A stretch of DNA of 59,113 nt from an uncultured Lentisphaeria bacterium (GTDB taxonomy: Bacteria; Fidelibacterota; UBA8477; JABMPR01). The position numbers were made by a program, and so were the translations under genes. The stretch is taken from positions 1 to 59,113 of the forward strand of contig CAYXZO010000005.1 of the NCBI GenBank assembly GCA_964469505.1, given 5' to 3'. This document shows positions 1 through 59,113 of the stretch, one piece after another; within the stretch, counting starts at the first letter, position 1; every line of letters starts with the position of its first letter. Under the pieces are notes generated by a model, which was given only the letters and a program-made list of their open reading frames with translations, had not been told where the DNA came from and did no database searches.

Positions 1-350
1 ATGGCCACCAGCTGGAAAAGGCGTGCACCTGCTTGTACGGTGTAGGTGAAATCCTTAATGTTATCAACCATTGCGATGAGTTCACCGCGATAGCCGCCGT
101 CAATAAGACCGATTGAATTGGCCATACGTAGGGGAGTTTTGCTAATACTGGAACGGGGGATTAGAAAGTAGGCTCGACCGTCGGCCGGAGCGCAGGCGAT
201 TCCCAAGTGAATTGGCACGGTGCTGCCAGGTTCGATCACGTACTCTTTGGGCACGAAAAGGTCTAATCCGGCGTCACCAGGGTGATAACGGGAGTGATTT
301 TGGTAAAGTTTAGCAATTTCCATCGTAAAAGGGCGGATGAAAAGTTTCAT
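1..350 (-). CDS. dut: dUTP diphosphatase (trimeric dUTPase), 3' end runs off the window edge; missing from the ORF track
   Basis: Manual translation from ATG at 350: MKLFIRPFTMEIAKLYQNHSRYHPGDAGLDLFVPKEYVIEPGSTVPIHLGIACAPADGRAYFLIPRSSISKTPLRMANSIGLIDGGYRGELIAMVDN...RLFQLVA; dUTPase motifs 1-4 (AGLDL, PRSS, GLIDxxYRGE, RLFQLV). Confidence 0.92.
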   Translation of the reverse strand, partial: MKLFIRPFTMEIAKLYQNHSRYHPGDAGLDLFVPKEYVIEPGSTVPIHLGIACAPADGRAYFLIPRSSISKTPLRMANSIGLIDGGYRGELIAMVDNIKDFTYTVQAGARLFQLVA

Positions 351-390
351 GGAGCCTAAAGTATGCACAGTCCGGAGAAGGGCAAGTCAA

Positions 391-1926
391 TCAAGCATAC
401 CAGGCTTGGCGGTCCAAGGTACGATATTGAATGGCTTCACCCACATGTTGGGCCTGGATTTCCGGCACACCTTCCAGATCGGCGATGGTTCGGGATACTT
501 TCAAAATACGATCGTAGGCACGAGCGCTCAAACCAAGCTGGGAAATGGCCTGCCTTAGCAGCTTTTCTCCCGCTTCGTCGATAGTACATATATGCCGGAT
601 CAATTTTGGCGGCATGTCGGCATTGCAGTAGATGTTGGGATAATTTTTAAAACGTTCCAGCTGTCGATCCCTGGCCCGCTGCACCCGCTCCCGGATAATA
701 GCTGAGGATTCCCCCGGCTGACGAGAGGCCAAATCCTCAAAGGGGATGGCCGGGACCTCGATGTGCAAGTCGATGCGATCCAGCAGGGGACCGGAAATCT
801 TGGCCATGTAACGTTGGATTTCGGAGCTAGTACATTCACAGGTGTGACGGGGATCCGTTGCATATCCGCAGGGACAAGGATTCATTGCCGCCAGCAGAAT
901 GAAATTGGCCGGATAGGTGAGGGACATGGCCGCCCGGGAAATGCTCACTTCTCCATTCTCCAGGGGCTGGCGCAGCACCTCCAGCACGTTTTTGCGGAAT
1001 TCAGGTAACTCATCTAGGAAAAGTACCCCGTGATGAGCCAGACTCACTTCTCCAGGTCGGGGAATTCTTCCGCCACCCACCAAGGCGGCGTCGGAAATGG
1101 TATGGTGTGGTGACCGGAATGGTCGGGTGGCTACAATGCCTTCCTGTGAAACCAGGCCCGCGACGGAGTGGATTTTGGTGGTTTCCAGAGCTTCTTCCAG
1201 GGTCATCTGGGGCAAAATGGTGGGAAAGCGTTTGGCTAGCATTGTTTTACCCGAACCAGGAGGGCCGATCATCAGCACGTTGTGCCCCCCGGCGGCGGCC
1301 ACCTCCAGCGCTCGTTTTACGTGAGCCTGTCCCCGCACTTCAGCGAAATCAACAGCATAATTCCGTGCCTGTTTAAAAAGTTCCTCCAATTGGACTTTAA
1401 CGGGCTCCAGTTTCAGTTCACCGTTCAGAAATCTCACCGTCTCTAGCAGTGACCGGGCGGGATATACCGCTACTTCTTCGGTAATGGCGGCCTCGGAAGC
1501 GTTTTCAGCCGGCACCAACAAGCCTCGCTTACCATTGCGACGGGCCCCTATGGCGCAGGGAAGGGCACCTTTGATGCTGCGCAGAGAGCCATCCAGGGAC
1601 AGTTCACCCAACAGGATAAAATTTTCTAGCAAATCGGGGCGGACATAACCCAGCGCTGTTAGAATTCCGATGGCGATGGGCAAATCGAAGGCAGACCCCT
1701 CTTTTTTCACATCAGCAGGAGCCAGATTGACGGTGTAGTTTTTAGGAGGAAAACGGAAACCGGAGCTCTTGATAGCGGTAATGACCCGTTCTTTGCTTTC
1801 TTTCACGGCCGCCTCCGGCAGACCTACTGTAGTGTAGTGGAAAGCGTTGAACTCGACGCTTACCTCCACTTCAACCAAATAGGGTTCAATACCCAAAACG
1901 GCGCTACTATACACCCTGGCTAACAT
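391..1926 (-). CDS. comM: YifB/ComM family Mg-chelatase-like AAA+ ATPase
   Basis: N-terminal ChlI/Lon-like domain ([34 protein letters not shown]), Walker [52 protein letters not shown]. Confidence 0.93.
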
Positions 1927-1964
1927 GACTTCCTCTTGTTTGGTTTTACTACTAACCGATATCT

Positions 1965-2000
1965 AAAAAAACTCCCTGCAGCTTGAACCGCTTAAGGGAG
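1965..2000 (-). terminator. Possible intrinsic terminator between the hypothetical gene and comM
   Basis: On the minus strand CTCCCT...AGGGAG stem followed by a T run (plus strand aaaaaaactccct...agggag). Confidence 0.4.
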
Positions 2001-2002
2001 AA

Positions 2003-2920
2003 TCACATGCAATTTCGGTCGAAAGCGCGTTCTATGATGAGCTTGTTGATGTAGGGCCAGCGGCGCCGTTTTTTCTGCAGCGTATCAAATTCCCGGTTGA
2101 ATTCTTCCATGGAATTAAAACCATGTTTCTGCGCTAATCTTTCCAGAAAGGCTTTGTCCTGGAACCGTTCCGGTGATCGATGGTTAATGCATTCCACTTC
2201 CACTGCCAGGTTGATTATGCGTTCCTCAAGGGAGGTTAAAGTGCTACTGTCTGGAACTAGGGGCTCCAAACTGGCAATGGTGTCCACAGCCGAGGATGAA
2301 TCAAGAAAATCCAGAGCTTCGCTGGTGGCCAGTGCTTTCTGTCGGCGGCGCTGTTCCGCTTCCAGAGAATCGGGTAAGGCCGATTGGCTGCCCAGATACA
2401 GGGCTAAGATGCTCTTATCCTGGGATTTCAGCTTGCGATGGGCATAAAAAAGGGCTTCATAAAACGGCTTCCGCTGGTTGAAATCCACTTCATAGAAGAG
2501 GTCGATCCAACTGATGAATTCCCGGAAGGCTTGGGGATCATTGGTTTGCAATTCCAGGAGCTCTTTCCAAATGGCGAATAGAGCACCCACTTTTTTCCGG
2601 AATTGGTACAACTTCCGTTGGGGAACTCTGATATTACGGTAAGCCAATCCGCGGGCCTCATACATGCTGGCCAGATAGCTGAACAGAAAAACCTGCTTCT
2701 CATCAAAAGAAAGGGTTTTCCAATAAAGGCTTTGGGCGGCGGCTACATAGTTCTCAGCACCCATTTTAGTTTGCGCCAGAGTTGGCATACAACTTATACC
2801 TAGCAGCAAGACCAGCGCCCATGTAGCCGGAAGTTTCAGAATGGAATACTGCTCGATTCTAGCCCCGCTCATAGCTCGATTTGAAATAAAGTTAACCAAC
2901 GACACAAAACATGCTAACAA
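2003..2920 (-). CDS. Hypothetical exported protein (start uncertain)
   Basis: 305-aa ORF filling the gap, signal-peptide-like stretch ATWALVLLLGISCMPTLAQ, two helical regions joined by a Ser/Asp-rich linker. Confidence 0.6.
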   Translation of the reverse strand: MLACFVSLVNFISNRAMSGARIEQYSILKLPATWALVLLLGISCMPTLAQTKMGAENYVAAAQSLYWKTLSFDEKQVFLFSYLASMYEARGLAYRNIRVPQRKLYQFRKKVGALFAIWKELLELQTNDPQAFREFISWIDLFYEVDFNQRKPFYEALFYAHRKLKSQDKSILALYLGSQSALPDSLEAEQRRRQKALATSEALDFLDSSSAVDTIASLEPLVPDSSTLTSLEERIINLAVEVECINHRSPERFQDKAFLERLAQKHGFNSMEEFNREFDTLQKKRRRWPYINKLIIERAFDRNCM

Positions 2921-3024
2921 TTCTTCCCATTGAGGCCACCGGATCTACTGGAAATTCAGGCGTCAGGATTTCTTCAGATAGTGCTTTCCCGTTTAGCTGG
3001 TACAGCTCGAAGTGCCGGTGTTTT

Positions 3025-4947
3025 TCAGGCCGGCTCTTTCCAATCACCGTTGAGCTTGATAATTTCCACCAATCTTTCCAGCGCCTGGGACTCGGGAATG
3101 TGACGGGCTACTATTTCGTGGCCTTTGTATAGGGTTATTAATCCCGGTCCGGCACCGACATATCCGTAATCCGCATCCGCCATTTCCCCGGGACCGTTAA
3201 CAATGCAGCCCATCACGGCAATTTTCAACCCCTTGAGATGTCCTAAACGGCTTTTCACTAGGGCCGTGACTTTTTCCAGGTCGAAAAGGGTGCGACCGCA
3301 GGAGGGGCAGGCGATGAACTCAGTGGTGGTGATCCGTACCCGTGCCGCTTGGAGAATCTGATATGTCAGGCGGCGCAAATAATGCGGCTGGGCTTGGGGA
3401 GCTTCCAGCCATATTCCATCGCCGAAACCTTCCAGCAATAAACCACCGGTTTGAGCCGCGGCGGCCAGGGTTAGACTGTTTTCGTCTAAATCAGCATATC
3501 TTAATTTGAACACTACCGGATAATGATTTTGGGTCTCCACTAGTTTCATTACAGCCCGTCGCAGCTCGTGATACGCGGCGGGGGAGGTTGCTTCCAGTAA
3601 GAGTATCGCCCCGGAAAAATTATTTAATTTTGAAATAACCTCGGTAGTTAAGCCGTCAGCAGTGCACTGCAGGAGAAAAGGCTGGGAGGTGGGAGTTGGT
3701 GGTAATTCTTCGGTAGTGATAATCCTTAGGGCTTGTGGAATGTCGGTAGTATTGGTTCTGTACAGTCCCCATAGCTCGACTGGCCAATCAGACGGAATGT
3801 CGTCTACCAAAGAAATATCCAGAAATTCAACCGCTTGTTCTTCTTTTTGCCAATTGCCCTGTGGGGTTTTTGAGTATCCCAAAGCAGACCAATTGGAGAT
3901 TACGGTATTTTTTCCGCTGAGGAAAACCCGAACCGGTTGAGAGCCTCCTAATGGTCCCACCGCTTTGGTGGGCCGGCGTTGGTAATGATAGGGATCTTTT
4001 AAAACAGATACTTTTTCTGATTCGATCGCTTGGGATTCGAAAGCCTCGACGACAGCCAGCAGCTGACGGGCTACCGGTACTTCGGCCAGGGGGTTTTCTG
4101 TGAGCGATACCCGAATGGTATCGCCTAAGCCGTCGGCCAGCAGAGCTCCGATGCCCACCGCTGATTTTACCCGCCCCTCCAGACCCGACCCGGCTTCGGT
4201 TACACCTAAGTGGAGAGGGTAGCAGGCCGACTTTTCAAGCATTCGCGCCGCCAACAAACGATAGGCGGCTACCATAACCACCGGATTACTGGCTTTTAAG
4301 CTGATAACCAGGTTGTGAAAGCCTTCTGTTCGACAAATCTCGATGAACTCCCAGGCCGATTCCACCATCCCTTCGGGGGTATCTCCGTACCGGTTCATTA
4401 TTCTTTCGGCCAAACTGCCGTGATTGACTCCTATGCGTAGCGCGGTGCCATACTCACGGCAAGTCTCCAGCAAGGGTCTCAGTTTGGCGTGAATGCGTTC
4501 CAGTTCCGCGGCTTCCTCAGCAGGGGAGTAATCGCCTTTGGTTACATGTTTACCCCCCACATAATTCCCGGGATTGATACGTACTTTGGCTACTATGCGA
4601 GCGGCTATCTCAGCCGCTTTAGGGGTGTAATGTATGTCGGCGATCAACGGCACCTGACATCCTTGACGTCGAACTTCCTTTTGGATTTCAGCCAAAGCTT
4701 CCGCGGCTTTCAGATTGGGAGCCGTGATACGGACGTAATCACATCCTGCCCGTGCCAGAGCCACTACCTGCTCTGCTGTGGCCTGGATGTCCAGGGTCGG
4801 GGTAGTAGTCATAGATTGGATGCGAATGGGGTAAGCGGCTCCTAACGGTATTCCTCCAATATCCACGGTGCGAGTGGGGAGGCGCTGCCGTTGATTATAA
4901 TTTACACAGTAAGGAGGGTAATTTGGGGTAACACTGTCCGTCTGCAT
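3025..4947 (-). CDS. ispG: (E)-4-hydroxy-3-methylbut-2-enyl-diphosphate synthase, long form
   Basis: IRIQSMTTT, PLIADIHY, RINPGN, RIGVNHGSL, YPLHLGVTEAG, GDTIRVSLT, CPSCGRT and MGCIVNGPGE [4Fe-4S] motifs; central insertion gives 640 aa. Confidence 0.96.
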   Translation of the reverse strand: MQTDSVTPNYPPYCVNYNQRQRLPTRTVDIGGIPLGAAYPIRIQSMTTTPTLDIQATAEQVVALARAGCDYVRITAPNLKAAEALAEIQKEVRRQGCQVPLIADIHYTPKAAEIAARIVAKVRINPGNYVGGKHVTKGDYSPAEEAAELERIHAKLRPLLETCREYGTALRIGVNHGSLAERIMNRYGDTPEGMVESAWEFIEICRTEGFHNLVISLKASNPVVMVAAYRLLAARMLEKSACYPLHLGVTEAGSGLEGRVKSAVGIGALLADGLGDTIRVSLTENPLAEVPVARQLLAVVEAFESQAIESEKVSVLKDPYHYQRRPTKAVGPLGGSQPVRVFLSGKNTVISNWSALGYSKTPQGNWQKEEQAVEFLDISLVDDIPSDWPVELWGLYRTNTTDIPQALRIITTEELPPTPTSQPFLLQCTADGLTTEVISKLNNFSGAILLLEATSPAAYHELRRAVMKLVETQNHYPVVFKLRYADLDENSLTLAAAAQTGGLLLEGFGDGIWLEAPQAQPHYLRRLTYQILQAARVRITTTEFIACPSCGRTLFDLEKVTALVKSRLGHLKGLKIAVMGCIVNGPGEMADADYGYVGAGPGLITLYKGHEIVARHIPESQALERLVEIIKLNGDWKEPA

Positions 4948-5042
4948 GCCCTATGGTAAGGCTTTTCAGCTTCAGATAAAAAGGAAAGCTGTTAAGCAAC
5001 TTTATATTCATTCTTTGACACTATGCTTTACATTTTGGCCTT

Positions 5043-6374
5043 ATGCAAAAACCGTTAAGTGATCTCCATCGTCGAACATTAGCCACTCGACGTAAAAAAG
5101 TTCTCCGGTCCCTGGAAGGTGGGGTAGCCATTTTAAAAGGTGCACCACCACCCATTCGCTCCCATGACACTGAATACGCGTATCGGCAAGATTCTGATTT
5201 CTTGTATCTAACGGGATATACCGCACCGGGTGCTGCATGTATTCTCAATCCCAATAGCAGCAAACCCTTCACCTTGTTTGTGATGCCGAAAGACCCCGAG
5301 AAAGAAGTCTGGACCGGCCGACGTCTTAGTTTCGAAGAAACCAAAGCGCTCTTTGACGCGGATGAAGTCTTGGATATCGCGGTATTTGAAGAAGCAGCTT
5401 ACCAGGCTATGAAGGGGGCCAGGCGGGTATTTATTCCCTTTAATCACGATCAGGCCTTTCGGCATACCATGGTGGATATGCTGCACCGGGTTCAGCAAGA
5501 ATTACACCGGGTGGGGGAACCTCCCCAAGGTTTGGATCCCCTAGGAGCAATTGTCCACGAAATACGGCTTTTTAAAGACGAATTCGAACTGGAATGTATG
5601 CGTAAAGCAGCCAGGATCTCGGCAGAAGCCCACACTCTGGCTATGGAAGCTGCCCGACCGGGTATGTATGAATATGAATTGGAAGCCCTGATTGACTATC
5701 ATTTCCGGCGTTCAGGAGCTACAGGACCTTCGTACCTCACCATTGTAGCGGCTGGAGCCAATGCCACTGTCTTACACTATGTCCATAATCGGGACCGCCT
5801 GCAATCGGGACAGTTGGTGTTGATAGATGCTGGGGCTGAAGTGGAGGGTTATGCCGCCGACATCACTCGTACTTTTCCTGTGGATACAAAATTCGGCAGT
5901 TCGGCCCGGGCACTCTATGAGGTGGTATTGCGAGCCCAGAAAGAGGTCCTGGAGGCAGCCCGTCCGGGGGTAACCTTTGAGGAACTCCATGAGCTGGATG
6001 TGCGTTTGCTGTGCGAAGGGCTGATAGAACTGGGGCTGCTTGAAGAAAAGCTGGAAACAGCCATTGAATCAGGTAGTTATAAGAAATATTTCATGCACCG
6101 CACCGGCCATTGGTTGGGCTTGGATGTACACGATGTGGGGAATTATCGCTGCGATGGCCAATCGCGTAAACTGCAACCCGGTATGGTTTTCACTGTCGAA
6201 CCAGGACTTTACATCAATGAGGAGGCTGCAGTTCCCGACGAATTCAGGGGATTGGGAATCAGAATCGAAGATGATGTTCATATCACAGATAATGGAGCGG
6301 AGATTTTAACTCTGGGTACTCCTAAAGAAATCAAGGAAATCGAACAGCTGCGGGAGAAAGGATTCTCTGTATGA
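5043..6374 (+). CDS. pepP: Xaa-Pro aminopeptidase (M24B)
   Basis: YRQDSDFLYLTG, VLIDAGAE, ADITRTFP, HRTGHWLGLDVHD, TVEPGLY, GIRIEDD. Confidence 0.93.
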   Translation: MQKPLSDLHRRTLATRRKKVLRSLEGGVAILKGAPPPIRSHDTEYAYRQDSDFLYLTGYTAPGAACILNPNSSKPFTLFVMPKDPEKEVWTGRRLSFEETKALFDADEVLDIAVFEEAAYQAMKGARRVFIPFNHDQAFRHTMVDMLHRVQQELHRVGEPPQGLDPLGAIVHEIRLFKDEFELECMRKAARISAEAHTLAMEAARPGMYEYELEALIDYHFRRSGATGPSYLTIVAAGANATVLHYVHNRDRLQSGQLVLIDAGAEVEGYAADITRTFPVDTKFGSSARALYEVVLRAQKEVLEAARPGVTFEELHELDVRLLCEGLIELGLLEEKLETAIESGSYKKYFMHRTGHWLGLDVHDVGNYRCDGQSRKLQPGMVFTVEPGLYINEEAAVPDEFRGLGIRIEDDVHITDNGAEILTLGTPKEIKEIEQLREKGFSV

Positions 6375-7486
6375 GATACTCCTTTAAACACCTACTGTTT
6401 TTGTTGTTATTCATGATTCCCGGTTTTTATGGTTGTCGTTCCCAACCTCAACCGGGAGCCGATGAAATAATTCTGCTACTGGCCGCCAGCAACAACGGTG
6501 AAATAGATCCCTGCGGGTGAAAGTTTCATCCACTTGGCGGTCTCGCCAGGAAGACAACTCTTTTAAAGCAATACCAGAAAGAAGCTCCTACTTATTTTGT
6601 AGATGCAGGGGATGTCTTTTTCGCCCGTCCCCATTTACCATCTGCTAATCTTGAGTTTGAGATAAAAAAAGCCCGGCGCATTTTGGAAGCCTATAATATC
6701 ATGGGGTGCCGGGTTATGAACGTGGGCGTTAACGATTTAGCGGCCGGGAAAGATTTTATCCTGGAACTCCGGCGTGAAGCCAAATTTCCCTTCATTTCAG
6801 CGAATATTATTGATAAACAGAAACGGCAAGCCCTGTTTCCCCCTTATGAGATCATAGAAACGCCGTTAATGAAAATCGGATTCGTGGGGGTAACGGTTGG
6901 TGGGGGAGGTTTCCCGGATTTCTCCTTTGCCGATCCCATTACTACGGTTAAAAAATATGTGGCCCAGATCCGCCCCGAAGTAGATGTGGTGGTCATCCTG
7001 GCCAATGTCAACGACCGGCTCGAGCAGAGGTTGGCTAATATTGAGGGAGTAGATTTCATAGTTCGGTCCCGCACTCCCCGTTTATCCTCTACTCCGATGG
7101 TAATTAATCATGTGAATGTATTGCGATTAGGGAATCGTGGAAAATATGCGGGAATAGTGCATCTCCGTGAGCATCATCAGGGGCGATATTACCGGGACAT
7201 TTCCAGTAAACGGAACCGGTTGAAATTCATCCAGCGGCGACTAGCACGCCTGAAAAAGGAAATTCCCGCTGAAAAAACGCTAGAAGAATACTACCAGGAC
7301 AATCCGACCCGCTTGCGTCTGGTAAAGAACCTGAAGGGTGAACGGGACAAACTATTGAAGCAGCTTGGAGAAAAGGCTAATACTTTTTGGTTTGAGACGG
7401 TAGGATTGGACAAAAAGATCGCCGATGATCCGCAGATCGACAAACTGCTGAACGACGTTCGTCAACCTAAGTCCAAAACTGAGTAA
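6371..7486 (+). CDS. UshA-like (calcineurin-like fold) selenoprotein, putative lipoprotein; Sec at codon 50 (TGA 6518-6520); 371 aa. ORF track gives only 6683..7486
   Basis: ATG 6371 overlaps the pepP stop (ATGA). Frame is open MRYSFKHLLFLLLFMIPGFYGC...ASNNGEIDPCG-TGA-KFHPLGGLARKTTLL...VDAGDVF... and continues in frame into the 6683 ORF. Hairpin with GUCU loop starts 12 nt after the UGA. Confidence 0.85.
6533..6550 (+). promoter_or_regulatory. Bacterial SECIS-like apical stem-loop
   Basis: CUUGGCG-GUCU-CGCCAGG: 7-bp stem (one G-U), G-first loop 20 nt downstream of the in-frame UGA; resembles the GGUCU apical loop of E. coli fdhF SECIS. Confidence 0.7.
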
Positions 7487-7494
7487 AAACTATT

Positions 7495-7523
7495 TTGCCT
7501 CTGGGAGGGTGGCTAATTATATT
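7495..7523 (+). promoter_or_regulatory. sigma70-type promoter of tRNA-Gly
   Basis: TTGCCT-17 nt-TATATT followed by GC-rich discriminator CCGCCCGC. Confidence 0.6.
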
Positions 7524-7541
7524 CCGCCCGCTTTTTGCCAG

Positions 7542-7614
7542 GCGAGAGTAGCTCAGTTGGTAGAGCACCACGTTGCCAACGTGGATGTCGCGGGTTCGAG
7601 CCCCGTCTCTCGCT
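7542..7614 (+). tRNA. tRNA-Gly (GCC)
   Basis: GCGAGAG/CTCTCGC acceptor stem, D arm GCTCAGTTGGTAGAGC, anticodon arm CCACG-TTGCCAA-CGTGG, T loop TTCGAGC; CCA not encoded. Confidence 0.97.
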
Positions 7615-7638
7615 CGGTAACCAAGAGTCCCTCCGAAA

Positions 7639-7664
7639 GCCTCCCATCTCCGGGAGGCTCTTTG
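7639..7664. terminator. Intrinsic terminator between tRNA-Gly and the convergent XRE gene
   Basis: GCCTCCC-loop-GGGAGGC followed by TCTTTG; preceded by AAA. Confidence 0.55.
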
Positions 7665-7976
7665 TTATAAGGGCTTAACGTGGATTTCTACTTTTACCAG
7701 CTTGTATTGTAAGTTCCGCAAGGCGTCCAGGGCTGCATTGAGTTCCAGCGAATACACCTGCGGTTCCAAATAGCTTAAAAGGCGGGGTACGGTTAATTGA
7801 TAAGCGGCGGCAATTTTTTGCAGCGTTTCGTAGGTGGGGTCCACCTGGCCGCGTTCAATGCGACTGATGGTGCCTGGATGCAGTCCAGCTCTCCGGGCCA
7901 ATTCTTTCTGTCGCAGTTGATGGGCTTCCCGTACCTGTCGGAGAATTTCGCCCACGGGGATAGTGCGTTGTTCCAC
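7665..7976 (-). CDS. XRE-family helix-turn-helix transcriptional regulator
   Basis: GEILRQVREAHQLRQKELARRAGLHPGTISRIERGQVDPTYETLQKIAAA is a classic HTH_3 pattern; purine-rich RBS before GTG. Confidence 0.88.
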   Translation of the reverse strand: MEQRTIPVGEILRQVREAHQLRQKELARRAGLHPGTISRIERGQVDPTYETLQKIAAAYQLTVPRLLSYLEPQVYSLELNAALDALRNLQYKLVKVEIHVKPL

Positions 7977-8113
7977 TTCCTTCCCTCTTCACCTTTTAGG
8001 TTGGTTTCTTAGGCAATATAAGTCAATTTAAAACAAATGACGCCACTTTTCCTCGCAGGCGGAATATATCCGCGACACTCAGCGGGAAAATGGGCTGCCG
8101 ATAAAGGGTTGAA

Positions 8114-8779
8114 ATGGTGAAATCAGCACCACCAGATCGTCTGGGACCGGTTTCCGAAGCCAACCTGGAAATGGTCCGCTCCCAGCTGTTAGCGCGTGGT
8201 ATTCGGGATCGCAGAATACTAAAAGCCTTTCGTCGAATTGATCGGGCGTTTTTTGTACCAAAGGAACACCAATTTGAGGCCTATGAAGATTACCCTTTGC
8301 CCATCGGTTGCGGCCAGACCATATCTCAACCTTATGTAGTGGCTTTGATGCTGGTTTATTTAGATGTTCAGCCGGAACATAAAGTCCTGGAGATTGGTAC
8401 GGGTTCGGGCTACAGCACAGCCTTATTAAGCCAACTGGCACACCACGTTGATAGCGTGGAGTATTACCGGGAATTGCATGAAAGTGCCGGGGCTCGTTTG
8501 AATCGTTTGGGAATCACCAACGTAGATCTTTATCACGGTGATGGCTGGCAAGGGCCGCCCGTGGATAGACAATATGAACGAATTATTCTATGGGCTGCTC
8601 CTCCCAAACCACCGGAAAAGCTAAAAGCGGCTCTTAGCCGGGGGGGATTAATGGTCGCGCCGGTGGGGAAACGTCTGCAGGATTTATGGATCATTCAAAA
8701 GAAGGGAACCGATGAGTTTAAGATTCGGTACAAAGATCCCGTGGCTTTTGTCCCCTTGATTCGGGGAGAACCTTTGTAA
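8114..8779 (+). CDS. pcm: Protein-L-isoaspartate O-methyltransferase
   Basis: AYEDYPLPIGCGQTISQPYVVA, VLEIGTGSGY, HGDGWQG, GGLMVAPVG. Confidence 0.95.
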   Translation: MVKSAPPDRLGPVSEANLEMVRSQLLARGIRDRRILKAFRRIDRAFFVPKEHQFEAYEDYPLPIGCGQTISQPYVVALMLVYLDVQPEHKVLEIGTGSGYSTALLSQLAHHVDSVEYYRELHESAGARLNRLGITNVDLYHGDGWQGPPVDRQYERIILWAAPPKPPEKLKAALSRGGLMVAPVGKRLQDLWIIQKKGTDEFKIRYKDPVAFVPLIRGEPL

Positions 8780-8842
8780 TCCCCCGCGAGAGCTTTACAT
8801 TCTCGTAGTGAATCGGAGATTAAAATAAGGGCCGGATGGAAA

Positions 8843-9463
8843 ATGAAACGCTTATATCGCTCTAAAACAAATAAAGTATTCGCCGGGGTTTGTGGTGGTC
8901 TGGGTGAGTACTTAGGAATAGACCCGCTGATTATTCGGATTTTATGGGTACTTACTACTTTTTTCACCGGCTCGGCGCTGGTGATATATCTGGTGGCGAT
9001 ATTAATTCTACCGGAAGGAGTATCTGAGACTCCTTTGGAATTTGAGGAGTCCAGTGGTAATAAGTTCTGGGGTGTATCACTCATTGTAGTAGGCCTTATC
9101 ATATTACTGAGTCGATTAGATCCTTTCTGGCCCATGTTGAGAAACTTGGGTCTGCTCGGTGCGGGGGTATTTTGGGCCCTGGTATTGATCGCTTTGGGGG
9201 TGTACTTGCTGGTGGGACGTCCTTCATCCAGCGGTGAGAATCCCATGTTCCAGGGTCGGTTACGTAATCGCCGGTGGCGCCGCAATCTGGTGGATGGTCG
9301 TTTAGCCGGAGTGTGCGCTGGTTTAGGTGATTATTTGGATCTGGATCCCAATTTGATTCGCCTACTTTGGGTCCTGTTGGCTTTTACTTCGTTGGGCTTG
9401 GCCGTACTGGCCTACTTCCTTTTCGCCCTTTTTCTGCCCCGCTCGGATGAAATTGAGCTGTAA
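8843..9463 (+). CDS. pspC: PspC-domain membrane protein with two PspC domains
   Basis: KRLYRSKTNKVFAGVCGGLGEYLGIDPLIIR and RRNLVDGRLAGVCAGLGDYLDLDPNLIR; four hydrophobic segments. Confidence 0.88.
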   Translation: MKRLYRSKTNKVFAGVCGGLGEYLGIDPLIIRILWVLTTFFTGSALVIYLVAILILPEGVSETPLEFEESSGNKFWGVSLIVVGLIILLSRLDPFWPMLRNLGLLGAGVFWALVLIALGVYLLVGRPSSSGENPMFQGRLRNRRWRRNLVDGRLAGVCAGLGDYLDLDPNLIRLLWVLLAFTSLGLAVLAYFLFALFLPRSDEIEL

Positions 9464-11120
9464 GCATCTCACTGAACTTAAGAAATCTCCGGCCCTCAGC
9501 TTTTCAACGGCTGTAATTGTAGGAGTACTGTGGTTTGCGACTCCTTCTCAAGCCACTTTACCACCGGAGATCCTTGCGACCTACCCTCAGCTACAGTACA
9601 TTAATTTCATCCAAATCGGCAAATGGAAAGCTTTTATTGCCGGACAGGACGGCGCGTTGGTTTACGATTTGGGCAACGGCCAGTGGCAAAGCACGGTCTC
9701 TCTGACCAATCCTCCCTTTGAAGAACCCGTCTTTTGCATATGGGGTGATGAATTTCGCAATACGGCCTGGCTAGTCACACCTGAAGCGGTCTTTCGCTGG
9801 AATTATCAGAATAACTGGCTGGATAGGCTGGAACTACCGGTTCAGATGCGCTACCGTGATGACTACCGCATAGGCTACACTGAACGCTATGTGGTTATTC
9901 GTACCGAAAGCGAAAACAACGCGCAGGTGTTCTATGATCAAATCAGTGGAGAATACAAATATGTTCCCCCGCGTGGCCAGGAACTGGCCTCCAGGATAGA
10001 GTGGTTGCCTCGGATCGATCCCGCTATTCGGCGCTCGAAACATTTCCCTGCCCTTATCCTGAACGAAGCGGGCAATCTGACATCTGACGGGACTTTGGTG
10101 TTGAACGCTTTCGATGCCTTTCGCGGTGTTCCGGTTACGACTTTCGTACGCAGCGGCAATGGGGAGACTTTTCTGGGAACCTGGGGTTACGGGGTGTTTT
10201 ACTCTTTGCATCGCGGAGAGATTCTCCGCCGATTAGCTTTAGGTTTACTTGATCCGGCGGTGGTAAGCATGGTTGCCGATGATTCTATCCTGGCAGTGGG
10301 AGGTGTTAGAGGAGTTACTTTAGTTAATCCGGCTGGAGAGTTCGATTATGCACCCATTCCGGTACAGGACGTTCCCCTCCGTCCTATGGTCTCAGCCATT
10401 AAACTCGTAAAAGGTGAACTTTGGGGGGCCGTACCGGCCGCAGTTCTGTCATATTCCAGGACCAATCGCAAGTGGGAGGTTGAGGTCAGATTGGAACCGC
10501 TCCAGGGTGAAAAAGTATATGACTTCTGGCGTTATAAAGACCAACTCTACCTGGCGACCGATAGGAGCGTTTTCTGGTCCGGAAAGGGTTCAGTAATTCG
10601 GCTCATTAAATCCCCCAGACCATATCCCTACTATGCAATAACAACCTTCGGTGGAAAAATCTGGGTTGGCGGTTGGGCCGGCTTATATGTGTTGGATCAG
10701 GACACCGTGGGTAGTGGTTTGCATTTCAGCAGTACTGGAGAAAACCTTAATTGGGATGATTGGTCTTACGATCCGGTTTTTCAACTGGTGCCTGTAGGTA
10801 ATCAGATATGGTTTGCCACCGGTTGGGGAGTTGGTAGTTATGATTTGAATCTACAGCAATGGACTGCCATCGTCTTCCCCTGGCAGAATTTCAGGCCACG
10901 TGGATTGGCAGTTAGTAATAAAGCCCTATGGGTAGCCACTGAGAGCGGGATAATGGTTTATTTACGGGAGCGGGGAACCTGGGAGCGCCTGACGATTGCT
11001 GAAGGGCTTCCCAGCAATTTCGTTTCCGCCATAGCGCTGCGGAGTAACGAGCTATGGATAGGCACTGACAAAGGACTTACACGTCTCATCTGGAATAAAT
11101 GGTTGGAGCGTTTTAATTGA
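9447..11120 (+). CDS. Exported beta-propeller protein
   Basis: Signal-like N-terminus; repeated W-x-G/A-T strands, C-terminal EGLPSNFVSAIALRSNELWIGTDKGL typical of sensor/regulator propeller blades. Confidence 0.7.
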   Translation: MKLSCKHLTELKKSPALSFSTAVIVGVLWFATPSQATLPPEILATYPQLQYINFIQIGKWKAFIAGQDGALVYDLGNGQWQSTVSLTNPPFEEPVFCIWGDEFRNTAWLVTPEAVFRWNYQNNWLDRLELPVQMRYRDDYRIGYTERYVVIRTESENNAQVFYDQISGEYKYVPPRGQELASRIEWLPRIDPAIRRSKHFPALILNEAGNLTSDGTLVLNAFDAFRGVPVTTFVRSGNGETFLGTWGYGVFYSLHRGEILRRLALGLLDPAVVSMVADDSILAVGGVRGVTLVNPAGEFDYAPIPVQDVPLRPMVSAIKLVKGELWGAVPAAVLSYSRTNRKWEVEVRLEPLQGEKVYDFWRYKDQLYLATDRSVFWSGKGSVIRLIKSPRPYPYYAITTFGGKIWVGGWAGLYVLDQDTVGSGLHFSSTGENLNWDDWSYDPVFQLVPVGNQIWFATGWGVGSYDLNLQQWTAIVFPWQNFRPRGLAVSNKALWVATESGIMVYLRERGTWERLTIAEGLPSNFVSAIALRSNELWIGTDKGLTRLIWNKWLERFN

Positions 11121-12373
11121 AAAGACTATTCATTTGGCCACTGTTACTTTTGATCTTTGCCTGCGGCCCGCCTGTACGTCGTCCGTCAAAAATTCCTCCG
11201 AAACCCCAATTCTCTTTCGTTACCCAGATGGCCCCGCTGCCGGATCACCAGCGAATGCGGCTTAACATCTTTGTGAAAATCCCGTATAGCGAATTGCAGT
11301 TTACCCGCTTGGGCAAGCAGTACCAGGCACGCTACCAATTGGACATGGTAGTGCGCGGAGCGGACGAAGAACGTATCGCCGGTAAAGTATTTAAAGGCAA
11401 ACTGTTGGTATCAACCTACCAAGAAGCCAGGCACCGACATAGATGGGCTTATTTCAAACATAGCTTCATCGTAAAAGCTCAGAAGATTAAAGTCGAAATA
11501 AGGGCTACAGATTTGTTCACCCACTCGGCCAATCTAAAGGAACGTACCTTGGATTTTTCCCAGTTGTACCAACAGCCGGTTGCTCTGGGAAGTATTATAC
11601 TGGCGGCCGGGCGCAAAGATACACTGGGCCCCAAGAGTCTGGTATTTGGCAACGCCCTTGAAATGAAGGTTGACACTTTGTTTTTCCGGATCCCCATATT
11701 GGCCAGTGGCGGGCCGTACCATCTCAGGTATAAGCTTTTGCATAGCAACGAAGCTCTTTTCAGCCAGGACCTTATTATACCTGAAGAAACTGCTATCGAT
11801 AGCAGTTTAACACTACCGGTTCCCATGAAAAATCTGCCTTATGCGGAATACCAATTGAGGGTCAAGTTTACTAACGCCAGTGGTGCCAGCGTGGTCAGGG
11901 AACAGGTTTTTCAGGTACGGCTAGAGGGAATAAAGTTCAATGTGGGAGATTTGGACGAAGCCATAAAGCAGCTCAGGTACATCGCCTCTCCAGGTGAAAT
12001 CCAACGCATGCTCAAAGCTCCCCTCGATGAAAAACGGGTGATGTTCCGGGAATTCTGGAAAAAGAAAGATCCCTCTCCCAATACCCCTGAAAACGAATTG
12101 ATGGATGAATATTACCGTCGGGTTGCTTATACCATCGAAAATTTCTCCTCGGTCAGGGTGGGGTGGAAAACCGATCGGGGAATGGTATACATCATTTTCG
12201 GTCCCCCCGATGAAGTGGAGAAAGGTCCTTTTGAGCTGGATCGCAAACCGTATGAGATATGGCATTACTTCCGCCTGGGGAGGAAATTTCTATTTGTTGA
12301 TGAAACCGGATTCGGTGATTACCGCCTGGTCAATCCTTCTGGTGAAATTCAAAATTGGAGATTCAGATATTGA
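11117..12373 (+). CDS. GWxTD domain-containing lipoprotein
   Basis: Lipobox IFAC; FWKKKDPSPNTPENELMDEYYRRVAY, GWKTDRGMVYIIFGPPD, YEIWHY, FLFVD. Confidence 0.88.
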   Translation: MKRLFIWPLLLLIFACGPPVRRPSKIPPKPQFSFVTQMAPLPDHQRMRLNIFVKIPYSELQFTRLGKQYQARYQLDMVVRGADEERIAGKVFKGKLLVSTYQEARHRHRWAYFKHSFIVKAQKIKVEIRATDLFTHSANLKERTLDFSQLYQQPVALGSIILAAGRKDTLGPKSLVFGNALEMKVDTLFFRIPILASGGPYHLRYKLLHSNEALFSQDLIIPEETAIDSSLTLPVPMKNLPYAEYQLRVKFTNASGASVVREQVFQVRLEGIKFNVGDLDEAIKQLRYIASPGEIQRMLKAPLDEKRVMFREFWKKKDPSPNTPENELMDEYYRRVAYTIENFSSVRVGWKTDRGMVYIIFGPPDEVEKGPFELDRKPYEIWHYFRLGRKFLFVDETGFGDYRLVNPSGEIQNWRFRY

Positions 12374-12981
12374 AAACTGGTACTGATCTGGGCCGACGTA
12401 TTTACGATTTTCTGGAAGAACATGGTTTTTTCAGCGGTACGGCCGAAAGCTCCACTCGAGAGGCTGTCCGCCGACTGCTGGGATTAGGGGGATCTGGGGA
12501 AACTCATGAGGTACCCCTCATCGATTCGGCCGAAGAGGCGGGGAAAAAGATCTTAACCATCTTCATCGATGGCTCTGCTGATCAGCAAAGTGGGGCGGCC
12601 GGTATTGGTGCTGCTTTTTACTACCGGGGCGAACTGATTCATTCCGTCAGTAAGTCGGTTCCCGGTCTGACGAACAACGAGGCCGAATATGAAGCTCTGA
12701 GGGTTGCCCTGGAACTGGCCCGCCAGTTCCAGGTTGATAAAGTTGAGATAAAGTCAGATAGTGAGCTGTTAATCAGGCAGTTAACTGGAATGTATAAAGT
12801 GCGCAACCCCCGTTTGGCTAAGCGTTTTATGGAGGTGCAAGCATTGGCTAAAGATCTTCCCGAACTGGTTTACCAGCATGTCCCTCGGGAAGAAAATCGT
12901 ACTGCGGATAAACTGGCCCGTACAGCCATGCGCGCTTTACAGGAAAAGCGGAAAAACAGACTGAAAGACAAAGGACGGTGA
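12370..12981 (+). CDS. rnhA: Ribonuclease HI family protein with N-terminal extension
   Basis: IFIDGSA, GAAGIG, TNNEAEYEAL, KSDSELLIRQLTGMYKV, HVPREENRTADKLA; probable TTG start overlapping upstream TGA (ORF track start 12355). Confidence 0.85.
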   Translation: MKTGTDLGRRIYDFLEEHGFFSGTAESSTREAVRRLLGLGGSGETHEVPLIDSAEEAGKKILTIFIDGSADQQSGAAGIGAAFYYRGELIHSVSKSVPGLTNNEAEYEALRVALELARQFQVDKVEIKSDSELLIRQLTGMYKVRNPRLAKRFMEVQALAKDLPELVYQHVPREENRTADKLARTAMRALQEKRKNRLKDKGR

Positions 12982-14048
12982 GCATGAAAGGTTTGGTAAC
13001 AGCCGGTGGTCACGGCACCCGTTTGCATCCGCTGACTCATACCCAGAACAAGCACCTGATTCCCATCGCCAACAAGCCCATGATTTTCTATGCCCTAGAG
13101 TACATGAAAGAAGCGGGTATCACAGAGGTCGGAATTGTCATTAATGCCGGAGACCAATCCTTGCCGGACCTGGTAGGTGATGGATCCCGGTGGGGAATGA
13201 ATATCACCTACTTGGAGCAGGAAGCGCCCTTGGGGTTAGCCCATGTTGTTAAAATCGCTGAGCCGTTTATCGGCACCGAACCTTTTGTGTTTTACTTGGG
13301 CGATAACATTCTGGTAGGGGGTATTAAAACCTTTGTGGAAGCCTTCCAGAGGGAAGGTTCCAACTGTCATCTCGTTCTATCTCGAGTGAAAGATCCGCAG
13401 CGGTTTGGAGTACCGGAATTGCGCGATGGTCGCATCATTTCCATCGAAGAGAAGCCTCAACACCCGAAATCGGAATATGCGGTAACAGGAATATATCTGT
13501 ATGATGCTCACATATTCGAAGCGGTCAACAGCATCAAGCCCAGCGCTCGCGGGGAATTGGAGATTTCGGATGCTCATCAATATCTGCTGGAAAAAGGCTA
13601 CGCCATTAGCTATTCCGAAATTACAGGCTGGTGGAAGGACACAGGTAAACCGGAAGATCTGCTGGAGGCCAACCGCTTAGTGCTGGACAATTTGAAAGAA
13701 GAAATCCGGGGAGAAGTTGATGCCACCAGTGGGATTTTCGGCAGGGTCGTTTTGAGTCCTACGGCCAAAATAAAAAACAGCATCGTCCGGGGGCCGGTGA
13801 TTATCGGCGATAATACCCGAATCGTCGATTGCTACATCGGGCCCTACACTTCCATCGCTGAGAATTGTGAATTACGAAATTGCGAGGTGGAGTTCTCTTT
13901 GATTATGAGCCGGTGCCGCATAAACGATATTGGTATTCGCATCGAGAGCAGTCTATTGGGGAAAGAAGTTCAGATTGTAAAGGCCGCTAACAAACCCAAA
14001 ACCCAACGCTTTATGCTGGGGGATCGGAGCCGGCTGGAGTTAACTTGA
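12978..14048 (+). CDS. rfbA: Glucose-1-phosphate thymidylyltransferase, long form with C-terminal beta-helix
   Basis: GLVTAGGHGTRLHPLT, KHLIPIANKPMI, EEKP, WWKDTGKPEDLLEAN, hexapeptide-like C-terminus. Confidence 0.88.
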   Translation: MSMKGLVTAGGHGTRLHPLTHTQNKHLIPIANKPMIFYALEYMKEAGITEVGIVINAGDQSLPDLVGDGSRWGMNITYLEQEAPLGLAHVVKIAEPFIGTEPFVFYLGDNILVGGIKTFVEAFQREGSNCHLVLSRVKDPQRFGVPELRDGRIISIEEKPQHPKSEYAVTGIYLYDAHIFEAVNSIKPSARGELEISDAHQYLLEKGYAISYSEITGWWKDTGKPEDLLEANRLVLDNLKEEIRGEVDATSGIFGRVVLSPTAKIKNSIVRGPVIIGDNTRIVDCYIGPYTSIAENCELRNCEVEFSLIMSRCRINDIGIRIESSLLGKEVQIVKAANKPKTQRFMLGDRSRLELT

Positions 14049-14217
14049 AGTTATCTCCGAATCTGACTGTCGTACAATAAAGGAAGCGGCGGTAAAGATT
14101 TTAGTTACCCGGCTTTCATTTTATTTACCAAGAACCTACATTTGCCAGTGATTTGAAAGGAGCTGGTGGAACTTTGAAAAATGGGCAAAACTTTGAAGAA
14201 TAATAGTCGAGGATCGT

Positions 14218-15240
14218 ATGCGCCGCCGTTTTCGTGATCTGCTGAATTGGATGGCGGGAGACATTGCCATAGATCTTGGTACGGCCAATACCCTGATTTA
14301 CATCCGGGGACAGGGGGTCGTGTTGAACGAGCCGTCCATAGTTGCCCGCTCTCTGGCGACTGGTAAAGTGATTGCAGTGGGCAACGAAGCCAAAAACATG
14401 CTGGGCAAAACCCACCAGGATATCGAAACCATTCGCCCCCTGAGGGATGGGGTCATCGCCGATTTCGAAATGGCCGACGGTATGTTGCAGGGTTTTTTGA
14501 ATAAACTACCCTTAAGTCGGCTGGCACGGCCCCGAATGGTCATCTGCATCCCTTCGGGTATTACCGAAGTTGAAAAACGAGCCGTTAAAGAATCGGCTGA
14601 AAGGCGTAATGCCAGGGAAGTATATCTCATCGAGGAACCGGTGGCTGCGGCCTTGGGCATCGGACTGGATATAAGCCAGCCTGTGGGCAATATGATTGTG
14701 GATATCGGAGGTGGAACTACTGAAATTGCTGTGATTGCTTTGAATGGGATTGTTGAAAAAGAATCCCTGCGGGTGGCTGGTGATGAGATGGATGAGGAGA
14801 TTATGAAGCATTTCAAAAAGGAGCATAATCTTCTCATTGGTGAGCGGACAGCGGAACAGATAAAATGTACCGTCGGCTCAGCCGTGCGCGGCAGGGAGTA
14901 TAAAATCGCCGTAAAAGGCCACAGCCTTTTGAGAGGTATTCCTAAAACCATCGAGATTTCCTCCGGTGAAATCACCGAGGCCTTGGAAGACCGGCTGAAT
15001 GAAATTATAGATGCTGTTAAACGTTGTCTGGAGCGGACTCCACCGGAATTGAGTTCCGACCTTCTGGATCGAGGTATTATTCTCACCGGTGGCGGCTCCT
15101 TGCTGCGTGGTTTGGATGAATTGATGCGTAATGAAATTGATTTGCCGGTCAACGTGGCCGAGGAGCCGTTGTATTCCATTGTTTACGGTACTGGTAAAGT
15201 CTTAGAGGATATTTCCCACTACCAGGACATCCTCTATTAG
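14218..15240 (+). CDS. mreB: Rod shape-determining protein MreB
   Basis: IAIDLGTANT, RPLRDGVIADF, IEEPVAAA, VDIGGGTTE, LTGGGSLL. Confidence 0.97.
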   Translation: MRRRFRDLLNWMAGDIAIDLGTANTLIYIRGQGVVLNEPSIVARSLATGKVIAVGNEAKNMLGKTHQDIETIRPLRDGVIADFEMADGMLQGFLNKLPLSRLARPRMVICIPSGITEVEKRAVKESAERRNAREVYLIEEPVAAALGIGLDISQPVGNMIVDIGGGTTEIAVIALNGIVEKESLRVAGDEMDEEIMKHFKKEHNLLIGERTAEQIKCTVGSAVRGREYKIAVKGHSLLRGIPKTIEISSGEITEALEDRLNEIIDAVKRCLERTPPELSSDLLDRGIILTGGGSLLRGLDELMRNEIDLPVNVAEEPLYSIVYGTGKVLEDISHYQDILY

Positions 15241-15248
15241 GGGTTGAT

Positions 15249-16043
15249 ATGACCCCTCAGCGTTTTCTCAGTCTTCCTCAGTACAGACTTCTAGTTCACT
15301 TTGTAGGCGCTGTTTTGGCCAGTCTGTTGGTTTTAGGCGCTCAACGTACTCAGCCGGTAGTTATGGTGCGCGATGCTATTTTGGATGTTACTTCTTATGT
15401 CTACTTACCAATTGAGGCTATTCAAAATCTGGTGACCCTGGAAAAACGTTATACGACCCTGCAGCGCAAATACGTACAGGCTCGGATCGAACTAAATCGA
15501 TTGCGCTCAGTGGAGAAAGAAAATCAGCGGCTAAGGCGGATGCTTCATTTCCGTACTGCCCGCAAATACGAAGTAATTCCAGCCCATGTTTTGTCCCAGG
15601 CCGCTAATCAGAGCCTCACCAGCCTTACGGTAGATCATGGCAGTGAAGATGGGGTTCATCTACTGGATCCAGTAATAGATGCTGAAGCCAATCTGGTGGG
15701 TAAAGTTATTGCGGTGGGGAAATCCACGGCCTTGGTGCAAATCCTAAAAGATCGCAATTTCAGAGTTTCGGTACGTAGCCTCCGTAGTCGGGTGACAGGA
15801 ATATTGAGCTATTCCCCCAGGGAGGGATTCCGATTGGGGAATGTACCTTTAAATGCCCCCCTGATGCCCGGCGATTCCATAATTACTTCCGGTTTTAGTG
15901 ATATTTTTCCCCCAGATATTTTCGTTGGTTGGGTGACCGATGTTCAACCGGAGTTAGAGGGCTATGTAAAGTCGGCGGGGGTGCGCCTGGCCACCGATTT
16001 CAACCGCTTAGAAGAGGTTTTAATCCTTGACTGGCATCGTTAA
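15249..16043 (+). CDS. mreC: Rod shape-determining protein MreC
   Basis: TM plus coiled coil (EKENQRLRRMLHF), LTVDHGSEDGV, GDSIITSGFSDIFPPDIFVG; position after mreB. Confidence 0.93.
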   Translation: MTPQRFLSLPQYRLLVHFVGAVLASLLVLGAQRTQPVVMVRDAILDVTSYVYLPIEAIQNLVTLEKRYTTLQRKYVQARIELNRLRSVEKENQRLRRMLHFRTARKYEVIPAHVLSQAANQSLTSLTVDHGSEDGVHLLDPVIDAEANLVGKVIAVGKSTALVQILKDRNFRVSVRSLRSRVTGILSYSPREGFRLGNVPLNAPLMPGDSIITSGFSDIFPPDIFVGWVTDVQPELEGYVKSAGVRLATDFNRLEEVLILDWHR

Positions 16044-16512
16044 ACGCCTATTCCTAATTCTGATAGGTATCGGCTTGGTAGTGCTGCAATGGTTACTACA
16101 GGCTGCCTTAGCAATTTCCGGTAGTACGCCCCATTTTGTAGCCATATTCACCCTTTATCTGGGATTGTTGGAAGGGGGCGCCTTTGCTTTGTGGATCGCT
16201 TTTTTATTAGGTTTGTACTGGGATGCTTTAACCGCTACTGACTTTTTAGGACTGAGTGCCCTAGGGCTGGTTTGTTTGGCATATCTGGGAGCGATCATGC
16301 AAACCCGCCTGAACCGGATCCCACCCATCTGGCAATATCTTTTCCACCTGGTGGCCCTGACCTTTTTCTTCAGTCTGACCCTCTTCATTTATTATCAGAA
16401 CTCCGACTGGAGTGCGGGCCAGATATTCTTCCTAATGATTCTACCGAACACCTTTTACACTTTTTTTGTTTTGATTCCTGCCTTTTTGATTTTGAGGGTA
16501 GGCCAGCAATAA
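16027..16512 (+). CDS. mreD: Rod shape-determining protein MreD
   Basis: 161-aa hydrophobic protein between mreC and mrdA; FLLGLYWDAL motif. Confidence 0.85.
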   Translation: MTGIVKRLFLILIGIGLVVLQWLLQAALAISGSTPHFVAIFTLYLGLLEGGAFALWIAFLLGLYWDALTATDFLGLSALGLVCLAYLGAIMQTRLNRIPPIWQYLFHLVALTFFFSLTLFIYYQNSDWSAGQIFFLMILPNTFYTFFVLIPAFLILRVGQQ

Positions 16513-18294
16513 ATGCTGCAGAACGCCAATGAGGTTTCCCCTTATCGCCGACTAGCCGCTTTTGCCACGGTAGGACTGCTTTTCAGCATTCTATTCCTTC
16601 GCTATTACTGGATAATGATCGTTTCCCACAGTCGCTACGCTGAAAAAGCAGCCGCTAATTACATTCGTGCGGTTCCGGTGCCGGCAGCCAGGGGAATTAT
16701 TTCTGATCGAAAAGGCCGTATTCTCGTGGATAACGTGCCGGCCTACACCGTATCTGTGATCCCCATTGAAGTTAAAAAACATCCCGGCACCCTGACCAAA
16801 CTGGCGGAGATGACCAATACCACCCTTGGAGAGGTGAAGAGATTACTGGAGCGTCATCGCCGGGGACTTTTCACGCCCGCTAAAATCTTCAGCCGAGTAC
16901 CCTTTGACGTTTTTTCCAGATTACAGGAGCATCGCTTGGAATTACCGGGCGTCACCTACAGTATCGAACCTGTACGGGCTTATCCCAGTGGCTTAAAGCT
17001 TTCTCATCTCTTGGGATACACGCGCCAGATTTCACGGGAAGATTTGAATCATTACGAAGGCGATTACCAACCCGGTGATCAGGTGGGATGGAAGGGGCTG
17101 GAAAAAAGTTATGAAGAATATTTGCACGGCCGGCGCGGGTATAGATACCTGGAAGTTGACGCCCGCGGGCAGGAGCTAGGACCCTACGGCGGTAAAGTTC
17201 CCATCCAACCGGTGCCGGGTCATAGCCTGGAGCTGAGCCTGGATGCGGAAATCCAAAAAGCCGCTGAGTGGGCCTTTGGTGATAGCACCGGAGCTTTAAT
17301 AGTGATGGATTATCGTACCGGCGGTGTCTTGGCATATTTGAGCAATCCCAGTTATGATGCTGAACTACTGGCGCGCAAGATTTCGCCTGAAGAATGGTCG
17401 GCTTTGATATCAAATCCCAAAAAGCCTCTCTTTGATCGCGTGATACAGGGGTTGTATCCGCCTGGCAGTACGTTCAAAATCATCGCGGCTGTAGAAGCCG
17501 TGCGTGAAGACTCCACCGCCTGGGAAAAAACTTACCGGTGCCAGGGATCTTATCGATTGGGGAGGCGATCTTTTGCTTGTTGGAAAGCAACCGGTCACGG
17601 GAAGTTGAATTTGATCGGCGCCATAGAACAATCTTGTAATGTTTATTTTTATAATCTGATTCAGTCCATCGGTCTTCCCGCCTGGGCCAACATGGCCCGG
17701 CAATTCAATTTTGGTGAGCTCACTGGCATCGACCTGCCCGGTGAGAAAGCCGGGCTGGTGCCAGATAACGCGTTCATGGATCAAAAATATGGTAAGGGTC
17801 GCTGGACAATCGGTAATTTACTGAATCTAGTGGTAGGCCAGGGGGATTTGTTGGTCACTCCGCTGCAATTAGCATGTTTAGCCTCCACCGTAGCCAACAA
17901 AGGCATCTTATTAAAACCATATGTGGTGGAATCCATTCGAGACGCAAGGCGAAGGGTTGTTTTTACTCACCATAAGGATACGTTGCAAGTGATCCAGCTG
18001 CCAGATCTATCCTGGGAAATTGCCCGGGAAGGTATGCGCCGGGTGGTGAACGGCGAGCATGGTACTGCCAAAGCGGCCCGTAGAAAAGATTTCCTGGTAT
18101 TCGGGAAAACCGGTACCGCTGAGAATCCTCATGGCGAGCCCCACGCCTGGTTCATCGGCTTCGCTCAGGGAGGGCCATATCCTTTTGCTTGGGCAGTTTT
18201 AGTGGAGAATGGTGGCTCAGGAGGGGGTACCGCGGCGCCAGTTATTCGTCGATTCTTTAGGTACCTGATCAGAAATAATGTGAGCTATGAATAA
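16513..18294 (+). CDS. mrdA: Penicillin-binding protein 2
   Basis: ARGIISDRKG, YPPGSTFK (SxxK), QSCNVYFY (SxN), GKTGTAE (KTG). Confidence 0.96.
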   Translation: MLQNANEVSPYRRLAAFATVGLLFSILFLRYYWIMIVSHSRYAEKAAANYIRAVPVPAARGIISDRKGRILVDNVPAYTVSVIPIEVKKHPGTLTKLAEMTNTTLGEVKRLLERHRRGLFTPAKIFSRVPFDVFSRLQEHRLELPGVTYSIEPVRAYPSGLKLSHLLGYTRQISREDLNHYEGDYQPGDQVGWKGLEKSYEEYLHGRRGYRYLEVDARGQELGPYGGKVPIQPVPGHSLELSLDAEIQKAAEWAFGDSTGALIVMDYRTGGVLAYLSNPSYDAELLARKISPEEWSALISNPKKPLFDRVIQGLYPPGSTFKIIAAVEAVREDSTAWEKTYRCQGSYRLGRRSFACWKATGHGKLNLIGAIEQSCNVYFYNLIQSIGLPAWANMARQFNFGELTGIDLPGEKAGLVPDNAFMDQKYGKGRWTIGNLLNLVVGQGDLLVTPLQLACLASTVANKGILLKPYVVESIRDARRRVVFTHHKDTLQVIQLPDLSWEIAREGMRRVVNGEHGTAKAARRKDFLVFGKTGTAENPHGEPHAWFIGFAQGGPYPFAWAVLVENGGSGGGTAAPVIRRFFRYLIRNNVSYE

Positions 18295-19510
18295 ATATTT
18301 GGAACGCAAACTGTCGGATTTTGACTGGGTGCTTCTTATCCCTGTAGGATTACTGCTCACTGCTGGTCTTGTGGCCTTGTACAGTATCCAATTACTACCT
18401 GAAAGCAAGACCGCCGGATACTTGTGGCGTCAAATAATCTGGGCCGGTTTGGGAATGTTATTCTTCGCGGCCGCATTTCTGAGTGCCCGTCGTTTGATCT
18501 TTAATTTAGCCTATGTGTTCTATGCCCTAGCGGTGACCATGCTGGTTTTGACCCTGGTTCTAAACCGGGGGATGCCGGTAAAGCGTTGGTTGATAATCGG
18601 CGGCATTACTTTCCAGTTCTCCGAGCCAGCCAAGATCGCCCTGATCTTGGCCCTGGCTCGTTATCTGTCAGAGAGAAAGCAGCCACTTAGACGAGTGATA
18701 ACGTTACTTCCTGCGCTAGGTATGACCCTGCTGATGGTAGTTCTAGTGGCAGCTCAACCAGACCTCGGCACTGCAATGGTGTATGTAGTCATATTCATCA
18801 CCATGATATTCTGGGCCGGGTTGGATTTGTTGGTCTATTTCCTGCTCCTAGCGCCCGCCTTTTCAATCCTATCCTCATTCTCATTGCCCCTCTTTTTCGG
18901 TTGGATGTTGATTTTCATCGGTGTGTTGTACGTAGCCCGCATATCTTTGGGACTGGGGATATTGAATTTCCTAATAAATCTGGGTGTGGCTGGGATGACC
19001 AACTTACTGTGGGGCATCCTTAAACCCTACCAGCAGCAGCGGATTTTAGCTTCTTTCAACGCCAATGCGGATCCTCTGGGGGCCGGTTATCAGGTTAGCC
19101 AGTCATTAACCGCTTTCGGTGCCGGGGGTGTTTATGGGCGGGGATTCGGTCACGGTACCCAGACCCACCTCCGTTTCCTGCCGGAGCAACACACTGATTT
19201 CATAATGACGGTTATAGGGGAGGAGTTCGGATATATCGCCGTGGTTGCCGTGTTGATTCTTCTGTTAGTATTGATTTCAAGACTGCTGCAGCAAGCCGGT
19301 AACGTTCGTTTTCGTTTCGATGGTTTAGTACTTTTCGGTACCGCCGTTTTCTTTGCTTTTCATGCTTTTACTAATCTGGCAATGATTGTGGGTTTGCTGC
19401 CCGTGACCGGAATTCCCCTTCCGTTTATCAGTTATGGGGGATCTTTTCTGGTCAGTTGTCTCCTGCTATTGGGCATTGGCGAAAACCTTATTAGTAGTCA
19501 GCGATTATAA
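18287..19510 (+). CDS. rodA: Rod shape-determining protein RodA (SEDS)
   Basis: FQFSEPAK, QPDLGTA, GAGYQVSQS, LPEQHTDFI, TGIPLPFISYGGS. Confidence 0.95.
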   Translation: MNKYLERKLSDFDWVLLIPVGLLLTAGLVALYSIQLLPESKTAGYLWRQIIWAGLGMLFFAAAFLSARRLIFNLAYVFYALAVTMLVLTLVLNRGMPVKRWLIIGGITFQFSEPAKIALILALARYLSERKQPLRRVITLLPALGMTLLMVVLVAAQPDLGTAMVYVVIFITMIFWAGLDLLVYFLLLAPAFSILSSFSLPLFFGWMLIFIGVLYVARISLGLGILNFLINLGVAGMTNLLWGILKPYQQQRILASFNANADPLGAGYQVSQSLTAFGAGGVYGRGFGHGTQTHLRFLPEQHTDFIMTVIGEEFGYIAVVAVLILLLVLISRLLQQAGNVRFRFDGLVLFGTAVFFAFHAFTNLAMIVGLLPVTGIPLPFISYGGSFLVSCLLLLGIGENLISSQRL

Positions 19511-19563
19511 ATCAGCGGTAAGTAAAAAAGTTTGATAAAAAAGGGCCAAACCTTAAATTTTCA

Positions 19564-20778
19564 TTGATGTATCCTAATAGAGTCCCCCACCAAAAAATAA
19601 ACCTGATTATCATTCGCGGATTCCTGTTTGGAGTGCTGGTGATCTTTTTAACCGGTTGTGGTAGTAACACGGCCCTTTTGGTAAAGGTCCAGGAAAAACA
19701 AGCCCTCCAAGACAGTACTATGGCCGCTCTGAAGAGCAAAATGAAAGAAGTAGAATCCGAAATGTTGGCTTTACGTGACACTTATGATGAAGACCATAAA
19801 ACGATGGAGGACTTGTATCGCCTCAATGCGGAGATAAAAAAGAGTGTCGCGGCCCTGAAGAAAAATAACAAAGAGCGCATAAACAAACTGGAAACAGCGG
19901 TGGCCCCTGGGGGTACGGTGGAAGCACGTCTGCTTAGTTCTTTGGACTCCTTGCAGAAAGTCGCACAACAGCAGTTTGATACTTTGTTTAAACAGGTTGA
20001 AGAGCGGTTAGCATCCCAGGAGAAAGCTCTTCTAGCTAGCCAGACAAAATTGGACAGCCTGAGTCAATATGGTTTAAGAGCCGGCGGCCCCGGGGCTTCG
20101 GTAGCTGGAGAGGTTTCCACGGATTCCAGCATGGTAGATTTTCGCCTGGCCGTGAATGAACATTTAGCACGGATCGACCAGCGCTTGCGTACCCTGGAAC
20201 AGCACATCCGGCTTCAGGACAGTTCCACTTACGACATCTTGTCGCAACTGGTTTTGCTTGAAAATAAAATCATTTCCCTGACTAATTCTTTTAACACCAT
20301 AATATCCATGACCCCTTCAAGCTCTTCCCAGCCGACCTCAAGAGGAGTCTCCAGTCCCACTGTTTCAACTACCAGCAATTCTTCCCCGGTATCTGGACAC
20401 CTTTCCGTTGACGAATACAGACAGCATTACATTGATGCTCTCAGCCTCTACCAGGCCCGCAATTTCCGTGAAGCTATAAAGAGGTTTGAGAATCTACTGG
20501 CCGTTGATAGGAATAATGAACTGGCTGATAATGCCCAATACTGGATCGGAGAGTGCTATTATGGGCTGGAGGAATACGAACAGGCATTAAATGCTTTCCG
20601 CAAAGTTTTCAATTTCCCGGGATCCAATAAGTTGGAAGCGGCACAGTTCAAGATCGCTTATTGCTATTTGCAGTTGGGACAACGCTCCAAAGCCAGACAG
20701 GAATTGGAGGATTTCCTTCGAAAATATCCCAACAGCGAGTATGTGTCTCGGGTACGTCAGATGTTACAGCAACTTTAA
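19564..20778 (+). CDS. CpoB/YbgF-like coiled-coil TPR lipoprotein
   Basis: Lipobox LTGC, long coiled coils, Ser/Thr-rich linker, C-terminal LADNAQYWIGECYY...KLEAAQFKIAYCY...YPNSEY TPR of the CpoB type. Confidence 0.75.
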   Translation: MMYPNRVPHQKINLIIIRGFLFGVLVIFLTGCGSNTALLVKVQEKQALQDSTMAALKSKMKEVESEMLALRDTYDEDHKTMEDLYRLNAEIKKSVAALKKNNKERINKLETAVAPGGTVEARLLSSLDSLQKVAQQQFDTLFKQVEERLASQEKALLASQTKLDSLSQYGLRAGGPGASVAGEVSTDSSMVDFRLAVNEHLARIDQRLRTLEQHIRLQDSSTYDILSQLVLLENKIISLTNSFNTIISMTPSSSSQPTSRGVSSPTVSTTSNSSPVSGHLSVDEYRQHYIDALSLYQARNFREAIKRFENLLAVDRNNELADNAQYWIGECYYGLEEYEQALNAFRKVFNFPGSNKLEAAQFKIAYCYLQLGQRSKARQELEDFLRKYPNSEYVSRVRQMLQQL

Positions 20779-20790
20779 AGGCCGTTTATA

Positions 20791-21624
20791 ATGCCCACTA
20801 AAGTTTATTTTGTTTCTGCTGAAGTTGGTCCGTTTTCCGGTGTTACCCCTACGAAAGATTTTTCTTATGAAACTGCCGCAGCTTGGCACAGTCATAAACA
20901 TGACGTTAGAATTTTAACTCCCAGATATAATTTCATCAGCGAACGTAAATACGTCATCCGCGAAGTAATCCGTCTGCGGGAGGTTCCGGTACAGCTAAAG
21001 GACAAGGAGCTGGTCGGTTCGGCTAAATCCGCCTTTCTACCCGGCACTAAGGTCCAGGTGTATTTTGTAGATCAGCCGCGAGAATTCGGCAGCAAAAACA
21101 AAGCTATATTTAAAGTGGCCGAGGGGCGATACAATTCACATAATCCCGAGCGATTTTTCTTTTTTTCTAAATTCAGCCTGGAAAATCTCACCTTTTTGTA
21201 CTGGCAACCGGACTATATCCTGTGCAACGATTGGCCCACCGCCCTGGTACCGGTACTGTTGAAGACCGTGTACCGTGAAGACGATTTTTTTTCCGGCATG
21301 AAAACAGTGCTCAACATTGTAAACCCAGATGAGTTTGGCAAGTTTGAGAAAAAGGAATTTCAATTAAGTGGATTGCCATTAGAAGTAACCGAGGGATTTG
21401 AAAATAATCTGCTGGCTTTAGCGGCTGCTTACGCGGATACGGTTACGGTGATTGATCATCCAGAGCTCAAAACCTGGGAACAGTTACAGCGGAATGAGCT
21501 TTTTAGGGAGCAAGTCGAGGCTAAGGGTGATCAGTTTAAGGTATTTAAACTTTCTAATACCGAGTCTGAGGGATGGCGACGGGTTGCGCAGGAGCTGGAA
21601 GATTTTCTGGCAATGGAAGAATAA
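20791..21624 (+). CDS. Stand-alone glycogen/starch synthase N-terminal (GT5) domain protein, probably non-catalytic
   Basis: FVSAEVGPF, DVRILTPRY..ISERKYVIREVIRL, VQVYFVD, WQPDYILCNDWPTALVPVLLK; lacks KTGGL and the C-terminal GT-B domain. Confidence 0.8.
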   Translation: MPTKVYFVSAEVGPFSGVTPTKDFSYETAAAWHSHKHDVRILTPRYNFISERKYVIREVIRLREVPVQLKDKELVGSAKSAFLPGTKVQVYFVDQPREFGSKNKAIFKVAEGRYNSHNPERFFFFSKFSLENLTFLYWQPDYILCNDWPTALVPVLLKTVYREDDFFSGMKTVLNIVNPDEFGKFEKKEFQLSGLPLEVTEGFENNLLALAAAYADTVTVIDHPELKTWEQLQRNELFREQVEAKGDQFKVFKLSNTESEGWRRVAQELEDFLAMEE

Positions 21625-21747
21625 CGGGTTCTAAGGACAAAAATGAAAGTTAAGATCAAGTGTTAATCACTTGATTTTTTTATTTTTTCTACGTTTTATC
21701 CCCCCGCAATGAATTATATGGAACATGAAGCCTAGGACATCGTTGAT

Positions 21748-22869
21748 ATGCATATGAAATCCCATTTGTTGAAGTTAGCCTTGAAATATCTCTGGCCAAT
21801 GGCCTTTATCATCTTTGCTTGTGAACAACCTAAACCCTGGAACGGATCGGAACTAATAGACAGTCCCTTTCAGACGGTTTCGGAAACTCTATTAGTTTCT
21901 CGAGCTCAGGTCAGTGCGATAAACGATTCCTTTCAGTGGTCCGAAGCTGATCGGGTTTATCTAGGTAACTATCGCGGCGCCACTGGAGCTTTTTTCATAA
22001 AATTTTCGGTTCCGGATAGCATCAGAAGTCTGGCTCCCGATAGTATCCGACTACAATTGCGTTTAGGCGTAACATATTACGATAGCAGCATTCTTAATGC
22101 TGATAGCCTTAAAATAATGGTTGTGCTTTTACCTGATTTTAATGATCTCTCCGTATCCCGACTGATCCCGGACAGCGCTTTCACCCATTCCACTTTGCCT
22201 TTATTAAAGCAAATCCAGGTCATTCAGTTTTCTTTGGATACGTTGTCACACTTTACTAGTCGTGACACATTTGCCATTGGCCTATTCTCACCGGATAGCG
22301 GTATGGCTCAGCCACTATTTACCCCTGCAGCGGGAAGTGCTTTTAGACCGTTGATCCACTGGTACACTCAGGTTGACACTGATTCCGCAGCGGTATTTAG
22401 CTTGACCATAGACAGTACCCAGGTGGTATTTCAGGCACCAGAAGGCGCGATGGATTCAGGATTTGTGGTGGATGGACTGGTAGGTACCGGTTTTTCAATC
22501 CAAGCCGATATGGGTAATGACACCTCCCTGTTCGAACATCTACTGGAGGGCAAGCTGGAAATCCAATGGGATTCGGTGGCCAGCTATTTCCCCGCTGCAG
22601 CTGACAGCGGTAAAGTGGCGCTTACAATCGAGCTGCGAGAACCTGTCTACAATGGTAAAATGACGCTGCAATTGGGAGCGGCGGACCTGGACACGGCAGT
22701 TTATGACATAACCAATCTTATCGCTCCGGTGATCACCGGTGGCGATTCTCTGTTGACGGTGGAGGTTCGTCCTGTCAGCTCCTCGATTGCGGTACCCCAA
22801 GCTGTTTTAGCGTCAACTGATTTCCCGGTGAAGATATATCTATCTCTTGCTCAGAGGGTTAAACAGTGA
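21748..22869 (+). CDS. Hypothetical beta-rich lipoprotein (DUF4270-like by position and pattern)
   Basis: Lipobox IFAC; VYLGNY..ATGAFFIKF, DSIRLQL; follows the short GlgA-like gene as in Bacteroidota. Confidence 0.6.
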   Translation: MHMKSHLLKLALKYLWPMAFIIFACEQPKPWNGSELIDSPFQTVSETLLVSRAQVSAINDSFQWSEADRVYLGNYRGATGAFFIKFSVPDSIRSLAPDSIRLQLRLGVTYYDSSILNADSLKIMVVLLPDFNDLSVSRLIPDSAFTHSTLPLLKQIQVIQFSLDTLSHFTSRDTFAIGLFSPDSGMAQPLFTPAAGSAFRPLIHWYTQVDTDSAAVFSLTIDSTQVVFQAPEGAMDSGFVVDGLVGTGFSIQADMGNDTSLFEHLLEGKLEIQWDSVASYFPAAADSGKVALTIELREPVYNGKMTLQLGAADLDTAVYDITNLIAPVITGGDSLLTVEVRPVSSSIAVPQAVLASTDFPVKIYLSLAQRVKQ

Positions 22870-24161
22870 AAACGAAAGCTTTATTAATATCCTGCGCGTT
22901 ATTGATTGGATTCGTCCCTCTCACTCTCCTGGCACAATCACCTCGCAATAGTTTGGCGTACGGTAGTTTTATAGAAAGTACCAATCCCGGGGCTCAGGCA
23001 TTAGGCCATGCCCTTACTGCTTACCATGATTCCATTCAAATCATTGGGGACAATCCGGCGGAGATATACGGTTTCCCGCAAGTAATTGCATTTTTCAGCT
23101 TTGAAAGCCACTCCACTCGTTGGTGGGCGGAAGATCAGGAAATAACCAATGTTGGGGGAGGGTTTGGCTATTTTTCTTTGGCTTTGCCTTTAGGGCAAAG
23201 TGCCGGTGCCCTGTTGAGTGTCGAACCCATCACTGATCTTTCTACCTTGATGAATTACAACGCTGATTCCACGACTAACTTCTCCATGGCTCAAGGGGGT
23301 GGGATTTGGTCAATGGCGGTGGCTTTTGGTTACCGTTTGAACAAAATGACCAGCCTCGGGATGCGGTGGCGGTATCTCTATGGCCTATTTGATCGCCGGG
23401 AAGTTTTGAATTATCCCAACACCCGATATCGCTACAATATTTATCAATTGAAGGGCAGAATCGCCGGGCAGAATCTTCAGCTTGGTATTCAATACGCCTT
23501 TACCCCCCGGTTTAGATTGGGCGGCACTTTTGAATGGGGTTTATCCACGCCAGTATTTGAGGGTAATGCTTATGATTACGATATACCCAGGAGCGCCTCC
23601 AATGACGACTATTTGGAGAAATGGCGCTATTTCCAAGCGGTCGGACAACCGGGTGGCGTAGTTGATACCATACCGTATAACGAGGTCTTAGAGGATTGGC
23701 CTTGGAATGTTGAGATTGGGTTTGCTTATCGCCGAGGTAATGGAGGGCATTTCCTATTGGCGCTGTCTCAACGCTACTTTCCCCAGGAAGCTTTCCGACA
23801 CTCAGAGATTTTCCGTCTACCTGAAGGTTGGCGTGGGATGTCTTCGGGAGCGCTTAAATTCGGATATTACCAAAAGGCTAGGGATGAGGGGAGCCGTTTC
23901 TGGCTTGATCGACTCTCGTGGCGGGTTGGTTTTATTGCCAGAAATCTATACGTAACACCGCGGTCCAACGACTATGTACGGAGTACGCTGATGGCGGTGG
24001 GGTTCTCACTACCGGCTAAACATCACCGGTACCGTATCTCACCAACCTTTGTTTATGAGCACTGGCAAGCTGCCGACGGTTTGCCGGAGGAAAGTCGTTG
24101 GAGTTTAGAGGTTGGGTTATATTTACAAGAAAAATGGTTTGGAAAATTCAGAAGGAGATGA
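22866..24161 (+). CDS. Outer-membrane beta-barrel, FadL/OmpP1-like
   Basis: Signal peptide, PGAQALGHA and NPA plug-like motifs, alternating amphipathic strands, aromatic-rich C-terminus. Confidence 0.7.
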   Translation: MKTKALLISCALLIGFVPLTLLAQSPRNSLAYGSFIESTNPGAQALGHALTAYHDSIQIIGDNPAEIYGFPQVIAFFSFESHSTRWWAEDQEITNVGGGFGYFSLALPLGQSAGALLSVEPITDLSTLMNYNADSTTNFSMAQGGGIWSMAVAFGYRLNKMTSLGMRWRYLYGLFDRREVLNYPNTRYRYNIYQLKGRIAGQNLQLGIQYAFTPRFRLGGTFEWGLSTPVFEGNAYDYDIPRSASNDDYLEKWRYFQAVGQPGGVVDTIPYNEVLEDWPWNVEIGFAYRRGNGGHFLLALSQRYFPQEAFRHSEIFRLPEGWRGMSSGALKFGYYQKARDEGSRFWLDRLSWRVGFIARNLYVTPRSNDYVRSTLMAVGFSLPAKHHRYRISPTFVYEHWQAADGLPEESRWSLEVGLYLQEKWFGKFRRR

Positions 24162-24174
24162 AAGGACACGCGCT

Positions 24175-25458
24175 ATGAAAAGTAGTTGGGGGTCTACCAT
24201 TGGATTATTGACCGCTTCTTTATTTGTGTTGGTAGCCGCTTGTCAACCGCCCAGTCCCAGCCCGGAAGAATTGGCGGCCCAGGAAAAGGCGCGGCGGGAC
24301 TCCTTGCGGCGGGCTAATCAGGGAAAATGTTTTAAATATTTGAGTTTTGCTACCGAGTACTACAAAAACAAGAGTTACCAGGACGCGCTGAATAATTATC
24401 GGCGTCTTTTCCAGCTCTCCTGCATCCAGATTGATAGCTCATTCGCTAAAGACGTATTTGCTTTTGTGGGCAATTGCTTCCGTGAGCTGGGACAAATGGA
24501 CTCGGCTTTATACTACTATGACAAAGGTCTGCTCATCATCCCTGAGGACAAATACTTGCGGCAAAGCAAGATTTTCACCCTTAAAAAGCTTGGAATGGAA
24601 GATTCGGTTCTAATCGAGCAGGCTGAATTGCTCAAATACGATTCGACCAACTTGGCTCTGGCCGGGAAATTGGCCGACGCCTATTTTGAGAATGAGCAGT
24701 TCGAAAAAGCCCGCGATATGGCCCAATTCATCCTGCGTCACGATCCTCACAATCGGGACGCCATGAATATTCTCAGAGAATCTCTCCTTGAGCTGGGTGC
24801 GGATATAATGGGAATCGTTAAGGCTCGCTATGACGAAAATCCAAATGATGTGGATAATGCGTTGGAGTACACCAACCTCTTGATGGATCGTGGAGAGAAC
24901 GAATCCGCTCTTAAAGTGTTAGAGAAAGTCCATCTAGCACATCCCAATAATCTCACCATTCTCCAAAAACTGGCTGATGTGTACAGTGCTATGGGTGACA
25001 CCGAGAAGCTCATTATAACCCTTAAAAAGCAGGAAAAGTTGAATAAAACCGACATCAATGTGAAGTTCGAACTCACCGCTGCGTACATTATGGCTGAGGA
25101 ATATTCCAGGGCCCTGTTCTGGGCTGATAAGGCCATTAAAGCTGACCCCAAAAATGGTCGCGCTTGGTATAACCGGGGAAAGGTTTACGAAGCAGTGGCC
25201 GATGCCTGCACCGGGGCCACCATCAGTTTCGACGATAAGCTGGTGTACCAGATGGCTCTGGAAGATTATCGGAAAGCCCAAAAACTGGGCTATGGCCGCG
25301 CTCAAGCTAAAATCGATTTCTTGAAAGAAGCTCGAGCTCCTCAGAAAGGGGACTGGTTCTTCAACGGACGGGATTATATAGATAAGAAGGGGTATGCCGC
25401 TCCCAAAAAAGACTGTTATAAATGGCTTAAACGCAAGGTGAAAGCACCCAAAGGTTGA
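24175..25458 (+). CDS. Tetratricopeptide-repeat lipoprotein
   Basis: ATG 24175 after AAGGA (ORF track start 24112); lipobox VAAC; multiple TPR pairs (ALYYYDKGL, ALFWADKAIKADPKNGRAWYNRG). Confidence 0.8.
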   Translation: MKSSWGSTIGLLTASLFVLVAACQPPSPSPEELAAQEKARRDSLRRANQGKCFKYLSFATEYYKNKSYQDALNNYRRLFQLSCIQIDSSFAKDVFAFVGNCFRELGQMDSALYYYDKGLLIIPEDKYLRQSKIFTLKKLGMEDSVLIEQAELLKYDSTNLALAGKLADAYFENEQFEKARDMAQFILRHDPHNRDAMNILRESLLELGADIMGIVKARYDENPNDVDNALEYTNLLMDRGENESALKVLEKVHLAHPNNLTILQKLADVYSAMGDTEKLIITLKKQEKLNKTDINVKFELTAAYIMAEEYSRALFWADKAIKADPKNGRAWYNRGKVYEAVADACTGATISFDDKLVYQMALEDYRKAQKLGYGRAQAKIDFLKEARAPQKGDWFFNGRDYIDKKGYAAPKKDCYKWLKRKVKAPKG

Positions 25459-25895
25459 ACAAAAAGGTTATAATCGGCTCCGATCACGCTGGGTTTGCTG
25501 CCAAAGAGCAGCTTAAGCAAATTCTCAGCGGATGGGGGTACACGGTCAAGGACGTTGGCTGCGAGAGTGATACTAGTTGTGACTACCCGGACTATGCCCA
25601 GGCTGTGGCGCGGGGCATTTTGCAGGAGGACTTTGACCGGGGTGTGCTCATCTGCGGGACGGGGATCGGTATGAGCATTGCAGCCAACCGTTTCCCGGGT
25701 ATCAGAGCTGCGCTGTGCACCTCCGAGGAACACGCCCGTCTGAGCCGCTTGCACAATGATAGTAACGTTCTATGCCTGGGAAGCCGTCTTCAAACGGTGG
25801 ACGCAATGCAAAATATTCTGAAGGTCTGGTTGGACACCGCTTTTGCCGGGGGTCGTCACCTGCGACGGATTCAGAAGATTGAGAATAGGGGGTAA
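25455..25895 (+). CDS. rpiB: Ribose-5-phosphate isomerase B
   Basis: [53 protein letters not shown]. Confidence 0.96.
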
Positions 25896-25897
25896 TT

Positions 25898-27202
25898 ATG
25901 AGTGCTTTAGCCCATCTGGCCAATTTTGATCCAGCTGTCTACCGAGCCGTTATGCAGGAGCGGAATCGGGAGCACAGCACTCTGGAAATGATTGCCTCGG
26001 AGAATTTTGTGAGCAGGGCCGTATTGGAAGCGGCCGGAAGTGTTATGACCAACAAATATGCCGAAGGCTACCCCGGCAAACGGTATTATGGCGGTTGTGA
26101 AGCAGTGGACGAAGCGGAAAACCTGGCCCGGGAGCGAGCCAAACAGCTTTTTGGAGTTGAATATGTCAACGTACAACCCCATTCCGGCTCCCAGGCCAAT
26201 ATGGCTGTCTATTTCACTTTTCTCAAGCCAGGGGACACGTTACTGGGAATGGACCTGGCCCACGGAGGCCACCTGACTCACGGCAGCCCGGTAAATTTCT
26301 CAGGTCGGCTGTATAACGTAGTGTTCTACGGTGTCCATCCCGAGACCGGGTATATCGATTACGATCAAGTTCGGGATTTGGCTTTGAAACACCGACCCCG
26401 CTTAATTATTGCCGGCGCCAGTGCCTATCCCCGTTTTTATGATTACGCTCGTTTCCGGGAAATCGCCGATGAAGTGAACGCTTTCCTGATGGCTGATATT
26501 GCCCATCCTGCGGGCTTGATTGCAGCCGGGGTACACCCTGCACCCTTCGAACACTGTCACGTGGTAACCTCCACAACTCATAAGACTTTGCGTGGGCCCA
26601 GAGGGGGATTAATCCTGGTGGGCCAGGATTATGATAATCCGTTCGGAATCGTGGCCCCCAAGAGCGGGCGAATCCGGAAGATTTCTGAGCTGCTGGATTC
26701 CATGGTCATGCCGGGGATTCAGGGCGGCCCGTTGATGCATATAATAGCGGCGAAGGCTGTGGCTTTTGGAGAAGCCCTTAAACCCAGTTTTAAAGAATAT
26801 GCCCGCCGGGTGGTGGAAAATGCGAAGATCCTGGCAGAGGTGCTCTTGGAGCGGGGCTATGAGTTAGTTTCCAAAGGAACCGATAACCACCTCTTGCTGA
26901 TTGATCTCACCAATAAAGGCATATCAGGTAAAAAAGCGGAACGAGTGCTGGAAGCGGCTGGAATTACCGTAAATAAAAATATGGTGCCCTTTGATAAACG
27001 TAGCCCCCTGATTACCAGTGGTATTCGTATCGGTACCCCTGCTTTGACTACCCGCGGTTTCGGACCGGAAGAAATGCGACTGGTGGGCGAGTTTATCGAT
27101 CGGGTGCTTTCAAATCCCGATTCAGAAGAAACCCTCAGCGCAGTTCGCAAAAGGGTGCAAACCCTAGTGAGAGATTTTCCATTGTATCAGGACATCGAAT
27201 AG
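25898..27202 (+). CDS. glyA: Serine hydroxymethyltransferase
   Basis: [61 protein letters not shown]. Confidence 0.98.
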
Positions 27203-27205
27203 GCT

Positions 27206-27649
27206 ATGAACTGTCCCCGGTGTAATGCCGCGGATACTCGAGTAATAGACTCTCGCTCCGCCCAGGAAGGTAAAGCGGTGAGACGCCGACGGCAGTGTAC
27301 TGCCTGCGGGCATAGATTCACCACCTACGAATACGTTGAAGGTCAACCGTTGATGGTTATTAAAAATGACCAACGGCGGGTTCCGTTTGACAGGGAGAAA
27401 ATCCTGCGCAGTGTTTCTATTGCTTGTAAAAAACGGCCGGTCAGTATGGACGACCTGAATCGATTGACGGATGAGATAATCCAGGATCTGAATCTAATAG
27501 GCGTTCCCGAGATAACCACTCGCCAGATAGGTGAAACGGTGTTACGCCACCTCCGGGATCTGGACGAGGTCGCTTATGTGCGTTTCGCCAGTGTGTACCG
27601 CAATTTTCAGGATATCCAGGAATTCAAAAAGGCTCTGGATAACATCTGA
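27206..27649 (+). CDS. nrdR: Transcriptional repressor NrdR
   Basis: CPRC, VIDSR, RRRRQCTACGHRFTTYE, ATP cone, VAYVRFASVY. Confidence 0.97.
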   Translation: MNCPRCNAADTRVIDSRSAQEGKAVRRRRQCTACGHRFTTYEYVEGQPLMVIKNDQRRVPFDREKILRSVSIACKKRPVSMDDLNRLTDEIIQDLNLIGVPEITTRQIGETVLRHLRDLDEVAYVRFASVYRNFQDIQEFKKALDNI

Positions 27650-27658
27650 ACCTCGCAG

Positions 27659-28402
27659 ATGATCGAAATAGAAAACATCCATAAATCTTTCAACAACCAT
27701 GAAGTTCTCCGGGGGATTAGCCTGAGAGTTGAACAGGGTAAGAATACGGTGGTGATGGGGAAGAGCGGGGCCGGTAAGAGCGTTTTACTAAAACTGATTT
27801 TAAGACTTTTATGGCCCGATGAAGGGCGAATCATTGTTGATGGGGTAGATGTTTTCGAGCTCAGCAAAAGGGAACTAAACCGGCTCCGGCTAAAATTCGG
27901 GATGTTGTTTCAGTCAGCGGCACTTTTTGACAGTCTGACGGTATATGACAATGTGGGTATTGGTTTGCGTTTTTTGAAAAGGATGCAAGAAGATGAAATG
28001 CGGGAGAAAATATTACAGTGTCTGGAAATGGTTGAGTTGGAAGATGTGAGCGACAAATACCCGTCCGAACTGAGTGGAGGAATGCGCAAGAGGGTTGGCT
28101 TGGCCCGAGCCATGGCCATGGACCCCCAGTACATACTCTATGATGAACCTACTACGGGGCTGGATCCCATTACCTCTGATGCCATCGCCAATCTAATCCG
28201 CAAATTGCAGCGTGAACTTAAGATCACCAGCGTCATAGTCACCCATGATTTGAGAACCGCTTCCATAGTAGGCGATAAGATCGCTTTGTTAAATGATGGA
28301 GTATTTTGTTTTACAGGCACAGTAGAGGAGATGCTGGAAAGTGATAACCCAATGGTTCAACAATTTGTCCATAGTAAAGAAGGAGTTATAAATGGTCGAT
28401 AG
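27659..28402 (+). CDS. ABC transporter ATP-binding protein, MlaF/Ttg2A-like
   Basis: GKSGAGKS, GMLFQSAALFDSLTVYDNV, LSGGMRKRVGLARA, YDEPTTGLDPI. Confidence 0.88.
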   Translation: MIEIENIHKSFNNHEVLRGISLRVEQGKNTVVMGKSGAGKSVLLKLILRLLWPDEGRIIVDGVDVFELSKRELNRLRLKFGMLFQSAALFDSLTVYDNVGIGLRFLKRMQEDEMREKILQCLEMVELEDVSDKYPSELSGGMRKRVGLARAMAMDPQYILYDEPTTGLDPITSDAIANLIRKLQRELKITSVIVTHDLRTASIVGDKIALLNDGVFCFTGTVEEMLESDNPMVQQFVHSKEGVINGR

Positions 28403-28652
28403 TGGGGTTATATCCCAGGAACTACTGGAAATCATTGTTTGTCCCGAGACTCATCAGGCGCTAAAACTTGCCGATGAAGAACTTCTCAATAGGTTGAATG
28501 CTGATATTAAAGCAGGTAAAATTAAAAACGTGGATGGAGAGCTAGTTTCTGAGCCATTAGAAGCTGGCTTGAGGCGGGAAGATGGTAAACGCATTTATCC
28601 CATTAGAGACGGCATACCAGTGCTCTTGATTGGCGAAGGAATTGACCTATAA
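28392..28652 (+). CDS. Trm112 family protein
   Basis: LLEIIVCPETHQAL ... IYPIRDGIPVLL. Confidence 0.88.
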   Translation: MVDSGVISQELLEIIVCPETHQALKLADEELLNRLNADIKAGKIKNVDGELVSEPLEAGLRREDGKRIYPIRDGIPVLLIGEGIDL

Positions 28653-28692
28653 CACTGCTGTAGACGATAATTGGAACGCGACAGCTTTGAAT

Positions 28693-28721
28693 TTGTCATT
28701 GCCGGGAAGAGGCCCTATATT
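28693..28721 (+). promoter_or_regulatory. sigma70-type promoter upstream of the porV leader
   Basis: TTGTCA-17 nt-TATATT. Confidence 0.6.
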
Positions 28722-28802
28722 CCAGCCACAAGAAAGGAGAACCGCAGAGCCAAAACCGTTAGTTAGATCCCTTTCCCCTTCCAACTGGACAACCACTATT
28801 TC

Positions 28803-28832
28803 AACCGAATGCATCTTCTCATTCGGTTTTTT
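28803..28832 (+). terminator. Intrinsic terminator-like hairpin immediately before the porV RBS
   Basis: AACCGAATG-CATCTTCT-CATTCGGTT (perfect 9 bp) then TTTT; RBS AAGGAG follows at about 28838. Confidence 0.65.
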
Positions 28833-28847
28833 ATTGAAGGAGTACAT

Positions 28848-30146
28848 ATGAGCCTTAAAAAACTTTGCTTGTTAATACTGGTTTTGATGGGTACTTCCCT
28901 GGTGCGAGCCCAGGGGACTGCTAGCGCTATATTTTTACTGATTTCTCCCGGCGCCCGAGCGGGTGGAATGGGTGAAGCTCAAGTAGCCGTGGCTAACGAT
29001 TCCTATGCCAGCTATTGGAATCCTGCCGGTTTGGCGTTTCAAAAAGGAGTTGAGATTTCAGGGATGCACGTTAATTGGCTCCCGGGGCTGGTCAATGATA
29101 TGTACTATGACTTCCTGGCCATACGAGTCCCCGCACCTAGTTATTACGGTGTAGTTGGGGGCCACATCATTTATTTGGATGCTGGAAAACAAACATGGAC
29201 CGATGATCAGGGAAATGAATTAGGAACCTTCAGTACTTATTTTACAGCGGCGGCTCTGAGCTATGCGACTATGTTAAGTGATAACTCATCAATTGGATTC
29301 AATTTCAAGGTGGTCTATCAGCACTTAGCAGATAGAGGTGTGACCGTAGGTTCCGAAAACACCAATCCAATTGCCACCAGCCTTGGCGTGGATATTGGTT
29401 ACCTTAAGCGGCACTGGCTGAGTGACCGATTGGATTTCGGAGTCTTACTTTCCAACGTCGGTCCTAAAGTCACTTTTAATGACAAAGCTCAGGCAGATCC
29501 TATGCCCACCAACCTAAAGGTGGGATGGAACTGGCGGGTGATTAAAGGGCAATACAATACACTGAACCTGGTCTATGATGTGAACAAACTATTAGTAGCC
29601 AGCTATCCCGATATGGATTGGGATGGTGATGGATTCGTAGGCGGCTATGACCAGCATGGCAATAAATACATTGTCAATAACGAGGTTTTACAAGGTGATT
29701 ATAACGCCAAGGGGCAAAGAGAAACAGCCCATACCGATCCATGGTATCTGGCTTTGGTTACTTCCTGGTTGGACGACTGGTACCTGGGTGGGGATCGGGA
29801 TCTGGATAACGACAAGAAAATCGGGGGTTACAATGCCGATACGGTAGCTGTAGCTGGCGGCAAATACAATTCATTGGGGCAATTGGAGGTCGGTAACGCT
29901 AAGCAGAGAAGTTTCAGCGCTGAATTACGTTCACTGGTTCATAACATTGGTCTCGAATACTGGTATAATCAAATGTTTGCTATCCGAGGGGGATTCTATT
30001 ACGACTATGAAGGTAAAATCATTGCTCCGACGCTGGGAATCGGCTTGCGTTACGGCAACTACGGCTTTGACTTCGGCTATATAGTGGAGAAGCAGGATCA
30101 TCCCCTGAACAACACTATGCGCTTTTCGCTGCTCATCAAATTTTAG
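28848..30146 (+). CDS. porV: Type IX secretion outer-membrane barrel PorV family, with EF-hand-like insertion
   Basis: ATG after AAGGAG; AIFLLISPGARAGGMGEAQVAVANDSYASYWNPAGLA, YVNWLPGLVNDMYY-like region, NVGPKVTF, PMPTNLKVG, GLEYWYNQMFAIRGG, HPLNNTMRFSLLIKF with terminal Phe. Confidence 0.85.
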   Translation: MSLKKLCLLILVLMGTSLVRAQGTASAIFLLISPGARAGGMGEAQVAVANDSYASYWNPAGLAFQKGVEISGMHVNWLPGLVNDMYYDFLAIRVPAPSYYGVVGGHIIYLDAGKQTWTDDQGNELGTFSTYFTAAALSYATMLSDNSSIGFNFKVVYQHLADRGVTVGSENTNPIATSLGVDIGYLKRHWLSDRLDFGVLLSNVGPKVTFNDKAQADPMPTNLKVGWNWRVIKGQYNTLNLVYDVNKLLVASYPDMDWDGDGFVGGYDQHGNKYIVNNEVLQGDYNAKGQRETAHTDPWYLALVTSWLDDWYLGGDRDLDNDKKIGGYNADTVAVAGGKYNSLGQLEVGNAKQRSFSAELRSLVHNIGLEYWYNQMFAIRGGFYYDYEGKIIAPTLGIGLRYGNYGFDFGYIVEKQDHPLNNTMRFSLLIKF

Positions 30147-30159
30147 CTCTCGTTTTTAA

Positions 30160-33030
30160 ATGAAACTTCGGCGAGTCCTGTTGGCGGGGGCCGCTATTGT
30201 TGCAGCCCTGGGAAATTCGAAAATCATTGCAGCTCCCCTAAACGCCCAGGAGCTGACAATTGCGGCCATTCGAATTTCATTTCAACCGGATCAGGACCCC
30301 GCAACCGCCGGAAATGGTCTCTTTGTGCTCTCCCCGGATTCACTCCCCGGTTGTTCCGAGCGACGCCTGGATCCGCCCCCACACGATAAAGAATATTTTA
30401 AAGACCACCTGAGAGCAGCCGCATTCTATTGGAGCAAGGTAAGCCGGGGAAACGTGACGATCGATACTTTACACTTGGCAATATTTCCACCTGGTGACAC
30501 TGCAGCCTATCAACTTGCTCATCCAATGTCATATTACCACCCATACATGGATTTGGGGGATACTCTATCCCATCTGGTGGAATTAATCCAGGAAGCGGTA
30601 AATCTGGCAGACGCCGATGTGGATTTCAGTGCCTTTAATACCTTTATTTTCTTTCATGCCGGCTTAGGAGGTGATTTCGCTTTCGTGCTGGATCCCACTC
30701 CCGGCAACATTCCCTCCACCTATTTAAGCCAATCAGATCTCGAAGCTTACGGGGGAATAGCAACTGACGAAGGACCGTTAACGAATGCTATTCTATTACC
30801 CGAAACCCAGAATTTTCTCCAATTTGCGGAAACTCGCACCCTTTTCAATCCCCAACCATGCAATTACCAGTTTGCCCTCAACGGTACGGTAGCGCTGTTG
30901 CTAGGATTCAGAATCGGCCTGACTCCGCTGTATGATCTTTATACCGGGAGAAGTCATGGCGGTCGCTTTGCTTTGATGGATCAGGGTAGCAATAATGCTC
31001 ATGGGCTGGTACCAGCTCCCCCCATGGCCTACAATCGAATTCAGGCCGGATGGGAAGAACCTCAGGTAGCCAATATCGGAGATAGTGTGAGTTTAGATAT
31101 TGATGGTCCACCGGTTAAAATTCCCATCGGTCCCGCGGAATACTATCTCATTGAAAATCGCCAACGCAACCTGGAGCAGCCTATCGGTTGGGAGACCTGG
31201 GTTGACAGCATAACCAGCGACACCTTTTCAGTACAGCTTTCTCCACGAGGGGTAGTGCTCCAGGTTGATGAACAAACGGCAGGACTGCCTGGAAACGGTT
31301 TGTTGATTTGGCATATTGCCGAATTCGCTCGTGGGCCTGATGATAATCCCAACGGCTTGGAACCGTATTTAATCAGCCTGGTGGAGGCCGACGGGGCACC
31401 GGATATCGGCTACCAGAGCCGGATTTTATTTGCCGATTTCCTGGAGACCGGCTGGTGGTTTGATCCCTGGTTTGCCGGAAACCAGGGGTGGTTCGATCTG
31501 AATCGTATCGAACCAGTAATAGGGGACAGTTTGCTGCGATTTACCTCTACCACCCATCCGGCAACCATAAGCAAGCGAGATTACCCAACCTATTTGCGGG
31601 TGGAGAATATCTCGGCTCCCGGGCGGACTATGCACTTCCGCGTTGGCTCCGATCGTGTTGTTCCTTTTCCTGAGGGAGCCGAATTAATTGGAATCGGAAG
31701 CGACTCCACGGGAGAGCCGCTGGTGTGGTTGGATGATGGTCAGGTTTATCTCGTCGGTTACAGTCTTACATCAGATACACTTAAGCCGATTGTTCAATTC
31801 TCCCGGAGACGTGTTTTTAGCTCACCTTCGGATAGTCTGATAGGTTTTTCGGATCCCATATTTGTGATCTTCAATGGCCGGGGTAATGCATTCTATAACT
31901 ATTTGACCGACACGCACATCGAGGATACTACGGGAGGCCCGGTCAAGCAAATTATCCGCACTGAGGATTCGCTTGCATATCTTGTCAGTAAAAACCAATC
32001 CAGTACGATTTTCACCATTCCTGTTGATCTGAGCGCTCCACCGACAGCCCAGGTTACCATTCCTTTGGAAGTGGAGCGTTTCTACCGCTTCGATCCGGAT
32101 TGGGCCTGGGCTACGTCAGATTCGTTGTATACTCCCGTTTCACATCCTTATGCCATTAGTGGAGACGTTTATCAGCCGGTTGAAGTTTTTGAAATGCAAC
32201 CTTCAAGTATGCATCGAACCCCAGTTGGATGGCTGTATGTGGATGAGGATAATCAGTTGGTATTCAGGGCAATAGGGGATACCATTAAAGTTCTGCGGAC
32301 TGCTTTTACCGGCACATTTCTACCTTTTGACATACCCACCGAGCAGGGGCTGGAGGGCATATTTTTTACCACCGGGTATGGTGAGGTCATCAGCAGTAGC
32401 GGTCTAGCGTATTATGGTTCTCCTTTCGTTCTGGATGGTGAACCGTTGGCAAGGCCGGTCATCGTTTCAGCTTTTGATGCTCCAATCGCTTTCTTTTTCC
32501 CTTATGAGGATGGCTATGGGGTTTATGATCTACAGGGTAAGAGGTTGGAAAGAACAATCCTCCCTGAGAGTCCCGCTATTAAAGATGTGTTCTATTCAAA
32601 TCGTGAAACGTTAATAGCTAGCGAATTTTATCTCCTGCGTCTACCCCTTGAGAGTGAATCATCAATTAATCCAAACTTCGCCATAAATTCCCTTCGGGAA
32701 CGAGCAGCTTGGTGGAGTGATTCGTCATTAACTCATGAGGTGGCTTTGATTGAGCCCGGCTCAGGATTCATCTATCCCAATCCGATTCGGGGAAAGACTG
32801 CCACCGTCCGCGTGCATTTAGGGGCGGTAACCTCCTGGCGGATACGCATTTTTACCACTGCGGGCAACGAAGTTATCGATGTTGCCCCTGTGCCCGTTTC
32901 GTCTCATGCTGTAAATGAGTGGCGCTGGGATGTGAGTAATCTCTCCAACGGGCTTTATCTGATACAGCTCGAGGCGGAAGGAAATGGGAAAAAAGAACAG
33001 GTTTTAATCAAAGCGGCGGTGGTGCGGTGA
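30160..33030 (+). CDS. T9SS type A CTD-containing protein with M6 (immune inhibitor A)-like domain lacking HExxH
   Basis: IFFHAGLG, GTVALLLGFRIGLTPLYD in place of GVFAHEYGHxLGLPDxYD, ALMDQGS, EYYLIENRQ, GLLIWHI, LVEADG; C-terminal IYPNP...NGLYLIQL...KAAVVR. Confidence 0.8.
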   Translation: MKLRRVLLAGAAIVAALGNSKIIAAPLNAQELTIAAIRISFQPDQDPATAGNGLFVLSPDSLPGCSERRLDPPPHDKEYFKDHLRAAAFYWSKVSRGNVTIDTLHLAIFPPGDTAAYQLAHPMSYYHPYMDLGDTLSHLVELIQEAVNLADADVDFSAFNTFIFFHAGLGGDFAFVLDPTPGNIPSTYLSQSDLEAYGGIATDEGPLTNAILLPETQNFLQFAETRTLFNPQPCNYQFALNGTVALLLGFRIGLTPLYDLYTGRSHGGRFALMDQGSNNAHGLVPAPPMAYNRIQAGWEEPQVANIGDSVSLDIDGPPVKIPIGPAEYYLIENRQRNLEQPIGWETWVDSITSDTFSVQLSPRGVVLQVDEQTAGLPGNGLLIWHIAEFARGPDDNPNGLEPYLISLVEADGAPDIGYQSRILFADFLETGWWFDPWFAGNQGWFDLNRIEPVIGDSLLRFTSTTHPATISKRDYPTYLRVENISAPGRTMHFRVGSDRVVPFPEGAELIGIGSDSTGEPLVWLDDGQVYLVGYSLTSDTLKPIVQFSRRRVFSSPSDSLIGFSDPIFVIFNGRGNAFYNYLTDTHIEDTTGGPVKQIIRTEDSLAYLVSKNQSSTIFTIPVDLSAPPTAQVTIPLEVERFYRFDPDWAWATSDSLYTPVSHPYAISGDVYQPVEVFEMQPSSMHRTPVGWLYVDEDNQLVFRAIGDTIKVLRTAFTGTFLPFDIPTEQGLEGIFFTTGYGEVISSSGLAYYGSPFVLDGEPLARPVIVSAFDAPIAFFFPYEDGYGVYDLQGKRLERTILPESPAIKDVFYSNRETLIASEFYLLRLPLESESSINPNFAINSLRERAAWWSDSSLTHEVALIEPGSGFIYPNPIRGKTATVRVHLGAVTSWRIRIFTTAGNEVIDVAPVPVSSHAVNEWRWDVSNLSNGLYLIQLEAEGNGKKEQVLIKAAVVR

Positions 33031-36000
33031 AACGACCCCTGGGGTTGTTTTGCATCATTCTGCTACTTGGGGTAAAACTTTCCGCCCAAGCCCGTTTTAC
33101 TCACTCTGAGCTGACCTGGCGTACCTTGGAAGGGGAGCACTTTGTAGTGCATTACCATCAGGGCACCGCCTGGACCGCCACTGAAGTTTTAAATGTGGCG
33201 GAGGACATCTATAAGCCGATAACCGAACTATACCAATACCAACCTGAAAACAAGACTCATCTAATCATCTGGGATACGGATGATTTCAGCAATGGTGCTT
33301 CGTACTACTTTGATAACAAGATAGATATATGGGCCATGCCTTTGGATTACAAGCTAAGGGGCTCTCATTATTGGTTACGTGATGTGGTAACCCACGAGTT
33401 TACCCACATCGTCAGCTTACGAGCGGCCCGGAAATTCAAAGGTTCAATCTCCGCCAGCTATTTTCAGTTCATTCAATACGAACCGGAACGGCGGGACGAT
33501 GTGTTATACGGCTATCCCAACGCCCTGGTATCCTATCCTTTGCCCAGCGTGGTTGTACCCATGTGGTGGGCGGAAGGCGTGGCGCAACATCAGGCCAATG
33601 GAAGCAGATACGATTACTGGGACAGTATTAGGGATATGATTCTCCGGGACCGCTGGTTGCATAAACGTCTTCTGTCCTTTAATGAAATGGATGGTTTCGG
33701 CAAAGGGGGAATAGGCAATGAAAGCGTGTATAACCAGGGGTTCTCTTTTGTGAATTACCTTGCAGAACATTATGGTGATGAAATCCTGGAAAGAATCACG
33801 GAGCGCTTGACGAATCCGTGGAACTATTCGTTTTATAAAGCTCTTTCAGAGCTTACAGGTCGCTCTAAAACGCAACTTTACCGAGACTGGATTGCTTACT
33901 TAACCGAAAGATTCAAAGCCGAGCTACCTAGCACGGATGAACAAACTTCCGTCTCGATTTTTCAAACCCGCGGGTCAGCCAATTTCTATCCGCGACATCA
34001 TTCAGCCTCAGGACGTTTGGCATTCATCTCCAACATGGGGGAGGCCTATTTCGGTAGAACGGCCCTGTTTGTACAACAGCCTGGTGAAGAACCGCGACGA
34101 GTAACCGCTGCTGCCGGTTTTGCTTGGAGTCCAATTACCGACACCCTAGTGGTGGTTAAAAAAAGCTTCTATGACCAGGGAATTCCAGGCGGTTATTCAT
34201 TCAAAGATACAGAAGGGCCCCATTTTTCCTTTTTGCACAAGAAGGTTAAGGCTACGTGGCGATTGCCATTGCAGGGCTCTCGCTATTTTGATCTTTATCT
34301 GTTGCATCCCGATAATCCTGACAAACTTAGAAGGTTGACCAACGGTGCTCGGGCGAAAAACCCGGTTTGGTCACCTGATGGCAAACAAATAGCGTTTATT
34401 AATCTCCGGGATGGCACCAATAACATTTGTATTGTGGAACCGGCTCACCCCGATAGCGTACGGCAGCTAACCCGATTTACCCCCGGTACCCAGATTTACA
34501 CCTTATCCTGGTCTCCTGATGGGAGCCGGCTGTTGTTTGACCGGGCGACAGGGTACAACCGGGATATTTACATGTACGATTTCAGAACGAAGGAAGTGCG
34601 ACCAGTATTTGCCGAGAAGTGGGACGAGCGAAATCCTTTTTGGATCACCGATTCCACCCTGTTGTTCAGCGATGATCGTACCGGAATCTTTAACCTTTAC
34701 TGGGCTGAGCTGAACCTGGGCAAGGTTCGGCAGCTTACCGCCGTTAATGGGGGAGCTTTTCAGGCTGAACTATGGCAGGATACACTTTTTTTCAGCTACT
34801 ATGACAGTTTGGGCTACAAATTAGCCTATCTTCCCTTGAAAAAGGCTTTATGGAAGGCTGCTGAATCAGGTTCTCTTAGCTACTTAAGCAGAATACTTAA
34901 GGCCGACTATGTGCGGGAATTGGCGCCGCGTCAGGGAGTGCCCTATCGTTTCCAGGCCGGCCCCATGTTGATTGCACCTCGGTTACAAGTGGAGTATGAT
35001 GCCGCCAAAGGTAGTACTTATCTCAAACCTGGGTTTTATTTCTTTTCCAGTGAATGGATAAACAAATTCAACCTTCTGGGGGGATTTGATTTCGGGTTTA
35101 ACAAAGATTTGGACTTTTTCTTTCTAGCCGAATATCGCGGTTTTCGCCCCCTCTTACGCCTGGAATTCTACCGACTGGTGCGCAATACACAGGAGGAATT
35201 GAGTTATCTCAATGGTATCTACAAGGTTCAAAGCCGACTTCAGTTTACCATGACTCAGGGGGTAGCGTCCATAGAATTGCCCATTGGCGGCAGCCACAAT
35301 CTTATGGGAGATTTCACGTTAACCAATTATAACACATACCTCGCGCCTCATGTGCTGAACGGACTTCCGCTGGGGGGGATCAGCTATGATTATTTCAAGG
35401 GATGGGATGCCGGTTTGATCTATCGAGGAGACTGGTTGAAACCTGAACCGTCCCAGGACATCAACCCCCAGGGATTGCAGGTGGAGATCGGCGCGCGACG
35501 CAATCATCATTTGTTCTTGAGCGGATATGGCTACAACGAAGATACGGGAAATTGGGGTAATATTTACGACACCTTCGATTATTGGCGATGGAGTTTCAAT
35601 GTTTTCTACGCCCGTTCCTTGCCCGCAATCTTAGGTGGGAAAATTGGTCTGCGGGGAATAGGCGCTGGACTAAGTCGTAATTCAATCGATTCCTTTTTCT
35701 ACGAGTTTGGTGGTGGAGCTCCAGGGCTTAGAGGTTACCCCTACTTTTCCCTTGGTGGAACCAGAAAGTTAATTTTTTCTGGCTTCTGGCGTCGGCCGCT
35801 CTTTCGGGATGCCTATTGGAAGGTAGGGCATTATACATTGAAGGATGTTTATTTCGGTATTCATTGGCAAGTAGGGACGGCATGGGTCCCCGATAGCTCT
35901 TTGTGGAAACCTGGCTTGGATTTCAATGAAAGAGGTCGTGAACTTCTGAGAGATCTTAATCAGGCCTCCTGGTTACAGGATTTTGGATTCAGCTTGCGTG

Positions 36001-36149
36001 TGGGAGGTTTTTCGTTTTACGCCTATCCCACAGCGCTGGAAATCTCCGCATACTACGCACCTGAACAATTAGCTTACCGGGAAGACCCGGATATTAAATA
36101 CGGACAGGAATGGCGCTTTTATTGGAGCCTTTTATTTGCATTCAATTAA
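33027..36149 (+). CDS. Gluzincin-like peptidase plus TolB/PD40 propeller plus C-terminal outer-membrane barrel
   Basis: Signal peptide; VVTHEFTH...WWAEGVAQ; NPVWSPDGKQIAF, LSWSPDGSRLLF PD40 repeats; amphipathic strands ending YWSLLFAFN. Confidence 0.78.
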   Translation: MKRPLGLFCIILLLGVKLSAQARFTHSELTWRTLEGEHFVVHYHQGTAWTATEVLNVAEDIYKPITELYQYQPENKTHLIIWDTDDFSNGASYYFDNKIDIWAMPLDYKLRGSHYWLRDVVTHEFTHIVSLRAARKFKGSISASYFQFIQYEPERRDDVLYGYPNALVSYPLPSVVVPMWWAEGVAQHQANGSRYDYWDSIRDMILRDRWLHKRLLSFNEMDGFGKGGIGNESVYNQGFSFVNYLAEHYGDEILERITERLTNPWNYSFYKALSELTGRSKTQLYRDWIAYLTERFKAELPSTDEQTSVSIFQTRGSANFYPRHHSASGRLAFISNMGEAYFGRTALFVQQPGEEPRRVTAAAGFAWSPITDTLVVVKKSFYDQGIPGGYSFKDTEGPHFSFLHKKVKATWRLPLQGSRYFDLYLLHPDNPDKLRRLTNGARAKNPVWSPDGKQIAFINLRDGTNNICIVEPAHPDSVRQLTRFTPGTQIYTLSWSPDGSRLLFDRATGYNRDIYMYDFRTKEVRPVFAEKWDERNPFWITDSTLLFSDDRTGIFNLYWAELNLGKVRQLTAVNGGAFQAELWQDTLFFSYYDSLGYKLAYLPLKKALWKAAESGSLSYLSRILKADYVRELAPRQGVPYRFQAGPMLIAPRLQVEYDAAKGSTYLKPGFYFFSSEWINKFNLLGGFDFGFNKDLDFFFLAEYRGFRPLLRLEFYRLVRNTQEELSYLNGIYKVQSRLQFTMTQGVASIELPIGGSHNLMGDFTLTNYNTYLAPHVLNGLPLGGISYDYFKGWDAGLIYRGDWLKPEPSQDINPQGLQVEIGARRNHHLFLSGYGYNEDTGNWGNIYDTFDYWRWSFNVFYARSLPAILGGKIGLRGIGAGLSRNSIDSFFYEFGGGAPGLRGYPYFSLGGTRKLIFSGFWRRPLFRDAYWKVGHYTLKDVYFGIHWQVGTAWVPDSSLWKPGLDFNERGRELLRDLNQASWLQDFGFSLRVGGFSFYAYPTALEISAYYAPEQLAYREDPDIKYGQEWRFYWSLLFAFN

Positions 36150-36162
36150 GTTACGGCCCGTG

Positions 36163-37110
36163 ATGAAGTGGTCACCGGTATCCAGGCTAATCCACTCTCG
36201 ATTTAATGTCTCTCCCGGACAAATATATTCTAGAGTCTCTCGACTATTTCGCCCATTCTCAAGGCTGCGTATCTCAAGTGGGGGAAAAGTGGCATCGGTT
36301 GCAATATCAATTTGTCTTTTCATAGTTCCGGTTTTAGGTGGGAATTCACTGGTATTGAAGGGCCGTTCAAAGAACAATATGGGAGGAGTAGCCACTATAG
36401 CCCAAAGCAGGTATCTTTTTCTGGCTGATACTAGTAAAGCCTCCAAAGACAGCACCCTGGGGAAGCGTCCCATGGCATTCCGAGGCCCCAAGGGCAAACG
36501 TTTCCTTTCTTCTCTACTGATACCCGGGTGGGGACAATATCAACGGCAACACTGGTTGCGTGCCGGTTCTTTTGCCCTGGCGGAAGCATTAGGATGGTAT
36601 CTAAATATCACCTTGAATCGAAAAGGTAGTGATTACGAAGAACGTTATATCCAGTATGCCGATGAGCACTGGGACTATAATGCCTGGTTGCAAACGGGGC
36701 AGCAAACCCCAGATGGGGAGCAATACTGCGGATATTATCTTTCCCATGAGATTCCGTACCGAGAAATAAATGGAGTCAAATATCCATACAAAGATCAGCA
36801 TTATTATGAGAATATTGGCAAATACAATGAGTTTTATTGCGGATGGGATGACTACGCTGACCATTGGCGCGACAGCCTAGGTGTGGAATATACTCCCCAT
36901 AAAGTTCAGTACATTGAGTATCGGGATATTTCCAATTCCAGTTATCGGCAGGCCCAGAGAATTCTGTCCTTCATCCTGTTGAATCATTTTGTGGCCGCTT
37001 TTGAGGCCGCTTTCGGGCCCGATTGGAATATCGGTGGTCAGAAGGCCACATTACGGACCTTTTTTGCCCAGGAACTATTCATGCTCCAGTTCAGGATCCA
37101 ATTACCATGA
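36163..37110 (+). CDS. Hypothetical membrane/exported protein (DUF5683-like); start uncertain
   Basis: FLSSLLIPGWGQY, QHYYENIGKYNEFYCGWDD, ILLNHFVAAFEA; stop overlaps next ATG. Confidence 0.65.
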   Translation: MKWSPVSRLIHSRFNVSPGQIYSRVSRLFRPFSRLRISSGGKVASVAISICLFIVPVLGGNSLVLKGRSKNNMGGVATIAQSRYLFLADTSKASKDSTLGKRPMAFRGPKGKRFLSSLLIPGWGQYQRQHWLRAGSFALAEALGWYLNITLNRKGSDYEERYIQYADEHWDYNAWLQTGQQTPDGEQYCGYYLSHEIPYREINGVKYPYKDQHYYENIGKYNEFYCGWDDYADHWRDSLGVEYTPHKVQYIEYRDISNSSYRQAQRILSFILLNHFVAAFEAAFGPDWNIGGQKATLRTFFAQELFMLQFRIQLP

Positions 37111-37865
37111 GAATTAAGAAGTATTTCAGCTTATCCATTGTGTTTGCCTTTCTAGTAGCTTGCGGCAGCCACGAGCCCTTAATGGATGCCAAGGATATCC
37201 CGGGGACCTTCAAGCGCGGGTTGGAATTATTTAAAAAGAAGAATTGGGAGCGGGCGGAGGAGGTTTTCAATTTCGTTTTATATAATGATCCGGCAGGGAA
37301 GTACGCTGATGATGCTCAGTTCTACCTGGCCGAGACCTATTTCAAAAGGGGCGAATACGAAACGGCTATGGACGAGTATGATCGGCTGCTAAACCGCATG
37401 CCCGATTCGCCTTTTGCTGAAAAAGCTTACTGGCGGAAAGCTCAGGCGGCCTACAAAACTTCCCCGGATTACCGACTTGATCAAGAGCCGACCCTGAGGG
37501 CCATTGAAGTGATTCAAAACTTTCTCGCCACTTATCCCAATAGTGAACACCGCTCAGAGGCGGAAAAATGGTTGGCTGCGTTATGGGACAAATTAGCCCA
37601 TAAGCTATATGGAGCGGGGCGGCTGTACGAAAATATGGGTGAATACGAAGCGGCACTCATATACTACCGATCCACCTGGAAGCAATATCCCAACTCGAAG
37701 TATGCCATTAAAAGTCGTCTGCATGCCGCCCGCTGTTTGTTAGAGCTTGGTCAAACCAAAGAGGCTAAGAATCTATTGCGAAGAATCAGCAAAGGTTCTT
37801 TAGATAAAAAGGATAAATACCTGAAAGCCAGACTATTAGCCCGGCTCAAGAGCGGATCCTCATAG
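37107..37865 (+). CDS. bamD: Outer membrane protein assembly factor BamD
   Basis: ATG 37107 (ATGA overlap), lipobox LVAC, ADDAQFYLAETYF, PDYRLDQEPTLRAI, LAHKLYGAGRLY. Confidence 0.88.
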   Translation: MRIKKYFSLSIVFAFLVACGSHEPLMDAKDIPGTFKRGLELFKKKNWERAEEVFNFVLYNDPAGKYADDAQFYLAETYFKRGEYETAMDEYDRLLNRMPDSPFAEKAYWRKAQAAYKTSPDYRLDQEPTLRAIEVIQNFLATYPNSEHRSEAEKWLAALWDKLAHKLYGAGRLYENMGEYEAALIYYRSTWKQYPNSKYAIKSRLHAARCLLELGQTKEAKNLLRRISKGSLDKKDKYLKARLLARLKSGSS

Positions 37866-37866
37866 T

Positions 37867-38481
37867 ATGAAACCTGAGCGCTTGTGTTGCTTCGGCGGTT
37901 CCTTCGATCCTCCCCATAATGCCCATTTCATCATCGCTGATGCCATAAGGGAAATTCTAGCCCTGAACAAGATTTTGTTTATTCCGGCCCTGAATCCACC
38001 CCATAAATACGCCTTGGGGCGGGTAACGCCCATTGAACATCGGCTAGCTATGTTGAAGCTTTGTATCAAAGGCCATCCACATTTTGATATTTCGGAAATT
38101 GAAATCCAGCGCGGGGGTGTATCGTACACTATCGACACTATCCGGCAGATAAAGCAAATCTATGGCATGACCAGGGATAATCTTTATTTCCTAATCGGGA
38201 GCGATTCGCTAATCTCTTTTAAAACCTGGAAAGAGTGGCAAGCAATTCTTGATGAGGCCCAAATTGTAGTGGCTCGTCGCCCGCGGTTCGAGCGGGAAGA
38301 TGTTGCTCCTGACCTGCTGGAAAAGGTGATTTTTCTGGATTTGCCTCGGATTGAAATCTCCAGTTCCGAAATCAGGCGTCGGTTTTATGAGGGGCGTATG
38401 ACTGATTTTTACATCCCCGAAGCTGTGAGTCGGTACATCGCTGAGCATGGTTTGTACCAACACCCAGGGCGAACGCAATAA
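37867..38481 (+). CDS. nadD: Nicotinate-nucleotide adenylyltransferase
   Basis: FGGSFDPPHNAH, PPHK, VSYTIDTI, FLIGSDSL, ISSSEIRRR. Confidence 0.95.
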   Translation: MKPERLCCFGGSFDPPHNAHFIIADAIREILALNKILFIPALNPPHKYALGRVTPIEHRLAMLKLCIKGHPHFDISEIEIQRGGVSYTIDTIRQIKQIYGMTRDNLYFLIGSDSLISFKTWKEWQAILDEAQIVVARRPRFEREDVAPDLLEKVIFLDLPRIEISSSEIRRRFYEGRMTDFYIPEAVSRYIAEHGLYQHPGRTQ

Positions 38482-39458
38482 TGAGTTTAGGTCTTATTCT
38501 AAACCTGTTATTGATCATGGGAGCAGTTTTCATGCTCTTTTTCGGGGCTGAATGGCTGGTGCGAGGGGGGAGCAACATTGCTCGACAATTGGGGGTCAAG
38601 CCGCTGGTAGTAGGGCTCACTATTGTAGCTTTTGGAACCTCAATGCCGGAATTCGTAGTCAGCCTGATTGCCAATGTCTGGCGTGATTCGGCCACGATCG
38701 CCATCGGAAATATCATCGGCAGCAATATCACCAATGTCGGTCTAGTTTTGGGGATGAGCGCCCTCTTTTTCCCCATAAGTGTGCATTTCAGCCATGTAAA
38801 GCGGCAGCTGATATTTATGACGATGACAGGGATATTGCTGTATTTACTCTCTCTTAACGGAATTATCTCCCGTTTCGAGGGGGTGATAATGGTGTCCCTG
38901 CTGATTCTTTATGTATCCTATCTTTATCGCCATCCCGAAGAGGCAGCGGTGGAGACCATCGAAGTTGAAGATGGGTCCATTGTTAAAAACTTGTTTCTAG
39001 TGATTCTGGGTAGTGTGCTATTGTCACTAGGGGCCTGGCTATTTGTTGAGGGCGCGGTTTGGATCGCGGAAGCCCTGGGAGTGCCCAAACTGGTAGTCGG
39101 ACTGACAGTGGTGGCTTTGGGAACTTCGCTGCCGGAACTTGCGGCCTCTTTGGTAGCGGCTTTTCGACGTCATGGAGACATTTCGGTGGGGAATATCATC
39201 GGAAGTAACATATTCAATATTCTATTCATAATGGGTGGGGTAGGGCTGGTTAAACCATTGACTGTCTGGGAGAAAAAAATTGTGGCCGGGCAGGTGGTAA
39301 CCTATTTCCCCCACGCTCAATACTTGATAATGTTAGTTTTCTGCCTGGCACTTTTTCCTCTTACCTTCCACAATCGAATCGGCCGTAAGGCGGGGACCCT
39401 TCTGCTGCTTGGTTATGTAGGCTTTTATTACTATGTGTTCTATGATGCCATGCATTGA
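38481..39458 (+). CDS. Calcium/sodium antiporter (YrbG/CaCA family)
   Basis: Two alpha repeats GLTIVAFGTSMPE...GNIIGSNI and GLTVVALGTSLPE...GNIIGSNIFN. Confidence 0.93.
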   Translation: MSLGLILNLLLIMGAVFMLFFGAEWLVRGGSNIARQLGVKPLVVGLTIVAFGTSMPEFVVSLIANVWRDSATIAIGNIIGSNITNVGLVLGMSALFFPISVHFSHVKRQLIFMTMTGILLYLLSLNGIISRFEGVIMVSLLILYVSYLYRHPEEAAVETIEVEDGSIVKNLFLVILGSVLLSLGAWLFVEGAVWIAEALGVPKLVVGLTVVALGTSLPELAASLVAAFRRHGDISVGNIIGSNIFNILFIMGGVGLVKPLTVWEKKIVAGQVVTYFPHAQYLIMLVFCLALFPLTFHNRIGRKAGTLLLLGYVGFYYYVFYDAMH

Positions 39459-39558
39459 TCAGGATTAAAATCGCCCTAACGGCAGGGTGCCGAATTAAAA
39501 AATGAACTTTAGATCCCTCTATTCTGAAAACCATGATTGAACATATTTGCCAAGCTAC

Positions 39559-40239
39559 ATGCAATACTCGCAGCCGATAATCAGCTTCAACAAGGTCGGT
39601 TTGGACTTTGATGGGCCGCCGATTCTGCGGCGGGTAAGCTTTACCATTGAAAAAGGCGAGTTTGTGTACCTGGTAGGGCCCTCGGGGGCCGGGAAGTCCA
39701 GCTTGCTGAAACTTATTTTCATGGATCTATTTCCTACTGCCGGGGAAGTAAAAGTCTTGAATTATTCTTCCAACACTATCAAGCGTCGACAGATTCCAAA
39801 GCTCAGGCGACGGCTGGGCATGGTTTTCCAGGACTATATGCTACTGGATGATAGGAATGTTTTTGAAAACGTAGCCTTGCCGCTGGAGATAATGGGGGTA
39901 TCTCATAGGGAGATCGAGAGACGGGTCAACCGAGTGCTGGAAGAAGTAGGGCTAACCCATCGGCGCTTTTTCTCGCCCTCGGAATTATCAGGAGGCGAAC
40001 AACAGCGAGTCTCTATTGCCCGGGCGGTGGTGAAAGATCCCATGGTTTTGCTGGCCGACGAACCCACGGGCAATCTGGATATGGCTGTTTCTTTGGAAAT
40101 CCTGGAACTGCTGTGGCGCGTTCAGGAAAAGGGTACCGCGGTTATTATGGCCAGTCATGATATGGAGCTGTTGAAACATCGCCGGGCCCGTATGTTACGC
40201 CTTGTTGAAGGCGAAATCAAAGAGGGCTGGCCGCTGTGA
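39559..40239 (+). CDS. ftsE: Cell division ATP-binding protein FtsE (alternative TTG start 39547)
   Basis: GPSGAGKSSLLK, RRRLGMVFQDY, LSGGEQQRV, LLADEPTGNLD; upstream of ftsX. Confidence 0.93.
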   Translation: MQYSQPIISFNKVGLDFDGPPILRRVSFTIEKGEFVYLVGPSGAGKSSLLKLIFMDLFPTAGEVKVLNYSSNTIKRRQIPKLRRRLGMVFQDYMLLDDRNVFENVALPLEIMGVSHREIERRVNRVLEEVGLTHRRFFSPSELSGGEQQRVSIARAVVKDPMVLLADEPTGNLDMAVSLEILELLWRVQEKGTAVIMASHDMELLKHRRARMLRLVEGEIKEGWPL

Positions 40240-41111
40240 TTTTAGGTTTCATTCTAAGAGAAGGCTTTTCGGCCTATAGGCGGGCTAAACTGCCCTTTAC
40301 TATTTCGATTCTGACCATAGCCCTTTCGGTTACCATGATCGGTGTAGGCATGTTCGCCGTGGATAATATGTTGCTGTTCCTGGAGAATCTACAATCGGAT
40401 TTCGACGTGGAGATTTTCTTCCAGCCGGATGCTTCCGATGGCCAGATTGAATCCGCCGCCCGCAAGATAGCAGCACATCCCTATGTGAGTCGTTTCGTCT
40501 ATATTTCCAAGGAGGATGCTGCGGAAAAGTTTGCCGAAGCTTTCGGAGAGGACGTCTATACTCTCCTGGACTACAATCCATTACCGGCGTCAATTCAAGT
40601 GTTCTTCAAGAAAGTTTATCGTACCCCGACCTATATCGCATCCTTTTTAAGGGAGGTGCAAAAAATGCCCGGGGTGGATGAGATTAATTACAAAAAAGAT
40701 CTAATTGCCCGCCTGCAGAAGGTACTGCACTTTATCATCCTCGCTGGCGGTGTAGTGCTATTTTTCCTATTTCTGGGAGCTGTGTTCCTGACCTCCAATA
40801 CTATTAAGCTTAGCATTATGAGTCGCTTTGATTTTATAGAGACCCTGCGTTTGATTGGGGCTGGTGATTTCACCATTAAGGCTCCATTCTTGTTGGAAGG
40901 CGTGATCCAAGGGTTTCTGGGAGGATTGTTAGCTATCGGTGCACTCTATGGCTTGTTTGTCACCCTTACCAGGTTGTTCCAGGGACAATTCCATTTGGAA
41001 GGAATTCAGGAAGTTCCCCTGGCCGCGCTTGTGCTGCTTTTGTTGGGTATTTTCTTAGGTTACCTGGGAAGCCTGCGCGCCGTAAGACGTTTCGTAAAGC
41101 TTGTTATTTAA
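40236..41111 (+). CDS. ftsX: Cell division permease FtsX
   Basis: YISKEDA, NPLPASI, SNTIKLSI, LIGAGDFTIKAPFLLEG. Confidence 0.93.
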   Translation: MILGFILREGFSAYRRAKLPFTISILTIALSVTMIGVGMFAVDNMLLFLENLQSDFDVEIFFQPDASDGQIESAARKIAAHPYVSRFVYISKEDAAEKFAEAFGEDVYTLLDYNPLPASIQVFFKKVYRTPTYIASFLREVQKMPGVDEINYKKDLIARLQKVLHFIILAGGVVLFFLFLGAVFLTSNTIKLSIMSRFDFIETLRLIGAGDFTIKAPFLLEGVIQGFLGGLLAIGALYGLFVTLTRLFQGQFHLEGIQEVPLAALVLLLLGIFLGYLGSLRAVRRFVKLVI

Positions 41112-41154
41112 TAACTTACGAACCTAATCCACCGTTAAAACTGGGATTTAGACC

Positions 41155-41186
41155 TTGCTTTGATATTGGGGTGAGGATATTATAAT
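41155..41186 (+). promoter_or_regulatory. Probable sigma70 promoter of hrcA
   Basis: TTGCTT-17-TATTAT, overlapping a perfect TATAAT at 41181. Confidence 0.45.
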
Positions 41187-41192
41187 TCCGCC

Positions 41193-42242
41193 ATGGTAAA
41201 GAATAAAAAACAAGCCATATCATCACTATCTGAACGTGATGAACAAGTCCTGGCAGCCTTGATCAGGGATTACGTCAGGAGGGGTGTCCCGGTTGGCTCC
41301 CAACGGATTGTGGATATTAGTAGTTTACCGGTCCGGGCGGCCACCATCAGGGCCATTTTACACCGTTTGGAAGAATCCGGTTTTTTATATCAACCTCATA
41401 CGTCAGCAGGACGAATTCCCACTGCTAAAGGCTACCGTTATTATATCGATTATTTAATGGCCCCACAGAAACCGGGTCCAAGCATGCAGCGCAAATATCA
41501 ACGCTTCCTAAAACGCTTCGCCCGGGATATGGATCGACTCATTGAGCAAACCAGCCGTTTCCTCGGAGCTGAGGCGGCTTCGCTGGTCATTATCAGCAAA
41601 CCGGTATATGCCCTGGCTACCATCAAGAGTGTTCAGTTAGTGGATCTGGATGCCGAACACTTACTTCTGGTAGTACATCTGAATCATGGTTATCTGAAAA
41701 CTACGGCCCTCAAAGTTCGTAATCCCATTCCCCGGTCGGCTCTAAGGGAAGCTGAAGCTATTTTAGAGGATCTTTTCGGGGGTTACACTCTGGAAGAAGT
41801 TATCAACCTGAAAGAGGAACATCGAAAACGGCTACCGGTAGTGAGTAACTCCATGGTAGATCTGGTTTTGACCAATTTGAAGTCGGTGATAGAGAGTTTG
41901 ACTACTCCTCGTTACACTTATTACGGGACCTATCAACTGCTGCAATATCCGGAATTTGCCGAGGCTGAGCGAATAGAGCCGCTGCTGGAACATCTGGAGG
42001 ATCAAACTTTGTACCGGGACTTGCCGGTAGTCACTTCTTACCGTGAACCCCAGGTGTTCATAAGTAGCGAAGCAGGCCGACATTATTTGAAACCTTTTTC
42101 AGTTCTCTCCATCAGATATGCCGGGAACTTTTTTGAAGGAACGATTCATTTGATTGGGCCGATGCGGATGTATTATGAACGGAACTACGGTTGGCTGACG
42201 TATACAGCAGAGGAGATAAGTCGTTTTCTGGGGAGAGTATGA
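41193..42242 (+). CDS. hrcA: Heat-inducible transcription repressor HrcA
   Basis: PVGS, ATIR..L..LEESGFLYQPHTSAGRIPTAKGYRYYID, GTIHLIGPMRMYY; precedes grpE. Confidence 0.92.
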   Translation: MVKNKKQAISSLSERDEQVLAALIRDYVRRGVPVGSQRIVDISSLPVRAATIRAILHRLEESGFLYQPHTSAGRIPTAKGYRYYIDYLMAPQKPGPSMQRKYQRFLKRFARDMDRLIEQTSRFLGAEAASLVIISKPVYALATIKSVQLVDLDAEHLLLVVHLNHGYLKTTALKVRNPIPRSALREAEAILEDLFGGYTLEEVINLKEEHRKRLPVVSNSMVDLVLTNLKSVIESLTTPRYTYYGTYQLLQYPEFAEAERIEPLLEHLEDQTLYRDLPVVTSYREPQVFISSEAGRHYLKPFSVLSIRYAGNFFEGTIHLIGPMRMYYERNYGWLTYTAEEISRFLGRV

Positions 42243-42247
42243 GGATT

Positions 42248-42850
42248 ATGAGCGAGAAAGAACAAACTGCTAAACAAGAAATTGAAACCCATAAATCACG
42301 TAGCATAAAAGAGAGCAAAGCCTCAACAAAAAAGCGTAAAAGTTCCTCTCAAGCAGAGCGAATTAAAGTGTTGGAGGCTGAAATTGAAGAACTTAAGGCT
42401 CGGCTAGAGGAGGCTGAGAAAGCCAAAGCAGCAGCGGAAGATAAGATGCTGCGGGTCGTGGCGGAGTATGAAAACGCTAAAAAGCGCCAGGAACGGGAAT
42501 TACAGCGCTGGCGGGAACGCGAACAGGAACGCCTGGTGCGAGGGTTATTGCCGTTGATTGACAATCTGGAGCGCTCCGCCAAATTCGAAAATGATGGCGA
42601 AGACAAAGAAGGCAGACATAAAATGGGTATTAAGCTGATTCTAGAACAGTTCCAAAAATACTTGAAGGATGAACTGGGAGTGGAGGCCTTCGACCCCCAA
42701 GGGGAGGTTTTTGACCCTGAGCTTCATGAAGCCATGATTACCCGCCACGAGGATGGAGTGGAACAGGGGCGTATCCTGGAAGTTTTTGAGCGGGGATACC
42801 GGATGGGAGAGCGGATAATTCGTCATGCTAAGGTAGTAGTGAGTCAGTAA
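42248..42850 (+). CDS. grpE: Nucleotide exchange factor GrpE
   Basis: ATG after GAGG; [49 protein letters not shown]. Confidence 0.95.
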
Positions 42851-43989
42851 TGCCGCGCGATTATTATGAAGTCCTCGGAGTATCACGAGACGCCACCCAG
42901 GAAGAAATAAAAAAAGCTTACCGCAAGCTGGCGCTGAAATATCATCCCGACCGCAATCCCGGTAATAAGGAAGCGGAGCAGAAGTTCAAGGAAGCGGCAG
43001 AAGCTTATGCCGTCTTAAGCGACGAAGAAAAACGAGCTCAGTACGACCGCTTTGGTCATGCCGGCCTGAAGGGTTCTAACGGTGGACCTTTCACCGGATT
43101 CAGGGATATGGGGATTGAGGATATCTTCAGCCAGTTCCAGGATATTTTCGGCGATTTTGGGGGTTTCTCGGATCTGTTCGGGGGCGGAACCCGGACCAGA
43201 GGGGCTACCCGCAGCCGCGGATCGGATTTAAAGATTCGTCTGAAATTAACTCTGGAGGAAATTGCCACTGGGGTCTCAAAGAAGCTCAAAATTAAGCGCT
43301 GGGAAACTTGCCAAGCCTGCGGTGGAAGTGGTGCGGCTGATTCCAGCTCCATAACTGTTTGCGATACCTGCCAGGGTGCAGGTCGGGTTCGCCATGTGAG
43401 TCGCTCTTTCTTCGGGCAGTTTATTAACGAGCAAATATGTCCCCAGTGCGGCGGTACGGGTAAAATGATTAGGAATCCCTGTCGGGTTTGCCACGGTGAA
43501 GGGCGGGTAAAAACTGATGCCGTAATCACCGCTAAAATACCGGCGGGGGTCTCTACCGGTAACTATCTGACCTTAAGAGGGGAGGGTAACGCCGGTCCCC
43601 AAGGCGGACCTCCAGGGGACCTCATCGTACTGATCGAGGAAAAAGAACATCCTCTTTTTGTGAGACAGGATGACGATATCTATCTGGAAGTGGAGATTCC
43701 TCTACATATCGCAGTAAACGGCGGTAATATCGAGGTTCCAACCCTTCAGGGGAGAGTGAAATTGAAAATCGCGCCGGGTACCCAGTCCGGGAAATTTCTA
43801 CGGCTGCGAGGCAAGGGCATCCCCCACTTGAAGAGTCATTACGTCGGTGATCAGTATGTCAGAATTCAAGTGCGAATTCCCACCAATTTAAGTCGCCGGG
43901 AAAAAGAGCTTTTCAATGAGCTGGAGAAAATTGAAAAAGCTGCCGGGAGGGATAGTATTATAACCCGGAAAATCCCAGAGAGCGGTTAA
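42850..43989 (+). CDS. dnaJ: Chaperone DnaJ
   Basis: J domain with HPD, G/F region, four CxxCxGxG repeats, C-terminal domain. Confidence 0.98.
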
Positions 43990-44388
43990 GTGTTGAATTT
44001 TACTACTCAGGAGCGCCGCATCCTTTTATTCCTGGCAGTATCCCTGCTGTTGGGGGGTATTCTGCGTTGGCGACAAAATCACCAGCAATTACGGGAATTG
44101 GAGGCCATAACTCCAGCACACATTGCACCACCACCCTTACAAATTCTGACTGCACCGCAAGACTCCGACTTGATCGCGAATCCGCTACCCAATTTGATCG
44201 ATATAAATGAGGCTAATGAACGGGAATTGGCAACTCTGCCAGGAATTGGGTTGAAACTGGCGCGTAGAATCGTTACTTATCGCCAAAAGCATGGGAAATT
44301 CAAACATTTGCACGATATTCAGCGCGTTCGGGGAATCGGTCCTGCATTGTACCGCCGGATTGCGCCCCGAATTACAATTTCGAAATAG
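43990..44388 (+). CDS. comEA: ComEA family helix-hairpin-helix DNA-binding protein
   Basis: N-terminal TM; IDINEANERELATLPGIGLKLARRIVTYR, LHDIQRVRGIGPALY. Confidence 0.88.
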   Translation: MLNFTTQERRILLFLAVSLLLGGILRWRQNHQQLRELEAITPAHIAPPPLQILTAPQDSDLIANPLPNLIDINEANERELATLPGIGLKLARRIVTYRQKHGKFKHLHDIQRVRGIGPALYRRIAPRITISK

Positions 44389-44397
44389 GGAGGTCCT

Positions 44398-46620
44398 GTG
44401 GCTAAAGACATTTTCGGCAACCACAAAGTAAATACCGCCATCATCATCGTATTGGCTTTTATGTTTGTCTCAGTCATCTATTTCCCCGATCGAATTTGGA
44501 GACATGAGCGGGAGCTTCGGGATATTGCCCGTTTCAGGATGGAGGCCATCAATCAAGGGGAAAAACTGTTCTATATCTTGACCGAGGAATACACCACTAG
44601 GCCAGATATCCTGTTCCATGTAGTAAACGCTTCCCGCGATAGTGCCCTGGAGAGACTCGGCGATTCCAATGCAACATTCCCAGAGACTCTGCGGTACGTC
44701 TTTCCAGGTAAACAGCTTACCATTAAATACACTCCTGAGTACCGTCAGAAATATGTCGAAGAACACGTAGCCTTATTCAAGAAACTAAAACCCAATCATT
44801 ATTTCCCACCAGAACAGGCCAAAGCCTTCATCGAAACAGTGAAGGTGTACTTCGATCGGGGCAATTTCGTAGGCGAACAATCCGTGCGGCTTGGGAAAGA
44901 CAGTCTGAGATTTACTGTCCCCGACAAGTATGACATCCTTTATCAGAACGGCAAATTTAGGATGTTTAACGTACTCACCGGTAGTGCTACTGAAGATCCT
45001 GGGTTCGCTAATCCATTGGTTAATGCGGTCCTGGATTCCCTGGAACGCAATCCGGATTTAAGTGGAGAGGTCGTATTTACCGGATTGTACCATGAGCCGA
45101 TAACCTTTTCATATACTGTTCCCGACAATTTCTCGCAGCTACTGGAACGCTCTAAAACCCAGCTTAAAAAATTCTTTAAAATCGATCCTCTGGACTCTCT
45201 GGCATACGGTGACACTCTTTACAGCATAGCTCTGGAGAAGTTTTTCACTTTCGACTCCATTCCGGAGCAATTCGAGATTACTTACCGGGATACCACCGGG
45301 GATACTGTGATCGTGAATGTCCCGGTTGATATGGAAGGGATGCAGGACGGTCTTGATAAACGGCGTAACACTCTTTATAAAGCACTCTCCGGTGGCTATC
45401 GCGAGCCCAATCCCATTATCGCTCAGAAAATCATCGATGCCGTCAAGGACTCTTTGGCCAGCGATTCGGTGTTTATCGGCACTCATAAGATTACCCTAGA
45501 CTTGTCTGAAATTCCCTTCAAAATCAGAATTGACCGTACCATTCCGCTGAACCAAATCCAGATCAATAAGGATATGTACACCCGTCTGGAACCGTGGAAG
45601 ATTGGAGTAAATCTGGATTCGGTAGCTGTGGAAGCCGTGGAGTATGTGGCTGATACATTGATGAAGAGCAGGGATTTCAAAGATTGGCAAATCTATGCTG
45701 CTGAAGGGGATTCCCTTAATTTGTTCATCCCCGAAGACTTCCTGAGAATGTACGATGACATGAATCTGCGTTTGTATAAGGCCCTAACCGGTGAATACAC
45801 CAACATTCACGACTATGCATACAATGTGATTCGTAAAGTTGAAGCTTTAGCACAGCAGGACTCCGGTTCTTATTTCGGTGAACATGTGTTAGATATTCCC
45901 GCTGATACGATCGTGGCGCGGGTTGGCTCCGACTATCCGGAAATATATGACTCTACCTTCGTGGTTTATAAAGATACGGTGGTCCAACTTCCCGATAGTA
46001 GTTTTTACGGTGTTTGGTTCCGGCTGCAGAGATATGCCGTACCGGTAGAACAGCCAGACACTCTGCCCTTCGTAAAAGCTGTTGACGGCCAGTTGTATTA
46101 CAATTTCCATCAAGCTGACTCCACCCAGGATTTCATGGTGTTTGAGTTGCGGGATAAACGACACGAAAAGGCCTTCTGGGGGGACAATCGTTATCTGGTG
46201 AGCTTCAACAACGACAGCACTCTGGATGCGGTTTTCCTCTTGATCAGTGACACCACCGGAGCTGATTCCGCCTTGCAAGCTAGTTGGAAACCCTTCACCG
46301 TCGTTTCACCTGAATTCGTGGTGGGGCCGGAAGAAAAGAGTCTGATTATGGCCAAAGACTCTTTCTACGCCTGGGTTGACACAGTTGTAGCTTTAAAGTA
46401 CCGTAAAATTCAGATTAAAAAGCCGTACAAGTTCGCTAATGAACTCAAATACTGTCCTGTGACCGGTTTACCCTTTAGAATTACTGTTAGGTACATGGTC
46501 AACCTGCGGATTGAATCGCCCATCGAGGAGAAAGTCACTTTCAGACGCTATCTGTTCTTCACGGAAGTCGATACCAACCACGGCTATATCCAGGACGGTG
46601 AGCCTAGCTGGTCCAAGTGA
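44398..46620 (+). CDS. Large membrane-anchored hypothetical protein with diverged internal repeats
   Basis: 740 aa, single N-terminal TM, recurring LY(K/N)(A/V)L(T/S)G motifs, C-terminal CPVTGLPF...HGYIQDGEPSW. Confidence 0.75.
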   Translation: MAKDIFGNHKVNTAIIIVLAFMFVSVIYFPDRIWRHERELRDIARFRMEAINQGEKLFYILTEEYTTRPDILFHVVNASRDSALERLGDSNATFPETLRYVFPGKQLTIKYTPEYRQKYVEEHVALFKKLKPNHYFPPEQAKAFIETVKVYFDRGNFVGEQSVRLGKDSLRFTVPDKYDILYQNGKFRMFNVLTGSATEDPGFANPLVNAVLDSLERNPDLSGEVVFTGLYHEPITFSYTVPDNFSQLLERSKTQLKKFFKIDPLDSLAYGDTLYSIALEKFFTFDSIPEQFEITYRDTTGDTVIVNVPVDMEGMQDGLDKRRNTLYKALSGGYREPNPIIAQKIIDAVKDSLASDSVFIGTHKITLDLSEIPFKIRIDRTIPLNQIQINKDMYTRLEPWKIGVNLDSVAVEAVEYVADTLMKSRDFKDWQIYAAEGDSLNLFIPEDFLRMYDDMNLRLYKALTGEYTNIHDYAYNVIRKVEALAQQDSGSYFGEHVLDIPADTIVARVGSDYPEIYDSTFVVYKDTVVQLPDSSFYGVWFRLQRYAVPVEQPDTLPFVKAVDGQLYYNFHQADSTQDFMVFELRDKRHEKAFWGDNRYLVSFNNDSTLDAVFLLISDTTGADSALQASWKPFTVVSPEFVVGPEEKSLIMAKDSFYAWVDTVVALKYRKIQIKKPYKFANELKYCPVTGLPFRITVRYMVNLRIESPIEEKVTFRRYLFFTEVDTNHGYIQDGEPSWSK

Positions 46621-46641
46621 GGACCGGCCCGACGGACAATC

Positions 46642-47583
46642 ATGCTGGGAATTGCCGTCGACAACCAAGCATTGCACTATGCCCAGTTAGTGGACACCGG
46701 CGGGATAACTTCCATTGAAAGTGTTGGTTCGCTCGCACTGACAATTCCCACGGAAGCCTTTCTCACCGCTCCGCTACCGGCTTCATTCACCCATACCTTG
46801 GTCCAGCTTCGGGAAAAACTGGAGTTTCCCGATCGGCGGGTAATCTGCGTACTCCCCATGAGATGGGTGCCCCATTGTTTTCAACGAATGGATAAAGAAT
46901 TACCCGAATCCGATTGGCAGAAATTTTTGGACTGGCAAGGCGGCACCATCATGGAGGTGAATCCCCGTGAATATCGGTTGATACACCAGGAACTTGAGTT
47001 GGACAACGCCACCGACGTAAGGTATTTCATAAGTGTGGCATTGCCCGTAAAACTGCACATCAAACTGAAAAATGCTTTCGAGCAAGCCGATTGGAATCTG
47101 GAAAAACTCATTCTGGAATCGGAGGCGCTTGGTAACTATTTGTTACTGGATTCCATCGAGGCTGAAAGTCAGGATCTCACGGGGCTCTTCAGAACCCGTA
47201 ACCCCCAGGAAGGTCAATTTCTTCTTTTTAAAAACCAAGAATGGGTGGGGGAGACCTACTTGTTTCGTGACGCCGAAGAAACCTGGCGCACTGAGGTTGT
47301 CTGGACGGCCGTGAACGACACCTTCGCCATAGTCGATGAAGTGCGTGATGCCCTTAATGGCTTACCATCCACCCAGGACTCCCCATTTTTAAACTGGTAT
47401 TACCTGTGTCAAGCGGACGATATGCCTGAGTGGCGTGAAAATCTGGAACATTTGGGGGTGGGCCGACCGCTCTTCATGGAAGATTTATTTACGCTCAGAG
47501 ATATGCCGGAGGAAAAGCTCTCTACCTTGGCCGGCGCCATGGGAGCCTTAATTCCTTTATTGCCGTTAAATCATGCGGATTAA
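46642..47583 (+). CDS. PilM-like (actin-fold) protein, divergent
   Basis: MLGIAVDNQALHYAQL and FISVALP...AFEQADWNLEKLILESEAL resemble PilM segments; followed by an INLL-starting gene. Confidence 0.5.
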   Translation: MLGIAVDNQALHYAQLVDTGGITSIESVGSLALTIPTEAFLTAPLPASFTHTLVQLREKLEFPDRRVICVLPMRWVPHCFQRMDKELPESDWQKFLDWQGGTIMEVNPREYRLIHQELELDNATDVRYFISVALPVKLHIKLKNAFEQADWNLEKLILESEALGNYLLLDSIEAESQDLTGLFRTRNPQEGQFLLFKNQEWVGETYLFRDAEETWRTEVVWTAVNDTFAIVDEVRDALNGLPSTQDSPFLNWYYLCQADDMPEWRENLEHLGVGRPLFMEDLFTLRDMPEEKLSTLAGAMGALIPLLPLNHAD

Positions 47584-48595
47584 CCTACTCACCGATAAGG
47601 GTGTTCTGGCGGCAGTCCCTTTTCAGAGGCCGGAAGCCCCGGCTCTACCTGAAATAGAACCGATACCTTCAACAAAACCATCGGTAGCACCCCCTACCAA
47701 AGCGATTCCCTGGCGACTGGTAGCCATAGGTTTCTCTCTGGCTGCGGTTGTATTTCTACTGGTGGGCTATGCAACGAACTGGTTCGATGGAGGGCATTTC
47801 TTTGGCTTGAATCGTCCTTCACAGGAGAGTGGAGAAATAAAGTACGCAACGATCAAACAAGTTCTCCTGGAAGACAGTTTGCGTCATGTTCTAAGAGATA
47901 GAGTGTTACCCGATTCTCTCTTCAATGCTCTATTGCCGCCGCCTTCGAGAGATACGGGATTCATGTACGCTGAGATTCTACTGGAGACCTTGGCAACGAC
48001 AAGCGGACCCGTTGAAACGCAGACCACGGCTCCTAAACCCCAGCCAGTCTACGGAGGTCCCATTTGGCAACAAGAGAATCGCGGATTGCTGCTTTTAGCA
48101 GCCCACCTGGCGCAAACAGTGGATTCTTTGCAAATCCAGGGAAAGGTTAAACTTTCCAAGAGCAGGATAGATTTGCAGTTGACGGTCCCCAATAGCCGCT
48201 CTAAAACCACCCTTGATAGTATTCTCCAGCGTTTTTCAGGGGGACGGTTTGCCTGGCGCCTTGAGGGGGAGACTCTTCGACTGAACCAACCTTTAAACTT
48301 GATTTTACCTCCTTTAGCTTCTCCCGGCTATCATGGAGGCCTTTGGACACTCCTGGATTCGCTGCTCCTGCCGTATGATCGTTGGCTGGAGGCCCTGGAA
48401 GTAGATACGGCGCGGGGAATTGCCAATAACCCGGCTCAGTTCTATTTCCGCATGTCACCCAAAACAGCCGCAGAGATGTTCCGGACTTGGGCTAACAGTC
48501 CTGCTAATTACGCTATTGACTCCCTTTATCTGGTTGTTACTGCCCGCGACCAAAGCGTGACTGTTGCACTTCATTTTCTGCAAGGAGAGCTATGA
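47573..48595 (+). CDS. PilN-like bitopic membrane protein, divergent
   Basis: Starts MRINLL (PilN INLLP PilM-binding motif), Pro-rich linker, single TM, periplasmic region. Confidence 0.5.
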   Translation: MRINLLTDKGVLAAVPFQRPEAPALPEIEPIPSTKPSVAPPTKAIPWRLVAIGFSLAAVVFLLVGYATNWFDGGHFFGLNRPSQESGEIKYATIKQVLLEDSLRHVLRDRVLPDSLFNALLPPPSRDTGFMYAEILLETLATTSGPVETQTTAPKPQPVYGGPIWQQENRGLLLLAAHLAQTVDSLQIQGKVKLSKSRIDLQLTVPNSRSKTTLDSILQRFSGGRFAWRLEGETLRLNQPLNLILPPLASPGYHGGLWTLLDSLLLPYDRWLEALEVDTARGIANNPAQFYFRMSPKTAAEMFRTWANSPANYAIDSLYLVVTARDQSVTVALHFLQGEL

Positions 48596-49140
48596 GTACT
48601 TTCACCGGTGGCAAATGGCATGGTCAACCTCTGCCTTCAGTAGGCAAATTGCGCTTACGTCCCACCAGTAGTCGTGTTCGGAGAGTTCTTTTTGATAGCT
48701 TGGGGGCAGTAGATGGATTTCGGGTTTTGGATCTTTATAGCGGTACCGGCGCCTTGGGGTTCGAGGCCTTAAGTCGGGGCGCCGCCAGTGTGGTCTCCAT
48801 CGATAAATCCTCCAAGGCGATTCTGAAACAGAAACAATGGGCGGAGCAGCATCTACCTGCGGCAGCATACAAAGGGTATGCGGCTTCCCTTCCGGGGGCT
48901 TTGAAGCGCCTCAGTGGGGGTTTTGAGCTGATTATGGCTGATCCTCCGTATTCACAACCACTAAAGAGCGATATGTTAATGTCCCTAGTAGAACTGCTGG
49001 CACCGGAGGGTTGGTTGGTTTATGAAACTGATGTTCACCTCAAAGAAATACCGCAGGCTGAAGGATTAACGCTGGCACGGGATAAAAAGGTGGGGGAGAC
49101 ACGCCTATTGTTTTATCGTAACCAGGGAGTGGGATCATGA
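48592..49140 (+). CDS. rsmD: 16S rRNA m2G966 methyltransferase RsmD
   Basis: LRPTSSRVRRVLF, VLDLYSGTGALGFEALSRGA, ADPPY; adjacent to coaD. Confidence 0.92.
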   Translation: MSTFTGGKWHGQPLPSVGKLRLRPTSSRVRRVLFDSLGAVDGFRVLDLYSGTGALGFEALSRGAASVVSIDKSSKAILKQKQWAEQHLPAAAYKGYAASLPGALKRLSGGFELIMADPPYSQPLKSDMLMSLVELLAPEGWLVYETDVHLKEIPQAEGLTLARDKKVGETRLLFYRNQGVGS

Positions 49141-49613
49141 AAGCTATTTATCCCGGTACTTTCGATCCGATCACTTTGGGCCATATAGATGTAATCGAAC
49201 GGGCAACTTCAATTTTCGATGAAGTGATCGTGGCGGTCGGACATAACATCGGCAAGAAGCCTCTTTTTACCGTTGAAGAACGGATGGATATGATTCGAGA
49301 GACCACCAAACATATTCGCGGTGTTTCGGTGGATTATTTCGACGGCCTGATTGTGGATTATGCCCGTTCCGTAGGAGCTAAAGTGATGATTCGCGGCCTG
49401 CGAGCTATTTCAGATTTCGAGTTCGAATTCCAGATGGCTTTAGTGAACCGTACTCTCTATCCGGAGATGGTCCAGGTGTTTCTGATGCCCCATGAAGCAT
49501 ACACCCACCTTAATTCTACTGTGGTCCGCGAAGTCGCCAGCTTCGGCGGAGATGTCAGTCCTTTTGTGGCTCCGTATGTCGTATTGAAATTGAAGGAAAA
49601 GTTCAGTAAATGA
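49137..49613 (+). CDS. coaD: Phosphopantetheine adenylyltransferase
   Basis: YPGTFDPITLGHIDVI, RGLRAISDFEFEFQMA, LNSTVVREVA. Confidence 0.97.
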   Translation: MKAIYPGTFDPITLGHIDVIERATSIFDEVIVAVGHNIGKKPLFTVEERMDMIRETTKHIRGVSVDYFDGLIVDYARSVGAKVMIRGLRAISDFEFEFQMALVNRTLYPEMVQVFLMPHEAYTHLNSTVVREVASFGGDVSPFVAPYVVLKLKEKFSK

Positions 49614-50596
49614 ACTTTTTAGAACGACTTCAACGACGAGCTGCGGCCTTAAAAAAACATGTGGTTCTTCCCGAAGGAGATGATCCCCGGGTGGTAAAAG
49701 CAGCCCGGGAATTGGTGGATCGCGGAATTTGCCAGGTGACGCTCATTGGTGAGCCCACCACCGTGGGGGCTGCAGCCAATGAAGCCAATGTAAGTCTGGA
49801 TGGAATTCAGCGCCTATCGCCTCGAGAAGATCCTGATTTTTCAAGTCTGGCAGCAAGTTATCATCAATTGCGCCAGGCCAAAGGTGTAAGTCGCCAGACT
49901 GCAGAACAGGAATTGCGGGATCCCGTGTTTTATGCCGCTATGCTGGTGCGGGAAGGTTATATGGACGCGGTAGTAGCGGGAGCGGCCCACGCCACCGCCC
50001 ATGTTCTAAGGGCTGGCTTACGTACCATTGGCGTCAGGGAAGGTTTTTCGGTGGTTTCATCTTGTTTTTTAATGATCAGCCCAGACCATGAACACATTCT
50101 GGGCTATGGGGACTGTGGCGTGATTCCCCGACCCACGCCCCACCAGCTGGCGGATATTGCGTTGAGTACTGCTGATACTTTTCAGTTACTTGCGGAGCGC
50201 CCCCCAAAAGTTGCTTTCCTGAGTTTTTCCACCAAAGGAAGTGCGGAACATGAAGAAATTGAAAGAGTTAGAGAAGCGGTGAAGTTGACTATGAAACGAG
50301 CGCCGCACCTGCCAGTGGATGGAGAGTTGCAAGCTGATGCGGCTTTGGTGCCTTCCGTAGGTCGGAAGAAAGCACCGAACAGTCCGGTAGCAGGTCATGC
50401 TAACATATTGATATTTCCTGATTTAAATGCCGGTAATATTGCTTATAAAATCACCGAGCGGCTGGCTGGCTTTACGGCTCTGGGACCACTATTGCAGGGG
50501 ATGGCCAAACCAATGCATGATTTGTCCCGAGGATGTAAAGCCGAGGATATTGTGAATGTAGCGGCGATTGCGTGTATTCAAGCAGATTCATTCTAA
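49610..50596 (+). CDS. pta: Phosphate acetyltransferase
   Basis: VVLPEGDDPRV, LSFSTKGSA, DGELQADAA, LIFPDLNAGNIAYK, GPLLQGMAKPMHDLSRG. Confidence 0.94.
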   Translation: MNFLERLQRRAAALKKHVVLPEGDDPRVVKAARELVDRGICQVTLIGEPTTVGAAANEANVSLDGIQRLSPREDPDFSSLAASYHQLRQAKGVSRQTAEQELRDPVFYAAMLVREGYMDAVVAGAAHATAHVLRAGLRTIGVREGFSVVSSCFLMISPDHEHILGYGDCGVIPRPTPHQLADIALSTADTFQLLAERPPKVAFLSFSTKGSAEHEEIERVREAVKLTMKRAPHLPVDGELQADAALVPSVGRKKAPNSPVAGHANILIFPDLNAGNIAYKITERLAGFTALGPLLQGMAKPMHDLSRGCKAEDIVNVAAIACIQADSF

Positions 50597-50626
50597 TGTG
50601 TTCGAAGGTAGAAGGAGGATTAAGCC

Positions 50627-50926
50627 ATGCCCATTTACGAATACAACTGTGAAAAATGTGGAAATTTCGAAGTATTTCAGCATATGTCCGATGACCCGTT
50701 GACTAATTGCCCACAGTGTAACAGCCCTGTCCGTCGTTTGATCTCCGGTGGAGTGGGATTGATTTTCAAGGGTTCAGGTTTTTATATCACAGATTACAAG
50801 CGTAATGGTAACGGCGGTTCCAATGGCCAGAAGAGCAGTACTAAAAAGGAAACGACAACGGCAAGCTCCAATTCCAAGGCCACGACCGGGGAATCGTCAG
50901 GGGGAACCACAAAAGCTAAGGAGTAG
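50627..50926 (+). CDS. FmdB family zinc-ribbon protein
   Basis: [12 protein letters not shown]...CPQC...[11 protein letters not shown], low-complexity tail. Confidence 0.9.
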
Positions 50927-50928
50927 TT

Positions 50929-52320
50929 ATGTTCAAGAATTTACAACCACCTACTGATGGTGAAAAAATCCGCAAGGCAGGTGGCGAGTTACAAGTCCCG
51001 GACAAACCGGTTATCCCTTTTATCGAAGGTGATGGGACCGGGCCGGATATCTGGCGCGCCACCCGTAGAGTTCTCGAAGCGGCGGTCGAAAAGGCTTATG
51101 GTGGTAAGCGTAGTATCATCTGGTTTGAGGTTTACGCTGGTGAAAAGGCTTTCCGCAAGTTTGGGGAATGGCTACCGCAGGATACCGTGCAAGCCTTCCG
51201 GGAATATCTAATAGGCATCAAGGGACCGTTGACAACCCCGGTTGGGGGCGGCATCCGTTCTTTGAATGTCGCCCTACGTCAAACTCTGGATTTATACGTG
51301 TGCTTGCGTCCCGTAAAGTATTATGATGGAGTTCCTTCGCCTGTTAAGCACCCCGAATACGTGGATATGGTGATTTTCCGTGAAAATACGGAAGATATTT
51401 ATGCTGGTATAGAGTGGGCGGAGGGCACGCCGGAGGTAAAGAAAGTCATCCGTTTCCTCCAGGAGGAAATGGGGGTTAAAAAGATTCGTTTCCCCGAAAC
51501 CTCTGGTATCGGCATCAAACCGGTTTCGCGGGAGGGTACCGAACGACTGGTCAAGGCGGCCATCGAGTATGCTTTGAAGTACGGTCGCAAGTCGGTGACC
51601 ATGGTTCACAAAGGCAATATCATGAAATTCACTGAAGGCGCCTTCAAGAATTGGGGATACGCTGCAGCTACTCGCGACTATCGCGATAAAGTTGTTACCC
51701 AGCGGGAAGCCTGGATTCTAGACAATCGCGAGCGTTATCCCAATGCCAGCATCGAAGACATCGCCAAGATGATTGAACCAGGCTATGGTATGATGATTCC
51801 CGACAAGCAAGCCGAAATCCGCCGGGAAGTGGAAGAAGGGCTGAAGTTGTGGCCTACCCACGGCGATGGAAAATGGAAAGATAAACTTTTGATTCGGGAT
51901 ACTATTGCCGACATAACCTTGCAGCAAATACTCACCAGAGCCAAGGAATTCGATGTCATTGCAACCTTGAACCTTAACGGTGATTATTTGTCCGATGCCC
52001 TGGCGGCGCAGGTGGGTGGTATCGGCATTGCTCCCGGAGCTAACATCAACTATGAGTCCGGCCACGCCATCTTTGAAGCAACCCACGGCACTGCACCGAA
52101 ATATGCCAATCTGGACAAGGTTAATCCTGGCTCACTGGTACTGTCCGGAGCCTTGATGCTCGAGTACATGGGGTGGACGGAAGCTTCGGAGCTGATCCAT
52201 AAGGCTATGAGCAAAACTATTGCGGCCAAAACCGTGACATACGATTTTCACCGTCTCATGGAAGGTGCTGCCCTGTTGAAATGCTCCGAATTCGGAGATG
52301 CACTAATCGCCAATATGTAA
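50929..52320 (+). CDS. icd: Isocitrate dehydrogenase (NADP, E. coli-type) with insertion
   Basis: [70 protein letters not shown]. Confidence 0.96.
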
Positions 52321-52340
52321 AATCTGCGCTTGGAATCGGT

Positions 52341-52376
52341 AACAAAAAGCCCCGCTTCCTGGCGGGGCTTTTTGTT
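52341..52376. terminator. Bidirectional intrinsic terminator
   Basis: Perfect 15-bp inverted repeat AACAAAAAGCCCCGC-TTCCTG-GCGGGGCTTTTTGTT between convergent icd and the EEP gene. Confidence 0.92.
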
Positions 52377-52395
52377 ATTCTCGACAACACTTAAA

Positions 52396-53421
52396 TCAAT
52401 AATGCCAAGCTATCTTACAGAACACCATCAGATGGTCAGAGTACCCCCCCAAATAATTGCCGCCGGCATACATCCGAAAGGGCCACCCCTTGAAACGTCC
52501 GCTGGTTTGGAGAAGATACGGGCGTAGAAACTGATGAGTTGAATTAGTCACCCAGGAAAAACCCTTATCATCCAGCATGCCTTTGGAGATGATGATCTGA
52601 TCGATGACCACCCATTGGCCGCGGTGCATGTAGGTCCCGGCATCAGGATTCAGATGGAGCGGCCAGGTAGTGTTGTACAGATCCAGGCTCAGCATTTTAT
52701 TATAGCTAGGTCGCGCCCCTAATACCTTCAGAACCGATGCATTGTCGGGATGGTCATTAAGATCGCCCACGATGAGAATATCAGCTGCCGGGTGGGTCTG
52801 CAGAATCACGTTAATACGGGCCCGTAAAACTGCGGCTGCTTTACGACGTTTGGGGTCCGTTTCTTTGGTTCCACCCCAACGGGAGGGCCAGTGGTTGACG
52901 AACACATAAAGTCTGGGGGCGTCCGGTGCATTGCGACGTTCTATGGGGATCAGTACCGCTTCCACGATTTCACGGGTACGATCCCCACCTGCCAGAAGAA
53001 CCGGATGGAAACGTAACTCCTTGAGATAGAATAAGGTAGAATCGTAAATCAAAGCACAATCAATGCCCCGCTCATCAGGCGAATCCCGCTCAATAACCGC
53101 ATAATTTTTCCGCTGGAGATAACCGCGGACCAGCTGCAGGAGAACGGCCTTGTTTTCAATTTCGGCCAGCCCTAAAAGATCGGGATTTACTTCGTTTATT
53201 ACCTGAGCTAAGTGTTCAAACTTGTTTCTCAGGCGTTCTTCCGTCCATTGATATTTGCCGGTAGGAGTGAAGTCCTCATCGCGGGTGAGCGGTTCGTCTA
53301 CCGTATCAAACAGATTCTCGACGTTCCAGAATGCGGCCAGGTATGTCTTTTCTCCTGCATGAAGGGTGATGGACAATCCCGCTAATAAAAGTGAAAGTAC
53401 CCATTTATGAACCTTACGCAT
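52396..53421 (-). CDS. Exported endonuclease/exonuclease/phosphatase (EEP) family protein
   Basis: Signal peptide; FWNVENLFD, LAEIEN, DERGIDCALIY, VNHWPSR, GDLND, DQIIIS, GGYSDHL. Confidence 0.9.
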   Translation of the reverse strand: MRKVHKWVLSLLLAGLSITLHAGEKTYLAAFWNVENLFDTVDEPLTRDEDFTPTGKYQWTEERLRNKFEHLAQVINEVNPDLLGLAEIENKAVLLQLVRGYLQRKNYAVIERDSPDERGIDCALIYDSTLFYLKELRFHPVLLAGGDRTREIVEAVLIPIERRNAPDAPRLYVFVNHWPSRWGGTKETDPKRRKAAAVLRARINVILQTHPAADILIVGDLNDHPDNASVLKVLGARPSYNKMLSLDLYNTTWPLHLNPDAGTYMHRGQWVVIDQIIISKGMLDDKGFSWVTNSTHQFLRPYLLQTSGRFKGWPFRMYAGGNYLGGYSDHLMVFCKIAWHY

Positions 53422-53423
53422 GA

Positions 53424-55283
53424 TTACATTTCCTTTTCAGCAATTAGGAGCTTACCCGGTACGAAACGCGCTGATTTGACCAAATCAGGGGAGACATAAA
53501 CGACTCCCTCTTCATCATGGGGGGCCAGGTACCGGGTATGAACTGATTTCAAACCGCCCATCCAGGCACGTTTATCGGAAATGTACACCAGATCTCCCTC
53601 TTCGGCGGCCATCCGCTCCATATCCTTTTTGGAAAAACGGGCGCCGGAGGAGGGAAGAGTGGCATCCTCCCGCCAGTTGAGCAGTACCTTTTCACCTTCG
53701 CGGTCGTTGGTCGGACCACCTTTGAAGTGTTCACGAGCTTTTTGTAGAGTCCAGGCGGTGAACCCCTGGAGCTTTTCTTCTTTAGGCGGTTTGGTGAGGT
53801 AAGTCGCCACCACTGCCACCGCTAGGCATACAAAAGTATTATACAAGGCACGGATATAGGTATAAGGATGATCGGGGTCCATAGCAATACCATGGGAGAA
53901 AGGTTTAATAAAGATTTCAGGATAATGGTTTCCGAGCCACATCAACGTAGCACCACCTACAAAGGTAGCAATGGCGGCCGGGGTCGTGTATCGTTTCCAG
54001 AAAATTCCTAAGAAAATAGCCACCACTAATGGGGGAGTCATGGTGCTGTGGAAGAAAGCGTGGGCCTCGTACAAGGTGGGGAATTTCATGAAGAAAGTTA
54101 CACTTACGGCGCCCAGAATGGTTGCGAGAGCGGAAACCCCCATGGCGGCTCGCAGGTAGTGTTTATCGGAACGATTTGGCAACAGCGGACGATAGATATC
54201 GTTTATGGTTACGGCTGCAACGGCGTTAATCAGGGTATCCACCGTAGACATCAAGGCTGCCGCCACCGCTGCAATTAGAAAGGCAAATACCGCCTGGCTA
54301 TGGGAAATGAGATAAGCGACTTCGGTGAAAACGTGGTCCGGTTTAATGGCCGGATTCCACTCACCCGGCATCAGATTAGCAATGGCTCTTCCAATCCAAC
54401 CAGCGTTACTGACAACGATGGTGGAGATAGGCAGCAGCACCAGGACATTGAAAGCAGCGGCTTTACGGCCCTCATCTACGGATTTGGTAGCCATGAAGCG
54501 CATTACCAGGCCCTGATTCATAAAAAGGAATCCGATGGAACCGGCCACGCCGTCCTGCCAGAAAATCCCCACGAAGTTGAAGTCAGAGGGCTTATTGAAA
54601 TCTGCCAGCGGTAGCTTGAATTCCGCTGGTAGGGCGCTCCAAAAACGGTGAAAACCGCCTACATGTTGGAGTCCCAACCCTAGAATCAACAAACCGGCAA
54701 AAAGGAGAATAAAGCCCTGGGCTAGGTCGGTAAAAATTACCGCCGTTTGCCCCCCGAATGTGATATAGATTCCGGCTACTAAGGCCACCACCCAAACGAT
54801 TACGTGCAGGTTCCAGCCAAGGATGGGTTCCAGGGTTTTACCCATGGTCAGAAAACCGATTGCGATGTATCCGATCATATAGCCCAGAATAGCGATGGTA
54901 GCCAGAATCCGGGTGACTTTGTTAAACCGGCGTTCAAGGTAGTCGGGAATGGACTGAATCCGGGTGTAGTAGACAATGGGTAACCAACCAAATAGGAAGA
55001 ACGGCATGAAGAACCAATCGTTCATATAGGTCATTGTGGAACTGAAGCCGTACTGGTAGGCTTTAGCGGAATATTTTAAAAATGAGTGACTACCCACACC
55101 GGTGGCTACGATGGACATGGTTATTAGCCACCAGGAGAAGCGACGGCCACTAAAGAAAAAATCGCTGGTTGTTTGGTTATATTTAGAGAAATAAGAACCA
55201 AAACCTAGAATAATGACGAAATAGCCGATAATGATGGCCCAAAAGATTGGCGATGTGTGAATTTCTGGCCCCATAACAATCAC
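53424..55283 (-). CDS. Sodium:solute symporter (SSS) with soluble C-terminal extension
   Basis: FFFSGRRFSWW, YLERRF, GGQTAVIFTDLAQ, AALMSTVDT, many TMs; about 95-aa polar C-terminal domain. Confidence 0.9.
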   Translation of the reverse strand: MIVMGPEIHTSPIFWAIIIGYFVIILGFGSYFSKYNQTTSDFFFSGRRFSWWLITMSIVATGVGSHSFLKYSAKAYQYGFSSTMTYMNDWFFMPFFLFGWLPIVYYTRIQSIPDYLERRFNKVTRILATIAILGYMIGYIAIGFLTMGKTLEPILGWNLHVIVWVVALVAGIYITFGGQTAVIFTDLAQGFILLFAGLLILGLGLQHVGGFHRFWSALPAEFKLPLADFNKPSDFNFVGIFWQDGVAGSIGFLFMNQGLVMRFMATKSVDEGRKAAAFNVLVLLPISTIVVSNAGWIGRAIANLMPGEWNPAIKPDHVFTEVAYLISHSQAVFAFLIAAVAAALMSTVDTLINAVAAVTINDIYRPLLPNRSDKHYLRAAMGVSALATILGAVSVTFFMKFPTLYEAHAFFHSTMTPPLVVAIFLGIFWKRYTTPAAIATFVGGATLMWLGNHYPEIFIKPFSHGIAMDPDHPYTYIRALYNTFVCLAVAVVATYLTKPPKEEKLQGFTAWTLQKAREHFKGGPTNDREGEKVLLNWREDATLPSSGARFSKKDMERMAAEEGDLVYISDKRAWMGGLKSVHTRYLAPHDEEGVVYVSPDLVKSARFVPGKLLIAEKEM

Positions 55284-55284
55284 C

Positions 55285-55515
55285 TCACCAATGCAGGGCT
55301 GCGTAGGTTAAGAATAGATGGATAAAGGCGTAATAGAAGTAGCCGAATAATAGGATTTTCAGCCAAAAGCGGTCCCGTTTTCGGCGTCGATCAAGAGAGC
55401 CCATCTTCAGAATCAATATCATCCCAATAAAGAAGAAAAGTCCACCTACCCCATACAGGTACAAATAGGGGAGCCAGGTTCTGGTAAAAGGCAAGACGAC
55501 AAGCAGTTCATGCAT
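55285..55515 (-). CDS. Small two-TM membrane protein upstream of the SSS gene
   Basis: 76 aa, two hydrophobic helices flanking a basic loop; stop lies 1 nt before the SSS start. Confidence 0.75.
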   Translation of the reverse strand: MHELLVVLPFTRTWLPYLYLYGVGGLFFFIGMILILKMGSLDRRRKRDRFWLKILLFGYFYYAFIHLFLTYAALHW

Positions 55516-55692
55516 AGGCTTCTTCCTTCTTTTTTGAAAGCTGAAATTAAAGGGAGGTCGGGGATTTCAAAGATATATCGTTTTATTCGTCGGAATAATT
55601 GTGGCAATTTCAAAGGTGTTTTAAAGGGGATTGAATTAGCCCCGTTGATAAAAATCTGCATTGCTGGGATGGCAATGTGAAGACCTGATTTG

Positions 55693-55767
55693 TCGGGGTG
55701 AGAGGATTCGAACCTCCGACCTCTTCGTCCCGAACGAAGCGCGCTAACCGGACTGCGCTACACCCCG
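55693..55767 (-). tRNA. tRNA-Pro (CGG)
   Basis: Reverse complement CGGGGTGTAGCGCAGTCCGGTTAGCGCG-CTTCG-TTCGGGA-CGAAG-AGGTCGGAGGTTCGAATCCTCTCACCCCGA. Confidence 0.97.
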
Positions 55768-55788
55768 TACTTCCTTAAAAAGCGGCCA

Positions 55789-55817
55789 ATTATAAACCAT
55801 TACAGTGCGGCAGGCAA
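55789..55817 (-). promoter_or_regulatory. sigma70-type promoter of tRNA-Pro
   Basis: Minus strand TTGCCT-17 nt-TATAAT then GC-rich TGGCCGC; same -35 hexamer as the tRNA-Gly promoter. Confidence 0.65.
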
Positions 55818-55925
55818 ATTGATTTAATTCATTTATTAACTGTGGTTGCGCAGGTATAGGCTCGCAGTTATACTTCCATGTTTTTTGCCAGAGCTAGCAG
55901 AATGAAGCAGGAGGAAAAGAAATAC

Positions 55926-58376
55926 ATGGCAGCTAAAAAATATCCGTTTCTTGACATTGAGCCCAAATGGCAAAAATACTGGCTTGAAAACAAAACCTTT
56001 CGGGCTATCGATAATTTAGAGACAAAACCCAAGTTCTACGTTCTGGATATGTTTCCCTATCCCAGTGGAGCTGGGCTGCATGTGGGGCACCCTGAAGGCT
56101 ACACCGCCACTGATATCGTGGCTCGTTATAAACGCATGCAGGGTTATAATGTGTTGCATCCCATGGGGTGGGATGCCTTTGGTTTACCAGCCGAGCAGTA
56201 CGCCATCGAGACCGGTCGCCATCCCGCCGAGAAAACTGCCGAAAACATTGCCACTTTCAAGCGCCAAATCCAGGCCCTGGGTTTCAGTTACGATTGGGAC
56301 CGAGAGCTGGCCACTACGGATGAGAAATACTACAAGTGGACCCAGTGGATTTTCCTGCAGCTTTTCAAAAAAGGTTTAGCCTACGAGGCTGAAGTACCAG
56401 TGAATTGGTGCCCGGCTTTGGGAACGGTATTAGCCAACGAAGAAGTAATTGATGGCAAAAGTGAGCGGGGAGGATATCCAGTAATCCGCAAACCCATGCG
56501 GCAATGGATGCTGAAAATCACCGCCTATGCCGATCGTTTGCTGGAAGACCTGGATGATCTGGATTGGCCGGAATCGGTCAAAGAAATGCAACGCAACTGG
56601 ATCGGACGTAGCGAAGGGGCGGACGTCTATTTCCCGCTGGAGAGTTTACCGGAGAAGCTGAGGGTTTTTACCACCCGACCGGATACCCTTTTCGGCGCTA
56701 CGTATATGGTCCTGGCTCCCGAACATCCTTTGGTAGATAAGCTCACGACTCCTGAACATAGGAAGGAGATGGAGGCTTATAAGGAGCAGGCCGCCCGGAA
56801 GAGCGATTTAGCTCGTACGGATTTGAACAAAGAAAAAACCGGAGTTTTTACTGGTTCTTACGCCATTAATCCTGTTAATCAGAAGCGGATACCCATCTGG
56901 GTCAGCGATTATGTGCTGATGACCTACGGATCGGGAGCCATCATGGCGGTTCCAGCCCATGATGAACGGGATTATGAATTTGCTAAAAAGTATCAGCTGC
57001 CCATAGTTGAGGTGGTTAAAGGCGGTGATATTGCAAAAGCAGCCTATACCGATATTGAAGAAGGTGCAATGGTAAATTCTACCACACCCGATGGCAGTTT
57101 CAGTATTGACGGGCTTCAACCAAAAGAGGCAATCCCCAAGATTATCAAGTGGTTAGAGGAAACAGGTAAAGGAAAGAAAGCCGTTAACTATAAGCTGAGG
57201 GATTGGCTTTTCTCGCGCCAGCGGTACTGGGGTGAACCGATCCCCATCTTACATGATGAAGACGGTAACGCCATTCCTCTATCCGAAAGTGATTTGCCGC
57301 TGACCTTACCGGTCCTGGATAAAATTAAACCTACCGGTACAGGTGAATCTCCGCTAGCCAACGCGAAAGAATGGCTGCATGTGGTTGATCCTCAGACGGG
57401 TAAAGTGTATCGCCGTGAGACCAATACCATGCCGCAGTGGGCAGGGTCCTGTTGGTATTACCTGCGCTTTATTGATCCCCACAATGACGAACGCCCCTGG
57501 GATCCGGAGAAGGAAAAATACTGGATGCCGGTAGATCTGTATATCGGGGGAGCGGAGCACGCTGTCTTGCATTTGCTATATGCTCGTTTCTGGCACAAAG
57601 TACTGTACGACTTGGGGTACGTGTCCACGAAGGAGCCTTTCCAGAAGCTGGTCAATCAGGGCATGATCCTTGGTGAAGACGGAGAGAAGATGTCCAAATC
57701 CCGGGGGAATGTCATTAATCCTGATCAAGTGATTCGGGAGTACGGAGCCGACACCATGCGTCTGTACGAGATGTTCATGGGCCCCTTGGAGCGCACCAAA
57801 CCCTGGAATACTAAGGGGATCGAAGGTGTGCATCGCTTTTTGAATCGGGTATGGTTTCATAATGTCGATGAAACGGGAGCACTTCGAAACCTGACAAACG
57901 ATGAACCATCCGAAGAAGTACTAAAATCTCTGCACAGGACAATAAAAAAGGTCACTGAAGATATAGAGAATTTAGCCTTTAATACTGCTATCGCGCAGCT
58001 AATGGTATTTCATAATGAATTAAGGCGATTACCAGCTGTCCCACGTAAGGTGCTCGAGATTTTCTTGCAATTGCTGAATCCTTTCGCTCCTCACATCACC
58101 GAAGAATTGTGGAGTAAGTTGGGGCATCAGGAGACTATGGCTTATGAACCATGGCCGACATACGATGAGAAGTATTTGGTTCAAGAACAAGTCACCTATG
58201 CCATTCAGGTCAACGGTAAGTTGCGGGGCTCTCTGGTGATCGATAGGGAAGCGTCGGAAGCGGAAGTTGTGGAACAGGCTAAAAATCTTCCGCGTGTGGC
58301 CCATCACCTTGAAGGTAAACAGATTAGAAAGACAATCTTCGTTCCGCAGAAAATCGTCAACTTCGTAGCAAAGTAA
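55926..58376 (+). CDS. leuS: Leucine--tRNA ligase
   Basis: [23 protein letters not shown] editing domain, [20 protein letters not shown]; ATG 55926 after AGGAGG (ORF track start 55878). Confidence 0.98.
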
Positions 58377-58391
58377 ATAGATACCTCTTTT

Positions 58392-58451
58392 AAACGGCTT
58401 CTGCTTGTCCTATCCGTGGATATTCGGTAGGGAAGCAGAAGCTGTTTTTTT
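58392..58451 (+). terminator. Long hairpin terminator after leuS
   Basis: AAACGGCTTCTGCTT...AAGCAGAAGCTGTTT (15 bp, one G-U) followed by T run. Confidence 0.75.
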
Positions 58452-58590
58452 ACAGAAGGAGGCTTAAGGAGCTTCATTACAGCGGTTCTATATTTTGCAT
58501 ATCTACTACTTGACATAATATATATTAACTGGAATTAATATTTGTGGCTGGAGATGGTCCTAAATAATTATATCGGGTGCAGCAAGCGTT

Positions 58591-58917
58591 CTAACGTTTC
58601 AATTCTCCCGCCAACCAATCCAAATATCCGGGTGAACTGTAACTGGCAGGTATTAGTACTAATTCAGGCGTTTCATAGGAATGATTCAAATTAAAAAAAG
58701 CTTCAATATCGGCTTCTAAACCGGCTTTGGTCTTAAAAAGTACTAAATACTCAATCGACACTTCCAAAGATCCCTGCCACCAATAAAAAGAGCTGATTTC
58801 CGGCAAAACCTGTGCACAAGCCGCTAAACGTTGATTCACCAACTCCCTGGCAAACCGTTGGGCTTCATCTAAGGATTCAAAAGCAGTCAGGCCAATTCTA
58901 AGTTCATCGGCTTGCAT
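58591..58917 (-). CDS. cutA: Divalent-cation tolerance protein CutA
   Basis: ARELVNQRLAACAQV, SSFYWWQG, EYLVLFKT, HSYETPEL, YLDWL. Confidence 0.95.
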   Translation of the reverse strand: MQADELRIGLTAFESLDEAQRFARELVNQRLAACAQVLPEISSFYWWQGSLEVSIEYLVLFKTKAGLEADIEAFFNLNHSYETPELVLIPASYSSPGYLDWLAGELKR

Positions 58918-59113
58918 GGATAATTCCTCCTGCAGGTTAAAACAATATTGCTGTATACACGCGACTCACTTTCCAATATTATTTATGAAAGTAACACACA
59001 CAAATTTCAGACGCATATAATCAGCAATTTATTTCAAATAAGGAATTTATAGATCATTGTAATTATAAATAAGGAATTCAAGTAATGCATTAAGTATCCA
59101 ATACTATGCCGCT

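Follow-up and report, generated by a model that had tools for sequence, protein, structure and literature searches.

The locus and its reading frame

The window, by which we mean the whole 59,113-nucleotide stretch of DNA that was analysed, is an FCB-type housekeeping locus, as a sequence-only reading of this DNA had proposed, and it has genes for the T9SS protein PorV, MreBCD and DnaJ. The gene studied here lies directly downstream of pepP, and the two are followed below by the features that we assign within the second gene.

5043–6374, + strand: pepP (Xaa-Pro aminopeptidase), with AMP_N and Peptidase_M24 domains found by Pfam on the identical gene of locus L001
6371–7486, + strand: selenoprotein precursor coding sequence, 371 residues plus stop, with selenocysteine (Sec) at codon 50; matches NCBIfam NF041198 and is alike in 34 orthologous loci
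6371–6436, + strand: predicted signal peptide M1–G21 with lipobox C22 (TGT 6434–6436); R2, K6, a hydrophobic core and F-Y-G-C
6512–6520, + strand: Cys48-Gly49-Sec50 motif, TGC GGG TGA, with the Sec codon at 6518–6520
6521–7483, + strand: mature-domain body, a degenerate 5'-nucleotidase/calcineurin-like N-terminal domain, then a helical hairpin, a final strand and a helix
6533–6550, + strand: SECIS-like hairpin CUUGGCG-GUCU-CGCCAGG, 7 bp, beginning 12 nt past the UGA (minimum free energy fold)

In a mechanical list of open reading frames, the gene begins at TTG 6683, and a separate 49-amino-acid frame is given at 6371–6520. Translation of 6371–7486 on the + strand instead yields 372 codons with one internal stop, TGA 6518–6520. 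The N-terminal part of this frame reads MRYSFKHLLFLLLFMIPGFYG-C22 ... NNGEIDP-C48-G49-*50, and the TGA is followed by 321 sense codons and then by TAA 7484–7486. The initiating ATG at 6371 overlaps the pepP stop codon (TGA 6372–6374) as ATGA, and the two genes are probably translationally coupled; their adjacency is kept in loci L002–L006. The sequence-only reading had moved the start from 6683 to this ATG and had counted 321 further open codons, and both the frame and the overlap bear it out. It had also treated TGA as an ordinary stop elsewhere, and of the 45 frames in the window that are open for at least 200 codons, 21 indeed end on TGA, pepP among them; the genetic code of the window is thus standard. 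Scanning the window for other genes with an in-frame TGA found only adjacent independent genes, such as NrdR/ABC and 44398/46642, and a scan for promoters and terminators returned only background levels.

The predicted signal peptide ends in FYG-C22, as previously read, and a cysteine closes the hydrophobic segment in 32 of the 34 orthologues (L031 and L041 lack it). The phenylalanine at position −3 of the putative lipobox is atypical, and the lipobox is called by sequence rules only. The precursor would be exported and lipidated at Cys22, and this predicted lipidation would leave the protein anchored to a membrane and facing the periplasm, in keeping with the membrane tether suggested earlier. 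Cysteine occurs in the protein at just three positions (C22, C48 and C113), and there is no CxxCH motif, another point on which the sequence-only reading was right.

Conservation and decoding of the UGA codon

Scanning genome contigs with the single protein gave no matches, and related loci were gathered by a profile scan of genome contigs seeded with a five-sequence alignment, which retrieved 30 loci from a species-representative collection. The 34 distinct loci examined come mostly from metagenome-assembled genomes of Marinimicrobia (SAR406/Fidelibacterota), with protein identities of 27–45% and GC contents from 28% to 49%. All of them show the same split into a signal peptide, PCG, TGA and a long open reading frame, a recurrence that is far beyond chance. 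Homologues with Cys or TGA at this codon had been named as the telling comparison, and both exist: every one of the 34 loci has TGA, whereas more distant homologues carry CGC at the aligned motif (P0020–P0023, P0025, P0027, P0034 and P0043). P0029 has a CRC variant, and the aligned codon in L040 is TGC.

These comparisons bear directly on whether the TGA could be a true stop, in which case the locus would hold a disrupted gene, an assembly error, or a 49-residue lipopeptide followed by a truncated cytoplasmic protein from 6683. All automatic database gene calls agree with such a stop (P0001–P0018, and the 49- and 267-amino-acid genes of L001), as does the lack of detected Sec machinery in the window. 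We nevertheless consider a true stop highly improbable. The samples and assemblies that share the conserved TGA are distinct, the sequence on either side of it is under purifying selection, and the codon recurs in an independent assembly of the identical sequence (L001). Moreover, the downstream piece would be left without a signal peptide and the first beta-strand, whereas the distant homologues continue straight through with Cys.

The RNA immediately 3' of the codon provides a further argument. The conserved GGUCU of the hairpin occupies 6539–6543, or +22 to +26 when the U of UGA is +1, and GGCGGUCU is unvarying across 33 aligned sequences. Both glycine codons of the loop are frozen (GGC in 34/34, GGT in 33/34), which also speaks against a stop, whereas the six other invariant glycine columns use all four codons; the constraint on the loop is thus exerted at the RNA level. 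The hairpin is still present in a genome of 28% GC. The hairpin region of the window exceeds 98% of its synonymous recodings in stability, and across the family the excess is modest (median fraction 0.20, mean z −1.0). Classical covariation in the stem is weak because the stem codes for the conserved peptide LGGLAR, and we counted both this weakness and the modest family-wide excess against the selenoprotein reading.

Similar to the SECIS element of Escherichia coli fdhF, the hairpin lies within the coding sequence directly 3' of the UGA; in both elements the apical GGUCU starts 21 nt past the U of UGA, which places G23 and U24 in the loop. By contrast, the stem measures 7 bp where fdhF has a longer interrupted helix, and no bulged U is evident. 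Rfam holds no family that fits the element (the nearest match, PinT at E 9.8, is a chance hit), and a SECIS covariance model found no second copy within the 59-kb window. SelB carrying Sec-tRNA(Sec) would bind this candidate hairpin and insert Sec50.

None of selA, selB, selD or a tRNA-Sec gene was found within the 59-kb window or the related loci, which we counted against the Sec reading. An ARAGORN scan that covered the window and 34 related loci detected no tRNA-Sec, and E. coli SelB and SelA as tblastn queries gave no matches in the window or in any of the loci. Open reading frames of SelA, SelB and SelD size at 50929–55283 turned out to encode isocitrate dehydrogenase, an endonuclease/exonuclease/phosphatase-family protein and a sodium:solute symporter. 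In one survey, SAR406 single-cell genomes are tabled as having SelD without SelA or SelB ('orphan SelD'; PMC5029168), which we likewise counted against the Sec reading, and our literature search on Sec machinery in Marinimicrobia found nothing beyond that table.

Decoding of the UGA as Trp, Gly or Cys, through a reassigned code or near-cognate read-through, might seem to be suggested by database entry P0019, which carries W at the Sec position, but this W is a gene caller's choice on an underlying TGA, and such decoding is very hard to reconcile with the 21 long frames that end on TGA, with a conserved SECIS-type hairpin that has the fdhF loop and spacing, and with homologues that hold only Cys, the usual counterpart of Sec, at this position.

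The selenocysteine reading of UGA 6518–6520 is therefore strongly supported on sequence grounds. The site-specific recoding that had been proposed is backed by the conserved TGA, the Cys homologues, the fdhF-like hairpin and the match to NF041198. We conclude with high confidence that 6371–7486 is one gene, encoding a 371-residue UshA-like CxU/PCGU selenoprotein of a haem-less branch of predicted lipoproteins, conserved throughout the phylum Marinimicrobia (SAR406/Fidelibacterota), and that the Cys/Sec pair is likely to be its active centre.

A UshA-like family with a lost metal site

The translated protein matches NF041198, 'UshA_like_PCGU', with E 8.3e-63 over residues 16–365 and profile positions 7–376 of 519. 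It has the P-C-G-U motif of this family after the first beta-strand, D-P-C48-G49-TGA50, which lines up with PCGC in the Cys homologues, and shares with the family the position of this motif and the same degenerate 5'-nucleotidase-type N-terminal domain; Sec and Cys forms occur side by side in the family. By contrast, the window branch is found in Marinimicrobia and has a predicted lipoprotein signal, and its alignment stops at profile position 376. The C-terminal multihaem region with its CxxCH motifs (profile positions ~390–519) is absent, so that the window protein lacks the roughly 130 C-terminal positions that bear CxxCH in P0020, P0022 and P0023. In place of that region, its C terminus is predicted to form a charged helical hairpin, as placed by alignment to a model of the Cys homologue P0021.

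The score of 212.7 bits lies below the curated cutoff of 275, a point against the assignment, and the NCBI pipeline would thus not name the window protein. Scores are 215–229 for the Marinimicrobia orthologues and 275.7 and 283.4 for the haem-bearing P0020 and P0022; the deficit matches the missing C-terminal region. A second profile, NF049981 ('UshA-like (seleno)protein family 2'), also describes a UshA-derived selenoprotein and matches weakly (E 6e-11, residues 35–125), but at 42 bits against a cutoff of 140, and its motif is CxxU rather than CxU (PMC13188914).

The sequence-only reading had described the protein as a CxU-bearing UshA-like selenoprotein and as uncharacterised. The first part holds, given the NF041198 match, with the correction that the family is already catalogued. 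The 2008 GOS study listed 'COG0737 UshA-like, CxU', the family of Zhang and Gladyshev, among the major selenoprotein families of the sea, with 76 Sec sequences in 20 GOS samples and 92 Cys homologues (PMC2398784), and a UshA-like selenoprotein family with a CxU motif is also listed in PMC13188914. The window gene is a real selenoprotein of a family described since 2008, and our result is an annotation correction rather than a new kind of system.

The main practical value of the result accordingly lies in annotation, and its biological value is modest. All public Marinimicrobia gene calls that we found are either 5'-truncated or carry a wrong residue at the UGA, and NF041198 misses the branch by score, so that a selenoprotein with a predicted export signal is filed as a cytoplasmic hypothetical protein. 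All related Marinimicrobia genomes that the species-representative collection yielded (the 30 loci) have the gene, which indicates that Sec decoding is widespread among SAR406/Fidelibacterota, a lineage that is abundant in the ocean.

Comparison with characterised enzymes shows which parts of the parent fold are kept. The family profile matches 5'-nucleotidase and SoxB structures with E from 1e-29 to 1e-20, and an AlphaFold2 model of P0021, a Cys homologue rather than the window protein itself (pLDDT 81.5), has 3ivd (E 5e-18) and 1ush (E 2e-16) as its best PDB fold matches by Foldseek. Similar to E. coli UshA and other 5'-nucleotidases (1ush, 3ivd, CD73), the window protein has an N-terminal calcineurin-like fold with a GG-x-AR helix and a predicted periplasmic placement, and the family profile matches UshA-type structures at about E 1e-27 to 3e-29. 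Recognizable motifs of the degenerate domain are GGLAR, VDAGD and FPFISAN; the helical hairpin spans approximately residues 275–335, and the protein ends about 100 residues past the N-terminal domain. The active-site positions of UshA correspond to window residues as follows.

UshA D41 / H43 / D84: window S40 / N42 / D81
UshA N116 / H117 / D120: window V120 / N121 / A124
UshA H217 / H252 / Q254: window N212 / R234 / P236

Six of the seven UshA metal ligands are thus replaced, only the D84 equivalent (D81) being kept, and the catalytic pair H117/D120 is replaced as well. The binuclear-metal motifs (D-x-H, GD, GNH[DE], H, GH-x-Q/H) do not occur as a set in the window protein. Pfam at E ≤1 reported neither PF00149 nor PF02872 and only one spurious weak match. 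Also unlike UshA, the protein lacks the C-terminal substrate-binding domain and has gained a six-residue loop after strand 1; this loop carries Cys48-Gly49-Sec50 and directly follows the point at which UshA has its D-x-H metal motif. With one of seven metal ligands surviving and no nucleotide-binding domain, the protein is not a nucleotidase. It is a clear-cut natural case of a metalloenzyme fold in which a Cys/Sec loop has taken the place of the metal site.

Outside its own family, the top-scoring characterised relative is the thiosulfohydrolase SoxB (TIGR04486; 2wdc, 4uwq), with E 1.5e-16 for the protein and 2e-20 for the profile, a match that we counted towards a role in redox or sulfur chemistry. 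Both proteins share one fold and a periplasmic location, predicted in the case of the window protein, and SoxB is an enzyme of sulfur chemistry. However, the window protein scores 59.8 bits against the TIGR04486 cutoff of 550, lacks the di-manganese site of SoxB and has no sox genes nearby.

Possible roles of the Cys-Gly-Sec loop

Our best guess is that the window protein has a Cys/Sec-based periplasmic role in redox chemistry or sulfur transfer, for which the motif logic and the gene neighbours of a sister clade are the only basis. In that sister clade of Marinimicrobia, the gene adjoins genes for a rhodanese and a DoxX/MauE protein in 11 distinct loci, lying directly upstream of them in 10 and directly downstream in 1. 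In the window, neither a rhodanese nor a DoxX gene lies next to the selenoprotein gene, and the neighbourhoods of Cys homologues (P0020 with OmpA, DUF4398 and TPR genes; P0025; P0022) were uninformative. If this role is correct, the active centre would be the Cys48/Sec50 pair, which could cycle between a selenenylsulfide and the thiol/selenol or could carry sulfane sulfur. The substrate might be a small periplasmic sulfur compound or another redox compound, with no nucleotide hydrolysis involved. Electrons would come from the fused multihaem cytochrome domains in those relatives that have them and, here, from a separate partner.

A more specific proposal, which we put forward tentatively and which may well prove wrong, is that the haem-less branch is a distinct Sec-dependent periplasmic enzyme of the Marinimicrobia. 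In the 5'-nucleotidase/SoxB fold, the Cys-Gly-Sec loop would stand in for the binuclear metal centre and form a chalcogen-based catalytic site for sulfur or thiol transfer; in the sister clade, the enzyme would have a membrane rhodanese and a quinone-linked protein of the DoxX type as partners.

An alternative that accepts the selenoprotein takes Cys-Gly-Sec to be thiolate and selenolate ligands of a new metal centre, or of a site for a soft metal or metalloid, in a metal-dependent hydrolase, a binding protein or a chaperone. The loop does replace the D-x-H motif at the mouth of the former binuclear site, and two surviving residues, D81 and the Asn that 31/34 sequences have in place of UshA H217, could supply the rest of a coordination sphere. 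In addition, the UshA-like family is one of only three major marine selenoprotein families in which the conserved Cys-based redox motifs found in the rest are missing (PMC2398784). We regard this alternative as unlikely, however: the C-x-U spacing with Gly in between fits a selenenylsulfide, homologues fused to multihaem cytochrome domains exist and point to electron transfer, and the rhodanese and DoxX neighbours of the sister clade point to sulfur or thiol chemistry.

Should the haem-less branch indeed be a distinct, phylum-wide Sec enzyme, the 'orphan SelD' of SAR406 would serve genuine Sec decoding. For working out the function of the family, this small haem-free version should make for easier biochemistry than the multihaem forms.

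One gene across an in-frame UGA

The mechanical list of open reading frames holds a same-frame pair here, of 49 codons at 6371-6520 and of 267 codons from a TTG at 6683. Translated as a whole, 6371-7486 is a single continuous frame (MRYSFKHLLFLLLFMIPGFYGC22RSQ...ASNNGEIDPC48G49*50KFHPLGGLARK...), in which the UGA at codon 50 (6518-6520) is followed by 321 sense codons and a TAA. Its start ATG and the TGA that terminates pepP, the upstream gene for Xaa-Pro aminopeptidase, overlap as ATGA. This is one gene, and the coordinates and residues that the sequence-only reading had assigned to a hidden selenoprotein with a CxU motif are all correct. The product has a probable lipobox.

6371-7486, + strand: selenoprotein gene, one frame with an internal TGA

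The gene was miscalled in every public entry examined, and nearly all database calls for homologues of the ORF downstream of the UGA are 5'-truncated. Marinimicrobia public gene calls (proteins P0001-P0019; locus L001, 2689-2838 and 3001-3804) are all either broken in two at the UGA or truncated there at the 5' end. Among them, P0019 from a 28% GC contig carries tryptophan at this site, apparently from a caller using genetic code 4; the underlying DNA reads TGA.

Decoding of the UGA

Four independent lines indicate that this UGA is decoded: conservation of TGA, cysteine counterparts, a SECIS-type hairpin and the lack of an alternative code. Orthologues were collected from the DNA of database homologues and by a pattern scan over one genome per GTDB species, which gave 30 loci. 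All 34 distinct sequences share a signal peptide, a conserved beta-strand, [GD]PCG, TGA and K/R, followed in most by GGL-x-R, at 27-45% identity to the window protein and genome GC contents from 28% (locus L041) to 49%. More distant homologues have cysteine at the aligned position (PCGC or CGC), many of them with C-terminal CxxCH multihaem regions, and in locus L040 the site codon is TGC. This conservation effectively excludes a pseudogene, an assembly error and code reassignment. As the sequence-only reading had held, TGA is an ordinary stop elsewhere in the window, where 21 of the 45 open frames that are 200 codons or longer end with it, and the proposal of site-specific recoding made in that reading is supported.

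The hairpin lies just downstream of the Sec codon.

6533-6550, + strand: SECIS-type hairpin CUUGGCG-GUCU-CGCCAGG, starting 12 nt past the UGA

Across 33 aligned sequences, GGCGGUCU is invariant in the hairpin region. The two hairpin-forming glycine codons are GGC in 34 of 34 sequences and GGT in 33 of 34, whereas all four glycine codons occur at six other invariant glycine columns of these proteins; the constraint therefore acts on the RNA rather than the protein. GGUCU starts 21 nt past the U of the UGA; comparison with the E. coli fdhF gene sequence showed exactly the same loop and spacing. In the fdhF SECIS element, loop G23 and U24 are the SelB contacts. Measured against synonymous recodings, hairpin stability is in the top 2% for the window but shows only a modest excess family-wide (median fraction 0.20). 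Two stem registers exist, and formal covariation in the stem is weak because the stem encodes a conserved peptide.

Searches of the window and of some 300 kb of related loci found no selA, selB, selD or tRNA-Sec gene. A 2016 survey reported SelD without other Sec genes in three SAR406 single-cell genomes, which are incomplete (PMC5029168). By inference from our data, SAR406 probably has the Sec trait.

A degenerate UshA scaffold

The family 'COG0737, UshA-like, CxU' was among the 20 major selenoprotein families in Global Ocean Sampling data, where it was classed with previously characterised families and comprised 76 Sec sequences from 20 samples and 92 Cys homologues (PMC2398784). It was listed again, with the NCBIfam model NF041198 ('UshA_like_PCGU, UshA-like (seleno)protein'), in 2022 and 2026 reviews (including PMC13188914). 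The window gene is thus a further member of a known family. The window protein matches NF041198 at E 8.3e-63 over profile positions 7-376 of 519, but its 212.7 bits fall below the 275-bit cutoff; Marinimicrobia orthologues score 215-229, and haem-bearing Cys forms pass. The window gene belongs to a lipoprotein-type, haem-free Marinimicrobia branch below the NCBI cutoff. A Pfam search of the window protein found no domain.

The family profile matches solved structures of 5'-nucleotidases (E about 1e-29) and also SoxB (about 2e-20). For the Cys homologue P0021, an AlphaFold model (pLDDT 81.5) matches the 5'-nucleotidases 3ivd and 1ush. Aligned with E. coli UshA, the window protein retains only D84, as D81; D41, H43, N116, H217, H252 and Q254 are replaced by S, N, V, N, R and P, and the catalytic H117/D120 by N and A. 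By this alignment the metal site is degenerate, and the C-terminal nucleotide-binding domain is absent. With these residues and that domain lost, the protein is an UshA-derived scaffold and not a nucleotidase. The C-G-U tripeptide lies within a six-residue inserted loop directly past the D-x-H motif position. In the P0021 model, the N-terminal domain is followed by a predicted helical hairpin, closing strand and helix, with which the window C-terminal region aligns.

Gene neighbourhood and proposed function

In 10 distinct sister-clade loci, the selenoprotein gene is directly followed by genes for a membrane-anchored rhodanese and a DoxX/MauE-type membrane protein; in locus L031 this pair lies directly upstream. 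A total of 11 distinct loci thus keep the adjacency, at identities as low as about 35-45%, which suggests that the three genes form a sulfur or thiol redox module. This neighbourhood is more informative than that of the window, which has no rhodanese or DoxX/MauE genes.

Rhodanese and DoxX/MauE genes: L008 4882-5801; L031 3055-3930; also L026-L030, L033, L036-L039

We propose that SelB-dependent insertion of Sec50 would be followed by export and lipidation at Cys22, and that Cys48/Sec50 may be the active centre for periplasmic redox or sulfane-sulfur chemistry. The multihaem fusions in relatives, the sister-clade rhodanese/DoxX partners and the kinship with SoxB favour such a role. A live alternative is that the thiolate/selenolate pair binds metal instead.

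The window and Neomarinimicrobiota MAGs share the gene order IspG, PepP, selenoprotein, tRNA-Gly, HTH, PCMT, PspC. The IspG/GcpE gene (3025-4947, - strand; 640 aa, with an extra GcpE_C domain) is divergent to pepP, an arrangement kept in related loci.

7542-7615, + strand: tRNA-Gly(GCC), downstream of the selenoprotein gene

Nearly all loci of the two clades have this tRNA gene no more than about 1.1 kb past the selenoprotein gene, with an orientation that varies: + for the window but - for most clade-A loci. Three MAGs labelled 'uncultured Lentisphaeria bacterium' (L010, L020, L022) carry the Marinimicrobia-type selenoprotein at 40-45% identity, with the downstream tRNA-Gly also present in L010 and L022; their taxonomic labels may be unreliable.

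The rest of the window comprises housekeeping genes (MreBCD-PBP2-RodA, SHMT, NrdR, HrcA-GrpE-DnaJ, LeuRS) together with T9SS genes, in agreement with the FCB-group housekeeping locus described from sequence. A T9SS PorV homologue and, after it, a protein of 956 residues that bears a Por_Secre_tail sorting domain (28809-33030) fit an FCB-group or Marinimicrobia origin. LeuRS (55878-58376) is 72-73% identical to that of Candidatus Neomarinimicrobiota MAGs. Its best matches among species-representative genomes, Neomarinimicrobiota bin.509 and SI053_bin15 (L047, L048), reach at most this level, so the contig lineage lacks a close representative in that collection. Contig GC content is 48.7%. Pfam matches at E 1e-5 are lacking for a run of three ORFs on one strand at 44398-48595 (740, 313 and 340 aa); the first and second share a frame with a TGA between them, but the second has its own ATG.

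What the first reader, a model, noticed from the sequence alone, without database searches (positions are those of the whole stretch)
6521..6553. SECIS hairpin overlaid on the conserved GGLAR protein motif
The stem-loop CUUGGCG-GUCU-CGCCAGG begins 12 nt after the UGA and encodes L-G-G-L-A-R, the GGxAR motif conserved in 5'-nucleotidase/UshA folds. Codon choice (GGC GGT CTC GCC) seems selected so a protein motif doubles as the SelB-binding RNA element with a G-led GUCU loop.
Basis: partly seen in the sequence, partly recalled or inferred. Interest (0 to 1): 0.62.

Follow-up and report, generated by a model that had tools for sequence, protein, structure and literature searches.

The report
Selenocysteine signal hairpin inside UshA-like gene
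A small RNA hairpin 12 bases after an in-frame UGA in a 5'-nucleotidase-like lipoprotein gene is a typical bacterial selenocysteine-insertion signal that also encodes the conserved Leu-Gly-Gly-Leu-Ala-Arg motif; it is a clear but ordinary case in a known selenoprotein family.

Summary
CUUGGCG-GUCU-CGCCAGG lies at 6533-6550, starts 12 nt after the in-frame UGA (6518-6520) and encodes exactly L-G-G-L-A-R in the gene 6371-7486.

The hairpin meets all four criteria of the published bacterial SECIS model. It places G23 and U24, and the pentamer GGUCU, at the same distance from the UGA as the E. coli fdhF SECIS.

Comparison with homologues is the decisive evidence:
- The octamer GGCGGTCT is present in 55 of 64 distinct UGA-containing homologues carrying at least six phylum-level labels, against 1 of 19 relatives without UGA.
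- The third codon positions of G56, G57 and A59 are nearly frozen (0.35-0.48 bits), while ten other conserved four-fold residues of the same gene vary freely (1.6-2.0 bits).
- Two stem pairs covary, partly through paired synonymous Leu and Arg changes.
- Relatives without UGA that encode the identical LGGLAR use other codons.

One nuance: the motif's codons are partly self-complementary, so half of the Cys forms also form some hairpin. The loop and stem sequence is what marks the Sec forms.

The family (UshA-like, CxU; NCBIfam NF041198) has been a known selenoprotein family since at least 2008. This is a divergent Marinimicrobia-type member. SelB binding and Sec insertion are inferred, not shown.

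The parts
6371..7486 (+). Selenoprotein gene: UshA-like / 5'-nucleotidase N-domain-like lipoprotein, 371 codons with one in-frame UGA; stop codon at 7484-7486
   Evidence: The translation is continuous except for TGA at codon 50. NCBIfam NF041198 UshA_like_PCGU scores 212.7 bits, E 8e-63, below its cut-off of 275. 5'-nucleotidase and CpdB structures match residues 48-233. Homologues were called as N-terminally truncated ORFs, as expected for Sec genes.
6371..6436 (+). Signal peptide with a lipobox-like F-Y-G-C (Cys22); the ATG overlaps the TGA stop of the upstream pepP gene (ATGA at 6371-6374)
   Evidence: Read directly from the sequence and translation. No signal-peptide predictor was run, so this is an inference.
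6518..6520 (+). UGA selenocysteine codon in the motif P-C-G-U
   Evidence: It aligns with TGA in 64 distinct homologous loci and with TGY (Cys) in 17. TGA is otherwise the commonest stop codon in the window, ending 20 of 43 long ORFs.
6521..6532 (+). 12-nt spacer (codons K-F-H-P) between the UGA and the hairpin
   Evidence: The spacing of 5 codons between U and the first Gly is fixed in 60 of 62 Sec homologues. The sequence here is variable, at 1-2 bits per position.
6533..6539 (+). 5' arm CUUGGCG (codons Leu55, Gly56 and the first base of Gly57)
6540..6543 (+). Apical loop GUCU. Counted from the U of UGA, G23 is 6540 and U24 is 6541. The family-wide conserved loop motif is G22-G23-U24-C25-U26 (6539-6543)
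   Evidence: Column 23 is invariant G and column 24 is T in at least 90% of 60 sequences. E. coli fdhF has the same pentamer at the same positions. A review cites G23 and U24 as the constrained loop bases and names U17 and G23 as SelB binding sites (PMC8659212).
6544..6550 (+). 3' arm CGCCAGG (last base of Leu58, Ala59, Arg60)
   Evidence: The GCC codon for Ala is used in 53 of 56 Sec homologues that have Ala.

Best explanation
The hairpin at 6533-6550 is the bacterial SECIS element of a UshA-like selenoprotein gene.

Proposed mechanism: when the ribosome reaches UGA 6518-6520, the hairpin sits 12 nt downstream, near the mRNA entrance. Its apical loop presents G23 and U24 to the C-terminal domain of SelB, which delivers Sec-tRNA(Sec). 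UGA is then read as selenocysteine in the motif P-C-G-U instead of ending translation.

The same 18 nt encode L-G-G-L-A-R, a motif inherited from the 5'-nucleotidase fold.
- Gly (GGN) is complementary to Ala/Pro (NCC), and Leu (CUN) pairs with Arg/Lys (AGR, CGR, AAG). The motif is therefore already hairpin-prone.
- In Sec-containing members the synonymous positions are fixed (GGC GGU CUN GCC) to give the stem and the GGUCU loop.
- In return, the RNA restricts the residue before Arg/Lys to Ala or Pro.

Shown here: the structure, its conservation and covariation, its restriction to UGA-containing homologues, and its match to the bSECIS model and to E. coli fdhF. Inferred: SelB binding, Sec insertion, and the presence of selABCD in this genome.
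For: 1. Anatomy: a 7-bp stem and 4-nt loop beginning G-U, with 19 nt between the UGA and the loop. MFE is -9.8 kcal/mol for the 18-mer and -14.8 for 53 nt. All four constraints of the published bSECIS model are met (PMC13188914).

2. The E. coli fdhF SECIS sequence was verified at 100% identity under the fdhF annotation, with matches in 5,419 of 5,426 E. coli genomes. It has U17 U18 G19 and G22 G23 U24 C25 U26 at exactly the same distances from the UGA as the window. G23 and U24 are the constrained loop bases (PMC8659212).

3. The TGA is conserved in 64 distinct homologous loci labelled Neomarinimicrobiota/Fidelibacterota, Lentisphaeria, Thermodesulfobacteriota/Deltaproteobacteria, Myxococcales, Pseudomonadota, Polarisedimenticolaceae and Anaerolineae. 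It aligns with Cys in 17 others.

4. The octamer GGCGGTCT occurs in 55 of 64 Sec loci against 1 of 19 non-Sec loci (Fisher p = 1e-10). Codon counts are GGC 57/62, GGT 57/62 and GCC 52/62 in Sec forms, and mixed in Cys forms.

5. Internal control within the same 62 sequences:
- Third-position entropy is 0.35 bits at A59, 0.48 at G56 and 0.48 at G57.
- It is 1.37 bits at the invariant G49.
- It is 1.59-1.98 bits at ten other conserved Gly, Ala, Pro and Ser codons.

6. Covariation:
- Pair 18-31 is U-A in 41 sequences and G-C in 16, through a synonymous Leu third base paired with a synonymous Arg first base.
- Pair 16-33 is C-G in 44, U-A in 8 and A-U in 3.
- 88.8% of cells are paired, against 29-59% when the partners are slid.
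- 0 of 500 shuffles reach the observed score.
- RNAalifold independently recovers the stem.

7. GGLPR variants keep the hairpin through a 1-nt register shift, for example UUGGC-GGUCU-GCCAA in L019 and L026.

8. Relatives without UGA that encode the same motif use other codons: TTA GGT GGC CTA GCC AGG, TTG GGA GGC TTG GCC AGA and CTG GGC GGA CTG GCC CGC.

9. UGA is not reassigned in this genome: 20 of 43 long ORFs end in TGA.
Against: - There is no experimental evidence of Sec insertion or SelB binding.
- The 59-kb window holds no tRNA-Sec. None of the ten ORFs of suitable size that were scanned is selA, selB or selD. The Sec machinery of this organism is therefore assumed.
- Single-sequence folding significance is modest in longer contexts (z = -1.0 to -2.1).
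- The U17 bulge that defines the E. coli element is absent. Here U17 forms a U.G pair and is C in 10 of 60 homologues.
- Half of the Cys forms (7 of 14) also form a stem of at least 5 bp in this region, and one (L057) forms 7 bp. A hairpin alone is therefore not diagnostic.
- Nine of the 64 Sec homologues, mostly Thermodesulfobacteriota, lack the octamer and have variant loops such as GGUGU, GGGGU and GGGAU.
- No Rfam family matches the region.
- The Sec forms may be largely monophyletic, so counts of sequences overstate the number of independent events. The internal synonymous-site control addresses this.
Confidence: 0.9

Rival explanations
1. The hairpin is only a by-product of the amino-acid motif. 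GGN (Gly) is complementary to GCC/CCN (Ala/Pro), and CUN (Leu) pairs with AGR/CGR (Arg), so L-G-G-L-A-R tends to fold without any RNA function.
For: Seven of 14 Cys homologues have a stem of at least 5 bp in the same region. L057 (LGGFPR, CTTGGAGGATTTCCAAGA) has 7 bp. 5.7% of random synonymous recodings give at least 6 bp in register.
Against: Only about 1.2% of recodings match the observed stability, yet 58 of 64 Sec homologues have at least 5 bp. The exact octamer GGCGGTCT is in 55 of 64 Sec forms against 1 of 19 non-Sec forms. Synonymous sites are frozen only inside the hairpin. There is compensatory covariation. The Ala-to-Pro variants keep the RNA structure, not the protein sequence.
Confidence: 0.04
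2. The TGA is a true stop, through a pseudogene, a split gene or an assembly error, or it is read as Trp or Gly under an alternative genetic code. The downstream hairpin would then be unrelated to recoding.
For: Gene callers split the gene. P0001 is the 267-aa downstream ORF. One database homologue carries W at this position (P0019).
Against: The TGA is conserved at the same codon in 64 distinct loci and aligns with Cys in others. The reading frame is conserved on both sides. TGA ends 20 of 43 long ORFs in the window, including pepP immediately upstream. L086 does not translate to P0019 under code 11, so its W comes from gene calling under a different genetic code. The family is curated as a selenoprotein (NF041198; PMC2398784).
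Confidence: 0.03
3. The conserved hairpin has another RNA-level role in Sec-containing members, such as ribosome pausing for co-translational export or lipoprotein targeting, or mRNA stability. It would not bind SelB.
For: The protein has a signal peptide. Structured mRNA can slow elongation. No binding data exist.
Against: Conservation is tied strictly to the presence of UGA, not to the signal peptide, which Cys forms also have. The loop sequence and its spacing from the UGA match the SelB-binding determinants of E. coli fdhF. The spacing to the UGA is fixed in 60 of 62 Sec homologues.
Confidence: 0.03

Closest known systems
Bacterial SECIS element of E. coli fdhF (formate dehydrogenase H)
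   Same: - It lies in the coding region directly after the UGA.
- It is a small apical hairpin.
- U17 U18 G19 and G22 G23 U24 C25 U26 are identical and at identical distances from the UGA.
- The loop presents G23 and U24.
- Both elements overlap codons of the mature protein.
   Different: - No bulged U17. Here U17 is in a U.G wobble pair and is replaced by C-G in 10 of 60 homologues.
- The stem starts 12 rather than 11 nt after the UGA and has 7 uninterrupted bp.
- No conserved lower stem is detected.
- The host protein is unrelated.
UshA-like (seleno)protein family, CxU motif (COG0737; NCBIfam NF041198 UshA_like_PCGU)
   Same: - It has the P-C-G-U motif.
- It is homologous to the N-terminal metallophosphoesterase domain of 5'-nucleotidases.
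- The family is listed as a selenoprotein family in marine metagenomes and reviews (PMC2398784, PMC9312934, PMC13188914).
   Different: - The window protein scores 212.7 bits, below the 275-bit cut-off, and covers only positions 7-376 of the 519-position profile.
- It is a short form of 371 aa.
- It belongs to a syntenic Marinimicrobia-type orthologue group and is about 40% identical to its nearest relatives.
Generic bSECIS consensus model (bSECISearch, as summarised in PMC13188914)
   Same: All four constraints are met: loop size and stem length, G followed by G or U at the start of the loop, a 16-37 nt spacing, and MFE of -7.5 kcal/mol or lower.
   Different: The model is permissive. This family shows much stronger sequence conservation (GGCGGUCU) than the model requires.

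Membership tests
Bacterial SECIS (bSECIS consensus model) | Located in the coding region immediately downstream of an in-frame UGA that aligns with Cys in homologues | tested here: met
   UGA at 6518-6520 and hairpin at 6533-6550. TGA aligns with TGY in 17 homologous loci.
Bacterial SECIS (bSECIS consensus model) | Apical loop of 3-9 nt and upper stem of 4-16 bp | tested here: met
   4-nt loop and 7-bp stem. The family consensus is 5-7 bp with a 4-6 nt loop.
Bacterial SECIS (bSECIS consensus model) | G in one of the first two loop positions, usually followed by G or U | tested here: met
   The loop is G-U-C-U. Column 23 is invariant G and column 24 is U in at least 90% of 60 homologues.
Bacterial SECIS (bSECIS consensus model) | 16-37 nt between the UGA and the apical loop | tested here: met
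   19 nt (6521-6539).
Bacterial SECIS (bSECIS consensus model) | MFE of -7.5 kcal/mol or lower | tested here: met
   -9.8 kcal/mol for the 18-mer and -14.8 for 53 nt.
Bacterial SECIS (bSECIS consensus model) | Binds SelB and directs Sec insertion at the UGA | not testable with these tools
   This needs reporter, 75Se-labelling or binding assays.
Bacterial SECIS (bSECIS consensus model) | The genome encodes the Sec machinery (selA, selB, selC tRNA-Sec, selD) | tested here: inconclusive
   No tRNA-Sec in the 59-kb window. Ten ORFs of suitable size were scanned and none is a sel gene. The rest of the genome was not available.
E. coli fdhF-type SECIS | G23 and U24 in the apical loop, numbered from the U of UGA | tested here: met
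   G at 6540 and U at 6541 are positions 23 and 24. The pentamer GGUCU at positions 22-26 is identical to fdhF.
E. coli fdhF-type SECIS | Bulged U17 on the 5' side of the upper stem | tested here: not met
   U17 is predicted to pair with G32 as a wobble pair. Column 17 is C, paired with G, in 10 of 60 homologues.
UshA-like (seleno)protein NF041198 | HMM score at or above the curated cut-off of 275 bits | tested here: not met
   212.7 bits, E 8.3e-63, matching profile positions 7-376 of 519. It is the best-scoring family by far, so the protein is a divergent or short relative rather than an equivalog.
UshA-like (seleno)protein NF041198 | P-C-G-U (CxU) motif with Sec near the N-terminus of a 5'-nucleotidase-like domain | tested here: met
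   D-P-C-G-U at residues 46-50. 5'-nucleotidase structures align from residue 48 or 49 onward.
Rfam RNA families | A match to any curated covariance model in the region | tested here: not met
   Only two tRNAs reach the gathering threshold in the window. Nothing relevant appears at E up to 10 in 6400-6700.

The most novel reading that the evidence does not exclude
The Sec form of this family may owe its existence to exaptation. The ancestral 5'-nucleotidase motif G-G-x-A-R sits seven codons after the active-site Cys and is intrinsically self-complementary at codon level (GGN pairs with NCC, CUN with AGR). A near-SECIS hairpin with GG at positions 22-23 was therefore already in place. Only synonymous tuning to GGC-GGU-CUN-GCC was needed for Cys-to-Sec conversion.

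Once established, the RNA element froze the protein motif. The residue before Arg/Lys is Ala or Pro in 64 of 64 Sec forms, but D, S, T, Q, P, G or A in Cys forms.

The same octamer occurs under at least six phylum-level labels and matches the E. coli fdhF loop base for base. This would indicate either a very widely shared SelB recognition code or horizontal spread of the gene together with its SECIS.
Probability: 0.45. Interest if true: 0.45.

Novelty: new member of a known kind. Interest (0 to 1): 0.3.

Why it matters
This is a clear, quantifiable natural example of dual coding. Eighteen nucleotides specify both a conserved protein motif and an RNA signal, and each layer measurably constrains the other: synonymous sites are frozen and one residue is restricted to Ala or Pro.

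In practice the finding:
- corrects the annotation of a gene that callers split at the UGA or translate with W;
- gives a sharp sequence signature (TGA-N18-GGTCT within a GGC/GCC stem) for recognising Sec members of the UshA-like family in Marinimicrobia and other uncultured marine bacteria;
- suggests the element may be readable by E. coli SelB, which would ease heterologous expression.

It does not reveal a new mechanism.

Tried and rejected
- Rfam at gathering threshold and at E up to 10 gave no SECIS-like family hit, only chance sRNA fragments.
- Pfam gave no hit for the protein.
- The search for related loci with the broad alignment A1 failed because no conserved stretch was available. 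The narrower alignment A2 worked.
No model was made, so the position of Sec relative to the former dimetal site was not examined.
- A conserved lower stem that includes the UGA appears in the window's MFE fold. RNAalifold does not support it across 60 homologues, so it was rejected as part of the element.
- The window was scanned for other in-frame TGAs with long open frames on both sides. Of 68 candidates, only 6518 combines long frames with a hairpin bearing a GGUC loop. TGA 46618 and TGA 27647 appear to be ordinary stops, each followed in frame by the next gene.
- A scan of the flanks of all 86 loci for further TGA-plus-GGU-loop hairpins gave ten weak, unconvincing hits.
- A search for sel genes among ten window ORFs of suitable size found none.
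- A literature search for Marinimicrobia selenoproteins gave nothing specific.

Full report
**1. Observation.**
The window carries a gene on the + strand from ATG 6371 to the stop at 7484-7486. It is interrupted only by TGA at 6518-6520.

The product reads ...NNGEIDPCG-U-KFHPLGGLARK.... Twelve nucleotides after the TGA lies CTTGGCG-GTCT-CGCCAGG (6533-6550). This is a 7-bp stem, including one U.G pair, with a 4-nt loop. Its 18 nt are exactly the codons CTT GGC GGT CTC GCC AGG, which encode L-G-G-L-A-R.

Folding results:
- The 18-mer folds at -9.8 kcal/mol (z = -4.0).
- The stretch 6518-6570 folds at -14.8 kcal/mol (z = -2.1).
- In 101 nt the hairpin persists but z is only -1.0.
- The proven E. 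coli fdhF SECIS gives z = -1.3 in the same test. Single-sequence statistics are therefore not decisive for this class of element.

Its coordinates include the spacer.

**2. What the gene is.**
The best family match is NCBIfam NF041198, 'UshA-like (seleno)protein', model name UshA_like_PCGU. It scores 212.7 bits (E 8e-63), under the curated cut-off of 275, and covers profile positions 7-376 of 519. Pfam finds nothing.

Solved 5'-nucleotidases and CpdB align from residue 48-57 to about residue 233. The motif GGLAR aligns with GGVAR in Thermus 5'-nucleotidase 2z1a and with GGWAN in 3ivd. The canonical GNHE motif is GVND here, and the D-x-H region is replaced by P-C-G-U. A classical dimetal phosphoesterase chemistry is therefore doubtful.

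The N-terminus looks like a lipoprotein signal (…FYGC). Some relatives are fused to multihaem cytochrome domains.

The UshA-like CxU family has been listed as a selenoprotein family since at least the 2008 Global Ocean Sampling analysis, and appears in later reviews (PMC2398784, PMC9312934, PMC13188914).

Synteny (ispG, pepP, this gene, an HTH gene, pcm) is shared with eleven Neomarinimicrobiota-type loci at about 55% PepP identity. The window therefore comes from a divergent Marinimicrobia/Fidelibacterota-like bacterium.

TGA is a normal stop in this genome. It ends 20 of 43 long ORFs, including pepP, whose TGA overlaps this gene's ATG.

**3. Comparative test.**
Eighty homologous loci were fetched from one-genome-per-species contigs. 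Six more came from proteins found by homology search.

- The Sec position is TGA in 64 distinct sequences. These are labelled Neomarinimicrobiota/Fidelibacterota, Lentisphaeria, Thermodesulfobacteriota/Deltaproteobacteria, Myxococcales, Pseudomonadota, Polarisedimenticolaceae and Anaerolineae.
- It is TGY (Cys) in 17 loci.
- Five relatives have neither Sec nor Cys.
- One database protein with W at this site (P0019) has TGA at that codon in its contig and does not translate to the database sequence under code 11.

In the Sec set the distance from U to the Gly-Gly pair is fixed at five codons in 60 of 62 sequences. The codons there are:

| Residue | Sec-set codon usage |
|---|---|
| G56 | GGC 57/62 |
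| G57 | GGT 57/62 |
| L58 | CTT, CTG or CTC, 55/62 |
| A59 | GCC 52/62 |

In the Cys set the same residues use GGC, GGA or GGT; GGG, GGA, GGC or GGT; and assorted codons at the other two positions.

The octamer GGCGGTCT is present in 55 of 64 Sec sequences against 1 of 19 non-Sec sequences (Fisher p = 1e-10).

Relatives that encode the very same motif without UGA use other codons:
- TTA GGT GGC CTA GCC AGG
- TTG GGA GGC TTG GCC AGA
- TTG GGA GGT TTG GCC AGA
- CTG GGC GGA CTG GCC CGC

**4. Control for relatedness.**
A codon alignment of the 62 Sec genes was used to measure third-position entropy at every conserved four-fold-degenerate residue.

| Site | Third-position entropy (bits) |
|---|---|
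| A59 | 0.35 |
| G56 | 0.48 |
| G57 | 0.48 |
| G49 (invariant, just before U) | 1.37 |
| Ten other conserved Gly/Ala/Pro/Ser codons | 1.59-1.98 |

The three lowest values all lie in the hairpin. Synonymous sites are saturated across the gene, and the freezing is local to the hairpin.

**5. Covariation.**
The test used an ungapped 51-column alignment of 60 distinct Sec sequences and the window's hairpin as the structure.

- 88.8% of cells are paired, against 29-59% when the 3' partners are slid by 1-3 columns.
- 0 of 500 shuffles reach the observed pairing or covariation score.
- Pair 18-31 switches between U-A (41 sequences) and G-C (16). That is Leu CTT with Arg AGG against Leu CTG with Arg CGG, a doubly synonymous compensatory change.
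- Pair 16-33 is C-G in 44, U-A in 8 and A-U in 3.
- Pair 17-32 is U.G in 40, C-G in 10 and U-A in 8.
- RNAalifold independently predicts the five outer pairs and no lower stem.
- Seven GGLPR variants keep an equivalent hairpin through a one-nucleotide register shift, for example UUGGC-GGUCU-GCCAA in L019 and L026. The RNA is preserved where the protein changes.

**6. Match to known SECIS rules.**
The bSECIS consensus model as summarised in PMC13188914 has four constraints:
- a 3-9 nt loop with a 4-16 bp stem;
- G followed by G or U at the start of the loop;
- 16-37 nt between the UGA and the loop;
- MFE of -7.5 kcal/mol or lower.

The window has 4 nt and 7 bp, G-U, 19 nt and -9.8 kcal/mol. All four are met.

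The E. coli fdhF SECIS sequence I recalled was verified at 100% identity under the fdhF annotation, with matches in 5,419 of 5,426 E. coli genomes. Numbered from the U of UGA, both fdhF and the window have U17 U18 G19 and G22 G23 U24 C25 U26. A review names U17, G23 and U24 as the constrained bases, and U17 and G23 as the SelB contacts (PMC8659212).

Differences from fdhF:
- U17 is predicted to be in a U.G pair rather than bulged, and is C in 10 of 60 homologues.
- The stem begins 12 rather than 11 nt after the UGA.

**7. Nuance.**
The motif is intrinsically hairpin-prone. 5.7% of random synonymous recodings give at least 6 bp in register, and about 1.2% match the observed stability. Seven of 14 Cys forms show a stem of at least 5 bp nearby, and L057 shows 7 bp. 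The hairpin alone is therefore a weak discriminator. The fixed GGC-GGUCU-GCC sequence is the strong one.

The constraint also acts on the protein. The residue before Arg/Lys is Ala or Pro in all Sec forms, but D, S, T, Q, P, G or A in Cys forms. This supports an exaptation scenario, which I rate as plausible but unproven.

**8. Mechanism and confidence.**
The most likely mechanism is as follows. SelB carrying Sec-tRNA(Sec) binds the GGUCU loop as the ribosome reaches the UGA, and Sec is inserted into P-C-G-U. Confidence is 0.9.

Shown: the structure, its position, its conservation, its covariation, its restriction to UGA-containing genes, and its agreement with the model and with fdhF.

Inferred: SelB binding, Sec insertion and the presence of selABCD. 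No tRNA-Sec or sel gene was found in this 59-kb window, and no other selenoprotein candidate was found.

The rivals are each rated at 0.04 or below, for the reasons given with each rival:
- a pure by-product of the codons;
- a true stop or an alternative genetic code;
- another RNA role.

**9. Novelty and score.**
The family and the SECIS class are both known. This is a divergent member with a textbook-quality element.

The dual-coding detail was not found described in the papers I could search. It comprises a cross-phylum invariant octamer, doubly synonymous covariation, and the Ala/Pro restriction. It refines known biology rather than adding a new kind. Interest is 0.3.

Noticed in passing
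window 6371-6374: The ATG of the selenoprotein gene overlaps the TGA stop of the upstream Xaa-Pro aminopeptidase gene (ATGA). This suggests translational coupling. The same TGA triplet type acts as a stop here and as Sec 147 nt downstream.
   Followed up: partly
window 6371-6436: The N-terminus MRYSFKHLLFLLLFMIPGFYGC looks like a lipoprotein signal peptide with a lipobox Cys22. The selenoprotein is probably exported and lipid-anchored. No predictor was run.
   Followed up: no
window 6509-6517 (codons P47-C48-G49) and homologues: Codons just upstream of the UGA also show reduced synonymous variation in Sec homologues: Pro47 is CCC in 48 of 60 (0.85 bits) and Gly49 is GGC or GGG in 57 of 62. This may be a 5' context effect on UGA recoding, or an extension of the structure.
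   Followed up: no
window 6710-6745 and 7050-7070 (protein residues ~115-125 and ~228-235): The canonical metallophosphoesterase motifs are degenerate. GNHE(F/D) aligns with GVNDL. The Gly-His region that P0023 retains as GGHSQS appears to be IVRSRT in the window, judged by eye from the sequences. D-x-H is replaced by P-C-G-U. The protein may not be a classical dimetal phosphoesterase. SoxB is the second-best NCBIfam hit.
   Followed up: partly
P0020, P0022, P0023, P0037 (homologues; L081 for P0022): Several relatives, both Cys and probably Sec forms, are fused to multihaem cytochrome c domains (PF13435, PF22113, PF14522). This hints at a redox or electron-transfer role for the CxC / CxU site.
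   Followed up: no
L086 187-1335 (protein P0019): A public protein record carries W at the Sec position (…EPCGWKKKPLGGLARK…). The contig has TGA there and does not translate to the record under code 11. The gene was evidently called under a different genetic code (TGA read as Trp), so this is an annotation artefact for a selenoprotein.
   Followed up: yes
L057 ~3093-3110; L081 ~1216-1233; L084 ~1423-1440: Some Cys forms retain SECIS-like remnants. L057 has CTTGGAGGATTTCCAAGA, which forms 7 bp. L081 has CTGGGCGGACTGGCCCGC, with 5 bp and the loop GGACUG. L084 has GGCGGTCT but no 3' arm. These could be fossils of Sec-to-Cys conversion or by-products of the motif.
   Followed up: partly
L055, L056, L060, L073: Four relatives have lost both Cys and Sec (…YPKKMRRGSLGGIARR…, …KPYKIRLDSLGGLARR…) but keep the LGG(L/I)AR motif, with varied codons. 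They make useful natural controls, and they show that the CxU/CxC site is dispensable in some lineages. L073 is labelled Marinimicrobia.
   Followed up: partly
window 7542-7615: A tRNA-Gly(GCC) gene lies 55 nt downstream of the selenoprotein gene's stop codon.
   Followed up: no
window 44398-47583: Two long ORFs (740 aa and 313 aa) lie in the same frame, separated by TGA 46618 plus 21 nt. There is no SECIS-like hairpin after this TGA. They are most likely adjacent genes, not a selenoprotein.
   Followed up: partly
window 28809-30146: A PorV/PorQ-family type IX secretion outer-membrane protein (NF033709, 260 bits). From general knowledge, type IX secretion is typical of the FCB group, which fits the Marinimicrobia-like synteny.
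   Followed up: no

Follow-up and report, generated by a model that had tools for sequence, protein, structure and literature searches.

An excess of the Bacteroidota O-glycosylation sequon in the exported proteins of a marine bacterium of the FCB group

Exported proteins encoded in a stretch of DNA of 59,113 nucleotides (hereafter the window) contain a real and strong excess of the tripeptide D-[ST]-[AILVMT], which probably reflects an O-glycosylation system of the Bacteroidota type operating in another FCB phylum and used there at unusual density. Across the window, the 18 proteins that are exported or anchored in a membrane contained 86 sequons against 19.5 expected from the own composition of each protein (4.4-fold, Poisson 1.9e-28), whereas the 27 cytoplasmic proteins contained 18 against 15.0 (1.2-fold, not significant), and in multi-pass membrane proteins the ratio was 0.8. 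The excess was individually significant (p<0.05) in 10 of the 18 exported and 1 of the 27 cytoplasmic proteins. Asp was followed by Ser or Thr in 26.6% of all cases in exported and 8.9% in cytoplasmic proteins, and sequon density in the exported class reached 1.0 per 100 aa. In bitopic proteins, every site lay beyond the membrane segment. The proteins concerned are the following (full sequons are given as observed against expected).

2003-2920, minus strand: 305-aa protein with an N-terminal hydrophobic segment (5 D-[ST]; 3 sequons against 0.6, p 0.016)
16513-18294, plus strand: PBP2, bitopic, periplasmic (3 against 0.8)
19564-20778, plus strand: 404-aa TPR lipoprotein (7 D-[ST]; 4 against 1.0, p 0.012)
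21748-22869, plus strand: 373-aa lipoprotein with the lipobox ...IIFAC (10 against 1.9)
22866-24161, plus strand: 431-aa BamG-like outer-membrane protein (3 of 3 D-[ST] are full sequons; 0.6 expected)
24112-25458, plus strand: 448-aa TPR protein whose N terminus bears an anchor or signal (6 D-[ST]; 4 against 1.0, p 0.013)
28809-30146, plus strand: PorV, T9SS outer-membrane barrel, PF19572 (1 against 1.1, not enriched)
30160-33030, plus strand: 956-aa T9SS cargo, an M6-like inactivated metalloprotease with a C-terminal sorting domain (14 against 3.0)
33027-36149, plus strand: 1040-aa exported protein with PD40/TolB-like propeller repeats (12 D-[ST]; 6 against 2.1, p 0.02)
44398-46620, plus strand: 740-aa bitopic membrane protein; one N-terminal membrane helix, then seven ~67-aa repeats of alpha-beta-beta-alpha type (22 against 2.5)
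46642-47583, plus strand: 313-aa protein with no hydrophobic segment (1 against 0.9)
47573-48595, plus strand: 340-aa bitopic protein with a membrane segment near residues 47-66 (7 against 0.8)
55878-58376, plus strand: LeuS, cytoplasmic comparator (2 D-[ST] among 45 Asp; 3.9 expected)

An earlier note on this DNA had claimed, from hand counts of D-S/T, that exported proteins are enriched. The enrichment survives composition control, and the counts were reproduced exactly for the 373-aa lipoprotein (19, of which 10 are full sequons), the 740-aa protein (27), the T9SS cargo (17), the 340-aa protein (8) and LeuS (2). When each protein was compared with shuffled versions of itself, the z values for D-[ST] and the full sequon were 8.7 and 13.5 in the 740-aa protein, 7.8 and 6.2 in the 373-aa lipoprotein (where 19 of the 27 Asp precede Ser or Thr), 4.9 and 7.2 in the 340-aa protein, and 3.5 and 6.5 in the T9SS cargo. 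All sites of the 740-aa protein lie past residue 80, beyond the membrane helix, and all those of the 340-aa protein past residue 100, on the predicted periplasmic side. The 313-aa protein acts as an internal cytoplasmic control, being not enriched although it is encoded in the same gene string as these two saturated bitopic proteins. The excess is uneven, PorV, BamD, MreC and FtsX showing no enrichment. In the main Marinimicrobia clade, PBP2 is depleted of canonical sequons (0.29-fold) and the bulk of the signal lies in two or three protein families. The 313-aa and 340-aa proteins had been called PilM-like and PilN-like and counted among competence parts; neither matched Pfam (E<=5), NCBIfam (E<=0.1) or a PDB sequence, and we do not assign them to the PilM (actin-like ATPase) or PilN families. 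ComEA (PF12836) was the sole competence part identified.

Position by position, the only residue enriched at -1 was Asp (4.30-fold; Glu 0.79, Asn 1.11) and the only ones in the middle were Ser (4.96-fold) and Thr (3.44-fold). At +1, Leu (6.6-fold), Thr (5.5), Ile (4.4), Val (3.4), Ser (3.1) and Ala (1.9) were favoured, and Lys, Arg and Gln never occurred. DS and DT stood at 81:45 in exported proteins, and the reversed motif at 1.2-fold. In the Bacteroidota sequon, which is established by experiment, Asp is almost obligatory, Glu is not tolerated, Ser is slightly above Thr, and L/I/V/T/A/S make up ~90% of the residues at +1 (PMC12871550). Judged by residue frequencies, the enriched motif matches this published sequon at each position, and the identification made in the earlier note stands.

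The sites are conserved. A search of 5.8 billion clusters yielded a family of only 26 members for the 740-aa protein, and every member has 19-31 D-[ST]. At 40-49% identity, 21 of 21 homologues retain 13 D-[ST] positions, with exchanges between S and T and among L/I/V/A/T, and Asp within D-[ST] is conserved at 74% against 44% for other Asp. The 373-aa lipoprotein, an orphan in a word-indexed search, has three remote homologues (23-26% identity), in each of which 12-13 sequons occur where ~2.4 are expected, and all 4 sequences share six D-[ST] columns; motif-preserving conservation as in the 740-aa family thus extends to a family at ~25% identity. Its positional orthologues in L090 and L091 contain 13 and 12 against 2.4 expected in each, and the L088 orthologue of the 340-aa protein 8 against 2.2. 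Both the 373-aa lipoprotein and the 740-aa protein are lineage-specific.

The host belongs to the Fidelibacterota (formerly Marinimicrobia; also Marinisomatota), a phylum of the FCB group, or is a close sister of it. Among the best 60 matches of PBP2, every named one was Candidatus Marinimicrobia/Neomarinimicrobiota, that is, Fidelibacterota (52-57% identity), except one MAG labelled Lentisphaeria; with the same exception of one Lentisphaeria-labelled MAG, this held for all named homologues of the 740-aa protein. A protein of the MAG so labelled is placed by nr under Neomarinimicrobiota. Gene order is kept between the window and Candidatus Marinimicrobia/Neomarinimicrobiota MAGs, Bacteroidota were absent among the best 120 matches, and the host phylum lies outside the Bacteroidota. 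The window has the features of a T9SS bearer, namely PorV (E 3.5e-24) and a cargo with a type A C-terminal sorting domain (the 956-aa protein, matching Pfam PF18962 and NCBIfam NF052323 and TIGR04183), and a GWxTD protein was also among the T9SS-associated matches. The DTL489 site of PBP2 falls in an alignment column where PBP2 of KSB1/Calditrichota/Zhuqueibacterota conserves a sequon, and PBP2 sequon columns are common to true Bacteroidota and other FCB phyla. FCB membership, the T9SS, BamG-like parts and these shared columns together make O-glycosylation phylogenetically plausible. The source bacterium is marine and uncultured, and the sampling site was iron-oxidising hydrothermal mats.

The Bacteroidota general O-glycosylation system (Coyne et al. 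2013; review PMC12871550) shares with the pattern seen here the acceptor motif D-(S/T)-(L/I/V/T/A/S/M) in soluble extracytoplasmic regions of non-cytoplasmic proteins only, the targets (lipoproteins, T9SS cargo and those domains of inner-membrane proteins that face the periplasm), and sites that are conserved in orthologues. It differs in host and in density. With the same pipeline, DNA of true Bacteroidota (Prevotella, Parabacteroides, Flammeovirga and other Bacteroidota) gave 1.05-fold (1.21-fold with a review-style metric) and 0.31 sequon per 100 aa, against 4.4-fold and 1.0 here, where conserved sites number 10-22 in some proteins; among non-FCB loci, 248 exported-class proteins gave 1.04-fold. 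Enrichment is nearly absent in true Bacteroidota, and the known system therefore does not normally leave saturation behind, contrary to the earlier note, which took it for a signature of such a system. The density is an anomaly of this lineage and, since Bacteroidota glycosylate the motif and yet are barely enriched, the strength of the excess needs an extra explanation.

The argument for glycosylation is built throughout on sequence statistics. Sec-exported proteins appear to be under strong positive selection to gain and keep D-(S/T)-(L/I/V/T/A/S), most likely because a periplasmic oligosaccharyltransferase with the acceptor specificity of the Bacteroidota system reads the tripeptide. This putative enzyme would transfer a lipid-linked glycan to Ser or Thr, so that lipoproteins, periplasmic proteins anchored in the inner membrane and T9SS cargo would receive their sugars on the way to their final location. 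The 373-aa lipoprotein and the 740-aa protein, with one conserved site per 27-37 residues, would be very densely glycosylated envelope components. The excess suggests that this sugar-tagging system exists outside the Bacteroidota and is very heavily used here. YfhO has been predicted to be the Bacteroidota oligosaccharyltransferase (bioRxiv 10.64898/2026.07.27.740950). The sequence examined for such machinery is a small sample, consisting of the window with 20 kb of flanks (~79 kb, a small fraction of the genome) and ~250 kb of relatives. In this sample there was neither a Wzx flippase nor a cluster of glycosyltransferases, neither a YfhO-like nor another GT-C protein, and no LFG-type locus (metG, wzx, glycosyltransferases); the ~79 kb also contained no candidate oligosaccharyltransferase. 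In the Fidelibacterota sequence examined, multi-pass proteins of at least 380 aa were transporters and RodA only, with no WaaL/PglL-like protein. A sugar-1-phosphate nucleotidyltransferase is encoded at 12978-14048 and is not specific. The earlier proposal of a heavily glycosylated surface proteome is thus partly supported, by the sequon, its extracytoplasmic confinement and its conservation; the machinery did not appear in ~79 kb, and the glycosylation itself is still predicted.

A periplasmic reader that does not glycosylate, be it another Ser/Thr modification, a chaperone or quality-control protease or a sorting factor, with a convergent likeness to the sequon, would account equally well for compartment specificity and conservation, and agrees with the lack of glycosylation genes in the sequence examined and of comparable enrichment in real Bacteroidota. 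We nevertheless consider it rather unlikely, because the glycosylation sequon is matched at three positions, including the preference for Ser over Thr and the order of residues at +1, because the host sits in the superphylum where the O-glycosylation system lives, and because PBP2 sequon positions are common to Bacteroidota and other FCB phyla. We also know of no alternative periplasmic system reading this tripeptide.

It is quite unlikely that the excess comes from the structure or composition of a few lineage-specific families (those of the 740-aa, 373-aa and 340-aa proteins), for example from a helix-end or hairpin motif multiplied by repeats, with no general system behind it and with small numbers and window choice explaining the window-wide excess. 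Such an origin is suggested by the repeats of the 740-aa protein, where D-S/T-L stands near the end of helix 1 in 5 of 7 and at the start of strand 2 in 3 of 7, and some of its 27 sites are not independent because equivalent positions recur across the repeats. Moreover, the window was chosen for its apparent richness, and its unselected flanks gave 1.8-fold (5 proteins only); once proteins with at least 6 sequons were dropped, group-A relatives fell to 1.4-fold and AT-rich marine MAGs to 1.1-fold. However, removing the four richest proteins of the window left 33 sequons against 11.2 (2.9-fold, 1e-7), spread over non-homologous proteins (TPR lipoproteins, the BamG-like protein, PBP2 and the propeller protein), and the sequon-rich proteins are not paralogues of one another. 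A third region of the genome, which the earlier note had not picked, gave 1.58-fold in relatives at 63-65% identity and 1.65-fold over 24 further loci (p 5e-13), against 1.00-1.04-fold in cytoplasmic proteins there. Neither Glu nor Asn replaces Asp, and exported proteins of other bacteria show no excess. The sites also occur in more than one structural context: in the AF2 model of the 740-aa protein (pLDDT 74.5; no Foldseek match in the PDB) 12 sites fall in coil, 10 in helix and 5 in strand. The AF2 model of the 373-aa lipoprotein was unusable.

A DNA composition or DNA-motif artefact, such as a GANTC methylation site, which Asp-Ser encoded as GAY-TCN always creates, is exceedingly improbable and is refuted by codon use and GANTC counts. 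Ser after Asp uses all six codons, with AGY in 32 of 79 (40%), as often as for Ser in general, and the enrichment extends to Thr. GANTC is neither enriched (255 against 230 expected) nor phase-locked in the window, and cytoplasmic genes on the same DNA show no excess. The excess exists at the amino-acid level and is not due to a DNA motif, paralogy or a single structural context.

The O-glycosylation system that we favour would resemble the PglL/PilO-type O-oligosaccharyltransferase systems of Neisseria, Acinetobacter and Burkholderia in that a glycan is passed en bloc, in the periplasm, from its lipid carrier to Ser/Thr of numerous exported proteins. PglL/PilO-type systems follow no strict sequon, and prediction of their sites is difficult (PMC12871550), whereas here a strict tripeptide appears to be under selection. 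Campylobacter PglB N-glycosylation (D/E-X-N-X-S/T) is likewise a general bacterial glycosylation whose sequon needs an acidic residue, but that sequon is not enriched here ([DE]xNx[ST] in exported proteins, 1 against 3.9 expected; Nx[ST], 1.02-fold).

A further, possible parallel concerns the Bacteroidota-type BAM complex. In F. johnsoniae, the O-glycosylated surface lipoprotein BamH is anchored by BamG, and most FCB phyla are reported to have BamG/BamH (PMC12611786). The 431-aa protein matches BamG over its full length (NCBIfam NF053685, E 7.5e-27), at 94 bits against a curated cut-off of 250, and PDB 9hiv_F weakly (E 1.5e-4); for the 373-aa lipoprotein, no match in sequence to BamH or any PDB chain was detected. 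The BamG-like gene is translationally coupled to the gene of the 373-aa lipoprotein, whose stop overlaps its start.

After ORF calling on the whole window, we repeated the counts of D-[ST] dipeptides and full D-[ST]-[AILVMT] tripeptides (sequons), taking the expectation from each protein's own composition. Eighteen proteins that bear a signal peptide, a lipobox or one N-terminal anchor were classed as exported and 27 as cytoplasmic, by a crude N-terminal hydrophobicity rule, not by SignalP. The genes most relevant here, in coordinates on the forward strand of the window, are:

16513-18294, PBP2
20791-21624, 277-aa protein with a glycosyltransferase domain
21748-22869, 373-aa lipoprotein, sequon-rich
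22866-24161, 431-aa BamG-like outer-membrane protein
30160-33030, 956-aa type IX secretion (T9SS) cargo, sequon-rich
44398-46620, 740-aa bitopic protein, sequon-rich
46642-47583, 313-aa protein
47573-48595, 340-aa protein, sequon-rich
55878-58376, LeuS

The D-[ST] counts made by hand in the earlier note proved exact: 19 in the 373-aa lipoprotein, 27 in the 740-aa protein, 17 in the T9SS cargo, 8 in the 340-aa protein and 2 in LeuS. In the lipoprotein, 19 of the 27 Asp residues lie in D-[ST], and 10 of these form full sequons. Within-protein shuffling gave z-scores of 7.8, 8.7, 3.5 and 4.9 for D-[ST] and of 6.2, 13.5, 6.5 and 7.2 for the full sequon (373-aa protein, 740-aa protein, T9SS cargo and 340-aa protein, respectively). 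Individually significant excess (p<0.05) was found in 10/18 exported proteins versus 1/27 cytoplasmic ones. In a composition-controlled comparison of the two classes within the window, of the kind that the earlier note had proposed for the proteome, the excess persisted: the exported class held 86 sequons against 19.5 expected (4.4x, Poisson 2e-28), and still 33 against 11.2 (2.9x, 1e-7) without its four richest proteins, whereas the cytoplasmic class held 18 against 15.0 (1.2x, not significant). Likewise, 26.6% of all Asp residues precede Ser or Thr in exported proteins versus 8.9% in cytoplasmic ones. The sequon excess of the exported class is thus confirmed and lies far beyond what chance predicts.

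The excess is specific to each position of the motif. Before [ST]-hydrophobic in the exported class, Asp alone is enriched (4.30x; Glu 0.79, Asn 1.11, others 0.3-1.5), and between Asp and a hydrophobic residue solely Ser (4.96x) and Thr (3.44x) are. The residue following D-[ST] is preferentially L (6.6x), T (5.5x), I (4.4x), V (3.4x), S (3.1x), F (2.0x) or A (1.9x), with zero occurrences of Lys, Arg or Gln, and DS outnumbers DT by 81:45. The reversed tripeptide reached 1.2x in this class, and the position matrices of cytoplasmic proteins were flat. In Bacteroidota glycoproteomes, Asp is almost always required and Glu cannot replace it, Ser is slightly favoured, and about 90% of the +1 residues are L/I/V/T/A/S, F and G being occasional (PMC12871550); the profile enriched in the exported class of the window is this acceptor profile. 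The Campylobacter-type N-glycosylation sequon was not enriched. Paralogy among the sequon-rich proteins was rejected, the lone match being one between TPR regions (the protein at 19564 and BamD). A DNA-level artefact such as GANTC sites or codon bias was also rejected: all six codons serve for Ser behind Asp in their usual proportions and GANTC shows no excess, so the signal lies at the amino-acid level. The case also shows that counting a motif with a compartment control can detect such sequon-directed systems from one contig.

Conservation of the motif was clearest in the 740-aa protein, for which a database of 5.8 billion clusters held only 26 homologues, all of about 740 aa. Each of the 21 that were aligned (40-49% identity) has 19-31 D-[ST] where 7-10 are expected, and 13 of the 27 D-[ST] positions of the window protein are kept in 21/21. 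Inside these kept motifs the residues swap, for example DSI/DSL/DTV/DTL or DTT/DTL/DTV/DTI, and Asp is conserved at 74% within D-[ST] versus 44% for other Asp. Selection on a recognition tag predicts just such a pattern, in which the motif is fixed and the residues within it vary. In the AlphaFold2 model (pLDDT 74.5), seven alpha-beta-beta-alpha repeats, each about 67 residues long, follow an N-terminal membrane helix. Five repeats have a sequon close to where helix 1 ends and three have one where strand 2 begins; because such sequons occupy equivalent repeat positions, these recurring sites are not independent. Of the 27 sites, which the earlier note had proposed mapping to loops, 12 are in coil, 10 in helix and 5 in strand. 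This spread rejects any one structural role, for example that of a helix cap. Foldseek found no match to the model in the PDB at E<=0.001. The gene belongs to a lineage-restricted family, and its constant neighbours are comEA on one side and two unannotated genes on the other; in AT-rich marine relatives (loci L001-L005) a 246-aa version matches just its N-terminus. The competence gene ComEA is real, and the labels PilM-like and PilN-like given to the 313-aa and 340-aa proteins found no family support.

The 373-aa lipoprotein was an orphan in a word-indexed search. An exhaustive HMMER search returned three real remote homologues (23-26% identity) and two spurious ones, and each of the three has 12-13 sequons versus about 2.4 expected. 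Across these four proteins, six D-[ST] columns are kept in 4/4, among merely 26 invariant columns, and positional orthologues in two related MAGs have 13 and 12 sequons. The lipobox Cys is followed by acidic residues and Pro in all homologues (C-E-Q-P, C-E-D-P, C-S-E-P, C-D-E-P). The AlphaFold2 model was too poor (pLDDT 45) and was discarded. The gene overlaps (ATGA) the start of the gene for the 431-aa protein (together 21748-24161), which is BamG-like. BamG of F. johnsoniae is the anchor of BamH, a surface lipoprotein that is O-glycosylated, and both proteins have been reported from across the FCB phyla; because of this overlap and this anchoring, the 373-aa lipoprotein may be an analogue of BamH, an analogy for which sequence searches gave zero matches. 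Just upstream, the 277-aa protein consists of the N-terminal catalytic domain of starch synthase (Glyco_transf_5) alone, with exact length and position conserved in relatives (L090 14428-15261; L091 14309-15142); full-length glycogen synthases (473-492 aa) are found elsewhere in related loci. By partial score, NF052323 ('T9SS-dependent M6-like inactivated metalloprotease') is the family of the T9SS cargo, which is therefore unlikely to be an active protease.

Matches to the window were IMG contigs from iron-oxidising microbial mats of the Lo'ihi Seamount (sample 3300009408; PMC5520029) and, in sample 3300023503, a contig of 110,848 bp. Wherever homologues of the 740-aa protein are named, they come from Candidatus Marinimicrobia/Neomarinimicrobiota, a phylum of the FCB group now called Fidelibacterota by NCBI, except one 'bacterium' and one Lentisphaeria-labelled MAG, whose homologue nr lists under Neomarinimicrobiota. 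The best 60 PBP2 matches (52-57% identity) are likewise from this phylum wherever named, except the same MAG; KSB1, Calditrichaeota and Zhuqueibacterota rank next (44-47%), and Bacteroidota are absent from the best 120. Both halves of the window share gene order with Marinimicrobia MAGs, and PorV, a T9SS sorting domain, a GWxTD protein and the BamG-like protein fit an FCB envelope. On these sequence comparisons, we place the organism as a divergent member of Fidelibacterota or a close sister lineage, not in Bacteroidota. About 5 kb past the right end of the window (L085 1-4912), a gliding-type ABC set (ATPase, ABC-2 permease, GldG-like ABC_transp_aux and DUF4340) also fits an FCB gliding/T9SS envelope.

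Applied to 72 non-FCB loci with 248 exported-class proteins, the same pipeline gave 1.04x. As a positive control we used 250 kb of Bacteroidota DNA (Prevotella, Parabacteroides and Flammeovirga; chromosome-like records filed as plasmids) and two Bacteroidia/Flavobacteriales MAG loci. Contrary to the earlier note, which took sequon saturation as the signature of a Bacteroidota-like system, exported proteins of this control held 127 sequons against 120.6 expected (1.05x), or 0.31 per 100 aa versus 1.0 in the window. With expectations from pooled amino-acid frequencies, as in the figure of the review PMC12871550, the ratios were 1.21x for Bacteroidota, 1.01x for non-FCB bacteria, 4.9x for the window and 3.6x for its relatives. 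Bacteroidota, which are known to glycosylate the motif, thus hold it at about chance frequency, whereas the window lineage is saturated; saturation is therefore a property of this lineage and not an ordinary signature of the system.

Within the phylum, the exported-class excess was 3.3x in the nearest relatives, 2.8x in the main Marinimicrobia clade and 2.0x in AT-rich marine MAGs, falling to 2.1x, 1.4x and 1.1x, respectively, without proteins holding at least 6 sequons; KSB1 and Zhuqueibacterota loci gave 1.2x. The window had been chosen for looking sequon-rich, and its unselected 20 kb flanks gave 1.8x from five proteins. A third region, around a gldA-like ABC gene and never viewed in the earlier note, gave 1.58x in relatives (63-65% identity) and 241/146.4 (1.65x, p 5e-13) in 24 further loci (48-56% identity), versus 1.00-1.04x for its cytoplasmic proteins. 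This indicates that the excess is real outside the selected window, though smaller. Sequon load thus spreads steeply among Fidelibacterota sub-lineages, from about 1.1x to >4x, and phylogenetic profiling along this gradient could identify the oligosaccharyltransferase, unidentified for more than 15 years. Several metagenomic lineages (loci L154, L121, L172, L175; 50-53% identity to the gldA-like ATPase) show an exported-protein excess of 2.7-3.5x in a sample of 10-20 kb.

Sequon-directed O-glycosylation has been described as unique to Bacteroidota, where the transferase is still unidentified (PMC12871550; bioRxiv 10.64898/2026.07.27.740950) and YfhO is the current prediction. In the literature collection that was searched, no paper connects Marinimicrobia or Fidelibacterota to O-glycosylation. 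The oligosaccharyltransferase and flippase locus suggested for searching in the earlier note was not found, nor was a YfhO-like protein or glycosyltransferase cluster, in the readable Fidelibacterota sequence, a small fraction of a genome. Motif, compartment, conservation and phylum are direct observations, around which we infer a modification, an enzyme and a donor: Sec would carry the proteins over the inner membrane, a periplasm-facing oligosaccharyltransferase with Bacteroidota-like acceptor specificity would put a lipid-linked glycan on the Ser/Thr of the tag, and lipoproteins, periplasmic domains and T9SS cargo would then move onward already decorated. We consider Bacteroidota-type O-glycosylation in Fidelibacterota probable. 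The O-glycosylation reading of the earlier note thus had the right motif and compartment, with convincing conservation, but the phylum is another than it implied and the density exceeds that of the known system. If true, a second phylum under much stronger selection on the same motif would place the origin of the system further back within the FCB superphylum, sequon-rich and sequon-poor relatives would offer a natural contrast for finding the enzyme by comparative genomics, and Fidelibacterota, a widespread marine group with few cultured members, would have heavily glycosylated envelope proteins.

A PBP2 alignment of the window protein with sequences P0106-P0165, loci L099-L103, E. coli and Azospirillum also bears on this origin. 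One column reads DT[L/M/T] in 5/5 Bacteroidota and DS[V/I] in 43/60 sequences of the KSB1/Calditrichota/Zhuqueibacterota group, and QQT in E. coli and QET in Azospirillum. A second sequon, in one C-terminal loop, occurs in 4/5 Bacteroidales, 34/60 of the KSB1/Calditrichota/Zhuqueibacterota group and the window protein (DTL489). E. coli and Azospirillum lack these sequon columns. The sharing of sites between phyla points to a system older than Bacteroidota. More tentatively, and with less confidence than we give to the modification itself, D-(S/T)-hydrophobic O-glycosylation could be an older trait of the FCB superphylum and not a Bacteroidota invention, with one hydrothermal iron-mat Fidelibacterota lineage at the extreme, whose dedicated envelope proteins, bearing 10-22 conserved glycosites, would amount to a glycan coat carried by protein. 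Our guesses for the meaning of the high density are such a coat, or that envelope proteins are thereby protected or stabilised in a vent mat rich in metals. In the main Marinimicrobia clade, canonical PBP2 sequons are depleted (0.29x), one invariant DSS is kept, and the columns common to Bacteroidota and the KSB1 group are lost.

Two further genes were noted. The LeuS ORF, read from its first ATG (832 aa, a product not on record), is probably too long, the gene calls of matching contigs being 816-824 aa. At 12355-12981, a 208-aa stand-alone RNase H/RVT_3-like protein overlaps the end of the GWxTD gene and the start of a sugar-1-phosphate nucleotidyltransferase gene and is conserved in the related locus L090.

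What the first reader, a model, noticed from the sequence alone, without database searches (positions are those of the whole stretch)
30160..33030. T9SS-secreted M6 pseudoprotease directly after porV
At 30871-30936 GTVALLLGFRIGLTPLYD aligns residue for residue with immune inhibitor A GVFAHEYGHDLGLPDEYD, with H to L, E to L, H to F and D to P, while the Met-turn (ALMDQGS) and flanking motifs (EYYLIENRQ, GLLIWHI, LVEADG) are retained. A full-length ORF with all zinc ligands removed suggests a selected non-catalytic role (scaffold, substrate trap, T9SS accessory) in the slot where Bacteroidota keep the PorU sortase beside porV.
Basis: partly seen in the sequence, partly recalled or inferred. Interest (0 to 1): 0.62.

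Follow-up and report, generated by a model that had tools for sequence, protein, structure and literature searches.

The report
Dead M6 protease gene after porV
This gene encodes a secreted protein with the fold of a zinc protease but none of the catalytic residues. It is strongly conserved and always sits directly after the type IX secretion gene porV. NCBI already curates the family as an "inactivated M6-like metalloprotease", but nobody has studied its function.

Summary
ORF 30160-33030 (956 aa) has a signal peptide, an immune-inhibitor-A (M6) fold, a beta-propeller and a T9SS type A C-terminal domain. In the M6 motif HExxHxxGxxD, both His, the Glu and the Asp are replaced by L246, L247, F250 and P256. 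The Met-turn and the flanking motifs are kept.

The loss is ancient. None of 455 relatives keeps the Glu or a full ligand set, and different lineages keep different relics (HQxxH..S, xxxxH..N, xNxxS..D). Selection is purifying (dN/dS 0.06-0.18), and the dead catalytic centre is among the three most conserved stretches of the protein.

The window comes from a Candidatus Marinimicrobia genome. The order porV, M6-like gene, HExxH-propeller protein, DUF5683-like gene is found in all 86 Marinimicrobia loci. It also occurs in Ignavibacteria and in unnamed lineages with different flanking genes. In four of those contexts porU sits just upstream of porV, so the protein is not a PorU substitute.

NCBIfam NF052323, "T9SS-dependent M6-like inactivated metalloprotease", already names the family. 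Its seed-like sequences come from Ignavibacteria. The window protein scores 289 bits against a cut-off of 600, so it is a divergent ortholog.

My best reading is a non-catalytic surface partner of PorV, but the function is untested.

The parts
28809..30146 (+). porV-family outer-membrane beta-barrel gene. The true start is probably M14 at 28848.
   Evidence: NF033709 PorV/PorQ family 260.4 bits (cut-off 90). The PorV equivalog scores 201.4, below its cut-off of 250; PorQ scores 57 and PorV2 66. PDB 6h3i_F PorV, E 1e-25. The stop lies 13 nt before the M6-like ATG.
30160..33030 (+). M6-like inactivated metalloprotease ORF, 956 aa
   Evidence: NF052323 scores 289.4 bits (E 5.9e-86), below the cut-off of 600.
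30160..30240 (+). Sec-type signal peptide (approximately aa 1-27)
   Evidence: Read directly from the sequence MKLRRVLLAGAAIVAALGNSKIIAAPLNAQ. The model has a helix at aa 2-18.
30241..31659 (+). M6 (immune inhibitor A)-fold domain, aa 28-500
   Evidence: The fold search returns only InhA2 4yu5/4yu6 as significant hits. TIGR03296 E 1.3e-10. The family profile scores E 9e-28 against an active M6 domain.
30883..30936 (+). Degenerate HExxHxxGxxD motif (GTVALLLGFRIGLTPLYD), with L246, L247, F250 and P256 in place of H, E, H and D
   Evidence: Gap-free BLASTP alignment to an active M6 domain. Column counts in 286 and in 455 relatives.
30970..30990 (+). Met-turn ALMDQGS. M273, D274 and G276 are invariant and Q275 nearly so.
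31138..31395 (+). M6 core motifs that are retained: EYYLIENRQ (31138-31164), GLLIWHI (31297-31317) and LVEADG (31378-31395). They are separated by a beta insertion of about 33 aa (roughly aa 341-373) that the active M6 reference lacks.
31660..32700 (+). Fast-evolving all-beta region predicted as a beta-propeller (approximately aa 501-847)
   Evidence: AlphaFold2 model and propeller-dominated fold hits. Column entropy 2.0-3.3 bits (mostly 2.2-3.3), against 0.8-1.0 at the catalytic centre. Relatives have FG-GAP hits.
32770..33027 (+). T9SS type A C-terminal sorting domain (aa 871-956)
   Evidence: TIGR04183 32.2 bits (cut-off 23) and PF18962 30.1 bits (cut-off 27). The family profile hits the CTD chain 8glj_D.
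33027..36149 (+). Downstream partner gene, 1040 aa. It has a signal peptide, an MA-clan peptidase-like domain with an intact HEFTH motif and a WWAEG motif, a TolB/Tricorn-like propeller and a C-terminal domain that is probably an Omp85-like barrel. Its GTG start overlaps the M6-like stop by 4 nt.
36136..37110 (+). DUF5683-like gene, the fourth member of the conserved block
   Evidence: PF18935 weak hit. Homologs lie in the same position in Marinimicrobia, Ignavibacteria and other loci.
37023..37865 (+). YfiO/BamD-like lipoprotein gene. It follows the block in Marinimicrobia only.
   Evidence: PF13525 79 bits. Synteny.

Best explanation
The gene encodes the Marinimicrobia ortholog of a widespread family of FCB-group bacteria: a catalytically dead M6 (immune inhibitor A-like) metalloprotease exported by the type IX secretion system.

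Shown here:
- The architecture is a Sec signal peptide, an M6 fold, a beta-propeller and a type A C-terminal domain.
- The catalytic Glu and all three zinc ligands are absent, here and throughout the family.
- Selection is strongly purifying and is strongest on the former catalytic centre.
- The gene order porV, M6-like, HExxH-propeller-barrel protein, DUF5683-like is fixed across deeply diverged lineages. porU lies immediately upstream of porV in several of them.

Inferred:
- After Sec export and T9SS translocation, the protein is handed to the co-encoded PorV through its C-terminal domain. It stays at the cell surface as a non-catalytic subunit, much as PorU and PorZ are held by PorV and PorQ.
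- Its conserved, now hydrophobic, former substrate cleft binds a polypeptide or glycan partner instead of cutting it. The partner could be T9SS cargo or the neighbouring metalloprotease-barrel protein.
- The variable propeller faces outward.
For: Fold and motif.

Loss of catalytic residues: none of 455 relatives has Glu at the catalytic position or a complete H/H/D ligand set.

Selection: dN/dS is 0.07-0.18 for the whole gene and 0.06-0.15 for the M6-like domain in 11 pairs. For comparison, porV gives 0.03-0.10 and glyA 0.01-0.07. The 20-aa windows at 161-180, 241-280 and 401-420 are the most conserved in the protein.

Export signal: the C-terminal domain passes the curated thresholds.

Synteny: porV lies directly upstream in all 86 species-level Marinimicrobia loci. 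It also does so in every one of 10 further loci with other flanks (L088-L097).

Coupling: the downstream start overlaps the M6-like stop by 4 nt in the window and in L001/L002, L004/L005, L090 and L097, and by 1 nt in L096.

porU: it is encoded just upstream of porV in L088, L092, L094 and L096.

Curation: NCBIfam names the family as T9SS-dependent and inactivated.

Precedents: cargo genes are encoded next to their shuttle genes (PMC12618676). PorU is held at the surface by PorV (PMC8564354).
Against: - There is no experimental or transcript evidence. The one RNA run gave no coverage.
- No interaction prediction could be run.
- The window protein falls below the NF052323 cut-off (289 against 600) and matches the model only in its N-terminal half and, weakly, its C-terminal end. 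The central propeller region of the model is not matched.
- Within Marinimicrobia the whole neighbourhood is syntenic, so adjacency there is weak evidence by itself. The case rests on the 10 non-syntenic or distant loci.
- Conserved polar residues (D71, H75, H166, E215, D274, Q275, H385, E409, D411) could form another site. I could not place them in 3D.
- Whether the C-terminal domain is retained or cleaved is unknown.
Confidence: 0.55

Rival explanations
1. It is an ordinary T9SS cargo: a surface binding protein or adhesin that captures peptides, proteins or particles for a heterotroph. Its place beside porV would reflect only co-transcription in an old operon, not a role in the secretion machinery.
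For: NCBIfam uses "T9SS-dependent" for cargo families, for example the M36 family NF038113. The propeller half is hypervariable, as expected for an environment-facing ligand binder. The type A C-terminal domain is cargo-like.
Against: Typical cargo genes are variable in presence and position. This one was found in 476 of 599 pattern matches among species representatives, and it was fixed next to porV in every locus inspected across deeply diverged lineages. The most constrained part is the dead catalytic centre, not the propeller.
Confidence: 0.3
2. It is still an enzyme and uses a different catalytic or metal site built from other conserved residues, for example H75, H166, E215, D274, H385, E409 or D411.
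For: About 65 positions are at least 97% conserved, and many of them are polar. D274 and Q275, next to the Met-turn, are specific to this family, since the active M6 reference has LMAAGS there.
Against: H166 (FHAG against VHAG in the reference ORF printed, read by eye because that stretch lies outside the computed alignment), H385 (WHI against WHI) and the ENRQ motif are shared with an active M6 domain. E409 and D411 are not shared with that reference (LVEADG against LVQANG). The shared residues look like structural core rather than a new site. The four replaced positions are hydrophobic or Pro and are themselves conserved. Sister clades keep different single relics, which is a pattern of decay and not of a rebuilt site.
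Confidence: 0.08
3. It replaces the PorU sortase, acting as the C-terminal signal peptidase in lineages that lack PorU next to porV.
For: No PorU homolog is present in the 59-kb window or within 8 kb of the gene in 86 Marinimicrobia loci. The gene is adjacent to porV.
Against: It has no catalytic residues. It coexists with a bona fide PorU in the order porU-porV-M6-like in L088, L092, L094 and L096. PorU in L088 scores 641.6 bits on NF033707 against a cut-off of 420. It lies on the other side of porV from porU.
Confidence: 0.02
4. It is a recently decayed pseudogene or an assembly artefact.
For: None was found.
Against: The ORF is intact and identical in independent metagenomes. Orthologs are intact in hundreds of species. 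dN/dS is far below 1.
Confidence: 0.01

Closest known systems
NCBIfam NF052323, T9SS-dependent M6-like inactivated metalloprotease (T9SSA_dep_M6i). Seed-like members come from Ignavibacteria and Melioribacteraceae.
   Same: - An M6-like N-terminal domain without HExxH, a propeller region and a type A C-terminal domain.
- The same gene order: porV upstream, and the HExxH-propeller protein and the DUF5683-like gene downstream.
   Different: - The window protein scores 289 bits against a cut-off of 600 and matches only model positions 40-544 plus the C-terminal domain.
- All 19 homologs scanned from the first two searches (nearly all Marinimicrobia by name or synteny) score 316-568 bits.
- The relic residues differ: L-L-F-P here, against A/S/G/N-N-S/N-D in the Ignavibacteria clade.
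- porU is not adjacent in Marinimicrobia.
Immune inhibitor A / InhA2 of Bacillus (MEROPS family M6; PDB 4yu5, 4yu6) and other TIGR03296 M6 domains
   Same: - The catalytic-domain fold, the active-site helix position and the Met-turn.
- The ENRQ, WHI and EADG-type motifs.
   Different: - No zinc ligands and no general base.
- Two family-specific insertions (aa ~46-70 and ~219-240), each with a nearly invariant Cys (C65 and C234).
- A further beta insertion of about 33 aa (roughly aa 341-373).
- A propeller and a T9SS C-terminal domain in place of the InhA C-terminal domains.
- TIGR03296 scores 41.7 bits against a cut-off of 110.8.
PorZ and PorU, the CTD-bearing surface subunits of the P. gingivalis T9SS attachment complex
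   Same: - Secreted by the T9SS with a type A-like C-terminal domain.
- Encoded next to porV (PorU), or built as propeller plus C-terminal domain (PorZ).
- The top fold neighbours of the full-length model are BT4673 and BT4663, the proteins to which the PorZ architecture was likened.
   Different: - PorU is a C25 cysteine peptidase and is present separately in relatives.
- PorZ has two propellers and no M6 domain.
- No sequence match to PorZ was found beyond the C-terminal domain, and that only in a relative at 29 bits.
- No functional data exist.
Cognate cargo-shuttle gene pairs of the T9SS (type B CTD proteins with PorP/SprF-like proteins)
   Same: A secreted CTD protein is encoded directly beside the outer-membrane barrel that receives it (PMC12618676).
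   Different: Here the C-terminal domain is type A, the barrel is PorV-like, and the barrel gene precedes the cargo gene rather than following it.

Membership tests
MEROPS M6 / TIGR03296 M6 metalloprotease domain | Catalytic-domain fold like immune inhibitor A | tested here: met
   The only significant PDB neighbours are 4yu5/4yu6: E 4e-8 to 2e-7, probability 1.0, TM-score 0.50 normalised to the query.
MEROPS M6 / TIGR03296 M6 metalloprotease domain | HExxHxxGxxD zinc-binding and catalytic motif | tested here: not met
   L246, L247, F250 and P256 replace H, E, H and D; only the Gly residues are kept.
MEROPS M6 / TIGR03296 M6 metalloprotease domain | Score above the curated domain cut-off | tested here: not met
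   TIGR03296 scores 41.7 bits against 110.8. Pfam PF05547 was not hit at E<=0.01 in 20 members.
MEROPS M6 / TIGR03296 M6 metalloprotease domain | Met-turn downstream of the motif | tested here: met
   M273 is invariant in 285 of 286 sequences and aligns with the LMAAGS Met of an active M6 domain.
NCBIfam NF052323 T9SS-dependent M6-like inactivated metalloprotease (equivalog) | Whole-protein score at or above 600 bits | tested here: not met
   289.4 bits, matching aa 28-496 to model positions 40-544.
NCBIfam NF052323 T9SS-dependent M6-like inactivated metalloprotease (equivalog) | M6-like domain lacking the catalytic motif, plus a type A sorting domain | tested here: met
NCBIfam NF052323 T9SS-dependent M6-like inactivated metalloprotease (equivalog) | Orthology by conserved gene neighbourhood with members above the cut-off | tested here: met
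   Members above the cut-off are P0224, P0257 and P0281. P0386 and P0409 belong to the Ignavibacteria seed-like clade and were not scored themselves. All five have porV directly upstream. P0257, P0386 and P0409 also have the HExxH-propeller protein and the DUF5683-like gene downstream, which align to the window genes at E<=1e-129 and about 1e-15.
T9SS type A substrate | N-terminal Sec signal peptide | tested here: inconclusive
   A hydrophobic N-terminus is visible in the sequence and in model helix 2-18. No signal-peptide predictor was available.
T9SS type A substrate | C-terminal type A sorting domain above the curated cut-off | tested here: met
   TIGR04183 scores 32.2 against 23, and PF18962 scores 30.1 against 27.
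T9SS type A substrate | The genome encodes a T9SS (SprA/Sov, PorKLMN, PorV) | tested here: inconclusive
   Only the PorV-family gene was seen. No other T9SS core gene was found among the roughly 40 window ORFs scanned. The whole genome was not available.
PorU (T9SS sortase) | C25 cysteine-peptidase domain, NF033707 | tested here: not met
   No hit to NF033707 or Peptidase_C25. tblastn with Ignavibacteria PorU finds only C-terminal-domain-level similarity.
PorZ (A-LPS delivery protein) | Two seven-bladed propellers plus a retained C-terminal domain; NF052228 | tested here: not met
   The window protein has no NF052228 hit. It has one propeller-like region preceded by an M6 domain. Retention of the C-terminal domain cannot be tested here.

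The most novel reading that the evidence does not exclude
The dead M6-like protein and the neighbouring HExxH-propeller-Omp85-like protein are unrecognised core parts of the T9SS sorting and attachment machinery in non-Bacteroidia FCB lineages (Ignavibacteria, Marinimicrobia and others). They are encoded as porU-porV-M6-like-MA/propeller/barrel-DUF5683. On this reading the pseudoprotease would act as a PorV-docked, PorZ-like presenter of cargo or lipid-glycan anchor. The live metalloprotease-barrel would process or insert partners.
Probability: 0.3. Interest if true: 0.7.

Novelty: new member of a known kind. Interest (0 to 1): 0.45.

Why it matters
The T9SS has been dissected almost entirely in Porphyromonas and Flavobacterium. 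This work points to a four- or five-gene module headed by porU and porV that is conserved across deeply separated FCB lineages. The module includes an ancient pseudoprotease and a live metalloprotease fused to a propeller and a probable Omp85-like barrel.

If these proteins belong to the attachment step, they would show how cargo is sorted outside the Bacteroidia. They would also add a clear bacterial example of a protease fold re-used as a non-catalytic subunit.

In practice, Marinimicrobia orthologs are at present annotated only as "T9SS type A sorting domain-containing protein". They could be named correctly.

Tried and rejected
- **PDB sequence searches:** the single protein and a 134-sequence profile both found no M6 entry. 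The link appeared only after folding the N-terminal domain alone, because the full-length fold search was swamped by propellers.
- **Pfam Peptidase_M6:** no hit in 20 members.
- **PorV2 lead (NF052325):** the porV genes next to the M6-like gene in eight loci are PorV-like (180-203 bits) and not PorV2 (45-61 bits).
- **Seed clade of NF052323:** two homolog searches from the Marinimicrobia side did not reach it. It was found only through the 50%-cluster representative search followed by a third homolog search.
- **HExxH strings elsewhere:** three homologs have HEISH-type strings at about aa 206, and two have one in the propeller. None lies in the motif column, so I take them as chance.
- **Transcript evidence:** the one related metatranscriptome has no coverage.
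- **Promoter and terminator scan:** counts did not exceed the shuffled controls.
- **Literature:** five full-text searches found no paper on this family or on T9SS in Marinimicrobia.
- **C-terminal domain of the downstream protein:** Pfam gave nothing for the window copy. A profile search of the PDB gave only a non-significant TamA hit (E 0.74) at the FFAGG..RGY motif.
- **Plasmid tblastn:** it returned one hit, which served as the active-M6 reference.
- **Alternative metal site:** mapping conserved residues in 3D was impossible because the model coordinates are not exposed.
Full report
**What is there**

The window is a stretch of core chromosome from a Candidatus Marinimicrobia (Neomarinimicrobiota/Fidelibacterota) bacterium. 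It is found in hydrothermal-vent and microbial-mat metagenomes. The surrounding genes are housekeeping: ispG, mrdA, rodA, glyA, nrdR, ftsEX, hrcA-grpE-dnaJ, icd and leuS.

ORF 30160-33030 on the + strand encodes 956 aa. The stated start of 30871 is four codons early.

**Is it really a dead M6 protease?**

Yes, on four lines of evidence.

- Curated models: NCBIfam NF052323 ("T9SS-dependent M6-like inactivated metalloprotease") matches aa 28-496 at E 5.9e-86. The M6 domain model TIGR03296 matches at E 1.3e-10. Both are below their trusted cut-offs.
- Fold: an AlphaFold2 model of aa 25-500 (pLDDT 86.2, pTM 0.89) has as its only significant PDB neighbours the four chains of B. anthracis immune inhibitor A2. 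These give E 4e-8 to 2e-7, probability 1.0 and TM-score 0.50 normalised to the query. The next hit, ADAMTS4, has E 0.04. The rmsd values are large (about 21 Å). I read that as differing domain arrangement, so the match is at the level of fold and not a close superposition.
- Direct alignment: a tblastn search of plasmids turned up a bona fide M6 domain in Phyllobacterium (TIGR03296 216.6 bits against 110.8). BLASTP aligns it to the window protein at E 4e-12, with the motif region free of gaps. HEFGHFLGLPD lies over LLLGFRIGLTP. Both zinc-binding His, the catalytic Glu and the third ligand Asp are therefore replaced by Leu, Leu, Phe and Pro.
- Retained motifs: the Met-turn and the ENRQ, WHI and EADG-type motifs line up in the same alignment. 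A family profile scores E 9e-28 against the active domain.

**Rest of the protein**

The full-length model (pLDDT 82.7, pTM 0.84) shows an all-beta region at about aa 500-845. Its structural neighbours are beta-propellers. A beta-sandwich follows at aa 870-954 and passes the curated thresholds for the T9SS type A sorting domain. The N-terminus looks like a Sec signal peptide.

**Is the loss ancestral and selected?**

I collected 455 family proteins through three homolog searches and one exhaustive search of 50%-identity representatives. The representative search found 1303 clusters at E<=1e-3 and 364 at E<=1e-30.

None of the 455 has Glu at the catalytic position, and none keeps all three ligands. 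The states are specific to lineages:

| State at the four sites (H, E, H, D) | Where it is found |
|---|---|
| L-M-F-P (window: L-L-F-P) | Marinimicrobia |
| A/S/G/N-N-S/N-D (Asp kept) | Ignavibacteria |
| H-Q-H-S (both His kept, Glu to Gln) | six representatives |
| L-M-H-N (second His kept) | further groups |

Different relics in different clades imply that activity was lost before these lineages split. The ligands then decayed independently.

Eleven ortholog pairs at 74-89% protein identity give Nei-Gojobori dN/dS of 0.07-0.18 for the whole gene. The M6-like half gives 0.06-0.15 and the C-terminal half 0.08-0.25. For comparison, porV gives 0.03-0.10 and glyA 0.01-0.07.

Across 286 distinct sequences the most conserved 20-residue windows in the whole protein are 161-180, 241-280 and 401-420. 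These cover the dead active-site helix, the Met-turn and neighbouring core motifs. The propeller is close to unconstrained in sequence.

**Surroundings**

The upstream gene (28809-30146) belongs to the PorV family. NF033709 scores 260 bits, and F. johnsoniae PorV 6h3i_F matches at E 1e-25. It is closer to PorV than to PorQ or PorV2. It ends 13 nt before the M6-like ATG.

The downstream gene (33027-36149, 1040 aa) starts with a GTG that overlaps the M6-like stop by 4 nt. It encodes an MA-clan peptidase-like domain with an intact HEFTH motif and a WWAEG motif. These are followed by a TolB/Tricorn-like propeller and a C-terminal domain of about 400 aa. The HExxH motif is kept in all 65 aligned copies (the window protein and 64 orthologs).

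Its C-terminal domain carries an FFxGGxPGL(K/R)GY motif. That motif gives a non-significant hit to the TamA barrel. Two orthologs have weak precomputed Omp85 (PF01103) hits. It is therefore probably an Omp85-like barrel.

A DUF5683-like gene follows. In Marinimicrobia, bamD/yfiO and nadD come after it.

**How far the linkage holds**

In 86 loci from GTDB species representatives, nearly all of them Marinimicrobia, porV is directly upstream. The downstream genes follow wherever the contig allows. Taken alone this is weak evidence, because the whole region is syntenic. Even so, the genes upstream of porV vary (nrdR-ABC-trm112 in some, a TRAP transporter in others), so porV marks the upstream edge of the conserved stretch.

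The decisive evidence comes from distant family members found through the representative search:

- L089: hisS-ssb-dCMP deaminase, then porV, M6-like, MA/propeller protein.
- L090: accA, then porV, M6-like, MA/propeller protein, DUF5683-like.
- L091: accBC-gcvH, then porV, M6-like.
- L088: porU, porV, M6-like. Here PorU scores 641.6 bits on NF033707 against a cut-off of 420.
- L096: porU, porV, M6-like, MA/propeller/Omp85 protein.
- Two Ignavibacteria genomes of 3.36 and 4.69 Mb: porU, porV, M6-like, MA/propeller protein, DUF5683-like, der. The larger genome has two tandem copies of porU.

The downstream proteins of the four loci tested (L089, L090, L092 and L094) align over their full length with the window's. 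The MA/propeller proteins give 28-33% identity at E<=1e-129, and the DUF5683-like proteins give E 1e-15 to 1e-18. The block is thus an old unit that has survived complete turnover of its flanks.

The idea of a T9SS accessory gains real support. The "PorU slot" idea does not. porU lies on the other side of porV (PMC8564354) and coexists with the M6-like gene in several lineages. No porU is present in the 59-kb window or within 8 kb of the gene in the Marinimicrobia loci. Whether Marinimicrobia encode PorU elsewhere could not be tested.

**Known or new?**

NCBIfam NF052323 names exactly this kind of protein. Sequences that pass its 600-bit cut-off include P0326 (1013 bits), P0224, P0259, P0247, P0257 and P0281. 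The clade nearest the model is Ignavibacteria/Melioribacteraceae, where one record already carries the NCBI name. NF052324 (PorU2) and NF052325 (PorV2) carry adjacent accession numbers.

The window protein (289 bits) and all 19 homologs scanned from the first two searches (nearly all Marinimicrobia by name or synteny) (316-568 bits) fall below the cut-off. In public records they are called only "T9SS type A sorting domain-containing protein". Five full-text searches found no paper on the family.

I therefore class the finding as a new, divergent member of a known kind. What I could not find documented elsewhere:

- the conserved module beyond porU and porV;
- the family-wide, relic-bearing pattern of inactivation;
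- the concentration of constraint on the dead catalytic centre.

**Mechanism**

The points that are shown are export signals at both ends, an M6 fold without catalytic residues, purifying selection focused on the former cleft, and obligate genetic linkage to porV.

My inference runs as follows. The protein crosses the outer membrane through the T9SS and is received by the co-encoded PorV through its C-terminal domain. It then remains at the surface as a non-catalytic subunit. Its conserved cleft binds a partner and does not cleave it. The partner could be cargo, an anchor glycolipid or the neighbouring metalloprotease-barrel protein.

Two precedents bear on this. PorU and PorZ carry a C-terminal domain and are held by PorV and PorQ. 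Cargo genes are encoded next to their shuttle genes (PMC12618676).

One lead, which is not a test: the best structural neighbours of the full-length model are BT4673 and BT4663. These are the proteins to which the propeller-plus-CTD architecture of PorZ was likened (PMC5121618).

The main rival is a plain surface binding cargo. A cryptic alternative active site cannot be excluded without 3D mapping. However, part of the conserved polar set (H166, H385 and the ENRQ motif) is shared with active M6 domains.

**Verdict**

The finding is moderately interesting: the pseudoenzyme itself is already curated, but its fixed place in a conserved porU-porV module points to unstudied T9SS biology outside the Bacteroidia.

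Noticed in passing
window 33027-36149 (+): A 1040-aa protein whose start overlaps the stop of the dead M6-like gene by 4 nt. It has an intact HEFTH motif and a WWAEG motif (MA-clan peptidase-like), a TolB/Tricorn-type propeller and a C-terminal domain of about 400 aa. That domain carries an FFxGGxPGL(K/R)GY motif reminiscent of Omp85/TamA loop 6. No curated family covers the whole protein. The HExxH motif is kept in all 65 aligned copies (the window protein and 64 orthologs) and in the Ignavibacteria copies.
   Followed up: partly
window 36136-37110 and 37023-37865 (+): A DUF5683-like gene follows the block in every lineage seen. In Marinimicrobia a YfiO/BamD-like lipoprotein gene and nadD come next, which places the module beside an outer-membrane biogenesis gene. 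The annotated TTG start of the BamD-like ORF overlaps the previous gene by 88 nt and is probably too early.
   Followed up: partly
window 28809-30146 (+), aa ~275-365: The PorV-like protein has an Asp/Gly-rich insertion relative to F. johnsoniae PorV, with DWDGDG and GGDRDLDNDKKIGG motifs. A hairpin followed by a T-run at 28803-28828 overlaps the first ATG, so the real start is probably Met14 at 28848.
   Followed up: no
P0247, P0277, P0280, P0281, P0309, P0321 (locus L088 for P0281): A sister clade keeps both zinc-binding His residues but has Gln for the catalytic Glu and Ser for the third ligand (GI[IV]AHQFGHxLGLPSLF). This could be an intermediate that binds zinc but is inactive. These proteins pass or sit near the NF052323 cut-off, and in the one locus inspected (L088, P0281) the gene lies in the order porU-porV-M6-like.
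   Followed up: partly
L094 671-8760: Two tandem PorU-like (Peptidase_C25) genes, 68% identical, precede porV in a 4.69-Mb Ignavibacteria-type genome. NCBIfam has a separate "PorU2" model (NF052324).
   Followed up: no
window 30160-33030, aa 65 and 234: Two nearly invariant cysteines lie in the two insertions that distinguish this family from active M6 domains (aa ~46-70 and ~219-240, just before the dead active-site helix). They may form a disulfide that closes over the former cleft.
   Followed up: no
window 44398-46620, 9447-11120, 46642-48595, 21748-24161 (+): Several sizeable ORFs (740, 557, 313, 340, 373 and 431 aa) have no match in the libraries each was scanned against (Pfam for all six; NCBIfam also for the 740- and 557-aa ORFs). 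The pair at 21748-24161 lies upstream of a TPR protein gene and glyA, and unannotated ORFs of similar size sit in that position in distant Marinimicrobia (L001, L003).
   Followed up: no
window 11117-12373 (+); L096 766-2154: A GWxTD-domain protein is encoded in the window. Another lies a few genes upstream of porU-porV in the unrelated locus L096. This may be coincidence.
   Followed up: no
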